A DNA stretch of 64,000 nucleotides from Azolla caroliniana (lineage: Eukaryota; Plantae; Polypodiophyta): the NCBI GenBank assembly GCA_043228905.1, contig JBHGNT010000005.1, positions 3,100,001 through 3,164,000 on the forward strand, read 5' to 3'. The first letter of the stretch is position 1. The number at the start of each line of letters is the position of its first letter. Made by a program: the position numbers and the translations under genes. The notes under the pieces were generated by a model, which saw nothing but the letters and a program-made list of their open reading frames with translations, did not search any database and was not told the DNA's origin. Shown here one piece after another: positions 1-64,000 of the stretch.

Positions 1-667
1 ATTGGTGGATTTCGCCGCTGGATGAAACCTGAGATAAAACACGAATTTAAAGTTCTGAATCTGATGAACAGTAGCATTTAATAACATAGAAACTTTGACG
101 AGACTAGTAGACTGATTACTTGAAACTGTAGAACAACTTTAAAGTACTGAAACTGGTAAGCAGACGTATTTAATGTTCTCAAAGCTTTGATGAGCCTAGT
201 ACATATATTTATCAGGTCCATTTCAATGGAAAACTAAATGGCGGAAATCTATAGATGAATGCCTGAAGCTGACAAATTTGTATAGCGTCAGAGAGAAAAA
301 TCAGGCATTTCTTTTCACATTCATTAAAGTATCAACATGTTAAGAGAAAGATGTAAGAACATCCAATCGAACATTTAGAAGACATGCAATGCGAAAAGCT
401 TTATGAGGCCCAATGCCTTATTCAAAACTTGATGTTTCCATGACGTGTGTAGTTCCAGCTCATATTCAAGAACGTGGCAAAATGAGTAAGTATTGGATGA
501 GGTTTTTGTGCCATGAATAGAGTGTGTGTTCTCATCGACATTATGGTTATGTGACTATCCTTCTGTTTGCACACTCTTTCTATTTTTCATGTATTAGTAG
601 TTCTAGAGGTTTAACTCAAAGAAGTTTTGCTTCAAACTAATATATATGGAATGTTCTATTTATAGGT

Positions 668-3600
668 ATGCTGTATTATTATTGCTTTATGGTGGGACTC
701 CTATGGCTTACAGGTTTCTTTACTTAAAAGCAAACAGATTGATTTCGTAATTTTTGGAATGTCAACTAATTTATGGATTCTTTTGTAGGATTCGACACTA
801 CAAACGTCCTTCACCTTGCTGAAGCAGGAACTTTATGTATTTTCTGATGTCTCTATCTCAATTTATCTTGCATGCGTATGCCAGTGAAATACAAAAACTA
901 TGACCATCTTTTTCCTTTACTAGAAGGAAATTCATTGCTATGGTCAGGGGAAACTTAGCATCACTTTAAAGAATAGAGGAGGCAGCTTCAATGCATGATT
1001 GTTGAAACAAGAATAGCTTATGAATTATTTCACATGTTTAAGTGATACTCGAATGCACAACACTATAGTGACAATATATGCAAACAAAGATAGTATTTGA
1101 TTAAGTATTAACCACCATGTAGCTTGTGGAAGGATAGTACATGAAGACAAAAATATTTCATGGATTAGTGCATATGGAATCTCCTGTTGCTGTGAAATCC
1201 CTCTCGCAGTGATTAAACCTTAATCACGCACTTAATAGTCCAATGCACTTGTAGGAGGTGACTCTTGATAGACTCTCACATGCAAGGGTGATACATCTCT
1301 TTCTGGAATAGAAGAAGCTGAATAAAATGGAATTTTATTTTTGAAATGAGAGGTATGCATCGTGTGATTATAGGGAGGGTGCTGATATCAATTTATTTAA
1401 GGCACTGTTAAATTCAACTGTAGAAAGAAAGGTCTAACATCTATTAGATCAAGGGTCGAGTCTGTCTAAGATTGAATGTGGATGAGATATTCAAAAATTC
1501 TCATTTGCCTCATGGACTGTCATACTTTAATTGCACGAAATGTTCATAGTGTATTATTGGTGTTTTCAAGTTTATATTTTTCTGAAAGAAGAGTGTTTTA
1601 TTATGTGAGTCATGGTCCCAACTTCCAATAGGGAGAACTGAAAGAGAGATTCTAATTATTGTATGAATGGTGAGATAAATGGTTGTGAGCCACTACTCTT
1701 ACCAGGCCCTCAAGAGTATTTCTAATATAAATGACTCAATTTATGGTCCTAGAAAATGCGAGAGTAGTGCATTTCTTCATCCACTGGCTGTGTGAATCAA
1801 AAGGGAATTTGCATTTGGAACTTGTATTTGCTTTCCCTCTTATTAGGAATATACAACATTTAATGAAGATGCTATGACAGAAGTTCTCCTGTGGTCACTG
1901 ATTATAGCTCTTTCTACCATAAATATCAAGAGGATTTGACTTTTGAGAGAGATGTCTTCCTACATCCATGAATCAGTGAAACCTCAATAAGTTGAATATG
2001 GAGATCAACTTTAATATTTGAGACTGATTCTTGAGCATAAAGCTCATCAATCCTAATTCGTTGTTTTGTTTTTCAATTGCTGGTTTACTTTATAATATTT
2101 CCATGCAATAAGGCCAAAAAAAGGAATTTGATAAACATCAGCAACATATGAATGAATTAGATTATAACTTCAAGCCTTCTAGGCTTTTTCGTCATTTCCA
2201 TTAATTTTCAGAGTAGAGCTGGTCAAGTGGAACTAACACTGAATTTGGTTTTGTTGCTTGCATATACAAGCTTATGAATGCTCTCGATTTAGCAAACAAA
2301 CATCCGTGATTGCATTAGACTCTTTCTCTGTACAGTTCTTTGCAGTTACTGATTGTTCTGATCAGTGCTTGAACTGCAAGCCTTATTTGTTAGATGTTCC
2401 ACCATTTACCCTGGAGTCACCAGTTTCTTATGTACAATTTACTTGCACATGGATGAGAGATGCAGTGGTCGTAAATAAAATTAATGGTGATTGTGAATAT
2501 TCTGGTACTTTTGTTCCAAATCAGTACTATACGTACAATATAACTGCAAAACTCAATGGTCAGGCTTTCTCCAGTCAAATCAAAATTGTCTTCATCTCAG
2601 GTATTGATTTCATACAAATATTTCGTATAAAGTTTTGGTTAGTGGATTGCAGAAATATAAGCTGAATGTTATTGTACATGCATGTCTCATGATGGTTCTC
2701 AAATGCACATAGAACAGTTAGAATGTAGGATTAGTGGTGTTGACTTTAACAAATCTTGTAATATATGAGTTCATGCACTCGTTTATTTCTGGCCAGAGAG
2801 ATTTGTGTTTCATTATAGATATTATAATTTCTTTGTGGGATTATCTCACCAGGGAAAGAATCTATATGCATTTGAAGATGACTCTGGTTCAGAATGTCCA
2901 TCTATTTCACATCTATCATGCATTCCAGGATGTGTCAACATGGTATTATGTTATTAAAGACTGAAAATAAGCAACAGAATAGTCTGAACAGACTTTGCTA
3001 AACTAATCATTCTGGTTGACCCTCTCTTCTAGAAATTTCCTTTATATAAAAACATAGATGTGTCCTGTTAGACTACTCTCAAAAGATTTCAAGGGTATTT
3101 TTGAGAGAGGGAATGTAGATAGATCATGCTATACCACAGCATATAATGGTGACAGAACATGGATCAAGCTTGATAGACTCCCATGAACCTTGTATATTTT
3201 AAAAGGCTATTTGGTAGGATATCCACTTAAGAAAATAACAAAAGTTAGCAGTACTTGTTCTTCTTCATGCCCAGAAAGTTTTTGGGAGCCTGTGCTAAAA
3301 TTTCAATGCTTTCCCTACGATTAAATTCATAGCATTGTCATGTAACTATTTTCAGAATTGTTTAAGTTTATCTCTAGAGGAACAGAAGATATTTTCACAA
3401 TGCATTATACATCAGAACTGAACTAATTAATCAATTACTTGATAATTTTGAATGATATAACAGGTCCATTGTCTGTAGAAGATTGTGGTCCTCTAGAATG
3501 GTCACCATATTCCCCCAGATCACTGATAGCTGGGAAGACTGCCAATTTCACAGTGGCATTAAGAGATCATGTAGGATCTATAAAGAACACAACAACGGTT

Positions 3601-6600
3601 GAAGTAAATGACTCTGAGAGGATGATGTTTGCTGATGCTTTCACAGTGAGTTTTAAGAATGTAACCAGAAATTTAACATCAGGCTTTAACATTCCCGATG
3701 GATATATGTGGGTTTCTTTTACTCCTGTGACGTGTGGATCTTGGAGAGCTAATGTTGGTGTATCACATTGGGGTTTGGATTATTCATTCAAGGCATTTCA
3801 AGGTTCACCTTTTGATATGACTATTAAACCAGGTCGATTATCTTGATGCCTTGCAATTGGATCTCTTGATTTTTGTTGGAAATGTTTGCAAAATACATTG
3901 CAGTTTCAATCTCATGATAATGATAATAGAGATCATAACTTGGTGCCTAAATATTGTAACCATCATCATCATCATCACCACCACATCAGTAACCACAAGT
4001 ATCGTTTTTCCGTTTTCCATTTTAAGTTTGTATTTCCAAACCATCATTATGAACAATAATAATGCTAAATGCTGCGATTATTTTTCTCAATATTGCATTA
4101 GTCCATATTTCTGTTAAGATATGCATTAAACATTCCAGTAAGGATATAATCTGCGGCATTTTGCATGCTGCATTCATATGTATATATTTAAGATTGTGTA
4201 TGCTAATGTGAATCTGAAAAGAGAATGTCAAATATACATGTAGTACAGCGGCAAGACAGTCATTTTCTCGTTCATAAATAATTGTATACTCATCATGTTC
4301 ATATATTTATATAGATTTACGTGTTTCGCTTTTGATCATGGATTTAGAAGATAACCATTGTATGCAATCAATACCAGATGTCTGAAGATATATAGTGTTT
4401 GTGCTGTTCAGGTGATGTTTCTGTAAATAATTCAAAAGGGTATTTGGTGAACAAAGTTAATAACTTGAGTGCTGGAGAATTTTTTACCCTGAAGGTGCTT
4501 TTGGTGGATGCGTATAAAAATAACATCACTGCAACCACAGCACAGATAGCTACTTATCCATTCCATGTTTTCTCAACAGCTTTGACTGCCAGGATTGCTC
4601 CTTGTAAAATTTTGAACTATACTGATGAGGCTGGATATTTAGTTATTAATGTTACAAATGAAATTATTGGTTCATATAGGCTGCATGTTGAACTCAATAA
4701 CAGTACTCGAATAGTTGGATCATCTTTTCTTTACTCAGTGAACTCATCAGGTACTCATTTCTTTCTGGTTTAATAACGTTTATAGGGTATTTTGAAGGAA
4801 TCACCTATAAAAAAGCTGTATCCATTTCTCCTTGAAGATATTGTTGGTATAAATATATTTTCTATAATTGTGTAATATAAGTTTCGTCTTTTGTGTTACT
4901 CTAATTAGTATCCGTTCATGTATGCTCACATAATTACTAGAAGTAATGCTTAATCAAAACTGACAATTACGATTTATAGAGATGATGATATATGATATGT
5001 CTTAATGTAACTAACATGACCCATGGGACCAATAATCATTATAAAGCAGTGGGGATTTTAAAATGCTTGACCAAAACTGAGATAGTAAAAGATGAAATGA
5101 AAAACTAAACCTGTTCCTAATTTCATTGTTTAGATTTTCCACTAGTTTGGTCCTTTGGTTCAGTAGATGATCAACAACCAGTCCTAGTTTCACGGGTGAT
5201 GGTTCTGTCCTTTGTTAGGAGTTCTGTAGTACAATCTTGTAGGAAGATGTCCTAATATGGAAGACATTCCAAAGTGACATCTTTTTCTTGTTCTGGTATC
5301 TTCAGGCAGCATAGGTCACACATGTTTCTGCTCAATATTCAGCCAACCCCTAGTTTCCATTTTCAATGCTCGTGAGTGTGTGCGCATTAGTGTGATCACA
5401 CATCTCGCTTGCTTCAGCATGAGCGTTGGCATCTGCCTGCACCCCTCTGTAATTTTCCAAATTTTGAGTATTAATGTGGCCTCACTTGCACTCACAATGT
5501 GTGGACTTTCAATGTATCTGAGTAAACATGACTCATGTTCTCATGTCCATTTCTTTTCTTGTGTGCACATCCAGATATTCTTTAATATGCCATCTTGCAA
5601 TTTATTTATTGATTTCTTAGACTCAGCTGGAGGAAAGAAATTGCTTTTCTGGTCTGTGATAAGCATCCAAATTTCCATCCACCCTTGGGGAAGTGATTTT
5701 GAGGCATTTTGAATACGTACCTATAAATTTTTTGAAGCACCTAAAATTCTATTGGACTTCTTCCAGTTTCACAAAGCATTACAATCTGGAAACTTAAAAG
5801 CAAATTAAATTGTACCAAGAAACTAGGTAGCTACCTTATGGAACTAGGCTGAAATCAAGATACAATGATACAGGGATGATGTGTACAAGTAATCGTGCCC
5901 AAAGGATAAAAAATAGATGGGTATGATGCACAAAACAAAAATATATCTGCGAGAGATTGTAGATTCTCAGCAGGTCATCCCATGTACACTCTCATAGAAT
6001 GATGTCATATGAGATTGATGATCTCTTTAATAAATTGTCTAGAGGTTCTTGCTCAAACTGGGGCAATAATATCATGTATCCTCTGATGCAGGCAATGTCT
6101 CTATGTGTTGATCTGGCCAATGAACTGCTCAAGTCAAGCAATATCCCTGCACAAGGTGGTGATTGTGCTTGCTCTTAGTTCTGTTGGCATGATCTTCTAA
6201 TTTATAGGAATCAGCAACGTTTCAATTTGAGTCAAAACTGACCATGAAATAGTGATTAACAGTGACAGTATCATTAGATTGGAAAATGGTTTGGTTTGGA
6301 TTGTATCAGTTCCGTGGTTTACAGTTTATCAAGCTTGAAACTGTGGCTTAAATTATCTTAAACTGCAAATGTGTGCTGGTTTAATGGCTTATAGGATCAT
6401 TTTTATATTATAAATTAATATAAAAATCATAAACCCTAATAACGCTTAAAGTAAACAACAATGATTTAAATGCTTTGGTCTTAAACAGTTTAGGTTTGAT
6501 GGATTCTTTCTTAAACAGTCCAGTTTAGGTTTGAGGATGTCTTCAATAATTTGTGGTTTTGAGGTCTAAACTTTAGCTTTCAAAATTTTAAATGGTTTGA

Positions 6601-9600
6601 GTTTGAGACTGCCAAATCCATTGGAACCGAATACAACCTCCGATTGACTGCTTCTAAAGAAGTTTGACATCTGTCTTTGCAGAAGCTTTGCTGGCTGCAA
6701 GAGGTTTCTCCGTTTATCTTTACTGATTGAGTTTTGTCTAAGTCTGCAATGATGGTCCAAAACTGGTCACTTAGTCTCAACTTCATACTTATCTTAACTC
6801 CATAAAGAAAGAAATATATTAATGTCTTTTAAGAGTCCAAAATGGCCTATAAGGCCAAATTAGAGAAATATAATGGCCTATATGCTTTCTTCCTTCAATG
6901 TTCAAAATCTATGTATCTGTTCGAAAACTGATAGAACAGCAGTAAATTATTTACATGGACTGCAAGCCATGATAAAGTTCAGGCCGGGTTTCATAAAAAA
7001 TCGTAGTGACCATTGATTGATTCACGAAAATTGCATCCATGTGGATCTCAATACTGTGCCAATTGCCTATGAAACTTAAGTTGTCTGTAAGCAAGGTAGT
7101 TGTGCTATGTAACTACGTTGTCATCACATTGCAGTGATATAAGGACCATGACTATAAGTAATGTTAACATCCTTTGGAGGACGAACTCAACCTATGGGAC
7201 AAATTGATACATCCTTATTAATTAGATTCCAATTTGGATGGAATATAGTGAAAGTCTTGGTTGATGTAAATTATTCTAAAAGTTGGATTCAACATTATTA
7301 CATCCCTGGGGAAATATGTGGTGTTTTCTTTGGTTTGTGGAATGTTTGGATGTTTGTGTTAGCTGAGAGCTCTGTAAAATGCCCATTTTCCTTGGCTTCA
7401 TGTTGGGGTTAAGAGAGGCTCTTTACTTGAATGAAAGAGACTGATGATGTTACTTGATTTCAGGAGAAGTGTACATTGAAACATGTACAGGAATGTGGAA
7501 TAAGACAACATTTATAGCAGGACAAGTTGCCAAGATGACTGTGGTAATGAGAGACAAATATGGTAATGAAGTGACACCATTACCCGAACGTAACAACTTT
7601 AGAGAGTTTAAAGTGATAAGGTATGATAGCCCATTGAACAAATCCTATGAGTTTACCACAACCCTCCCAGTTCCTCCAACTCAACGTGAAATGGTGAGTT
7701 TTATTCCTACTAAAGCTGGGAGATTCTCTTATCATGTTGAAAGTGCAGATCGCCGGTCAATCAAAAGTACCCCAGGAAATATCACCATCTTACCTGGTAC
7801 CCTTCTTGATATTAATTAAATATATCTTAATAAAATTTAATATAACTTTTTTAAATATTTGTCTCATTCATACAATCTATTGTAATAAAATTGGATGTAA
7901 TGTTTTTATAAATTTTCATAAAATCTATCTTTATAAAATTGAACATAATGTAAATTTGTTATGTGCAGTCTTTGATTTTGCTATTTTATGCATAAAGTTT
8001 TACCATTTTGATGGTTGCTAATTTACAGTTCATAACTGCTTAAAGCTTAAAACACTCCAACTCACTCTAACCATCTAAACCACTTGCCATAACAAAATAT
8101 GCGTCTGTAACTAAAATATGCCATGCGATATTTTCAAAGCATTGATGAAACCCTAGCACTTACAAATACATTAAATGTAGTTCCATTTGACATAGCTGCC
8201 AAAGGGTGCACTGTGTGGTGTAAGTGCTTCTAGAGACATGCTTTTTATTGTCTTTTACATGAGCTCGGTTGGAACCGCATGCCACAATTTGCAGTGCCAA
8301 GGCTTAAGACAATAATTTATAGGGTCTGAATGTCAATGTTCATTCCACAATAATTTCTAGTGAGAAAGTTTAAATATTCGACGGATGTTTTTGGTGAATC
8401 CCGAGAGTATAGACAATCATATGTAACCACACGCACATAGCCATTACATTAATGAATAACATCAACGAAATCAATTAGGCACACTAATATCTGGAATTTG
8501 AATTTGAATTCAAATGCAATTTGTGTGCATTCTTCAACGTATAATATAAGTCATGAGAAATATGATGACTTGTTAGACGGACATGCTAATTTAAGTGTCA
8601 TATTCAAATGTCTACCGAGAAGGGTGAGCACATTGTGCAAGTATTATTTTCACATAGATAGGTTTTACTGCAAAATAACAAACCCCCTTCTTAGGAAGGA
8701 CGATAGGCCTTGGCCCCATGAACCAGATACGCAATTTGTCGTGCACATAGGCCCTGGCCCCAAAGACCACAATCTCACCACCCGTGTGATCGATAGACAT
8801 ATAAAGGCCATTATATCCTGCCATCGCAGGTGCTTCCCTCGCTTTGGAGACCTCTCCTTTCTGGATTCACCTATGCGAGAGATCTTTCAAATACAAAAAT
8901 TACAATATATCTGGCTTGAGAATCTTACATGTACCAATAACAAGATTCTTTAGTCTCTTCTTATCTTATTTACTTGTTTTACATAGTAACATTATTTTAT
9001 TTTGATTTGTTGTTCTCAAAGACAGGACAACACTTAAGTTGTGACCTCTGGTTTGGTCTTATTGGCCATTTTAATCTCTTAAAAAAATTAAATATATCTG
9101 ACTTGAGAATCTTACATGTGCCGATAACAAGATTCTTTAGTTTGTTTTTATCTTATTTACTCATTTTATTTAGTAACATTTATTTATTTGATTTGTTGTT
9201 CTCCAAGACGAGACAACACATAAGATGTTTGGTCTTATTATATTAACCATGAATGTGTTGGCTGCAATAATGGTTTTGGTTTGGATTCACTTGAGCTTCC
9301 AAACGTTTTGTGTTTATCCACCTTGACACGAGATAACTACTACAATATCATGTATATTGAGAGGGATTCCCTTAATAATGTGATTGACAAAAATTAACAT
9401 AATCAAATAGTAAAATCCAAATAAAAGCTAGGAATGTTATGTGTTCTCACCAACCCAGCCATATATGGTTGAGTGATAGATATTGAACACATTCCTAAGC
9501 ATTGCATTGCATGAAGGAAAATGCTGCTGAAAATAGTCTTCTAATATGCAAAATAGCCTAAGAATACAACAGACTTATCAATTGTTTCTTTTTTTGGATG

Positions 9601-12600
9601 CTTAAAATAGTCTTGGAAGGCGCAAAATAACCTAAGAATACAAGAAGCTAATCATATGGTTATTTATCTCACAATTTTCTGACAAACATTACATGCCATT
9701 ACTTTAAAAGCATGTCTCACTCACTATATAGGCGTTCATGACAAATATAAGACAATGATACATAAGATGAATACAGAAGAACATATCTCACCAAATAAAT
9801 AGGTGGTGAAACAATCAATTGCAAAAGAGACTTTTAAGGAAGTCAAAATGGTCATGGTTTTGTATCATTATAATTAAGAAAAACCTAACATGTTGATGTC
9901 TTTCCAGGTCCACTATTTATCCCACGTTGTAAAGCATCTTGGAGGAATGGAAGCAGCCAATTCTTTATTGGGAAACAAGCGGTTATGGTAGTGAAACTGG
10001 TGGATGAGTTCGGGAACAATGTGAATTTCTCGACTGTGCCGCCGCTTTTTAACCTTACGTTTTCATCCTCGAATGGAACAACTTTCTCACAACCTTATTC
10101 TCAAGAGGTGCATAAAGAAACAGGGAATGCACTCATCACCGTCAATGTTACTATTGGCCAAGGATTCTGGCCATGCCATGTCTTTTACAACTCAGAAGAA
10201 GTACCAGGCTCTATTGTCAATTTCGTAGTTTATTCAGGTGCGTCAAAATTCTTTCAACACTCTTACAAGATTTCTCTTTTTATGGATTAGGTATCACTCA
10301 TACCTCAGGAAGCAACATCCGCAGTATTCAAACCATAATGTAAATGAAAATACGCAGAAAAAGGTTTACTGCAAACTGATCATAATGATTACTCTATAAA
10401 CAAAGTTATCGAATCAAAAATCTATGTTGAGACCTTCATTTCTTGTTAGGATGCTAAGCAGTCGACTTAAGATAGTGGAGCTCTAAATGAAATTTTTAAT
10501 CTACTCCAAGTATTGTCATCCAAGATTTCTCAAGCCTCTTCATTACTAATCTAAGGTTTATGTACAATTCCTTAGGGTTTTTGACCCAATCTAAAAAGAA
10601 TTACTGACCACTTGTTATCAGGTGCTATTCTTTCTTGCTATGTCCGTGTGGCATGGAAAAACAATGTGAGCATATTTGAGGCAGGACAACCAATGTATCA
10701 AGTTGTGGATGTAATGGATGCTTCTATGAATCCGCTGGATCTAAAGAGTGTAAACTATACTGTAAGCTTTAAAATATCTGAAAGTATTGGCTCACGCTGC
10801 TACCCTATGGGTTACACAGTGATGGAACAATTAGGTCGCCTAGAGATGTCTCAAGTATGCTTACATGTGGGAGAATTTTCTGGTATTATTCTCATAAATG
10901 GCACTTTTATCAGCAATTTTATCTCATATCAAATAATCCCAGGTACCACATTGTATTTATAAGTCACACAACTCTCATTCATATTTGTATTACCTTAGAC
11001 TGGAGGATTGATCAATGAATGAGTCTGCATTTGTATTGTTCACTTTGTTCATGCGTCATCCAAGAAAGATGGCATTTTGTATATAATTTATTCCAGCAAG
11101 AATTCTATGCATGCCAGATATGTTATGAACAATGCTTGACATTTCTAATCTGTCTTGACATTTGCATGCAGGACCTGTATATCTTCCATATTGTTTAGGC
11201 ACCTTGAAAAATGGGATGACCAACTACACTGTAGGAGTAGATATTATTTTTGATGTTCTTCTCAATGATGCATACAATAACACTGTAAGCAAAGCCAATG
11301 GAAGGATGGGTCAAGCTGAGCTGACCTATGTGTTTACTTTTGTTGCAACTAAAAAAGCAGTTTCGTCACTGAACTTCACAAGCTTATCGGAAAGAGGTTC
11401 TGGCCATGAAACTATTAGCTTCACCTTCATAACTGCAGGTTCCTATATTTTACATGTCAATGGATACCAACAAGCAGCAAGCATATATGTTGCTGATATG
11501 AAAGGCCAACTAAATCTAAAAGAAATTAGCTCTAGACAAGTGGAAATAAGGGGTTCACCTTCCACATTCAAAGTTATTCCAGGTATAAATAATTCTATTA
11601 GGTTCTGAATATATATTGTTCCTGCATCAACAAATTGTTCTAGTAATTGTTCAAAGGTGGTGAAATTTTTGGGCACTTCAGTTCTGGCATTTGTAAAATC
11701 TACTCTTTCACATTGTGGTCAAGTAATTGTTTTGCCATGGCACATTTTTGAAGCATGAGTCACATATGAGAAGTAAAATGATATATAAAAGTAGAAAATG
11801 TATAAGTTTTCATGTTTAGGAGAGGCCGACATGCCTTAGGAGAGCGAATGAGAGATAACTTCTTCAAGCATTGTCTCATCTTTGAGAACAACAAATCTAA
11901 AATATATATATAAAGAAAAGTATAGTAAATTTGTCTAAGCTACAAGATAATTGATAAGAATCTAACTCTTGTAGAGTTGAGTATGTGGAAGCGTAGTGCG
12001 TGTGTGAGCAAGAGAAGGAATCAGAGAGAATAACCAGAAAATAAGAAAATACACAGTATGGGTTTTTTGGAAAAAAACACAATAGGGGTATGGCAACTTA
12101 TGCACTGAAGAGAAAAATATATTAATTAACTAAAGATGATGAAGTAAACACAATGGGCCAAGCGGGTTTTATATACAAGTCCTCAAGGGATTGCCACATT
12201 AAATGTGTTGGTGGAATGTAATCAAGATATCCACTTGAGGACGATTCTGTCATAAGAATATCTGATATCTTTGACCACATTCATGCTTGACGTTTACAAT
12301 AAAGTGTGTTCAGACACTTTTTCACACATTTTGCTTTTCTTCATAAGCACATGTTCACACAAGTTGAGCTTGATTCTCAACAATAATCTTGTTAGCTACA
12401 AACTTTAACATTCTGAACTTACATGGACTGAAAGTTCTATTTTTGAAAAATCTCCAACATGGGAAAGGTCTTTGAAGTGATAGAAGCACCTTTAGTGTCA
12501 GGTGGTAATGGCCTTGGATTTTAAATAACAAGGGTGGCAGAGCCATGATCCAGGTTGACATTGTGTACATGCAGTTGGGGACAAATTTCTATTGACTGAT

Positions 12601-15600
12601 CTATTGCAAACCCTTTCAATTGTCGTGGTCAAGACCCTATTTTTGTAGCCAATGATTGAGTTTAGCATTACAAGAATTAATGGAGCTAAAGAATGTTATG
12701 ATGATTCTTTGTTAATGAATATTTATTGTTTTCTATTTCAGCAGCTTCTCTCTATGCATCATGATTTCTTATGAGAAAAGTCCCAATCATCGTTGGTCTT
12801 CATACTCCATTATGGTGTGGAGAGGGCGAAGTTCTTGTTTGATGAAGCAACAGCAAACATAGTGTTCTGATTCCACATCATGATAGCACAATTGGAAGAT
12901 CTGTTGTTCCATAGGCTTGCTTATGTATCTTCCTGTGTCAATCTCTCTATCTGAGACGAAGATCTCTTGGGACATTCTATCACACTATGAGCAAATGAGA
13001 GATGTGCATCGATAAAAGAGGGGCCTGATGATGAATCTGTCCTCCAACGTGTAAAAAGACGGCCTTTAGTGGGCCACCTTCCTATTAAACTTCTTGAGGG
13101 TTGATCCACGTTCTTTCATTATCCAATTCAAGTGATCTAGTGCATTCACATTTTTCCATTAGCTGAACAAATCTCAAAGATCACTTGCCCAACTCGGAAC
13201 CAGCACGTTGCTCCTGTGCCTTATAGGGAAAAGGATGTGTAGACATGTTTTTGACTTTAGTCACATATATATAGACTCATTCTAGAACAATCACCTCAAT
13301 TGGTCTTCTTTTTTATTTGTTGTTCTCAAAGATGAGACAACACTCAAGATGTAATCTCTTGTTTGGTCTTATAGGCCATTTTGGCCTCTTAAAAGGCGTT
13401 AATATATCTTTCTTTCTTGAAGCATACTAGAGTATAGTGATGTGCTTTTTATTCGCAAATGGTGCCAATATCTGCAACCCAATGTCCTTGTTGTGGTCGG
13501 TGGGCCAAATGAATAGCTTTGTCATATTGGTATAATTGTTCTTGCAGTTATTTATGGATTTATAGTATGCAACTTTCTTACTCAAGGCGGTTCTCCATAC
13601 ATTTTTTCCACTTGTCACATCTATGATTGATTGGATATCTACAACAAAGGTATTTTCTTACTCAAGGCGATTCTCCATACATTTTTTCCACCTATCACAT
13701 CTATGATTGATGGGATATCTACAACAAAGGTATTCGGAGACTATGGAAATCATTGAGAGGTTGTCATTTTTGTACTTGAAGGTAGACAGGTGTCAACCAT
13801 AAAATTCTAAAAAACATTTTCATTGATAAAGGGAAATTGATATATTAACGTCTTTTAAGATTCTAGAATGGCCAATGAGACCAAGCAAGAGATTACATCT
13901 CAAAGTGTTATCTTGTCTTTGAGAATAGCAAACCGAGATAAATGCAACTAAGTAAAAAAGTAAACAGAAATAGAATAATAAGATGTGACTAAAGAATCTC
14001 GTCATCTATAAACGTGAGATTCTCAAGTCAGATATGTTGCAATTTTGTCTTCAAAAGATCTTTAACATAGGTTGATCCAGAATGGGGAGGTCTCCAAAAC
14101 AATGGTAAGAGATAATGGCCTTTATCTATCAATGACAAGGGTGGTGAGATCATGGTCCACGAGGCTGGGGCTACATGCACAACAAATTGTGTAGCCTTTC
14201 ATTGACTTGTAGCGTGACTAGGAGTGGGAGGATAGAATGGCCTAAGAGACCAAACAAGAGATTACATCTCAAAGTGTTATCTTGCCTTTGAGAATAGCAA
14301 ACCAAGTTAAATGCAACAAGTAAAAAAGTAAACAGAAATAGAATAAGATGTGACTAAAGAATCTCCTAAACCCTAAACGTGAGATTCTCTAGTCAGATAT
14401 TGCAATTTTGTTTTCAAAAGATCTCTAACATAGTTGATCCAGAATGGGGGGGTCTCCAAAACAATGGCAAGAGGTAATGGCCTTTATCTATCAATGATAA
14501 GGGTGGTGAGATCATGGTCCACGAGGCCGGGGCTACATGCACAACAAATTGGTATTGCCCCTTTCCAATGTCGTGGTGGATCATTGAGTTGTGTAGCCCT
14601 TCAATGACTTGTAGTGTGACTAGGAGTGGGAGGCTAAATAAAGTTGTAATTATTCTTTGTTGATGAGCTTGTGTGGCTGTATTGTTATCCTTCAACAACA
14701 GTTTCTCCTTGTGTTTCTTGAGTTCTAGCAAGAAAAGCCCGAAGCATTGCTGGTCCTCATTTTCCATTACCTTTTGTAGTGGCTGAAGCCTTACTTAAAG
14801 AGGCAATGATATCTCCCTCTTATTTCATAGAAATAGTACAACGACATCTCCCTCTTATTTAATAAAAACGGTACAATGATAAGCATATTGTTCTTCAGAT
14901 TACATTCCTTGATGACATGATTGGCAAATTCTTTCCTCTAGAGGTATTTGTTCATATTTGCTTGCCTCTATCTCTAACTGATGCGAAGAAGTTGGCAACT
15001 GCCTATCATACTACATAATGCATAGATATTCATGTGCTCCAAATTTAGCTAAATATGATCTCTTCTTCTTCCTTACGAGACATTGGAAGATTGTTCTTGC
15101 TTGTATGTGTGTATAAATCCCCAAGTTCGCATTGCAAGCATCTCATATCATGACATTCCTCATCGTACCAACTCTTTTGTATGATTCAACCAGGTTTGGT
15201 GCATTGTCAGTTTTGTGGGAAAAGGCATTTCTGGCTGCCTTGTGCAATGACCGTAGCAATACTTGTGTAAATTCATCTAGGGGTGTGAAAGGATCCAATT
15301 CTAGTATGCCATTATATACTCCACAACTATACACATAAATTGTATCCAGATTAAATTGGTATTTCGCCATCCCACTCTCCTTAGCGTATTCATCCCTTGT
15401 GCATCTATCCTTCACCTCAAAGTGTAGATATGCATGACCTATTGCCAAGCCAATAGGTCTATAAGAGATAGTGAACTTTGTTATTTCAGGTTTAAGAGAT
15501 GGAGATCCCATCAGGTAATTGACTTTGCTTGCTCCTCCTTTTGGGTTCCATAATGTCAAAGAATCTGATCTAGGCTATTGTGACACATTATATATCACAA

Positions 15601-18600
15601 ATCCATGTGCACTTCCGAAGGCTAGAAGGTGTTTGCCAAATTTTTGTTGCTTCACTCATATCTTGAGTTTGTTGCATTAGACCAACTTCTTCTGTGATAA
15701 TTTCTCCATACATAGCCTCACTGGTGTCAAACATAGTTGGCAGTTCATCCTTAGTTCGTGCATTGAAGTCCCCAATTAGTAATATATCCCCATAGTACCA
15801 AATCTTAATATATCATCATAAACTTGCATCTACATCTTTATGCACAACATGCACTCTATGATGGCGATCCTTTTTGTACAACTCAGCCACTCTTCTGGCG
15901 CCTCTAGTGCTTTTTCGTATCTGTAGTTGGAGAGAAATAATTTAGATGGATGTGTCAACACTGGGCTCATTAAGTTGATAGTAGATGTTTAGTGTCGAAT
16001 CTCTTGGCATGAGTCCAATGCATTTTCATGTGGGTACTCAATCTCAACTATCCATCATAATGTTGAACCACCAACGCCTCATACAAGAAACTGAAAAAGG
16101 TTCACGAATTATGTGCTTTATATATACATGCCACCACATCAATGTGGGAAGGATGTTTTTCAGTCCCGCTTTCTTTGTTTTCACATCCAATGCTTTAGCG
16201 TGACATCAAAGTTTGAGCACAAAGACTAGAACAAGCCATGAAAACCCCATAAAAAAACAAATTGAGGCAATGTCTTCAAGAAATTTGTAATTGAAGTGTC
16301 AATTTGGAGATATAAAATTATTGAACACCATATTATTAACTGTCTAAAATACTTAGAATAAGTTATTGGCCTCGAGGGATGTTACATTGTCCATTTTTAA
16401 ATGAAATGAGAGCATGCATAAGTTGTCATTTCTTTTTTCAGCTTGAAAACAATGTTTAATTTCATATTAATCTGTAATATCTCTCCTTCAAACTTCATTT
16501 GCAGGTGATCCCTTCATGCGTTTATATAGTGCATCATGGTTGAATGACATCAATAAATTTCCACCCTCAAGCATGGCTGTTTTGAGTGTGATTCCAAAGG
16601 ATAAGTATGGAAATGTAATAAAAAATGTATCTTCCAAGCCATACCCATTCATAGATCTGCATCTTCGGACTGTATTTGATAAAGAAAATATAAGCTCCTC
16701 TGTCACATTTGGAGTAAATGCAATTGCGCAGAGAATCGCATTCACTGTATCTACTAGGACTGGGAGCTCTCTGCTTCATGTTGGTGATGGAGCTAATACA
16801 GAGATTCAAGGTTCACCATTCTTTTACACAGTAGTACCTGGTCAGTATATTATATGACTCTTATGCCCACAGGAATACATTGACAGATGCTATTTTATTT
16901 TTTTGTTATCTAACATATAGATTCACATCCAACGACGCAAAGGTTTTAGTTTTCCTTTCTACGTTTTGCCATATAGAATTCATAGAAAATTCCAACCATT
17001 CAGTTGAATTCCAGTTAATTAACAATTGTGATTTTTGAGTTTTCAGGTTCTTCATTCCTTTAGAGCATTTAGATTATATTGTTTGTTTAGAATATGCTGA
17101 TCACGACTACCAAATTTTAAGATGCCTGTTTCAGTAATAACCTATGTAAGGCTTTTTGGAAATTTTAATACCTATGCTTGGAGATTCATTTTCTTCTTGA
17201 TTTTGTTAGGCCTGATATCGATTGCACATTGTAAGGGAGTTTGGCCAAGTAATTCAAGCAGTTTTATAGCTGGAAGTGAAGCTGCATTGCATGTGATCTT
17301 ACGCGATTCTTATGGAAATATTCTTAGTGGCTTCATTAACTTTAATGTCTCATTTATAGAAAGAGTTCATAACACAACATTTTTACAAGTCACAACTACA
17401 TTGGAACGAGGAAGCATCAATGAAACAATTAAATTTAAAATAACTAAAGCTGGAACATATGCAATAAGGGTGGAATTTAATAATACTAGTATTTCAGGGT
17501 CCCCCTTTCTTTTCACTATTACTCCAGGTATTTCAGGGTTCCCCTTTCTTTTCACTATTTCACTATATACATTTCATGATAGGGGATAGCTAACTCTGTA
17601 GGTCATGACTCACATATATCAATGTCATTCTTGCAACAGGACTTTTATCATCTGATGCCTCAACTGGTGGACCTTGGGAAGGATCTAAAAATGATTTCGA
17701 AGTTGGAAATCAAGCAATTTTGCTTGCCAAGTTGATTGATATCTATGGAAATCAAATTGCAGCTTCTGATGGTCTTCCAAAGAATTGGGATAGTTCTGTC
17801 ACCTGCAATGGTGGGCAGTTTACATCACCAGTCAAAGTTGATCTCTTACCAGGACCCAACTCCAGCTATGTAAAAGTTGATTTTCTCGTTAATTTCTCTT
17901 CAAATTGTTCACTTTCTATTACAAATGGAACAGGAAATATTATTGGTTCCCCATTCCATTTCACAAGCTTTCAAGGTATTCCAAAGGGTTTTTCCTACAT
18001 CAGTTAACTGTTGCGCACATGGATGATTTTTTATTTTTGCTGAATATGAGTGCTATTCAGGTAACTTGTCCATTCCCAATTGTGTTGGTGAATGGATGAA
18101 CGCCACAAATATCTTTATGGCTGGGAAGCAAATGCTTTTTAAGGTTGTTTTTAGAGACACCAATAACAGACTTGTTCAACCAATATTCCCATATACACAA
18201 TTTTCTGTAAACATCAGTAGATCAAAAACTGAGAAATATGCAGGAACCATCAACTTTGTGCCTTGGACAAGCTCTTCATATGGAATCATTGAGTTCAAGA
18301 TTACGTCATCTGGGAACTATTCACTATTTGTTGGAAATAGCATTACTGAAATTGAAGGCTCACCTTTCCCCTTCACTGTATTAGCAGGTATATGTGCTTC
18401 TTATTCATTCTTTCTCAAGGTTAATTTAATAAATTAATTATTTCAACTAAGTGTTTTAATAGGAGGGGATGATACAATCATATGATGTACAAGATGATGG
18501 CGATCAGTGAATGTACCATTTCCCTCTTAGGTTGTTAGCAGCAATAATAGCTCCTTTATATTAATGTCTCTTTATATTAATTCTCCTTTTTGCATTATAA

Positions 18601-21600
18601 AAATCTGCACCAAATCTGAAAGTTTGTTCATCAATAACAATTTCCTGTCTCTTACATCATATTTCTTTATATCCCTATCTGTAGGTTCAGTATTTGGTGG
18701 ATATTGTCAAGGCTCCTGGTTAGACAATGCGAATACATTTTTTGCTGGACAAAGTGCTACCTTCCTAATTGAACGATATGATGTATATCGAAACAAAATA
18801 AGTCCCAATGTGAGTGAGATTTTATATTATCATGTAACACATGCCGATGGAAGCTTGCTGAGTGAGGGAAATGGTCTTGATGGCTTTACTAGACATGATA
18901 ATATTACCTTCATTACTACATTTTCTGGAACATTTCTATTACATGTTAGCGACACTGCACAAAATGATATCATTGGATCACCCTTCCACTTTATTGTCAC
19001 TGCAGGTATTAAGATGTTCTAAATTCGATTTGAAAGTAAAGATTCTAAGTTAAATACACATTGTCTTTCATAATGCCCCTAATCAACTTTCCAGATTGTG
19101 ATTATTTAAATTCGAGAAGAAAACAGAGTGACTGATATTTGTTTCATCCTTAGCCTTGTTACTATGTCTCATATTCCATAACATATAAGTTTATGTTCAT
19201 ACTTGAGCTTGAATTAAAGAGTCCTTTTGGCACAGTGCAAGATGTGTAAGGTCTCTCAGGAATGTTAGAAAAATTGTAGATAGGAGATGGCCAGGAGATA
19301 CAAGTGTCACACTTACCACAAGGGAGATAATGGCTGAGCCTGAAGAGTCAGAGGGATGCCTTCATGCTCTTCCAGAGTTTAGGGCAGGTGCATTGGCACA
19401 CACATTTTCATTAATTTCTCTATCTGCGAAATTTCATGGCATTACACAACCCTGCAAGTTGTTTATCATGCATGGATCTAAACATACCATCTGAGGGGCT
19501 TTGGCTATTACAATTGTATATTTTCTTTGTGTTATCCTCATAATTAGGCAAAACCGTAACTTTGACAGACTTTTTTTAGAGCTGATATAAATTCTTGTTT
19601 TTTGAAACCATTGCCTATCTCCTCAGCCTCTACTCCTGTAAGCTTTTCCTTCTTAAGATCACAACATGGAACCATTCAAGATGGAGAGGTGTCAACTGAG
19701 GAAAGCACCCTGTGTCAAGTGATAATGGACTGGATTGTCAATAGCTATACCTTGTGGAATGAATGAGTTCAAAACTTTCAGCTCCCCAAGCTGGATCTGC
19801 AGGGTTCTCCTTTCCAGTTAGCCATAGGGTTCTAAAACCCAAGTATTGGGACCAAATAAACCAGTTAGGGCCATGGGTCCAATGAATGTCTATGTGCACA
19901 GCAAATTATTATTGCCTATCTATTGTAACCCTTTTCAGATATTGTTGTTGAGCCCCCTGACTTGTATTGGCCTTTATTGACTTTGAGCATGGGAGAGAGG
20001 TATTATTGTGCTAAAGAAAGTTGTGATGGCTCTCTTTTTAATGAGGTTTTCTGGTCAGATTATTATCCTTCCAGTAGAATAGCAAACATAGTGTTCCTCT
20101 GATTTCACATCCTGATGGTGCATCTGTTCTTCCATTGCTTTGTCAATATCTACCTGATCTGAAGAGGTTTGATCTGCCATATCACACTGCTGAGTGCATG
20201 AGGGAAAAATGTGTCCATATAAGATAACGTACAAGGTTTGAGCTGCCATATCACACTAGGGTGTGCATGACCATTTTGTGACAAGTGTAAACATGGGGGC
20301 TTTATGGTGGGCCATGTTTCATACGAGCGACATTGTAGGGTTGATCCACCTTCCATTATCAAATTTAATATCAGCAAAATCCAAGCTATAGTAAAAAGGC
20401 AAAAATCATCCTGAGAGGAAAATTATACAACATTGTATGTTTGTACAAAGGAAACAGCACAAAAGAACTGTTAAATATAGAAATTGAATGTGAGGTGGTT
20501 ATATATGATTGCAAAGGAACAAAGGTTCTAGCTTACCATTCCCCCTTCGCCCGCCCACCACAGAGTCCGAATACTAATTTCTTGGGATGTGAATTTGCAT
20601 CTATAGTGCTGTATATAAAATACACTTATCGAATAAAAACAATTGTTACATATGGGATAGATCCCAACATTAGTAGCTTGAGATTGAATATTAAGACATA
20701 AAAAAAGCAAGAATACAGGTAACACACATAACATACATGCGTACATGCATATGTGTTCATATAACCATCAACTCTCTCATTAATATAGATTGTGAATTCT
20801 TTACTTACGGAGATTTATATTTCTCTGCGTTACAGGATATGTAAATGCTAAAAATTGCTTAAGTCGATGGCCAAATAATAATAATATTTTTGAAGCTGGC
20901 TCAATAGGCTCATTGCAAATACTTCTGATGGATATAAACAATAACAGCATCAAGCTATCGAGTGGACATAACCATAATTATGGATTGAAAGCTTTTGCTA
21001 GTTCCCCAAATGGTGCAAAAGGAGTTTTTGATTTAGTAGTGGTTCCAGATATCACAAGTGGCTATGTTAATGTAACTTTCTTTGCTGTCCTTGCTGGAAA
21101 TTACCATTTACATGTGCAAATTCTTTCAGACAGCATCGAAGGGTCACCTTTTTCTTTTTCAATAGTAGCAGGTATGATCTTCTATATTTTCCTTTGTGTT
21201 CTCCCTATCCTGGATAAGGCCACTCATCAAACAATGTAAAAATCTATAAGAGTTATATAGATGTAAAATCTGATTTAAAAATTGATCTTGTAATCTGTAT
21301 TAGTATCAGCAATTAATGACACAAGATGTTTCTCTGGATTTTCACCCTTACGAGGGATTTAAAGAGAATGTTTAAATTTAAGATTCCTAACTGAGATATT
21401 CATCCAAATCCAGCCTATATACCCCTCATACGCTCTGAGAGATCTATTGGATCCCTGTTTCACCACCTCAAATTGCATTAATGTGTTGTTTGGCTATTTT
21501 GTGTATAAATTGTCCTTCTCTGGGCATATAAAGTTTCAGCTAAACCAGCAAAGGGAATCTGTTAGTTTGGTGCAAATAACATCTGGGATATTGGTTGGTA

Positions 21601-24600
21601 CACAATTGTTGCATATTTTCTAGATTGAGATGGAAGGATTTTCTCATTTCCTTGTCCTATCACTAATGAAGTGATGGAAATGACCGTTGGTGTTTTAGAT
21701 GGACTTTCATCAAAATACTTTATATATTCCAAAGGAAAAATAGATTATATATTTGAAGGAGTTCATTGTGATCACTCTTGTATGTGCATTGGTGAAGTGA
21801 ATGAGGGAAGGGGGTAATCAGATGAGGCAGACATGTCGAGCAACAAAGAAGGAAGAAAGAAAGATCTATTAAGAGGCCAAAATGGCCTATAAGATCAAAC
21901 AAGAAATGTCCAAATGTTTTCATGCCTTTGAAAACAACAAACCAAAAACTATGTAACTAAAGAAAAGTTACTAAGGAATCTAGATATCTAAGCATTCAAG
22001 ATTCTGAAATTAGATAGATTGAAACTTCTGCCTTCCCAGATGGCTGTTGTCACGTGAACACGCTTGCATGTGCTACTCCAGCAGAACCGCAAGGGACCTG
22101 AACTAGGGAGGACATGATGCTGTACAAAAAGACCTTTAAACCCCTTCGTGGGTTACCTTGTGTAGTTTCTCTTTTTGGGAAATAAAGCAATCAGAATCGA
22201 AGATTAGATTCAAGTTGAGGAAACCCTTTGACTCACTCAAGGAAACCTTAGAATCGAGCAAATTTTAAAGTTGAGGAAATCTTAGGCTCAAGGAAACCTC
22301 AGAGTACCGGATTTTCCTTCCTTTTACTAGCGCCTCAATTCGACCTCTCTCTCTATCTATTGGTGTTAAGTAAGGATGCCCACTCTCACCAACTCTATTA
22401 GGTCTATGCATTGATGAATTAGAAGAAATGGTTGTCAAGTTTGTAATTGGAAGAAATGTTAGTCTTACGCTTTTTTTTTATATGCAGATGATGTAGTGTT
22501 TTTTGCAAATACTTTAGGAGATGCACAAAAGCTTATGAAGGCATTGGAAAAATTTTACATGCATATTAAATTAAGTGTCAATAAGTCTAAAACAAAGATT
22601 CTGCTTGTAAAGAGCCAAAAAAAAGATAAACCATGCATTATGTACAATAATGAGCCACTTAAATGTGTGGAAAGCTTCAAATATCTTGGCCTTGAAGTTC
22701 CTTTAAATCATAGATAAAATAACTGTGTTGCACATTGCTTAAAGGTGGGAAAGAGAGCATATTATGCATTTGAGAACACATGCAATCATGGAGATATTAA
22801 GTGTTGGGTTCTCAAGAAGTACCTTTTCAACACTTTGGTGACACCGGTGTTTCTATATAGACATACATCTATCCTATGCACTGTGTAGTGTGATAGGGCA
22901 GCAACGAACTTCATCACATCAGTTAGAGATTGAGGTAGGCAGATATACACGAATGCCTCTAGAAGAAAGAATTTGCCAATCCAGTCATCATGGAGTGCAA
23001 TCCAAAGAACACTATGTTTGTCACTATAGTGTCTTTTATGAAATCCGAGGGATATACCATTGCCTCTTTAAACAAGGCTTTGGCCTGCTATACAAGGTAA
23101 TGGAATATGAGGACCAACGGTGCCTAGGACTTTTCTTGCTAGAACTCAAGAGACATAGGGAAAAGTTGTTGAAGGAAAATAGTACAACCACACAAGCTCA
23201 TCTACAAAGAACAATCACAACTTTCTTTAGCCCCATCACTCCTATTAATGCTGTAAGTCAATCAAGGAAATAACAAAGAGGTTACAATAGATCGAGCAAT
23301 GGCTGCACGTAGGCCCTAGCTGCACAGAGCACGACCTCGTCACCCTTGTCATCGATAGATAAAGGCCATTATCTCCTGCCATTGCAAGTGCTTCCCTCGC
23401 TTCGGAAACTGCTCCATTCTGGATCAACCTATGCTAGAGATCTTTCGAAGACAAAAGTTATAACATATCTAGCTTGAGAATCTCACATGTGCCAAAATCC
23501 AGATTCCCTTGTCTCTTTTTATCTTATCTACTTTTATATTTATTGAGTAATATTTCTTTTATTTTGATTTGTTGTTCTCAAAGACGATACAACACTTAAG
23601 ATGTAATCTCTTGTTTGGTCTTATACATCAGTTTGGCCTCTTAAGGGACATTAATATATCTTTCTTTCTATCTCTTACACCAGAGCTAAGTATACTTCTT
23701 TATTACAATAAGACTAAGACCCCAAACTCTAGTTTTACTAGGAAAATCCATTTTACAAAATAGGGTATACAATGTTACAAATGGGGAATACAAAGAGACG
23801 TTTACAAGGGAAATAGTTGCATAGAAAAGGGAGTAATCTAGGAGGAAGGACTCTTGAGTTTTAGTGGGCCAAAAAAACAAGCAATGACGGTTGTGCCTTT
23901 CGTTATAGTTTCCACACCCTCTTTCATGTCCTCCTGAAGAACTTAAATGAAATATCCCAAAGAAGAGGAAGTATACACTCACCAACCACAAAACAACCCA
24001 AAGTAAGAAGAAGTAGAAGTGGCATAATATCCACTCTCACACCACACACCATAAAACCATAAAACCCAAGAAAGATGAAAGAAAAAAATAGAAACTCAAG
24101 AAATAAAGACCTCCAAACTCTTGAACTCCCAAAACCCCTTAAAACGCCTAACCTCAAAATGAACCCTCAACTTACCCTCTTTATAGTGGGAGAAGAGTCT
24201 AACCCACTGCATTAAATGCCCTCCACCATCCCTCCATAAAAATACTAAAAGAGAAATAATTAGTGACTATACACATGCTAGGATTTGAGTACGATACCTT
24301 TTCCTACACGTAACACAATCAATAGCCTTAACATCTAGGCCATTGACTTTTTATTACTCTGTACTATTTATATTTTAGTTACATATTTACATTGATTTCT
24401 ACATTTTCTCTTTTTCCCTGCATTTGCCTACATTCCACCTTTGGTCCAGCCAGATGATGACACTGTGTGCTATGTGTGTGGCACATTGCTATTGGCACAT
24501 CCATTCTTCTTTAGATTTGTGTGCATATTTGCCTATCTCAATTTCTAACTGATATACAGAGTTCCTAAGTTGCCTTATCACAATATAGAGGACATAAGAT

Positions 24601-27600
24601 AGATGTGCCCATATAACAAATCCATCTAACAACGTAAGTAAAAAGAGTGCCTGGCCCTTACACTTGGGGGCCAAAATGAACTGAATTAGATATTACATCT
24701 TTAAATTGTCTCATCTTGGAAAATCACAAAGTACATTAGAGTGACATTGATATATCATTTGATTTCATTACACTTCATGAAGCAAGTTTGATGAAGATTT
24801 AGTTTTTTCACGTTATGTTGACACGTGCCACATTTTGCAGGAAAAGTATCATCTATCAACTGCATCGGGACATGGTTCAATGGAATTAATACGTTTGACA
24901 CTGGGAATATAGCAAATCTTCTTATTGAATTTAGAGATGCATTCAACAACAATCTAACTGGACTGAACAGACCATTATTTCTCAACATTTCAGGCGAAGG
25001 AGAAACGGAGCTTGTAGAATATAAGATAAAACACATAGAGCTGAAACAAGGGTATGAAATAGTATCATTTCCTGTGACAGTATCAGGAAATACCTCATTA
25101 CATGTGGTGGATGTCAACAATTTGGAAATACAAGGATCGCCATTTCATTTGACTGTTAATCCAGGTAGCTCTTATCTTTGTCTTATGTACAGTTAGAGTT
25201 TCCTTATTTGCATAAATATGAGGAAACGCTAACTGCACTTAACTAAGAACGTCATCACTTTAAATTATTGTAAAGATTACGCTGCTTAAATATATATAAG
25301 AGGATATAAGTGAAATTTCAACTTGAAGACCAGCATAATTGTTTGTATTGAATGTATTTGCCTGACTGTTACGAATTTGAAATCAATTCACGAAGCACAT
25401 AAATTGTGATTTTACATTACAAATTTTTAACCAGCACATGGTGGAAGTGCATCAGATTATGCTTTGCACTCAATGTCTTGTTTAAGGTAATACATTCCCA
25501 GGAAAACACAATTACAGGTTTCTGTTGTCGTAAATAGGCGTGACTTCAATATCCTATAGCTTCATGTAGCTTTCTGCTGTGACATCAGTATTTTTAGTCT
25601 CTTAAGTCTATTTTCTTTCTTTCAGAAAGAAACATATATTGATGTCTTTGAAGAGACTCAAATGGCCTACAAGACAGAACAAAAGATTACATCTGAAAAT
25701 ATTGTCTCATCTTTGAGAGCAAGAGCAAATACCACTTCGACAGAAACATATGAAGTAATTCACGAAGGACTGCCAGCAAGATCTGTCTGACCTGTCTCTA
25801 GGTTGATTTCTTAGGCCATTAAGCCGTTAAGATTTCTTTCTTTCTTTCAGAGTATCTGCCTGATTGGATATTGTAAATGTCACTTAAAATATATAATTAT
25901 CACTAGATACTATTACATTATTAAGATAACCATCAGTGATCCAAAAGAATACTAAATGAAGCCATATAATGAGCATCCATCAGGACAAAAACAGACACAA
26001 AATCAATCAAGACTTCAATACATGTAGTAAACCAAATTAAACGTGTGATATAAGTTTCATTTCTGAGGTGTAGGTGTAATCTATAACTCAGTTAAGCCCA
26101 TCAAAGATATAGCAATGGATGTGAATCCAATGTAAGTCCAGTTGGTTGTATCTGCAATGTGTGTAGTTCCCAAAAGTTTACATTTGTTAAACCAATGCAT
26201 AGATTATTATGGAAATCTAGCATTGGTATCTTAAAGCAAACAATTATGCAACAGGTCCACTTGCAGTGTTAAATACAACAGCAGAATGGCAATACGGGGT
26301 TTCAGTATTTCAAGTCTATGCAGCAGCCAAGCTATACATATACACGCGTGATGCATACCTGAATGCAATATCTATTGATGATGGAAAGTTGCAAGCTATA
26401 ATTTACAACGAGAATTCAATGGAACCTTACCCTTTTCCAGACATGACAATTACACGTCATGAGACTCTAAATTGGATTCAAGTCTTGTCATTTACTACAG
26501 GAGATCCTGGGAAATTCAATGTCTATATAAAAGATATATCTCTTCAGAGTATAGGATCATGTCCTTACAGATTTCAGGTCTTTGAAGGTAAAGAGAGTTA
26601 GCAGAAGCTGGATTACGCTTATTCTATATAGAAACAACCTCCCAAAAGGGAAGTGTGATGTGCATATCAAGATTTTCATTATGGGCATAGATGATAATGC
26701 TTAAAACTCCTGTTGTTTTGTTTATGAGATTATTTTCTCACCATATTTTTTTAATCAGAATGAAAAGATGGAAACTCTTGGATTCTCATATCTTTCTTCT
26801 GACAATGCAGGTAGCATTGACCCAAATGTTTCAGTGGTGACTGGCTTTGATCAGAATGTAGGAATTGCTGGAAAACCGAAAGTATTCTCTGTGGAGCTTC
26901 GAGATAGTGAAGGAAAGCCCACAAATTCTCCCTCTACCTCAGTTTCAGCACTTATTAAGTATAAAGAGAACGATCTTCCAGCTAGCTTCAGGTATAGTGC
27001 AGGAAAAATATATGAAGTGATGGCAATCACGGATTCAACTACAATATTTAATGTGACCATGACCCCAGGAACCACACCTGGTTCTTTTGAAGCTACATTT
27101 ACTCTAGGACCAGGCAGTTATGAGGTATATGTTTTGTGGACCAATGTACTACTGAATGGTGGCACACCCTATGTCATGGTAGTGAATTCAGGTATACTAT
27201 AAATTTAAAAAAAGATTCTGTTAAAATAAACTTTTTGTTTGCAAACATTTTTGCGTTCACCTTATTGAAGATGATGTGTTTGAAAATAGAGGAGATTGAT
27301 AGTTCATTGGTTTTCTTGAGGGAATGATACAGAACACTGGGTTCTTCTTCAGGCCACTATAAGAGTGTATCATATTGAATCTCTACGATTGTTCTTTCCA
27401 GAGGAAGCATTTTAAAGAATGCTTTCAGGCACTAATGAGATCTTTTGGAGATGATTTTATTATACTCCTAGTTCAAGAAACCATATGCCATAGTACATTA
27501 GCATTTTTGCAGGGGACATCTGCCTATAAAGTTCTTTTGGCATTGTAGCCAAAAAAAGAGAAACTCAGTCTAGTTAGTTAGATTAGTTTTGAATGCATTT

Positions 27601-30600
27601 ATTGTAACATGGCTCAGATTTATTATCAGTCTCAAATAACTTTAATCAGATGCTTTTTGTTAAATGCATGAAGGTACTGTTGATACATCGATGTGTGAAT
27701 GTTACAAGGATAAGTACATAGGTGAAGCACGAATCGGAGTGTGGAACTATATACATATAATGATCAATGATACATTAGGCTATGGAATCCCTGGACAGGC
27801 GTATCTTTTGGATCTAGTTGTTAGTTCAACTACAGGAAACTACAGTGAAACAGATATTATAGATACTGGAATGGGAAGTTATCTGGCAGCCTACAAACCT
27901 TATGCAAGAGAAGTGTACAGTATAAGACTTAAATATAAAACAGATTTTATAGCAGATTGCTCCATGACTGACAGTGCCTTGTCAGGTGAGGGTTTTAAAC
28001 TGTGTTGTTTTATTTACTCGAATGATATTATGCACTATTTTTAATTAGCTCTTTGTTAAACATATACTTGAGAAATATAGATATTTTAAAGATTTCTGGA
28101 GCCACTCTACACTCTATAACCTAGTATGCTGGATTGGATTGTAGTGGACCACCCACTGGCAAATCAGGATAACTCAAGCATAATTCAAGGAGAGATTGCA
28201 ATTATAGATGTATTGTCAAATGACATAAGTGGAGTTGGCACACTTTTGCTTTACAAAGTCTCTCAGGTATGTGCTCCGCAAAAGGTTCAATTTTATGCAT
28301 GTCATTAACCTGTCTATCAGTTATTAAATGTGTCGGATGTAATTAATTAACGCATAAGTGATTGTGAAAACAAACACATTTCTTAGGCATTCAAGATTCA
28401 GTCTGATTTGATTTTACCCCATTTCTTTTCCATGCTCTTCTCATGTAATTGAATTTGGTGTGATTTTTGGTGTTTTTGTTCCTTTTGGTTTCCTATCCCT
28501 ACATGTGTAGTTGTTTTTCAGTACGTACCAAAATTCAACTAGAGTCATGGACGTGCGTGTAGTTTAGTGAGCCTGGATCATGGATATATAGTCCATCCTT
28601 TTTGTACACGTTGTATCTTTATAACATTTTGTTATCAACTAAAATCATTACTAAGGACTAGATTGAAACTTGAGGTACTCCTCTCATTGTTCTATTTCTC
28701 CCTACGACCTGGGGTTTGCATTTTTGCTACCTACATTCCTTTCCTTTGTTCTCAAGCTACCCACAATGAGCCAGATAGATTCATGGACGTGCATGTAGTT
28801 TAATGAGCCTGGATCTTGGATATATAGTCCATCCTTTTTGTACACGTTGTATCTTTATAACATTTTGTTATCAACTAAAATCATTAGTGAGAACTAGATT
28901 GAAACTTGAGGTACTCCTCTCATTGTTCTATTTCTCCCTACGACCTTGGGTTTACATTTTTGCTACCTACATTCCTTTCCTTTGTTCTCAAGCTACCCAC
29001 AATGAGCGAGATTTTTAATGTTTCCTGAAATAATCATGGGAAAATAGGTTAGATGTGTCTCTATTTCATGGAATAGATATAATGTGTCAATTGGACTTTT
29101 GTTTTCACAAACGGATGTAAAATTACCACCTTTTAAAATTTCATAATTACAAATATCAAGGTCTTTTTCTGTTATAGGAAGCAAAGCATGGAAGATGCCT
29201 GATTTATCAACAAATGATATTATATGTCTCACTTCCAGAGTATGTTGGGGATGATGTGTGTATATACACAATACAAAATAGTCAAAATCTGTATGACAAT
29301 GGAGAAGTTTATGTAACCATTAGTCCTCGATTGCCAAAGATAGATATGGTATCTGGTGTAGTGACAGGACTTGAAGACTATCCGATAAATTTTGACCGGT
29401 AAGCATCAAGTGTTTCGGCATTTTCTATCAATTATGAAAACTTGAGATTGGTTTTATAAAACAGCGCAGTTAACTCACCGAGGATACATTTATACAGTGA
29501 GATTTATCCAAGATGTACCTTTCTCAATCTTCAAGACCAATAAAGAAGGGAGAGATATTTTAACATTTTTTAGGAGGTCAAAATGGCCAATAAAGAAGCA
29601 AAACAATTGATTATATCTTGAGAGTTTGTCGTATGTTTGACATCAACAACACATCAAAATAAATATAAAAAGAATAGTAAAACTGCCTAACGTACCAGAT
29701 ATTATCATTATCTATTGTTAACATTCTACGCTTGATATTAAAATATATCTAACATTGGTCAATCCAAGATGGAGAGGTACTGAAAGTGAGTGGAATACTT
29801 TCAATGTCAGGTGATATGACCTTGTTTGTCTACTACAGACTTGACGAGTTCTTTGCCTACATGCACAACCAAATTCTATTCCCTAACCTATTTAAATCTT
29901 TTTCAATGTTGTGGTTGAGATCCTAATTGGGTTGCCCGTAATTTCTTATAGCATGAGACAGAGGTGATGGTGCTAAAGAAAGTTTTGATAGTTCTCTGTC
30001 AATGAGGTTGTGCAGTTGTATTGTTGTCCTTCAACAACTTCACATATGTCTCTCGATATCTAGCAAGAACAATTACAAGCATCAATGATCATTATATGCC
30101 ATTACCTTCTGGAGTGTACCAAAGCCTTGTCCAAAGAGGCAATAGTATCTCCCTCTTATTTTGTAAAAAACAGTTGGATGGAAAATCTGGTCATATTTTT
30201 GCTGTGATTCCACATCCTGATGGTACAATTGGAAATCTTATTCTTCCAAAGCTTTCCCTGCATATCTGCCTCTGTCAATCTCCAACCCTTGTGAAGAGAT
30301 CCTGAGCTGCCTTATAATACTATGGAGCACATGAAGACATGTGTATCCATATAACACGGCCTGATTATCAATCCATTATGCAACAAGTGTAAAGAAAGAA
30401 GAAAGAAAGAAAGATATATTAACGTCTTTTAAGAGGCCAAAATGGCCAATAAGACCAAACAAGAGATTACATCTTAAGTGTTGTCTGGTGTTTGAGAACA
30501 ACAAATCAAAAAAATAAGAGGGGTCATTATAGTGGGCCATCATCCTACAAAGAGGTTTATGGGGCTGATTCACGGTGTTTTATTGTTCAACATAATAATA

Positions 30601-33600
30601 TCATATCCTTTTGGATCACTCTCTTCTATTTAATTTTGGTTATGTCCAACTGAGAACAATCCTAGGTATATTGGAATGGGGATAGTGCATTTATATTTGT
30701 GTCCTTTCATTTGAACCATTCTTTCATTTCAGCATACAAAGAATCAGTATTTCCTTGTTCTGACTGCTGTTTTGATGACGTAAGTTCCAAACTTTGCTTT
30801 GGGAGCGTTGAGATCCTAATTGGGTTGCCCGTAATTTCTTATAGCATGAGACAGAGGTGATGGTGCTAAAGAAAGTTTTGATAGTTCTCTGTCAATGAGG
30901 TTGTGCAGTTGTATTGTTGTCCTTCAACAACTTCACATATGTCTCTCGATATCTAGCAAGAACAATTACAAGCATCAATGATCATTATATGCCATTACCT
31001 TCTGGAGTGTACCAAAGCCTTGTCCAAAGAGGCAATAGTATCTCCCTCTTATTTTGTAAAAAACAGTTGGATGGAAAATCTGGTCATATTTTTGCTGTGA
31101 TTCCACATCCTGATGGTACAATTGGAAATCTTATTCTTCCAAAGCTTTCCCTGCATATCTGCCTCTGTCAATCTCCAACCCTTGTGAAGAGATCCTGAGC
31201 TGCCTTATAATACTATGGAGCACATGAAGACATGTGTATCCATATAACACGGCCTGATTATCAATCCATTATGCAACAAGTGTAAAGAAAGAAGAAAGAA
31301 AGAAAGATATATTAACGTCTTTTAAGAGGCCAAAATGGCCAATAAGACCAAACAAGAGATTACATCTTAAGTGTTGTCTGGTGTTTGAGAACAACAAATC
31401 AAAAAAATAAGAGGGGTCATTATAGTGGGCCATCATCCTACAAAGAGGTTTATGGGGCTGATTCACGGTGTTTTATTGTTCAACATAATAATATCATATC
31501 CTTTTGGATCACTCTCTTCTATTTAATTTTGGTTATGTCCAACTGAGAACAATCCTAGGTATATTGGAATGGGGATAGTGCATTTATATTTGTGTCCTTT
31601 CATTTGAACCATTCTTTCATTTCAGCATACAAAGAATCAGTATTTCCTTGTTCTGACTGCTGTTTTGATGACGTAAGTTCCAAACTTTGCTTTGGGAGCG
31701 TTGAGATCCTAATTGGGTTGCCCGTAATTTCTTATAGCATGAGACAGAGGTGATGGTGCTAAAGAAAGTTTTGATAGTTCTCTGTCAATGAGGTTGTGCA
31801 GTTGTATTGTTGTCCTTCAACAACTTCACATATGTCTCTCGATATCTAGCAAGAACAATTACAAGCATCAATGATCATTATATGCCATTACCTTCTGGAG
31901 TGTACCAAAGCCTTGTCCAAAGAGGCAATAGTATCTCCCTCTTATTTTGTAAAAAACAGTTGGATGGAAAATCTGGTCATATTTTTGCTGTGATTCCACA
32001 TCCTGATGGTACAATTGGAAATCTTATTCTTCCAAAGCTTTCCCTGCATATCTGCCTCTGTCAATCTCCAACCCTTGTGAAGAGATCCTGAGCTGCCTTA
32101 TAATACTATGGAGCACATGAAGACATGTGTATCCATATAACACGGCCTGATTATCAATCCATTATGCAACAAGTGTAAAGAAAGAAGAAAGAAAGAAAGA
32201 TATATTAACGTCTTTTAAGAGGCCAAAATGGCCAATAAGACCAAACAAGAGATTACATCTTAAGTGTTGTCTGGTGTTTGAGAACAACAAATCAAAAAAA
32301 TAAGAGGGGTCATTATAGTGGGCCATCATCCTACAAAGAGGTTTATGGGGCTGATTCACGGTGTTTTATTGTTCAACATAATAATATCATATCCTTTTGG
32401 ATCACTCTCTTCTATTTAATTTTGGTTATGTCCAACTGAGAACAATCCTAGGTATATTGGAATGGGGATAGTGCATTTATATTTGTGTCCTTTCATTTGA
32501 ACCATTCTTTCATTTCAGCATACAAAGAATCAGTATTTCCTTGTTCTGACTGCTGTTTTGATGACGTAAGTTCCAAACTTTGCTTTGGGAGCGTTGAGAT
32601 CCTAATTGGGTTGCCCGTAATTTCTTATAGCATGAGACAGAGGTGATGGTGCTAAAGAAAGTTTTGATAGTTCTCTGTCAATGAGGTTGTGCAGTTGTAT
32701 TGTTGTCCTTCAACAACTTCACATATGTCTCTCGATATCTAGCAAGAACAATTACAAGCATCAATGATCATTATATGCCATTACCTTCTGGAGTGTACCA
32801 AAGCCTTGTCCAAAGAGGCAATAGTATCTCCCTCTTATTTTGTAAAAAACAGTTGGATGGAAAATCTGGTCATATTTTTGCTGTGATTCCACATCCTGAT
32901 GGTACAATTGGAAATCTTATTCTTCCAAAGCTTTCCCTGCATATCTGCCTCTGTCAATCTCCAACCCTTGTGAAGAGATCCTGAGCTGCCTTATAATACT
33001 ATGGAGCACATGAAGACATGTGTATCCATATAACACGGCCTGATTATCAATCCATTATGCAACAAGTGTAAAGAAAGAAGAAAGAAAGAAAGATATATTA
33101 ACGTCTTTTAAGAGGCCAAAATGGCCAATAAGACCAAACAAGAGATTACATCTTAAGTGTTGTCTGGTGTTTGAGAACAACAAATCAAAAAAATAAGAGG
33201 GGTCATTATAGTGGGCCATCATCCTACAAAGAGGTTTATGGGGCTGATTCACGGTGTTTTATTGTTCAACATAATAATATCATATCCTTTTGGATCACTC
33301 TCTTCTATTTAATTTTGGTTATGTCCAACTGAGAACAATCCTAGGTATATTGGAATGGGGATAGTGCATTTATATTTGTGTCCTTTCATTTGAACCATTC
33401 TTTCATTTCAGCATACAAAGAATCAGTATTTCCTTGTTCTGACTGCTGTTTTGATGACGTAAGTTCCAAACTTTGCTTTGGGAGCGTTGAGATCCTAATT
33501 GGGTTGCCCGTAATTTCTTATAGCATGAGACAGAGGTGATGGTGCTAAAGAAAGTTTTGATAGTTCTCTGTCAATGAGGTTGTGCAGTTGTATTGTTGTC

Positions 33601-36600
33601 CTTCAACAACTTCACATATGTCTCTCGATATCTAGCAAGAACAATTACAAGCATCAATGATCATTATATGCCATTACCTTCTGGAGTGTACCAAAGCCTT
33701 GTCCAAAGAGGCAATAGTATCTCCCTCTTATTTTGTAAAAAACAGTTGGATGGAAAATCTGGTCATATTTTTGCTGTGATTCCACATCCTGATGGTACAA
33801 TTGGAAATCTTATTCTTCCAAAGCTTTCCCTGCATATCTGCCTCTGTCAATCTCCAACCCTTGTGAAGAGATCCTGAGCTGCCTTATAATACTATGGAGC
33901 ACATGAAGACATGTGTATCCATATAACACGGCCTGATTATCAATCCATTATGCAACAAGTGTAAAGAAAGAAGAAAGAAAGAAAGATATATTAACGTCTT
34001 TTAAGAGGCCAAAATGGCCAATAAGACCAAACAAGAGATTACATCTTAAGTGTTGTCTGGTGTTTGAGAACAACAAATCAAAAAAATAAGAGGGGTCATT
34101 ATAGTGGGCCATCATCCTACAAAGAGGTTTATGGGGCTGATTCACGGTGTTTTATTGTTCAACATAATAATATCATATCCTTTTGGATCACTCTCTTCTA
34201 TTTAATTTTGGTTATGTCCAACTGAGAACAATCCTAGGTATATTGGAATGGGGATAGTGCATTTATATTTGTGTCCTTTCATTTGAACCATTCTTTCATT
34301 TCAGCATACAAAGAATCAGTATTTCCTTGTTCTGACTGCTGTTTTGATGACGTAAGTTCCAAACTTTGCTTTGGGAGCGTTGAGATCCTAATTGGGTTGC
34401 CCGTAATTTCTTATAGCATGAGACAGAGGTGATGGTGCTAAAGAAAGTTTTGATAGTTCTCTGTCAATGAGGTTGTGCAGTTGTATTGTTGTCCTTCAAC
34501 AACTTCACATATGTCTCTCGATATCTAGCAAGAACAATTACAAGCATCAATGATCATTATATGCCATTACCTTCTGGAGTGTACCAAAGCCTTGTCCAAA
34601 GAGGCAATAGTATCTCCCTCTTATTTTGTAAAAAACAGTTGGATGGAAAATCTGGTCATATTTTTGCTGTGATTCCACATCCTGATGGTACAATTGGAAA
34701 TCTTATTCTTCCAAAGCTTTCCCTGCATATCTGCCTCTGTCAATCTCCAACCCTTGTGAAGAGATCCTGAGCTGCCTTATAATACTATGGAGCACATGAA
34801 GACATGTGTATCCATATAACACGGCCTGATTATCAATCCATTATGCAACAAGTGTAAAGAAAGAAGAAAGAAAGAAAGATATATTAACGTCTTTTAAGAG
34901 GCCAAAATGGCCAATAAGACCAAACAAGAGATTACATCTTAAGTGTTGTCTGGTGTTTGAGAACAACAAATCAAAAAAATAAGAGGGGTCATTATAGTGG
35001 GCCATCATCCTACAAAGAGGTTTATGGGGCTGATTCACGGTGTTTTATTGTTCAACATAATAATATCATATCCTTTTGGATCACTCTCTTCTATTTAATT
35101 TTGGTTATGTCCAACTGAGAACAATCCTAGGTATATTGGAATGGGGATAGTGCATTTATATTTGTGTCCTTTCATTTGAACCATTCTTTCATTTCAGCAT
35201 ACAAAGAATCAGTATTTCCTTGTTCTGACTGCTGTTTTGATGACGTAAGTTCCAAACTTTGCTTTGGGAGCGTTGAGATCCTAATTGGGTTGCCCGTAAT
35301 TTCTTATAGCATGAGACAGAGGTGATGGTGCTAAAGAAAGTTTTGATAGTTCTCTGTCAATGAGGTTGTGCAGTTGTATTGTTGTCCTTCAACAACTTCA
35401 CATATGTCTCTCGATATCTAGCAAGAACAATTACAAGCATCAATGATCATTATATGCCATTACCTTCTGGAGTGTACCAAAGCCTTGTCCAAAGAGGCAA
35501 TAGTATCTCCCTCTTATTTTGTAAAAAACAGTTGGATGGAAAATCTGGTCATATTTTTGCTGTGATTCCACATCCTGATGGTACAATTGGAAATCTTATT
35601 CTTCCAAAGCTTTCCCTGCATATCTGCCTCTGTCAATCTCCAACCCTTGTGAAGAGATCCTGAGCTGCCTTATAATACTATGGAGCACATGAAGACATGT
35701 GTATCCATATAACACGGCCTGATTATCAATCCATTATGCAACAAGTGTAAAGAAAGAAGAAAGAAAGAAAGATATATTAACGTCTTTTAAGAGGCCAAAA
35801 TGGCCAATAAGACCAAACAAGAGATTACATCTTAAGTGTTGTCTGGTGTTTGAGAACAACAAATCAAAAAAATAAGAGGGGTCATTATAGTGGGCCATCA
35901 TCCTACAAAGAGGTTTATGGGGCTGATTCACGGTGTTTTATTGTTCAACATAATAATATCATATCCTTTTGGATCACTCTCTTCTATTTAATTTTGGTTA
36001 TGTCCAACTGAGAACAATCCTAGGTATATTGGAATGGGGATAGTGCATTTATATTTGTGTCCTTTCATTTGAACCATTCTTTCATTTCAGCATACAAAGA
36101 ATCAGTATTTCCTTGTTCTGACTGCTGTTTTGATGACGTAAGTTCCAAACTTTGCTTTGGGAGCGTTGAGATCCTAATTGGGTTGCCCGTAATTTCTTAT
36201 AGCATGAGACAGAGGTGATGGTGCTAAAGAAAGTTTTGATAGTTCTCTGTCAATGAGGTTGTGCAGTTGTATTGTTGTCCTTCAACAACTTCACATATGT
36301 CTCTCGATATCTAGCAAGAACAATTACAAGCATCAATGATCATTATATGCCATTACCTTCTGGAGTGTACCAAAGCCTTGTCCAAAGAGGCAATAGTATC
36401 TCCCTCTTATTTTGTAAAAAACAGTTGGATGGAAAATCTGGTCATATTTTTGCTGTGATTCCACATCCTGATGGTACAATTGGAAATCTTATTCTTCCAA
36501 AGCTTTCCCTGCATATCTGCCTCTGTCAATCTCCAACCCTTGTGAAGAGATCCTGAGCTGCCTTATAATACTATGGAGCACATGAAGACATGTGTATCCA

Positions 36601-39600
36601 TATAACACGGCCTGATTATCAATCCATTATGCAACAAGTGTAAAGAAAGAAGAAAGAAAGAAAGATATATTAACGTCTTTTAAGAGGCCAAAATGGCCAA
36701 TAAGACCAAACAAGAGATTACATCTTAAGTGTTGTCTGGTGTTTGAGAACAACAAATCAAAAAAATAAGAGGGGTCATTATAGTGGGCCATCATCCTACA
36801 AAGAGGTTTATGGGGCTGATTCACGGTGTTTTATTGTTCAACATAATAATATCATATCCTTTTGGATCACTCTCTTCTATTTAATTTTGGTTATGTCCAA
36901 CTGAGAACAATCCTAGGTATATTGGAATGGGGATAGTGCATTTATATTTGTGTCCTTTCATTTGAACCATTCTTTCATTTCAGCATACAAAGAATCAGTA
37001 TTTCCTTGTTCTGACTGCTGTTTTGATGACGTAAGTTCCAAACTTTGCTTTGGGAGCGTTGAGATCCTAATTGGGTTGCCCGTAATTTCTTATAGCATGA
37101 GACAGAGGTGATGGTGCTAAAGAAAGTTTTGATAGTTCTCTGTCAATGAGGTTGTGCAGTTGTATTGTTGTCCTTCAACAACTTCACATATGTCTCTCGA
37201 TATCTAGCAAGAACAATTACAAGCATCAATGATCATTATATGCCATTACCTTCTGGAGTGTACCAAAGCCTTGTCCAAAGAGGCAATAGTATCTCCCTCT
37301 TATTTTGTAAAAAACAGTTGGATGGAAAATCTGGTCATATTTTTGCTGTGATTCCACATCCTGATGGTACAATTGGAAATCTTATTCTTCCAAAGCTTTC
37401 CCTGCATATCTGCCTCTGTCAATCTCCAACCCTTGTGAAGAGATCCTGAGCTGCCTTATAATACTATGGAGCACATGAAGACATGTGTATCCATATAACA
37501 CGGCCTGATTATCAATCCATTATGCAACAAGTGTAAAGAAAGAAGAAAGAAAGAAAGATATATTAACGTCTTTTAAGAGGCCAAAATGGCCAATAAGACC
37601 AAACAAGAGATTACATCTTAAGTGTTGTCTGGTGTTTGAGAACAACAAATCAAAAAAATAAGAGGGGTCATTATAGTGGGCCATCATCCTACAAAGAGGT
37701 TTATGGGGCTGATTCACGGTGTTTTATTGTTCAACATAATAATATCATATCCTTTTGGATCACTCTCTTCTATTTAATTTTGGTTATGTCCAACTGAGAA
37801 CAATCCTAGGTATATTGGAATGGGGATAGTGCATTTATATTTGTGTCCTTTCATTTGAACCATTCTTTCATTTCAGCATACAAAGAATCAGTATTTCCTT
37901 GTTCTGACTGCTGTTTTGATGACGTAAGTTCCAAACTTTGCTTTGGGAGCTCCCAAATCCATTGCATACAACTCACTGTTCATAAGAATGACTCATTGCT
38001 ATTTGGGCTGCAACCATCTCAGCTTGGATGACCTCATGGGACACTAATGCGTTGGTCCTTATCATGGAAGCAATCATCAAGATAAAAGGTTTGGTCCTCA
38101 AGTGCCACTTTGTAGAGAAGATTGGTGCAACAAGTATATCAAACAACCACAATTTTGTTCATTGTTCATGGTTTTTGCTACTATATATGTGCACACTGTC
38201 TTTCAAGGGCAGCAAAGGCTGCATATCCTAAGGAAAGTCAAACATAAGCAGTGTCCCATAGGGAGAACCAAGGTCCTATGAATGTTACTTTTAGGTATGT
38301 ATAGGAATTGTGTATACGTAAATGTTGCTTTGCTCTAAAATAGAATTCAACATTTTAAGATGTAATCTCTAGTGTGATCCCATAAGCCATTTTGGCCTCA
38401 TAAAATACATTAATTCATCTCTCCTTCTATCTTCTTTCTGCCAATAACAGTTCTAGTTCTTTTCTTGTTAGCCATGCTTGAGTGGTGTTAAACACTGACC
38501 CTTCTGTTTTATCAAGGCTTACAAAGAAGTCTTTCTTTTTTCCAAAATAACTTTAGATATATTTATAGTTGCTTCGGAGAGTCTGAAATCAACTCACTAT
38601 CATGATTTGTAATATTTGTATGGTTGACCCCTGATAGCATGCTCCTGAAACACCCAAATCTCTCTTCACAATTAGATACCGCATCTATATATCGACCAGA
38701 TTACCTCTTCTTTTCAAGGAGTTCATTACTATCTCCTTAAGACACGTTAGTGGTTCAAGGACTTGTGATGTATAGGGTAATAATCTATATAGTTTCTAGT
38801 TTGAGTGGTTTGAAGAAATTCTCAACCCCCAATTATTAAGTAACATCTGAATCTTAATGAACTACAATATTATATAGCTAACTGTTGGATCTTGTATCAA
38901 TTTGGAATCATGTCTTGGAGATGAAAGTCAGCTTAGGAGAGAGATTGTGGATAGAAATGTGAGTTTCCTATACATAGAAGGAGAAAAGATACATAAAGAG
39001 AAATCATGTTTGACAGAATTAGAAGCTAGAATGAGCTAGTTGGGTTGTATATAACACTATTTTAACTCAGTACACATGCAGGATATGCATATCTACTTAC
39101 TATGACCATCTATTGGTACATGATGACACCTTTTGTGGGGTTCACGTTTATTCCTTTTGCCAAGTCTCTTTAATTTTAATCAATGTTGATTTTTCAATAA
39201 AATAATTAGGTGTCTATAAAATTATTTTGTTCATGTAGGATTGGAAGTAGTATGGTTATATCATATTGGAATCAATTATCCATATTAACGGTGAATGTGC
39301 ATGTCGACTATGGAACACTCTATATGGGAGCACACGACTCCAAAGTATGGATGCCAGTTTTGGAGGCAAGGAATACAACAGATAATATCACTTTCATAGG
39401 CTCTCTAAATGTGGTGAATGAAGCTTTGAGAATGCTCCTTTATATCGGGTATGCAATTTTCAATTTCTTTTAGATCTAAGAATACTATGTTCCCAAAAAA
39501 ATGTACTTTCAAAAAAATCATAAACATCTTATTTGTGATACAACCTAAGTTTTAAGACTAACCAAATTCAAAACAAAGTGGAAATTAATAAATTTATCTA

Positions 39601-42600
39601 ATAGGTTTTTACTTCAATTAATAGTAAGAAGCTAATTTATGATAAGCACGAAAGTAAGATAGCTAAATTCAGCCATTTCTGTTATGATATATTCTTATTT
39701 ACATACATTTACATGTTTTACATATCATCTCTACTATGATATATTCTTATTTATCTATCATTAAATGAATTTATATCTTAGGCCTAGAAATTTCAATGGT
39801 AGAGATTTGCTCACAATTGTGGTGATAGATGCGTACAACAATAATGCAAATGCAAGCATAGATCTAATCATAAAACCAGTCAATAATCCACCATACATTA
39901 TTGCTCCATATAAAGTGTTGCTTGATCGAAGTGGTGGAATGAAATATGGTTTCTACACAAACAAGAGTATAAAAAGTTTTAAGGAAGGCAACGAGTTCAT
40001 AACAGTTGGTGATCCAGACGAACTGGATCCAAGAGGTAAAGTTGATTAGAAAAACACAATTCAATACCCCTAACTTTTTGAAAATCCCTAAAATTTTAAA
40101 AAATGTCAATATATACATCTGGATGTTGTACAAAACTGTAAGATCCAAAAATTTAAAGAATACCCAGCGTAGTACCAAATGTGTTCGGGTAACATATAAA
40201 AACTGATGATGTATGTTGATGTTTTTCCCACTTTTAGTTAGATAACCTAAATTTTGCACACCTTTTTTTATGCTTTTTTCTATTTTCATAGACTTTGGGG
40301 AGGAACTACAACTTCAAGTCCTCGTAGGAGTTGATATTGGTAATGTTTATATGACATTGCCTACAATCGCTCTTCAAGACCTTAAAGTATTTAGTGGAAG
40401 TACTGGCATGTGGGAATCATATAAACCTACTACACAAGAAGTTTATGATGTCATGACAGTGCATGCCCAAGGAATACTATTTTACTTAAATGTCAACGAC
40501 TCCAATAATGCTATAAAGACGATTACATATGACGTAAGTATTTATGCCTCTTATAGTTTGTGTATTGTAAACTTAAGTTTAGACATGAGATCAACTCTTT
40601 TATTTAAGTTTAAAATGGATCTTAATTCTAATCATAACTCCTACAAAATGAAAATTTAAATTTGTAAATAACGTCGAATCATGATTATCTTCAAGATGTA
40701 ACAAGAATATATCATGAACTCTTGTTCTGATCATGACTAGGTTCGTAATGCACTTCAAGCAAGAGTGAGTTATATTCTTATTACATGCACTTAAAGCAAG
40801 AGTGAGTTATATTCTTATTACATGCATTTGAAGCAAGAGTGATTTTGGACCATGATTATTTTCTTACTACATGAAATAAGGATCAAAGTAAGAGTGAGTT
40901 GATTTTTACTTACAGTTGATGAAAGCATATGAATGGAAACACTATTATAACTAACATGTAGCTAAAATGACCACAGCTAAGTAGTTTTTTTTATAGCTAA
41001 TTTTTAGTGGGAAAATCTTAAAGATACATATCATTTATTATGGGGATGGAAATATTACCATTTATGGTTCACATTTTAGCTGGTCTTTATTTGAGATCAC
41101 ATTCTAATAATCCTTAAAATTGCCAAAATATGTAAATTACATGCAGCTTTTTGCATAGCTAATATGTCAAGGACATAGCCAATTGTTCCCATTCCCATGC
41201 TTTCACAAGTTTTAGCAAATAGTAATATGTATGCTTGTCAATTCCACAACAAGCACAACCATTCTCCATGTTAGAGACTCAAGAGAATCGTTTCGATATC
41301 ATGGTGATGGCGTCAATATTGGATATTAAGCATCTATAAACTAATCTTTTGACAATACATTTCATGAAAAGCGAGAAAATGTTGTTTTTAAGTAAACAAC
41401 TCTGTGTAGATAAATTATTGACAAATTGTTATCAATGTAGGGAAATAATGCAGCAACGCTTCATCTTATAGTGAATGATCGAGGATCATGGGGTTGCTCA
41501 AATGGTTGCAAAAATGAGGATATGTCAATACCACTCATAGCTGAAGCAAAGATTAGTTTGATCTTTTCAACACATGACCATGAAGGTAAGAAATGCTTTC
41601 AAGTGAAGTTGATAACAAAAAATTTGTATTGGTCGATAACGGTTTTTTTCCTCAATTGATTATTTTTTTATAACAAAAAAATGAGGGACTTCCTGAAATA
41701 TACCTTGATGGGTTAAATTTTGCATGGACATCCTGAAAATTGTATCCTCCATCTCCTTATTTGTTACATGCATGTAAAGATCCCTCAGTTCTGAAAAATT
41801 ATCAAAACACCCCTGTGTTGTAGTAATTGTTCGAAGATGGGTATTTTGCTAAGGCAAATTTGGAAGCAGAAGGTTATTTCCGAAATACTAAAAAACTTAA
41901 TGGCATTTTGGTGTTTTCTTCTGTTTAAAAATGATGCATTATCAATCATGCACATTGCATGAAACGTGTAGGCCAATCATGTAATTTTATTGCCTTTGTC
42001 CTTAATTTTATTTTTGTTCAATTCCAAATAAGAAGTTACTTGTGATTATAACAATTAATATATTGCATTTTCTAGGTCCTTCAAGAGGAAAAATTATGGT
42101 GGCCATGGTGTTAGTAATAGTGTCAATCATTGGCATATATGTAATATTCATTATGGTACCTTGCTATATAGCAAAGCTTGACCAAAAGGAATATAGTAAC
42201 AAGGATATTCGAGATAAGGTTGACTTAAATTTTTTCCTAAAAGAGGAAGAAAATCTACAGAATACGAAGGTAGTTTTTATCATTTCAATTGTCATTGGTT
42301 TATGGCTAATCATTTTAATTATAAAAGTATGGTTTTTAGGTTCATAATAGAAAAGGAGTTGTATTATTTATGAATATAATTTTGTTGTTGGAACATTTTA
42401 GGTGTATAACACTTTGTGGGTCCCTTCTGTAAGTGGAGATGGAGAGACTAGTGTAATCAATCCTATTTGCATCCAACGATGGGATCATGAATTGAAAAGA
42501 ATGTATGCATTTGTTTCTATTATTTTTTAGCTTTGACATGTTTATGTATCCTAATGTTCTCATCCCTCGCTGTCATTGATTTTAAAACGTGTCCATTTGT

Positions 42601-42641
42601 GTAGGCTATCTCTAGCTAAAGAGAAGATGTCAACACGCTAA
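668..42641 (+). CDS. GEX2: GEX2-like gamete adhesion membrane protein with an expanded filamin/Ig-like repeat array (~2,450 aa, ~28 coding exons)
   Basis: Predicted exons: 668-713 (MLYYYCFMVGLLWLT, signal peptide); 789-827 or 789-836. Repeat exons: 2271-2600, 3464-3832, 4412-4750, 7464-7796, 9908-10237, 10622-10942, 11172-11582, 16505-16840, 17210-17527, 17640-17975, 18061-18387, 18685-19005, 20836-21171, 24841-25164, 26255-26587, 26811-27191, 27674-27985. Then 28145-28266, 29178-29398, 39239-39448, 39782-40035, 40292-40533, 41441-41585, 42076-42269, 42402-42502, 42605-42641 (TAA). Phases join in frame. Repeats show the filamin-type consensus C-x3-W..F.AG..D.YGN..G.Y.L.V..I.GSPF. The C-terminal part has P.A.xD..IDVLSND and NFNGxD..VNNPP cadherin-like motifs, plus VNDRGSWGCSNGC..SIPLIAEAKISLI, which resembles the plant GEX2 juxtamembrane motif, followed by one TM helix. 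The two terminal exons at each end are the least certain. Confidence 0.85.
5230..6200 (-). mobile_element. Highly decayed RTE-X-like LINE ORF2 C-terminal fragment (divergent subfamily)
   Basis: The minus strand gives ITLMRTHSRALKMETRGW and MCDLCCLKIPEQEKDVTLEC, variants of the R(T/S)xSHxLxIExGR..CxxC..ExH..C motif. Boundaries are approximate. Confidence 0.45.
6804..6868 (-). mobile_element. Short 3'-end copy of the RTE-X-like LINE
   Basis: AAAGAAAGAAATATATTAATGTCTTTTAAGAGTCCAAAATGGCCTATAAG is the reverse complement of the family 3' end. Confidence 0.7.
6935..7308 (+). pseudogene. Probable decayed (pseudo)exon of a filamin-like repeat inside a GEX2 intron
   Basis: Across frameshifts it reads LFTWTASHDKVQAGFHK / IVVT / IDSRKLHPCGSQYCANCL* ... 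WNIVKVLVDVNYSKSWIQHYYIPG. This has the W..x.AG start and IPG end typical of the repeats, and a repeat-like length (~370 nt). The expected donor is CCTG|GG rather than CCTG|GT. Confidence 0.5.
8600..9240 (+). mobile_element. 5'-truncated LINE 3' portion followed by a partial duplication of its 3' end
   Basis: Homologous to 23280-23670 (IKAIISCH..CFPRFG..LENLTC). The ATATCTG.CTTGAGAATCTTACATGT block occurs at ~8907 and again at ~9094. Confidence 0.7.
12530..13110 (-). mobile_element. Decayed RTE-X-like LINE fragment (zinc-finger region)
   Basis: ORF 12787-12975 reads EIDTGRYISKPMEQQIFQLCYHDVESEHYVCC..MEYEDQR. Confidence 0.7.
13305..13418 (+). mobile_element. Short 3'-end copy of the RTE-X-like LINE
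   Basis: GATGTAATCTCTTGTTTGGTCTTATAGGCCATTTTGGCCTCTTAAAAGGCGTTAATATATCTTTCTTTCT. Confidence 0.75.
13574..13734. repeat. 80-bp tandem duplication (2 copies)
   Basis: TTTCTTACTCAAGGCG..CAACAAAGGTATT starts at 13574 and at 13654 with few mismatches. Confidence 0.9.
13830..15830 (-). mobile_element. Internally deleted RTE-X-like LINE (APE remnant joined to the zinc finger and 3' end) with a duplicated ~400-bp 3' end
   Basis: The minus strand gives GDILLIGDFNARTKDE (~15750-15795), GGASKVNYLMG..GHAYL (APE C-terminal motifs) and QLPTSSHQLEIEASKY..EERICQSCH (~14900-15000). The 3' region is present twice (13830-14230 and 14236-14640). No RT core was seen between the APE and the zinc finger. Confidence 0.75.
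17489..17559. repeat. 39-bp-period duplication across a GEX2 exon/intron junction
   Basis: GTATTTCAGGGT(C/T)CCCCTTTCTTTTCACTATT at 17489 (exon) and 17528 (intron start). Confidence 0.85.
19900..20350 (-). mobile_element. Decayed RTE-X-like LINE fragment
   Basis: EEQMHHQDVKSEEHYVCY in ORF 20055-20249. Nucleotide similarity to 12600-13110 and to the 893-bp unit. Confidence 0.65.
21845..22040 (-). mobile_element. Decayed LINE 3' end
   Basis: AAGAAAGAAAGATCTATTAAGAGGCCAAAATGGCCTATAAGATCAAACAAGA. Confidence 0.65.
22356..23669 (+). mobile_element. 5'-truncated, internally deleted RTE-X-like non-LTR retrotransposon (RT C-terminal part, zinc finger, 3' hairpin, TTTC tail)
   Basis: GVK*GCPLSPTL, YADDVV, LSVNKSKTKILL and VESFKYLG RT motifs, then RTSSHQLEIEVGRYTRMPLEERICQ..EHYVCH. 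It ends TTAATATATCTTTCTTTCT. Possible 7-bp TSD TCTATCT at 22352-22358 and 23667-23673. Confidence 0.85.
24470..24720 (-). mobile_element. Decayed RTE-X-like LINE fragment
   Basis: IRQLRNSVYQLEIEIGKYAHKSKEEWMCQ in ORF 24489-24674. Confidence 0.65.
25625..25725 (-). mobile_element. Short LINE 3'-end copy
   Basis: GAAAGAAACATATATTGATGTCTTTGAAGAGACTCAAATGGCCTACAAGACAGAACAAAAGATTACATCT. Confidence 0.65.
28545..29012. repeat. 236-bp tandem duplication (2 copies) in a GEX2 intron
   Basis: TCATGGACGTGC.TGTAGTTTA starts at 28545 and 28781. The near-identical ORF translations 28567-28803 and 28803-29018 reflect this. Confidence 0.9.
29914..37950. repeat. Tandem array of exactly 9 x 893-bp units in the GEX2 intron 29399-39238
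   Basis: The unit starts GTTGAGATCCTAATTGGG at 29914, 30807 and so on, and ends CTTTGGGAGC at 37950 (9 x 893 = 8037). ORF translations are identical in all nine units and no differences were noticed by eye. Confidence 0.97.
30392..30517 (-). mobile_element. Young ~120-bp LINE 3'-end (SINE-like) insertion nested in the 893-bp unit, repeated in all nine units
   Basis: GAAAGAAGAAAGAAAGAAAGATATATTAACGTCTTTTAAGAGGCCAAAATGGCC..CAAATCAAAA interrupts host CAAGTGTAAA|GAGGGGTCATTATAGTGGGCC. That host sequence is uninterrupted in the related copies at ~13030-13075 and ~20280-20315. Confidence 0.8.
38355..38440 (+). mobile_element. Decayed LINE 3' end
   Basis: TTAAGATGTAATCTCT..CATAAGCCATTTTGGCCTCATAAAATACATTAATTCATCTCTCCTTCT. 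Confidence 0.6.
40748..40842. repeat. 37-bp minisatellite (~2.5 copies)
   Basis: ATGCACTT.AAGCAAGAGTGAGTTATATTCTTATTAC at 40748, 40785 and 40822. Confidence 0.85.
42076..42269 (+). other. GEX2 transmembrane exon
   Basis: IMVAMVLVIVSIIGIYVIFIMVPCYIA hydrophobic run followed by a charged cytoplasmic tail. AG at 42074-75, GT at 42270. Confidence 0.8.
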
Positions 42642-42886
42642 GTAGAGATCTGCCTTCTGTAAGTGGAGATGGAGAGACTAGTGTAATCAATCCTATTTGC
42701 ATCCAACGATGGGATCATGAATTGAAAAGAATGTATGCATTTGTTTCTATTATTTTTTAGCTTTGACATGTTTATGTATCCTAATGTTCTCATCCCTCGC
42801 TGTCATTGATTTTAAAACGTGTCCATTTGTGTAGGCTATCTCTAGCTAAAGAGAAGATGTCAACACGCTAAGTAGAGATCTGCCTT
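42423..42886. repeat. 230-bp tandem duplication covering the predicted last intron and stop codon of GEX2
   Basis: CCTTCTGTAAGTGGAGATGG starts at 42423 and 42653. The copies look identical, with a CCTT microhomology at the junction. Confidence 0.92.
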
Positions 42887-43879
42887 TTGGGTGAAGGTTA
42901 ATAAGTTATTATTTCCTTGATTGCAACAACTTAGTATTATTCCATATAAGTTTTGCTGATAACATGCATGAGATGGACAACAAAAATGTTGTCTTTTATA
43001 ATGTTTGGATGTATGTACATCGAGAGCATGAGTGTAACTTCTATAATACATGAATTTGCATTGTATATTAGAGGATATATTTGTCAATGATCCACGGAAG
43101 TTTTTAGGTAGAGTGAATGGCACAAAATGACCTTAAATTGGTCATATTTTCCTTTTGAGGTATGATATATCCAAGCGCTATGGTAGTGCCTATTGTGGTT
43201 TTTAATTCTTGGTATAAGCTAGGAGTAAAACATTTTGTGTATTCAACCCAATGAACATTTGGTTACATGAGAAGTCAATAAACACGACATTTTTGCATAA
43301 CAAAAGGGTAATAAAAAACAACCCTTGGTAATCATGTAGATGATAGTGAAACCAATCCAATCCATGTTAGTATATTTTTCTTTCATTTTCTTGAATATCC
43401 TTTAATGGTTTCAAACAAAAATCAATATATTACATTTGTATCACTTAATAAGTACTCTTTCACATTCTTCTAATTTCCGTCCTTTTTTACTTTCTTGCAT
43501 TCTATTTATTCAAGGTTCATCATTATATAGCTCTCTAAGAAATCCTTTTCCAAAGACAAACAAAGTAGACACCCAAATCAAAATTAAGACATCATAGGCA
43601 TTGCTTTTTTGTAAATGTGCTAAAAGATGCTATCAATTTTGGATATAAAACTAGTAAGTTTATTTAAAAGCAACCTTATCGCAAAATGTAAAGGGAGGAA
43701 ACTAAAATAGGCAAAAGCTAGAGGGTTAATTTTAGGGAACAAAGAATAGAATAGGACTTCACATCATTACTAAAAAAGAAATATATGACATGATTCTCAA
43801 CTTCATTCACATATATATAGCTTTTTAATTGCAAGGTCACAACAAACCTTTTCTCCTCTTGTACTTTAATGCATTGGAC

Positions 43880-44560
43880 AATGTGTGATTTTTTTGTTGC
43901 AAAGTGCAAGTACAAGGGCTTGCGGTCCAAGTGTAGTGACAATGGGCCAATTAATTTGAATGTAGTTGAGACATGTTCAATCATTTGTCATCAAAAAATG
44001 CGTGGGTGCCTTTGAGATTCTTCATGTTTGTGCAATTAAGCATGAGTATAAGGCATTAACATATTACAATCTTTTTAGCCATTTGTATAAGTTGACACCA
44101 TCACATTATCATCAAATTTCACATTTTAATAAGTTCCAACTCTAGCATTAAAATATCTCACAACCAATACTTTCCCAATCTTTGTATGTATGAATACCAT
44201 TACACATAAAAAAGGATCATCATGATCTAACTCATACAAACGATAGCAATTCGACTCTCTATGAGGAACATAACAACATGCCAAATCAAGTTTATCTTTA
44301 GTGTTACTTCAACCCACATGTATCTCTCATATTCGTCATACTTGCACACTCGTATATAGTTTCCACGCCCTCACATTACATACATGCCACTCCTACTCAC
44401 CAAACACTACTTCTAATGTCGGGCCATATAGATTATGCGATGTAGGCATTAGTATTGGGTATATGCTTGACTTCATGTTCCCATGTTTCAACTAGAAATA
44501 TAATATGGAAAGCGCTATTTGCCCCCCCATTTTGGCTACTTGACATCTACTCAACATAGG
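43880..44560 (-). mobile_element. Decayed LINE AP-endonuclease region
   Basis: The minus strand reads HIIFLVETWEHE, VGVAC, LACCYVPHRES, KVLVVRYFNARVG and LDRKPLYLHF in the correct APE motif order (ETW, GGVA, YxP, GDFNAR, SDH), with stops and frameshifts. It may extend to ~45200. Confidence 0.65.
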
Positions 44561-45369
44561 AGGGCATACTATAGCCATACTTTCACATTGGACTCCCCAT
44601 CATGAAGAATATTTATCACTCACTGAAACTTCTAGATAATTAGATATAAGCCAGCTGAGATGGGTAAGCGAAACAAAGAGTATGGTACTCACATTATTGG
44701 ATGCCAAGAATCTCACATCATATACACACCTAGGGCCATTTCCATGGACACATTGTTAGCTCATCCTCACAGGTTCAACGTTCATTCATCATTTTCATAC
44801 AGACATTGTGCTATCACCTTACATTGTTTCTAAACCTCTCTCTTCTCCCGCTTTTGACAGTTTTAACACCTCCTATATGAGAGTTATTGCGATTAACTCT
44901 AATCATCCAATTTTCGCCTGAAACCTCACAATACAAGCGCCTTTGTGTTGCATATGTACTTGACTTCTCACAATATTCATCACGATAATTTGACTGCACA
45001 TCCATTTAATTGAACCTTCATTTTCTCCATTTCCACTTAAGGCTGTACTAATGCATTCAAATTCATGTCACGTACATCCACATACACTTGTGCCTACATT
45101 ATGTGTATCTCTGCACTTTGGATTTATGTTCTTACTCAGCACAATACAATCTATCAAATACTTCTGGCTTAGGTTCACTTGTTTCCAAGTTGTTTCTAAT
45201 GTCATTGAATTCATCCATAATCCTTTAATAAGCTTGTTTACGAAGGTTTATATGTTTTTACATGTTCAACGTAACAAGTTGATGCTCCAAAAGTCCAAAT
45301 GTAAGGCTATGTTAATATTGCACTAGATTGAATCTGACATTTATAAGATGTGTGTTCCATTACCAGATA

Positions 45370-47247
45370 TCACCCAATTCCCATGATGTATAATTTGCCA
45401 TCATCATCCTCGAGATTGTTGTCAACAGTTGGTGATGCCCACATCGGCATTCCACCTTGTTTAGAAAAAACATCGTAAGCCTCAACTAAACTCCCACATT
45501 TAAGGTACATGTCCATAAGCGCATTATTAATAGCAACATTGTGCTGAAAATCAGATTGAACAATGTAATCATGAAAATACTGTCCGAAATCCAGACATCC
45601 CAGCATTGCACATATGCTCAACATGCACATGAAAGTAACTTCATTCGGTCGTATGCCTTCAAACTCCATTGCTTCAAAGACTTTAAATGCAACATCAATG
45701 TGTCCATTCTTTGCATAACTTGATAGAACTGAGGTCCATGAAATCACATTTCTCGAGGGCATTTGATCGAACACTTGGAGAGCAAAATCTAACTTTCCAA
45801 ACTTTGCATACATTGTTAAGAGTGCATTTCCCATAAAAATGTTGAGAGTTATCCTAACATCAAGTATGTGCTTGTGCACCTTCTTGACTTGTTCTAAACT
45901 AGCACAAGAGTTTAGCACATTGACATACGTGATCTCATTGGGCTTGATTTCCCTCTTTATCATCTCCACAAAGCAATTCCATGCATCCCCACCATGACCA
46001 TGCTTTGTGAAGCCAGTGATCATTGCCGTCCATGCCGCTACATCAGGCTTTTTTATCATTCTAAATATTCTCCTTGCTTCCAATATGCTTCCACATTTGG
46101 AATATGTGTGAACAAGTGCGTTGTGTACAAAGGTACTGGATTCTAACTCAAATGCCAACATGATAATATGGAGTTCTCGACACAAGTTTAGATCTCCCAA
46201 GCTAGCCAACACATCTAAAATTTTCAAGAAAGTCACATTGGTCCAAATGTGCCCATCCCAACACATGTGCCAAAAAAGCCTCATGGCCTCCTCATGATTG
46301 CCAGCCTTAGCATTTCCAGCAATCAGAACGTTCCATGATATAGCATCTCGATACACCATTTCATCAAACACCCTATGAGCCTCCTTTATACTTCCCCATG
46401 TAGCATAAAGATCTATGAGAGTGTTTGCAATGTAGACATTGTTTGATACACCCATGAAAAGGATATATACATGGATATGCCTTCCCTTTTCAAGATATCC
46501 TCCCCGAACACATGCACTCAGAATACCCACATAGGCCATCGCATCAGGATTCATGCCCTCTTCCTTCATTTGCTCAAAAAGCATGAAAGCTTGGTCAGCT
46601 TGCCCGTTCTTGCATTGACCTGAGATCATTATTGTCCAGGTAATTACATCTCGATCTAGTATAGCAGTGAACAAGTTCCATATGTCATCATTAAAAGACT
46701 CACTTTTAATGTGAAGGTTAAGAAGAACATTCCCCAAATGTGCATGAATAGGCATAGCAATCTCAGTCAGATAAGCATAAATTCTCTTAGACAATTTGTT
46801 ATTACTTTTTGCTAAGCAAGATTTAGCTATGGCAAGAAAGCTATCTTCTTCGGCATCTACAATACCTTCGTTGATTAGGTGGACATACAATCGTAAAGCT
46901 TTCTCAACCAGTCCTTCTTTGACACACATCTCAAGGAGAGATTTCCATGGCAAATCTTGATGAAGGTAGATGTGGCAAAAAATGTGGTAAAATTTGTAGT
47001 TATTATTACCAAGCCATTTCTTATACATTCTGAGAAGCAAAGTGGCGAACCGGTCAGAATCTTTAACATGTCTCTTTGATGTGAGAGGATAGACATGGTT
47101 CGGTTGGGGTGTATTTGAAGAATCGGCAGCGACAGATGTTTCTAGAAGAGAAACAAAAGAGCGAATTAGGACAATAAATATGCCTGGTCTGTTGACGTTG
47201 CACAAATGGATGGAGTGGAGAAGCTTCACGGCCATGACAATGGCCAT
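45370..47247 (-). CDS. Intronless PLS-class pentatricopeptide repeat protein (~625 aa) without E/DYW extension
   Basis: Repeating P/L/S motifs: DVITWTIMISGQCKNG..A..LF.QM..EG..PD / ..ILSAC...G.LE.G..IH / ..NTLIDLYA.WGSI.EA.RVFDEM. The likely start is ATG 47247 (MAIVMAVK); the upstream HTHT run is a microsatellite. Confidence 0.93.
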   Translation of the reverse strand: MAIVMAVKLLHSIHLCNVNRPGIFIVLIRSFVSLLETSVAADSSNTPQPNHVYPLTSKRHVKDSDRFATLLLRMYKKWLGNNNYKFYHIFCHIYLHQDLPWKSLLEMCVKEGLVEKALRLYVHLINEGIVDAEEDSFLAIAKSCLAKSNNKLSKRIYAYLTEIAMPIHAHLGNVLLNLHIKSESFNDDIWNLFTAILDRDVITWTIMISGQCKNGQADQAFMLFEQMKEEGMNPDAMAYVGILSACVRGGYLEKGRHIHVYILFMGVSNNVYIANTLIDLYATWGSIKEAHRVFDEMVYRDAISWNVLIAGNAKAGNHEEAMRLFWHMCWDGHIWTNVTFLKILDVLASLGDLNLCRELHIIMLAFELESSTFVHNALVHTYSKCGSILEARRIFRMIKKPDVAAWTAMITGFTKHGHGGDAWNCFVEMIKREIKPNEITYVNVLNSCASLEQVKKVHKHILDVRITLNIFMGNALLTMYAKFGKLDFALQVFDQMPSRNVISWTSVLSSYAKNGHIDVAFKVFEAMEFEGIRPNEVTFMCMLSICAMLGCLDFGQYFHDYIVQSDFQHNVAINNALMDMYLKCGSLVEAYDVFSKQGGMPMWASPTVDNNLEDDDGKLYIMGIG

Positions 47248-47274
47248 GGATCCATGCGTCAGAGGGTCGTTTAG

Positions 47275-47275
<1 letters not shown>

Positions 47276-47308
<33 letters not shown>
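47276..47308. repeat. (TG)n microsatellite in the PPR 5' region
   Basis: About 16 perfect TG units. Confidence 0.95.
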
Positions 47309-47310
<2 letters not shown>

Positions 47311-47384
47311 ATTCATATATCAATGGCCATTACTTAGAGAGAGGCGTGCGTACCAATAGTTTTCTTTGCAAACTGAACTAAGGG

Positions 47385-47411
47385 CTTCTTCTTCTTCTTC
47401 TTCTTCTTCTC
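47385..47411. repeat. (CTT)n microsatellite
   Basis: About 8-9 CTT units upstream of the PPR gene. Confidence 0.9.
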
Positions 47412-48929
47412 GAGGTTGATGAGTGTAAACCAAACCTCGTGTTGTGTTCTGAATCCTCGTGACATGAGCCACCCAAGCGAACTTTATGTTCATGAAACAA
47501 CACCAACCATCTCCTCGTAGTTGGGCTGGCCGGTCGGTACATAGTACATACGGTTGAGTGATTGAGTCGGCATTTTTCAGTGTCATGTAACCCACCTATC
47601 CTTCATTGTAGCCCTCCATCAAAAAGGTTTTTGGTCAGAAGTCGGTACATACGGTTGAGTGATCAACTCTGGATCCCACGTGCCATGTAACCCATCCAAG
47701 GCTGGTTGGAATGAGTCTGATGCTCTTTGAGTACCCATGTCCTTGGGCTTCTTTGTTGCTCCGAAGATTCTTGGGCCTTTTGGAGACTTCAAATATCACA
47801 TTGTAGTATTCAGTTTACGGTAGTCTAGAAGCATCGAGTTTCATGTTCTCTTACCAATCACTTCTTTGAGTTAGCAAGAACATGCATCAACTGCTTGAAA
47901 TCCTCTTTGTTGAGGTAATTTGGGAATTCTCTCTACCAAGAATTTGAGCAATTTAAAATGTGCATCTCAAAGTGTTTATCATGTGCAACTTGAAAAAACT
48001 TCTCGCCTCCCTTAATCTATATTTTAGAAAAAATATCGTTGCCTCTATCTATTGGGTTTCGAGAAGGTCCATTAATGGCTAGGTCATTGATGCCCAAGTA
48101 AGTAAGCACTCTCCAATCCTGGTTCATGTGGATGTGTATTAGTATATTCTTGATTCCACACATTTGTGGAGATTGTCTCTCATATGCAAATCCTTTCACA
48201 TTATAAACTTTTCATGAGTTATTATGTGTAACGATTAATTAAAGTCCAAAGATTAAGGAAGAAGTTTTTCATGTACAATAAGAACATGCTCATCGCACAT
48301 ATGAGTCATGATGCAAAAGTTTAAGGTCAACGTAAGGTACAACGGGACAAAATGTAAGGAGAAGTAACCTAAGTAAGAGATGTAGCGATACTTAGTTGCA
48401 ACATGAGAAAGAGAATAAGATGGTTGGTTCATTGGTTCATCCTCGACCGCAATGACATTGAGAAAACAAGCATGAAGAGCATAATTACATGTTACATTAC
48501 CAATGGTGAATGTACACACAATCATTCCAATAGAATGAGGTTGACAAATCCTTCAATCTATTATACGAGTTGGCATCCTATCTATTTACAAGCATTCATG
48601 CATCTCTAATGAATGGTTTGAACAAAGACATAAATTCGGAGATCTCACATCATGTGATTATAGGTAATGTGCTAGAAAGCTAAAATATTCATGTGAAAGG
48701 GTGCTTAACAAATGAGAGGAGTTGTTAGCGAGTTATATCTAATCCTATGGATGATAAAAGAGTGAAAGAACTAGAAGTTAGAGATGTATAGAGCCACTTG
48801 GCAGGCATGAAGGATGAAGAACTCTTAACCCTTTTTTTGTTCTTCAAATATACAATTGTATTCACCTGTATGTGTTCTTTTAATGACGTTCTAGTACTCT
48901 GTGGTGTATAATGCTCGTTCATGACTCGT

Positions 48930-49059
48930 TTCTTACATCCTCGTTACTTTTGCCAACCTTCTCTTTCTTCTTCCTCTTCGCGATATTTCATCTCCTCCTT
49001 CCACCCATTCTCTTTTCTCAACGAGCATTTCTACACTTCGAACACTAATTACACTCAAG
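48930..49059 (+). other. Probable non-coding first exon (5' UTR) of the oxidoreductase gene
   Basis: A CT-rich tract ends in a strong donor CAAG|GTGAGT at 49059/49060. The next acceptor, TTTTGCAG|G at 50051, precedes the ATG at 50081. Confidence 0.55.
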
Positions 49060-50080
49060 GTGAGTTGCTCTTTTAAATTGGCACCCTTTATTTTACTCAT
49101 TCATGCATGCAATCCATGAATTCTTGCTCCACAAGCTCCTCTCTATTTGTTCTCTCTATATGGGATAAAAAAAGGTTTATACTCGTAACTCTATACAACT
49201 AGAATAAACAATTAATATGCAAAATATCTTCACTTATAAATGTACACATGTATTATGTCGAGTATATGCATGCATGTGTTTACAAACATATCCAACACAC
49301 GAATTTACACAAACGTCATATGTGTATTATGTGGGCTATATGTATGTACGTTGACTTACACTTTATTTGCATGTTTGGGGTATGTGTAATATAATTTGTG
49401 CCTAAACAATCTTATTGATGCATATCAAGGCTTCCCATATACTGGGAAACATCCTTGTTTTGAGGCTTCATTTTTTGACCAATTGGTAATAGAAACTTGA
49501 AACACTTCATACACAATACTACAAGCATATTGTATGGAAAGTGTCCATGTTTCGAGGATGAATGTTAAGAGTCAAAAGACATCATACAATTTATAAACTT
49601 GATATGACATGTAGTGAAACATATGGACCACTAAGACATCATATAACAATTCGTAAAATAGATATGATATATGGTGAAACTTAAGCGCCAGCCCAAAATG
49701 TAATCTTAATAACATGGTGGAATCATATTAAATTGAATGTAACGAAACAACAATAATAAGGTTGATGTGTTCATATGTATTCATGGGGTCCTCATAGATC
49801 ATAAATTCTGCACATATTTCCACACAATGATGTGAATTTGGTCATAGGAAATAGGGGCTTGGAGTAGTATGTCATGGTGCTTTGGTTCACCCTACACCAT
49901 ATTGTTCATCCGTATGATGGGTTAGATTGTAGAGTGTAATTTAGTCATGCATGTGCTATATGTAGAAAACCTATCTTGAACTCTTTGATGAGGTGTGCTC
50001 ATCTAATAACCATTTATTTGTTTTTTTTTTTAAATACATCCCATTTTGCAGGCATTGTAAGGAGAGGTACTATAGTGACA

Positions 50081-53000
50081 ATGTCCAAAATCCATGATCC
50101 AATGGAAACCGAGCAAGAGACAAGGAAGTTGGCTGGTATGCCAGGTTTGAGGCACACTGTTTGGGATCAACAAGACATAAAGTCTGAGTATCCCAAGATT
50201 GAAAAGGATGAGTCTACAGATGTTGTCATAGTTGGGGGTGGTATTTTCGGTCTAAGTATAGCTTATAATCTTGTGAAGGAAGGGCAAAAAGTAATCATCC
50301 TTGAAGCAAAAGCGAGAGGTAAGTTGTTGACGCTTCTAATTGGCAGTTCGAGAGAGAACGTGTGAACATGAGGCCTTGAATGCTTAGAAATACATAGTTG
50401 ATAGCAATGCGTTAGGACCCTTTGATGTGACCAATTTTATCCTTTTTTATCATGTGACTATGTAGTTTGATCCTTTTTTTATCATGTGACAATTTGTTTG
50501 TAGGGAGTGGGATGACCGGAAGAACAACTGCTCACATTATGACATGGAATGATGATTTCTATTCTAAAATCACCAAACAACACGGAGAAGAGATTTGTAA
50601 GCTTGTAGGTGATAGTCATAGGGTTGCAGTCGATTTTATTGAACGTACCATCCTTGAAGAAGGAATCATGTGCAAATTCTCCAAAGTGGATGGGTATCTT
50701 TTTCCACATGAAGAGTCTAAGCAAGTCATGGACTTGTTACATGAGGTTTGTTAACGAGTGTAAAAGTGTATTGATGTAATCTTCAACAAGTCGGTTGTTA
50801 GGAACTTATTGAAATTTACATTGAGTAAATTAATTGATGATATGACTAGTTTCCGTTTTTATGAATTAAATGTTGAAAATGACACGTATTGGCACATAAT
50901 GAGAATTGCATCTACTAACAATAGTACTTGGGCTAGAATTATATTTGGATTGGATCAATGAAATATTGCATGAGCATGTATAGTTTTTGAATGATAGAAG
51001 TATCAATATATTGTTTTGGTTCAGGCTAAGATAGTTTAAATCAATCTCACCATAGATTCAAGCCAATAATCATATTTAAATGTTGAGGGTTAGCTATATA
51101 TTGCTCTAGAATAGTGTTTTGAACTCCAAAAATTGAAACTGAAACCTTTTGCATGCACGGCATTTTTTGTATTAATCCAATAACTATTTTAATATCAACA
51201 AGTAGTATTATCTAGTCAAATAAAGTTATTGTTCATACCTATAAATAATGTGATAGTAAGTTATTTTGGTTGAAGTTATCGGTGAGGCATGCATGATGCT
51301 ACTATAGGAACGAGTGGACAAAACATTTACAAGATTTTGATATTTGTAGGAGTTTAACGCCTCAAAGCTAGCAGGATTTGATGTTAGTATGGTCGATCTA
51401 AAGAAAGATCCATCGCATGGAAGGATTTCAAAGGCCATTTGTTTTCCAGGAAATGGAGATTTTCACCCACTCATGTGAGATAAATTTGATAATATTTCTA
51501 TGGGTGTATCATCCTCTTGCTCTAATGATTTATTAACATATGAGTCTTCTTAGGTATATCAATGGACTTGCAAAAGCAATTGTCAAAAGAGGTGGAAAAA
51601 TCTATGAAGGGTGTAGAGTGAGCAAAAATGAAGGGCATCAAGTAACAACAGAAGACGGTGTTACAGTCACTGCTAGAGCTGTTGTCCTTGCTACACACTC
51701 TCCTATAAATCATAATCTTACAATACATGCTCGTCAAGTAGCGCATCGTACATATGTACTTGGATTTAAAATAACAAAGGGATCTGTGAAGTAAGACTTA
51801 AAGCTACTTAAGCTCTTGGCTATCATTTATTTTGTTTAATGGCTAGAGTCCATTTTCATTAGTTTTCTTAACAATATTATTAATTAGTTCGACAATATTA
51901 GCTATATAATGTTGTTTTGTTGTCATGTATTTTAACTGGAGATAGTTGAAAAGGTTCATATTTGTTTTGTTTTGTTTTCCAATGGCATTGCTTCTAAATT
52001 GATTCCTTCATCTCAAAATGACATTTGTAACTAGTTGCAAGGATCTTCATCGTTACAATTTTAGATTCCTAACTCTAATATATGAAATTTTATCATTTTA
52101 AATTATAGGAAAGCACAGTGGTGGGATACTAATGAGCCATACCACTACATAAGAACAGAGGAAAGGGAAGATTATGATGTGCTTATAGTGGGAGGCAATG
52201 ACAATCCTGCAGGCATAAAGGCAGAAAGAGATTTGGATCCATATGGTTCATTGGAGCAATGGACTCGTGAAAGATGGTCCAATGCAAAGGAAGTACTTTA
52301 TAAATGGACGGGCCAGGTGACTTTGTTTAAGAGAAGATGCCCAATATGTTAACCGCTAATAGTGAATACACATAATTTATTAATCCTAATTAAAGTTGTT
52401 TGGGTAAAAGATAAAGTTTGCATTACTCGTTTATTTTTTCACATGTAATACTTTTTTGCTACTAGGTTTATGAGCCAACAGATGGCCTTCATTTGATTGG
52501 GCACGATCCATCTTTTTCGGGAAATGTCTTCGTTGCTACAGGTAAGTAATTTGCTTTATGAGGTGAATTACACGTGAATTACAAACATTGAAATGAAGTA
52601 TGGTGTTGTATTTATTTGTGATGGTTCCATATCACTGGTATATAACAATGATTTGTATTTAGGATACAATGTTCACTAGAGCTTAATTTTAATATTTGAT
52701 GCTTTCAAATAGAAGAGGCGAGTCTCTATTTGACACATATTTTGTCTTTGTATGATATGTTGTGAAAGGTGACAGTGGTCAAGGTATGACCGGAGGAACA
52801 ATTGCTGGTATGCTTATCAAAGATTTAATTTTGAAGAAAGACAATGCTTGGGAAAAAGCCTACAAACCAAGTAGACTCCTCCCAATAGACAAGTCAACTA
52901 TTGAAACTACAACTGAGATAGTTAGGCATACATTGAAGGTTGGCTTCATAAAAAATGGTTGAAACTTGACATGGACACTCTTCAAAAAAGAAATTAATAT

Positions 53001-53734
53001 TATCCATGCATGTTTTGTAACTAAAAGTTAGGTCGCTTGTAAACAATGTGCAAATGTTTAGTTGTCTCTAACATAAAGTTATTGTTTTTTCTTGAAATAG
53101 GGCTATGCAAGTAATGCACCGGCCGTAGGTGTAGATGCTATTGACATAGAAGATATGTTGCCTAATAGTGGGGCAATAAAACAAGAAGGCTTACATAAGG
53201 TCGCCATTTATAAAGACAAGAATGGACAAATCCATAAGTATTCAGGTTAGTATGATGAGTGTGGTGTGTTATCCTGTCATTTTATAAAGAATAACATGTT
53301 CACAATATGTTCTCAAACATAATAGGCCATGGTGTAAGACCACAAATTACCATGGAAAACATAATCATTTACATTAAAGTATAAAACATGGGGTAATTCC
53401 AAGTCACCCAATTGAGAATATCGTATATATGGAATGATAAGTTTGGTTGGAGATGTACTCACTTGATTCTTGATTGTTAAAATGATATTAGTCTTTAGGT
53501 TGGGAGTGTGTGAGCTTAACCAGTTTAGGAACAATAATTGTCGTATTTTTATTTTACAACTAAAAATTTTAACATTTTATTTTTGTAGCTATATGTCCAC
53601 ACATGAAGTGTATCGTGCAATGGAATTCAATTGATGACACATGGGATTGTCCATGTCATGGGTCCATTTTTGATGCCCTCGGACGGTGCGTGAATGGTCC
53701 AGCAAAAGCTGATCTTTCTATTGTAAGTCCATAA
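50081..53734 (+). CDS. FAD-dependent oxidoreductase (DAO family) with C-terminal Rieske [2Fe-2S] domain, YhfW-like, 528 aa
   Basis: Exons 50081-50318, 50504-50745, 51350-51474, 51554-51790, 52109-52316, 52466-52541, 52769-52938, 53101-53245 and 53589-53734 total 1587 nt in frame. Motifs: DVVIVGGGIFG, GSGMTGRTTAH, FHPLMY, VVLATH, WTGQV, VATGDSGQGMT, and Rieske CPHMKC..WDCPCHGS. Confidence 0.92.
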
Positions 53735-53786
53735 GGTGGGCACGTTTGCATCCATAGATTACAATGGTGAATTGTCATCTACTTGT

Positions 53787-54034
53787 CACATATATACAAA
53801 ACTATAAGATGGGTGAGTGGGTCGAGTCTCAAATGCATAGCTTATAATAGTGAACTATCATCCACTTGTCATATATACTCTCGTGTCATATGGTTGTATC
53901 CATAATACTACACATATATACAAATCTATAAGATGGGTGAGTGGGCCGAGTCTCAAATGTATAGCTTATAATAGTGAATTGTCATCTACGTGTCATATAT
54001 ACTCTCGTGTCATATGGCCGTATCCATAATACTA
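53787..54034. repeat. 124-bp tandem duplication in the oxidoreductase 3' UTR
   Basis: CACATATATACAAA.CTATAAGATGGGTGAGTGGG starts at 53787 and 53911. Confidence 0.88.
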
Positions 54035-56589
54035 CTTGTTTTCAAAATTAAAATAGTTCTTTTATTGGATACTTGTCTTTAAGAGGTTTCGAAAGAATGT
54101 GTACAACTTTAATGTTATGACTTTAGTTAATATAATGTTTTTTCTTTAGACTAAAATGGTCATTATTAAATATTTAGTTAATATATTGCATGGATAGAAC
54201 ACAATTTATGGGGATTTTGTACGAAATCTCTCATCAAGCCTTGATGGGGTCGTAGCTGAAATTTCTCTTTTATCTTTGTTAATTCCGTGGTTGTAGTGTT
54301 GTATCTTTTTTTGGAACTCTGAATGGGGAAATTTTTATAAAGAAGATGCGTGTATAACTTAGAAATATGTTTCGTATTTCTTGATTTTCTTGAGGTTGAT
54401 GCTCCTAGGACAAAAATGAAAAAGCACAAGGGATTAGAATAAATTTGATTTAGAATTGTTTCGATCTATTTTGAAGGGTTGGGGATTCCACAAGCAACTA
54501 CTAGACCTAAATGTAAGTAATTGAAAATATTCTTTTATGGGCTTGGTTTCATGGGTCCATTTGGACGTCTCATGGATGATAAGTCTATTCTATTCTATTA
54601 TAATGTGTGTCCTATCGCCTCAACTTTCAAGAATGTTATCTAAGGTTGGTCCAAAGTAGATCACACCCCTCATCTACTTTGGACTTTGGTGGGCAATGAT
54701 ATAACTAGAACATATTGGAGGGCGAGGCAATATAGGCTAGTCTAATGTGAACTTCAAGATTTAAATGCATATATGAAGAATTTAGGGTTGGGAAGGCCCT
54801 CTAAAGCTCTACGAAGTGAATTATTGTGAGAGAAAACTTGCATAAGATCTATCACGAATATTGAAGCCACCATCTCCGTGTAAGGATTGAATTCATGTAC
54901 ACCCTTGGTGTACCTTCGAGTGTTTTGTCGATGTTTCAATTGTTGACGTTATTTTGTATTCTTTTTTCTAGTCACATTGTGTGATTTGTTAGGTCTCATG
55001 CAGAATGAATCAAACCTTGAGTTGTCCTAACTCCAACAAGGATCACCACCCAAAAATGAGAATTCTTCTCGAATTTGAGTCAAAATGTTAGCTTGAATCA
55101 TTTTTCCTAGGTAGCCTATTGAAGTTCGTAGGTGATGTGATGTAAGCACACATAATAGGTTAAAGCGTGACCATCATACATTGACCCCATGCCTCCAACT
55201 AAGTCATGGTTTAAATTTTAAATACATTAGAATTTTGTTTCGAGGAACCTTGAATTCCACCCAGAAGTAACTCTTCCACCACTTACAATTTTTGTTTGCA
55301 AGCAAGAGGTTGGCTTGAAGAACATTGAAAAGTGTGACTATTAATAATATCAACTTAATTGTGGTTATTGGGATTCACGCCCAAGCCTCTGCAGCCACAA
55401 GGTGGAATTCTAACTACTATAACTACAACCACTAGGATATTAAAAAATCTGAAATATTTAAAACTATTTTTGAATCCTAGCGATCAAATAACAACTACAT
55501 ATGAACTCCTTGTATGTCGATCCATAAAGGAGAGTGAATGTTCATTTTGCATTGATTCCATGCCTCCAATTTCTCGTCATAGTCAAGTCACAAATAGAAT
55601 GAATGCCAAAGTTCCATTCCAACTTGAGGAATAAACACTTTGGTGATCCTACCAATGGCAACTATTGTCCTTAAAGCAATATCATTGCAATCATGTAGCT
55701 TTGAGAAATAACATGGAAATATGAATGGACCACAAAACAATTGAGTTGGCTTTTGTGGCCAAAATCCCACCTTAAGAGAAGTTCATTGAACCCAATGCTT
55801 CAGGTAAAACCATTGCAAATGTCTTTGGGCCCAAGAATGAGTTCCAAGGACAGGAGAATGTTGTGAGCATAGTACGTAAAATTCGTGTTCATCTAGCATA
55901 ACATTCATTTTCCTATGTTGGAAAACGAATGTTAATGTTATTCAAACATTCTTGTGTTTTTTTCCACCTTTTTAAAGGTTTTTTTTTTTTTTCCATTTTT
56001 TAGGTTTATTTACCTCATAATAAATAGTTAATGAAGCATGGTATTTACCATTCTTCGAGAGTGTTTACCATATTCGAATGATTGAAACATTTGCGAATGC
56101 GAATGCACGTATGGTTCATAATATCGTTGTGAGTAAACATTCAATGATTGAGAATGTGGAAGGGCTTAAGAAAATGTTTATAGAAGTAGAATATGATAAA
56201 GGGGGCCTATGACCAAGTACAAAGAACTCGGTGAAGAGATAGTTATACCACGTATTGGAAGGCCCATGACTAGATAATTAATGGAGTTCTAATTCTATGA
56301 TTAGATGTGCAAACTGGCTTATTGTAACCACTAGAGCCAAAGTCACTATGTTTTAATATTGGAATACTTATAACTTATCAAATAACGACATCAAGTTGAT
56401 AGATATGCATGAGTGGCTTAACAAAAAAAAAGTGGAAAAACTCACATTTGTTTTAAGAGAAACCCATTGTTTTTTAAATTAAAAGAATCGAGGATAAATA
56501 CTGAGTATACATTGGAGTACGAGGAGGGAAACAAATAATGGAATGTTGGAGAAAAGACATTACAAAATGTTCAAGAGAAGTTCTAGAAG

Positions 56590-56710
56590 GATGAGATTGA
56601 GGAGACACAAGTGTAGTTGACTACATCTTGCTAGAGGTAAAACATAACATTAAGGGATATACTGGAGTTATACATGCCCAAAGTGTAGGGAGAGATCATG
56701 CTTGACATTC
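56590..56710 (+). mobile_element. Possible LINE AP-endonuclease remnant
   Basis: GDTSVVDYILLE...GRDHA resembles the SxIDY..SDH end of APE domains. It is short and degenerate. Confidence 0.35.
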
Positions 56711-57713
56711 AACACGAAGAGGATTAGGGAAGCAAAATGCAACATGACTCGCCCAATAGAATGATGATGCAGAATGAAAAGAACTGAAAAAATCATTATG
56801 ACTATCAAGTAACCAAAAATAAAGCATGTTGTCCTAAATGGGAACCCATAAATTCAATGTTTGCATAACTAATTGATAATTCCATGGTGGTTCCAATGGT
56901 AGTGGTAAATTATAATTACATAATCAAATTGGTTGTTGTTTGGGTGCAAGCTTGAGAAGCAACATACAAAATATCTCTTAAAAGACTATGGTCAAGGGAT
57001 GGAAAGCAGAAGCATTCGTGATATAGGAAAGGCGGTATCAAGAAAGGAAAATATATGTACACTTTGGGGTTGAGGGGGATGTAAACCCAAGGGTTTAGGG
57101 ATTACCCCCAAAGAATTTGGAGACATAAATATATATGCATGTATGTGCATATAAAAGAGAAAACAAAGTAGCTCAATTAGTAAGGTTGTTGCGACATATG
57201 TTTTGGTCCAAAGGGTCATGTCCCTACTTTCCACAATGCATCTCATCAAGTAGTGCAATGATTAGTGGTCGTTTTAGGCTAAGAGTATAGGGAGTCTCTC
57301 TCTAGTTGCTACATCGTTCCACTTGAGCTACATTCAATAGTCGAGTAATCTTCATCTCGTCACTTTTTTCTTCTAGGATCTCTTCAATCAAAATCTGAAT
57401 ATGTTGAAGTTAATACAAATCTGATTGATGACTATGCCATTTTGTGTATATGCTCATGATCATATGACATTTTGGGTATGGCTTATATTGGTAAATATAC
57501 AAACATAGTTAATGAGTAACAATTGGAGGCTCAAAGAGTTGGGGGGTGTGATGAGGGGTATTTTTCGTAATTTTGTAAATTACGGGTCATGTATGGTTCG
57601 AGTACATACATACATTATTTATTACATACATACTTGTTGAACTACAGGGTTTACTCAGAGAGAAGACTGTAGTGAGCCGCCAGAGAAAGAAGAACAGACG
57701 GGCCTCTTGAGCT

Positions 57714-60700
57714 ATGGAGACTCATCCCTCCGTGAAAGCTATTTTCATTTACCCTGTCAAGGCGTGCAGAGGAATCTCAGTTGACACTGCTTTTCTTTCG
57801 ACCACAGGTATCCAAGAGAAAAACTAAACCCCTTCGTCAATCAGACTCTGTTTTTTAACCCCCAATCCATCTCTTGTATACATGTAGTTCTGTTTCTAGA
57901 GAACCATACGTTTCACGTCCCGTGGAATATCATTCCAAGGTTCCACAAAAGATGTGCATTCACTACACGTAAATTTATTTCAATGTTCTTGTTAACTAGA
58001 AAGTGCAATCATGAATTGATCTAACAACTGTAGTTCTGTTTTTATTGGAGGGAATGATGCCTTTTGACAAGCATTGGTCATTGAATATATGGATTAATCT
58101 CATGTGAGAACAATATTTTGATCTTGCATGAGAAAGTTTTGGATATGAAATTCATCGTGTGATGGCTGGATTAACCTCAATAGTTTGAGCTATGAGGAGA
58201 GTTTCTGTTATTTCCCTACACCCCTTTAATCAACCCCACGAAATGAGAAAAAGGTGATTACTTGACCATGTAATTGCTCAATTAGCACACACAATTGTGA
58301 ATAAGGACATGGATTGACCATTTACTTGCTCAAATATCACATATACGCGCTTTGTTCGGGAGTTGTATAAGGGCATTTGGGGAAATGATGTAAACTTACG
58401 GGAATTTGGAGCAATAAGAAGAACTCCACCGCCAGATTATTTCAGAATTTTAACTTAATATTTTCCTTGAATGACTGGTTATTTATGGAAGCAAATAATT
58501 GTTATCAATGGAAGGGGTGAATCAGTCGTCCAGATTAACATTAATCCTTGAATGATCCCCTTGAGAGCTCTCTGGTCAGCTATGAGAACACTGTTTGACT
58601 TATGAAAGAACTTGTTTTTTTTAATTGCAAATAGAAACGAGGGCACTGTCTAGGAATGAATCTGAGGAACTCATTCTTGAATGAGGTAAAGTGCCTGATA
58701 TACTAGTTGTATATTACTTTCTTCTAATATCATGGTATGCAATCCTTTCTACTTTACAGGGTTCAAATGGGATCGAATGTGGATGGTTGTGAATTCCAAT
58801 GGGCGAATGTTGACACAACGAGTTAATCCTGAGCTTGCTCTTGTAGAGGTCTCTTTGCCCAAGGAAGCTCTTTATACACCCTGGGATACGTTACCTCCTG
58901 ATTCAGCATTAGGTAGGGTTAAACTTTCCAATTTTTCTTGCATTAAACATTTTTTATATATAAAAGCTACATATATATATATATCATATTCATATGGATA
59001 TTCTTCAAATTTTGGCATATTCATATGTATATTGATATACATAGATGTTGGCATATGCAATGTTTATAGATATGGATATGGCTATGCATGTGCGTATGCA
59101 TAGACATACATATGCAATGTGCATATTGGTACAGATAGGCATATGCATAGTCATAGTCATATGCATAATGCAACGTACATATGGATATGCATATGCATAG
59201 ACATACATGTACACATGCACACACAGACAGCTACTCCTATGCATCAACATTTCTTTATACATGTTTTGATGGAGGTTTCCGTGCTCCTGGGATGGATCCT
59301 CTTCGAGTTCCCCTTGCAACTGCTGTGCAGTCTCGCGTAGTGGGACATGCTTCGGTTTGGGCATGGGCTGGTGTTGCTTTGGATGAAGGCAGTGATGCAG
59401 CGGAATGGTTCACAAAATATCTTGGAAAACCCTGTAAACTTGTACGATTTGATACTGGTAAGTTCGAGTGCTTTCAAATTTTCATATCAATTGAACAATA
59501 TAATGGACTTCGTATTAATGTGTCTTTTTATAATAGTGCAGAATCGCAGATACGACCAACAAATCCTGCATATGCTAGTGATTTCAAGATTTGTTTCCCA
59601 GATGGATACCCATTTCTTGTCATCTCGCAGGTTAGAGTCTTGCAAGTTTCAATGTCAATTGGTTTGACCATTGCATTTTCGAGCACATGGAGACTAATTG
59701 CGCTGTATCTTTTTTCTTTCCCTTTTCAGGCATCTTTAGATGCTTTGAATGAGAAACTGGACAGTCCAGTATCTATCAACAGATTTAGACCAAAGTATAA
59801 AAGATTCTATGTATATGAAAAATATACTCTATAATGTAATGGTATAAGTGAAATGGCTTTGATTTTTTTAAATCCAGTGCAGTGCAGTATCCTTGTGCAG
59901 GGATGTGAACCATTTGCAGAGGATTTTTGGCAAACCTTTACATTAGCAGACCTCACGTTTCATGGCGTAAAGCTATGTTCCCGCTGCAAGGTTTGTTTGC
60001 TTATTGATACCTTGGAGTTAAATTTTCTGATATTGTAGCGATTTAACTTCCTTGCAGACATATTGGCATACATATATTCAAGCCTTACATATGTATACAG
60101 TCCTTACATCAATGTGTTGTGATTCAACATATTTTTATTATCAAAGTTGACAATAAACCATTTGTATTGAACAGAACTGCAAGTTCTATATCCATATTCA
60201 TCGGAAAAAAGCACTTATCATGTGAATAGAAAACGATACTATAAAAGGTTATGGCGTTTACTTCAAAGAAATTATGTGGATACTGAAAGTTGTGATAATC
60301 TTCACCATTGAAGAATACGTATCTGTTGAGGATCTTTTATGTTTTACTCTAGTTATCGAAGGGTCACTATACATGTTGCTATTATTGAAACTAATGTATA
60401 TAGGCTAAATGCCAACTACCAGTTGTTTCATGTGAATCGAGGGCATTGTTTATAGAAGCCCTTTTCAACATTCTATGGTTCCGCATAAGGAATGACATAT
60501 TTTTAGTTTCAGGTCACAACCGTGAATCAGGAAACAGCTGAAGTAAACAAAGAACCCTTGATGACGCTTGGTACCTTTAGATCTGGGAAAATGATGTCAC
60601 TCATCCAATCCAAAGAAAAGGTAACACTTTTTTCAGTTGTATTGTTTACTTCACCTCATGAATATTGTTTCTGCCTTTTTCTGAAAAAAATATATTTATA

Positions 60701-61573
60701 CTTTTACACATTGGATAATTGTGCATAAATATCATTGTTGGACATTTGCTTCTGAAATGTATCAAAAGCTCCTGTCATTGACACCATCTCTGTCCATATA
60801 CTTCTTTGCGTGTACGTTTGATCTACTGTGAATATCTATGTCTATTCAGCATGTTGCCTGAATAATAATTATGTGCTTTTACCTACAGTCTTATTTGGTT
60901 CTCATCTCTATTTTCTCAAAAGTTTTCATATGTGGCATCCATTGATAGGACTGGTTTGAACTCCAGATCATTGGTATATACATTAAGGGCCCGAACCACC
61001 ACACCAACCTCCTGTGACCTTATCTATTAGCCTGAACATATATAAGACAATACCCTTATTTCAAGCTTTGGAAAATGGATTTGTAAACTCATTTTTTAGG
61101 AGAAAAATGTTATGTAATTATAATATGAATGTCAAAATTCAAATTGCTTCTTGCAATGAATGTAAGAGTAGACTGTTTTAGACTTGAAGCCGTGATGTAA
61201 AACTTATAATGCATAAAGTTTATCACCACACCATCACTTTCATCTTGGAAGCATAATTTCTCACCTGCACTAAAACATTCATACAATTGATTTGTAACTA
61301 GAATTGACACGTAAAAGTCAGTGGCTTCCATGTTATGCTTTTGTGGATAATGATATGAACTTTTCAACTGTGGATTATATATCTTGAACTAGATAGATTG
61401 CGGTTTTTGGTAACAAATGTTTTATGAAAATTCCATGCCAGATTTTTTTCGGGCAGAATATTGTTTGTGAGGAATGCCGTGATATTTGCAACAATGAGTA
61501 CAAATATATCAAAGTTGGGGATACTGTGGCTATCCAGCAAAGATGGCCAGCTATTACAGAAAGTCTAGTTTGA
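57714..61573 (+). CDS. MOSC-domain molybdoprotein (mARC / amidoxime reducing component-like), 308 aa
   Basis: Exons 57714-57807, 58760-58912, 59275-59457, 59542-59630, 59730-59794, 59888-59990, 60513-60620 and 61442-61573 total 927 nt. Motifs: IFIYPVKACRGI, GFKWDRMWMVV, TQR..P.LALV, FPDGYPFL, NRFRPNI, FAEDFW, KLCSRCKV, FFGQN, IKVGD. Confidence 0.93.
58955..59228. repeat. Low-complexity alternating purine-pyrimidine tract (AT/ATATGC/AC) in mARC intron 2
   Basis: ATATATATAT..ATATGCATATGCATAGACATACATGTACACATGCACACAC. Confidence 0.8.
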
Positions 61574-63501
61574 ATGATAGAAAATGGTAGGTTCAACCTC
61601 CAACACATCCACGAATCCAGATGGGTATGGATATCCTCGTTTTTGTAAGATTTATACTCAATAAAGTGTTGTGGTCCCACACTGTACACATGTACTTTTC
61701 AAGTTATTGTTGATGCTCAAATGCTTTATTTACCATGGATTGTATTTTATAGCCATGTTTCTTCATATGATGAGTTAAATAATTATGGAATGTTTTTTAT
61801 ATAGACATGCTTCTCCATGTGATGATTATGAGCATTTAACTAATGGTTGGGGCAACAAACACTTATTATCAATGAACTGCCCTTCAGAAGTAGATTTGAA
61901 GCAATTTTGCAATGATGGTGATATTTTTATGCCCAGTGTCCATTTGTAATGGTTATTGCACTAAGATAATAATGATTATGGTCATTCACTCAAAAGTCTA
62001 AGCAAAGTAACAATGATAAAAGTGCTCAACATTAGCGTTCTACTTAGAGACAAACTTTGAACATGATAATTATTTTGCTCCAATGGGTGACACAAAGGTC
62101 CAACAAAGAGATCCTAGCGATGCCAAGGGGATAAATTTTGAGCTATTTTAAAATTTTAATGATCGCGCTTCTCTTTGGTCCCGTTTGTGTAAACCTATCT
62201 GAACATAAGCATTAGCCCATACCTTGTTTTTGCAAATAGATCATGAGGCTCAATTGGAAACTTCCTTATTTCTGTATAGAATTTGATACCTGAAACAAAT
62301 TTCTTACTTGTTTAGCAAAAGAAATTGTAGAAGTTGAATAGCATTCAATTTTAAGAGAATGAACATTGCAAGATGAAGTCACAATTCGAAAGGAAGATAC
62401 CATTTTATTTGCATATTTGACTTAAATCCATCAGCTCAAAATAAATGTGGTTGAAACCCAATCTTGTAATTATATTTGCAAAAATGTGAAACCCCAAAGG
62501 TGAGTAATGGTTGGAGGTTATTAGAGAAGAAGATTTGAAGGAGCATGATAGGTGCAAGGCGTTATGCTCTAGTAGTTTACAACATTTACTCATCGTGGGT
62601 GGCATTGGCATCTATTGAATTTGTTAAGTTACATGAAGCTTCTTTGATCTTACTCATAATGTGTGGGAGTTGTCATTGTATGAAGTCTCTTTGGATTGCC
62701 TCTATTTATGTGAAAGCAAACCCAAAATCCAAATTTTGTGCATGTAAAATTGTCTTTCATCATATGCATGATTTTTAGACATGGATGACTCAATAGATTT
62801 TGCTTAACCTTGTAATCTTAATTGATTTGACAACTTCCTAACTCTTAACTAGTGTTCTCATTCTCTAGAACATGATTGACTCAAATGGGGCAACGATTGC
62901 TCTAAAGTTCCCGCATGCTCCCACAATGAACCATCTTTCCACTTAACTAAATGTTCCAAATGAAATTTATTCATAGCTTTTCAATGCCGAATATCTCAAT
63001 CTATGTTAGGCTAATTTCAAAGAGGTCAAGGATGTTACATAGCTCATATCATTGCTCAAATGACAATGTTGACACCAATAAATGCCTTTCCTTGCTTTTG
63101 TTCATCGAACGTGTGAAACTAATGCAAGCAATGAACGTATTGTGCTCCATTGCTCTACATGAACCATCTGATCTCAAAATGCATTTGGCGCCATAGCTAG
63201 ACCCAATTTATCTTCCCCAAAGCTGCATAATTGCTTCAACAAGACAATGTGGGGGAGTTCAGCCATTGCTCGCAACATTAGACCAAAACTTGGAAGGTGC
63301 AGATATAAAAAAAAGCAAACAGGGGAGGCCTCAGGCAAGGGTCGCAAAAGAATCGTAGGTCTAGGAAACTTTAAAGTCTGTTCACACCGGTGCTGCGTTT
63401 CCCTCAAAATTTTAAAGTCTATTCACACCACATCTTTTCTCATTCCCTTCCATATATATAATGTTCTGGAAGCTTCTTTTTCCCATTAGCTGTATGTCGC
63501 C

Positions 63502-63598
63502 ATGGCTTCTCGTCTGAGGTTCGGTGTGCTTCTTCTTCTTCTCTCTTCTCGCCTTCTGATTGTTGTGTCTGATGTCGTGTTTGAGGAGCGATTCGATG
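63502..63598 (+). CDS. CRT: Calreticulin, first coding exon (gene continues beyond the window)
   Basis: MASRLRFGVLLLLLSSRLLIVVS signal peptide followed by DVVFEERFD, matching the mature N-terminus of plant calreticulins (EVFFEERF). Phase-1 donor G|GTACGT at 63598/63599; Kozak-like GCCATGG. Confidence 0.85.
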
Positions 63599-63674
63599 GT
63601 ACGTTGTTTGGTTCTTTTGTTCCCTTGATTATGTCACCGAATTTTGATTATTTGTGGTTTAGCCGTTGAAATGA

Positions 63675-63945
63675 ATGAAATTCAATTCGAAGTCTTAAGA
63701 AAATGCTCGAAATTCAGTTCAAAACATGTCCAGATTTTATGATAATGTCCCAAATTCAGTTTGAACCATCACTAGGTTTTAAGAAATTGCTGAAAGGCAG
63801 CTCAAACCCTGGTTAGGATTTAAGGAATGGTTTAAATGCTACAAAAACAATGACTAGGTTTAAGATAATCGTTGAATCTCACCACAAACCTTGAAGAATA
63901 AAAAATGGCCTGAATTCAGCTTAAAACGTGGCTAGCTAGTTCCAA
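63675..63945. repeat. Degenerate ~41-bp minisatellite in calreticulin intron 1
   Basis: About 6 diverged units of AAATTCAGTTCAAA.CAT..CTAGGTTTTAAGA.AATG. Confidence 0.55.
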
Positions 63946-64000
63946 AAATGGGTTCTTGATTCTTAGAGCAATGGAAAACGTTTTTCCAAAATCTCGTTGT

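Follow-up and report, generated by a model that had tools for sequence, protein, structure and literature searches.

The window, a 64,000-nt stretch of Azolla caroliniana DNA, carries on its forward strand one spliced gene for a FUS1/GEX2-family type I membrane protein with an ectodomain of about 20 domains. The best overall explanation, to which we give a probability of about 0.55, is that the product is a rod used in sperm-egg attachment. The gene call and the family assignment are considerably firmer, and we hold both with high confidence. The coding sequence of 7,329 nt (2,442 aa) is distributed over 27 exons from the ATG at 668 to the TAA at 42639-42641. All 26 introns are bounded by GT-AG, the phases agree throughout and the exons are free of stops, in agreement with the intact spliced frame of ~2,450 aa given in a preliminary description of this DNA.

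668..42641, + strand: complete gene with 27 coding exons; the product is a FUS1/GEX2-family type I membrane protein (gene model, colinearity with Ceratopteris KP509_36G059100, RNA joints)
668..713, + strand: exon 1, start codon and 15-aa leader, hydrophobic by eye, putative signal peptide only
2271..2600, + strand: exon 2, predicted N-terminal six-Cys beta-sandwich cap (profile comparison, predicted fold, fern alignment)
3464..11582, + strand: exons 3-8 (3464-3832, 4412-4750, 7464-7796, 9908-10237, 10622-10942, 11172-11582), filamin/GEX2-type Ig repeats 1-6 (Pfam, repeat tree)
16505..19005, + strand: exons 9-13 (16505-16840, 17210-17527, 17640-17975, 18061-18387, 18685-19005), Ig repeats 7-11 (Pfam, repeat tree, joints in RNA contigs)
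20836..27985, + strand: exons 14-18 (20836-21171, 24841-25164, 26255-26587, 26811-27191, 27674-27985), Ig repeats 12-16, positional counterparts of the first five Ig domains in angiosperm GEX2 (Pfam, RNA, tree)
28145..29398, + strand: exons 19-20 (28145-28266, 29178-29398), Big_9 bacterial-Ig-like domain (Ceratopteris match, PF17963)
29914..37950, no strand: nine-copy perfect 893-bp tandem array, noncoding, within the 9,840-bp intron 20
39239..41585, + strand: exons 21-24 (39239-39448, 39782-40035, 40292-40533, 41441-41585), two cadherin-like beta-sandwich domains and the juxtamembrane two-Cys motif of GEX2
42076..42269, + strand: exon 25, single transmembrane (TM) helix and first part of the cytoplasmic tail (hydropathy)
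42402..42641, + strand: exons 26-27 (42402-42502, 42605-42641), cytoplasmic tail, stop at 42639-42641

Gene model and transcripts

Each of the 16 Ig repeats is encoded by one phase-1 exon. Exons 2-18 amount to 1,919 codons, so the ~1,920 codons assigned earlier to 17 filamin/Ig repeats stand, but the number of units resolves into 16 repeats and one cap. Exons 19-27 provide 509 codons, matching the C-terminal region of ~500 aa proposed at the outset, and the expected single membrane helix corresponds to the sole TM-grade hydrophobic stretch, in exon 25 (19-residue Kyte-Doolittle mean of 3.04; runner-up, 1.57). A start of exon 2 at 2394 was abandoned for 2271 because the upstream frame is conserved in Ceratopteris and Adiantum. 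The 893-bp array was also rejected as the origin of the extra repeats: it contains no Ig exon, and pieces of it are common to other intronic repeats.

RNA contigs about 97% identical to the window join exons 8-15. A 4,778-nt contig present in two studies crosses exons 9-14 and has loose ends that correspond to exons 8 and 15; its length fits a stretch running from the 3′ end of exon 5 through exon 20. RNA and genome differ at 27 synonymous and 13 non-synonymous sites (29 of the 40 at third positions), none of which creates a stop. As the contigs are about 2.5-3% different from the window, they derive from another strain, species or homeologue. No joint among exons 1-5 or 20-27 was seen in the RNA contigs. 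The joined exons 8-15, together with exons 3-24 (all but exon 10), which follow the same order along Ceratopteris KP509_36G059100 with 33-53% identity, argue for the single spliced gene that had been called.

The ends of the contigs bear on a different reading, in which most of the output of the locus is shorter (an ectodomain of about 2,049 aa that ends in intron 20 and lacks the TM helix, or a product that starts or is spliced within exon 5), the full rod being minor or the model a fusion of two units. Contigs of different studies do end alike: in three runs they break off with ~50 nt of exon 5 still to come, and in two they lack the last nucleotide of exon 20. Read-through into the 9.8-kb, array-bearing intron 20 would immediately encounter a stop. 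However, allele bubbles can also produce contig ends. Along the Ceratopteris protein, exons 20 and 21 are contiguous (residues 2008 and 2013), and exons 2-5 and 21-27 keep open frames and a conserved order. We consider this reading improbable.

Repeat array and GEX2 family membership

Pfam was run exon by exon, and Ceratopteris KAH7281701.1 served as the whole-chain proxy in searches, trees and folds. Ig_GEX2_N (PF23616) scored above the cut-off in 11 exons and below it in exons 3, 7 and 16, while exons 17-18 match Filamin and one exon exceeds the Filamin (PF00630) cut-off. Taken one at a time, the C-terminal exons matched nothing in Pfam, being too short. The repeat profile matches filamins and Chlamydomonas FUS1 (PDB 9qs0, E 2e-5), which shares the linear Ig-like rod and single TM helix but has seven Ig domains and a partner, MAR1, restricted to green algae. 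A cytosolic filamin or gelation factor was rejected as the identity of the product, as the filamin actin-binding domain is absent from every exon scanned with Pfam and a TM helix is present. The repeats are strongly diverged from one another, as described before (mean pairwise identity of 24%, maximum of 38%). In contrast, the richness in N-x-S/T sites proved ordinary: exons 2-24 carry 62 sites, a density of about 2.6 per 100 aa, and other GEX2 ectodomains have 1.7-2.6.

Exons 19-24 align to residues 1898-2288 of the Ceratopteris protein; exons 19-20 are 43-46% identical to residues 1898-2008, a stretch to which PF17963 assigns 40 bits. The C-terminal 400 aa of the Ceratopteris proxy matches Amborella GEX2 over its full length at 31% identity (E about 5e-44), and bacterial Big_9 proteins reach about 1e-11 at best. 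Exon 22 clusters with fern proteins, the C-terminus falls into Big_9/cadherin clusters of the ESM Atlas, and the VYNxxW[IV]P motif of the cytoplasmic tail (exons 26-27) recurs in Ceratopteris, Selaginella and Diphasiastrum. Foldseek with a seven-domain model returned generic multi-Ig matches alone (TM-scores ≤0.22). On strict orthology to angiosperm GEX2, a tree built with the Ceratopteris proxy gave a divided answer: ferns group with angiosperms (support 79/76), but the alternative grouping with lycophytes retains an AU p of 0.22.

Tandem filamin/invasin-type Ig domains, a Big_9 plus cadherin-like region and a C-terminal TM helix with a short tail are all present. With PF23616 in 11 exons and the C-terminal match of the proxy to Amborella GEX2, sequence comparison supports membership in the FUS1/GEX2 family, as originally proposed. 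The literature found describes a family of 7-8 Ig domains, compared with about 20 here; this count describes the members studied and does not bound the family. Angiosperm GEX2 (Amborella XP_020523491.1, 1,116 aa) shares the Ig_GEX2_N/filamin repeats, the Big_9 and cadherin-like domains, the juxtamembrane two-Cys motif, one TM helix and a similar sequon density, but it has 8 Ig domains, lacks the six-Cys cap and carries another cytoplasmic tail. As Arabidopsis GEX2 likewise consists of eight Ig domains (PMC13589550), the estimate of about a dozen extra domains was correct.

Conservation of the long form in ferns

The closest relatives are ferns, consistent with the swimming-sperm host assumed at first. 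Ceratopteris richardii KP509_36G059100 (KAH7281701.1, UniRef A0A8T2QEU6, 2,408 aa), an uncharacterised database entry, shares the domain order from cap to tail, exon-by-exon colinearity at 26-53% identity and the tail motif. Its model holds a mere fragment at repeat 8 (exon 10), which Adiantum keeps. In a quick repeat tree, 13 of the 16 repeats fall into starred groups with the Ceratopteris or Adiantum repeat of the same position, two more pair by position at 88-92, and the last has its same-position repeat as the nearest row. Exon 16 groups with the third angiosperm repeat and exon 18 with the fifth; exons 14-15 were matched to angiosperm domains by position alone. In the few ferns sampled, each repeat of the array thus has its conserved counterpart at the same position, which makes the long array an old and stable fern trait and not a recent expansion.

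A recent, lineage-specific expansion for species recognition would suit a long array of duplicable symmetric exons, and repeat number does vary between plant groups. However, the repeats are 24% alike within the gene compared with 33-53% to their Ceratopteris counterparts, they show no sign of turnover or homogenisation, and the differences to near relatives are mostly synonymous. The positional repeat tree largely refutes this idea, which we regard as very unlikely. Species recognition through the array is not supported by repeats that are conserved by position; only the cap diverges faster.

Ceratopteris KP509_01G014500 and Adiantum L7F22_017205 form positional groups of their own, indicating at least one more long paralogue in ferns, so the copy studied here need not be the gamete one. 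Long GEX2-like models also occur in Selaginella and Marchantia paleacea (XP_024527230.1, EFJ32173.1, Mapa_008562). By the repeat profile they have 11-13 and at least 7-8 repeats, respectively, which is more than in angiosperms, and a Cys-rich N-terminal region, but their repeats pair by position with the fern ones only near the membrane, and several models lack the C-terminus. The literature search found no paper describing the long fern, Selaginella or M. paleacea forms, and nothing on the Ceratopteris locus, the run accessions or the fern egg envelope. The long form is not peculiar to this DNA, since a colinear protein is already in NCBI/UniProt; this comes near to the case in which the preliminary description would give up its novelty.

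The cap and the possible role of the rod

The 68 aa encoded by the 3′ part of exon 2 had no match in Pfam, and exon 2 aligned to the repeat profile with an hhalign probability of 1%; by sequence it is therefore not a filamin/GEX2 repeat. The AlphaFold model (pLDDT 61) has seven strands, with Ig-like and cadherin domains as the nearest folds (Z 6-8), and the ESM Atlas offers PKD/Ig look-alikes under 0.9. This is the most divergent domain, with 24-37% identity among ferns. As modelled, the cap is a distinct six-Cys beta-sandwich that diverges faster than the repeats. Neither hhalign nor BLAST matched it significantly to the Selaginella and Marchantia N-termini, and shuffle tests gave weak signals (z of 1.8 and 2.8).

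The product would be an N-glycosylated rod at the cell surface that crosses the membrane once and is built of about 20 beta-sandwich domains. Its eight membrane-proximal domains (exons 14-24) would form the GEX2 core; the Arabidopsis core binds GEX3, and attachment depends on it. The eleven additional repeats, in exons 3-13, would act as a fixed-length stalk. At an assumed 4 nm or so per domain, the fully extended rod would measure roughly 70-80 nm, versus about 30 nm for eight domains. Symmetric phase-1 exons may have been duplicated long ago to build the array, which has since stayed fixed. The fast-evolving cap is a candidate head that would make first contact with the partner cell, by analogy with FUS1, in which the N-terminal domain is disulfide-bonded and the membrane-distal half binds MAR1; no egg-side partner of plant GEX2 is known (PMC13601591). 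As Arabidopsis GEX2 tolerates the loss of up to four N-terminal domains (PMC13589550), the idea that the tip carries a binding head extrapolates from FUS1.

The likeliest use of the rod would be sperm-egg attachment before HAP2 fusion. A sperm-specific role is shown for angiosperm GEX2, and GEX2 is expressed in the sperm of Marchantia (PMC6290024) and cycads (PMC12849711); by analogy we lean towards gamete adhesion for the fern gene, the role of which is putative. A possible but less probable reading is a GEX2 paralogue outside fertilisation, which would serve vegetative cells as a long spacer or tether at the plasma membrane, sperm-egg attachment falling to another member. Several long paralogues exist in ferns and Selaginella, and matching transcript contigs (depth 12-19) occur in 15 runs of five studies. 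These libraries carry no tissue labels, so the contigs could reflect vegetative expression; a strictly sperm-specific gene would yield them only if the libraries were reproductive. However, all FUS1/GEX2 proteins studied act in gametes, and homologue searches did not find a short canonical fern GEX2. Moss, hornwort and gymnosperm GEX2 were likewise not found among the 8,000 candidates scored, a search too insensitive to be evidence of absence.

More speculatively, long GEX2 with a Cys-rich head could be the sperm-egg adhesin of swimming-sperm plants and the eight-domain angiosperm GEX2 a shortened derivative, having lost head and stalk with pollen-tube delivery; the fern cap might then bind in trans and discriminate between species. 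As distant ferns keep the 20-domain form by position, land plants have evidently differed widely in the length of the ectodomain. The value of the locus lies in this fern-wide architecture and not in a single copy, an unnamed relative being already in public databases, and Ceratopteris could serve to test whether rod length or the cap matters for the attachment of swimming sperm. The introns of the Azolla gene are compact, its span being 42 kb versus 430 kb in Ceratopteris.

Gene model and transcripts

Six-frame scans of the window revealed successive open stretches of 105-135 codons on the plus strand. Splice sites were set from the sequence and exon 2 and the 3′ end were then refined by homology, giving 27 exons (668-42641) with GT-AG introns throughout, consistent phases and no stop, which together comprise 7,329 nt encoding 2,442 aa. 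Exons 2-18, each in phase 1 at both ends, sum to 1,919 codons and exons 19-27 to 509, and the sole TM-grade hydrophobic run in the hydropathy profile is exon 25. These values agree with the preliminary description of an intact spliced ORF of ~2,450 aa (~1,920 plus ~500 codons) with one TM helix. In intron 1, an AG is followed by a short open stretch (790-845), which could be an extra phase-1 mini-exon lengthening the leader. An exact 230-bp tandem duplication (42423-42886) takes in most of exon 26 together with intron 26 and exon 27; its second copy lies beyond the stop codon and represents a recent duplication or an assembly slip.

Part of 16400-19100 is contained in 15 runs from five studies, the RNA status of which is a guess. 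Four runs analyzed on 16400-21300 covered exons only, all five internal joints being GT-AG skips, and at their loose ends these contigs matched the 3′ end of exon 8 on one side and the 5′ end of exon 15 on the other. Two studies yielded a single contig of 4,778 nt, as long as expected for a stretch running from the final 50 nt of exon 5 through exon 20. Divergence of the contigs from the window is ~2.5-3% and mostly silent (27 of 40 differences), which indicates that they originate in a close relative or homeologue and confirms the reading frame. The gene is real. Read-through into intron 20 would meet an immediate stop and yield a TM-less form of ~2,049 aa; that the locus yields mainly short products is quite improbable.

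By length arithmetic, the contig ends coincide between studies at 7747, 2 nt before an in-frame AG within exon 5, and at 29398, one nucleotide before exon 20 ends. Two sequence types, X1/X12 and X3/X4, are present among the 16400-21300 contigs, both ~2.5-3% off the window; they cut across organism labels and represent other strains, species or homeologues.

Domain architecture

Pfam Ig_GEX2_N was matched above the cut-off by exons 4-6 and 8-15 and below it by exons 3, 7 and 16, while exons 17-18 matched Filamin. In a PDB search, the profile of the 16 repeats matched filamins and Chlamydomonas FUS1. Exon 2 did not match the repeat profile; all six of its cysteines are strictly conserved across three fern sequences, and a low-confidence model showed a seven-strand sandwich whose best matches were generic Ig-like and cadherin folds (Z 6-8). 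Thus, the array consists of one cap and 16 repeats: of the 17 tandem repeats initially proposed, 16 are of the filamin/GEX2 type and the first is a distinct domain. The repeats are, as had been noted, strongly diverged (only 24% identity within the gene), but the reported richness in N-x-S/T sites reduces to a sequon density ordinary for the GEX2 family.

The Ceratopteris counterpart of exons 15-24 was modelled (pLDDT 75, pTM 0.41) and also analyzed with Pfam; its strand pattern is consistent with four repeats plus a Big_9 domain and a further pair of sandwiches. Counting the cap, 16 repeats, Big_9 and two sandwiches, the ectodomain has ~20 domains, in contrast to the 7-8 Ig domains of Arabidopsis GEX2 (10.1101/2021.09.03.458930; PMC13589550). 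The protein is a single-pass Ig rod.

Relatives and age of the array

Searches with the model used its exons one at a time. When the repeat profile was run against 1.84 billion proteins, the top-ranked hit was a protein of 2,408 aa matched in 17 stretches, the uncharacterised Ceratopteris richardii entry KP509_36G059100, which served as the proxy for family placement. Exons 3-24 except exon 10 align to it in order (33-53% identity), as do the tail motif and the last exon; the cap shows 26% identity. The exon 10 counterpart is fragmentary there and present in two Adiantum species. The C-terminal regions of Adiantum and Ceratopteris are 59-68% alike, which sets the host of the window well apart from their family; its compact introns hint at a fern with a small genome.

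In a quick tree of 120 repeats based on few columns, 13 of the 16 window repeats grouped with good support with the fern repeat of the same position, a further two paired by position at 88-92, and the last had its same-position fern repeat as nearest neighbour. This positional grouping, together with the low within-gene identity, argues that the array is old and stable, and the long form is probably fern-wide, not special to the Azolla genome. A recent repeat expansion serving species recognition is highly improbable. A second long GEX2-like paralogue (Ceratopteris KP509_01G014500, Adiantum nelumboides L7F22_017205; public models fragmentary) forms its own positional repeat groups. That the window gene is a paralogue with a non-gamete role is possible but rather unlikely.

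Profile-based repeat counts were 6-13 in Selaginella models, at least 7-8 in Marchantia paleacea and 3-4 in angiosperms, for which counting by position gave five. Of the angiosperm repeats, the third pairs with exon 16 and the fifth with exon 18, which makes angiosperm GEX2 the counterpart of the membrane-proximal eight domains. The Ceratopteris C-terminal 400 aa matched Amborella GEX2 over the full length (31%, E ~5e-44), far above bacterial Big_9 proteins, and exon 22 alone grouped with fern proteins, bearing out the GEX2-type C-terminus proposed earlier. With Ceratopteris as proxy, ferns and angiosperms grouped at 79/76, an alternative grouping not being rejected. Judged from sequence, GEX2-family membership is solid.

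A literature search, with most subscription papers outside its reach, found no description of long GEX2 in seed-free plants; reviews give seven Ig domains (PMC12069490; PMC8777248). The long sequence type is already public in databases, but unnamed.

Proposed function and neighbouring features

Arabidopsis GEX2 still rescues after loss of up to four N-terminal Ig domains and binds GEX3 until seven are deleted (PMC13589550); this puts the core close to the membrane and leaves the distal repeats as a spacer. The membrane-proximal eight domains of the fern protein may thus do the same job as GEX2. FUS1 binds its partner through the membrane-distal half (PMC13601591). Divergence is greatest in the cap (24-37% vs 33-67% for the next three repeats), which would fit a recognition head or relaxed constraint alike. 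GEX2 is expressed in sperm of Marchantia (PMC6290024) and cycads (PMC12849711). Together, these data make an adhesin with a long stalk that attaches gametes the favoured reading, to which we assign a probability of roughly 0.55.

Other features of the window are as follows.

29914-37950, intron 20: perfect 893-bp tandem array, nine copies (eight full units, zero differences)
22463-23270 (intron 14) and 14414-15574 (intron 8), opposite strands: decayed LINE-like reverse transcriptase/endonuclease remnants, recognized by eye in translations
45370-47316, minus strand: single-exon pentatricopeptide-repeat gene, 648 aa (Pfam PPR_2, E 2e-68)
50050-51800, continuing downstream, plus strand: spliced FAD-dependent oxidoreductase gene (DAO family Rossmann motif)
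58699-59664, plus strand: exon with MOSC N-terminal domain
59051-59199: GCATAT microsatellite, following the MOSC N-terminal domain

The zero divergence of the 893-bp array could mean that it was amplified very recently or that it is an artefact of assembly, and the array has segments in common with further repeat-derived stretches of introns, among them 22886-23257 and 14633-14833. The pentatricopeptide-repeat gene is convergent with the GEX2-like gene.
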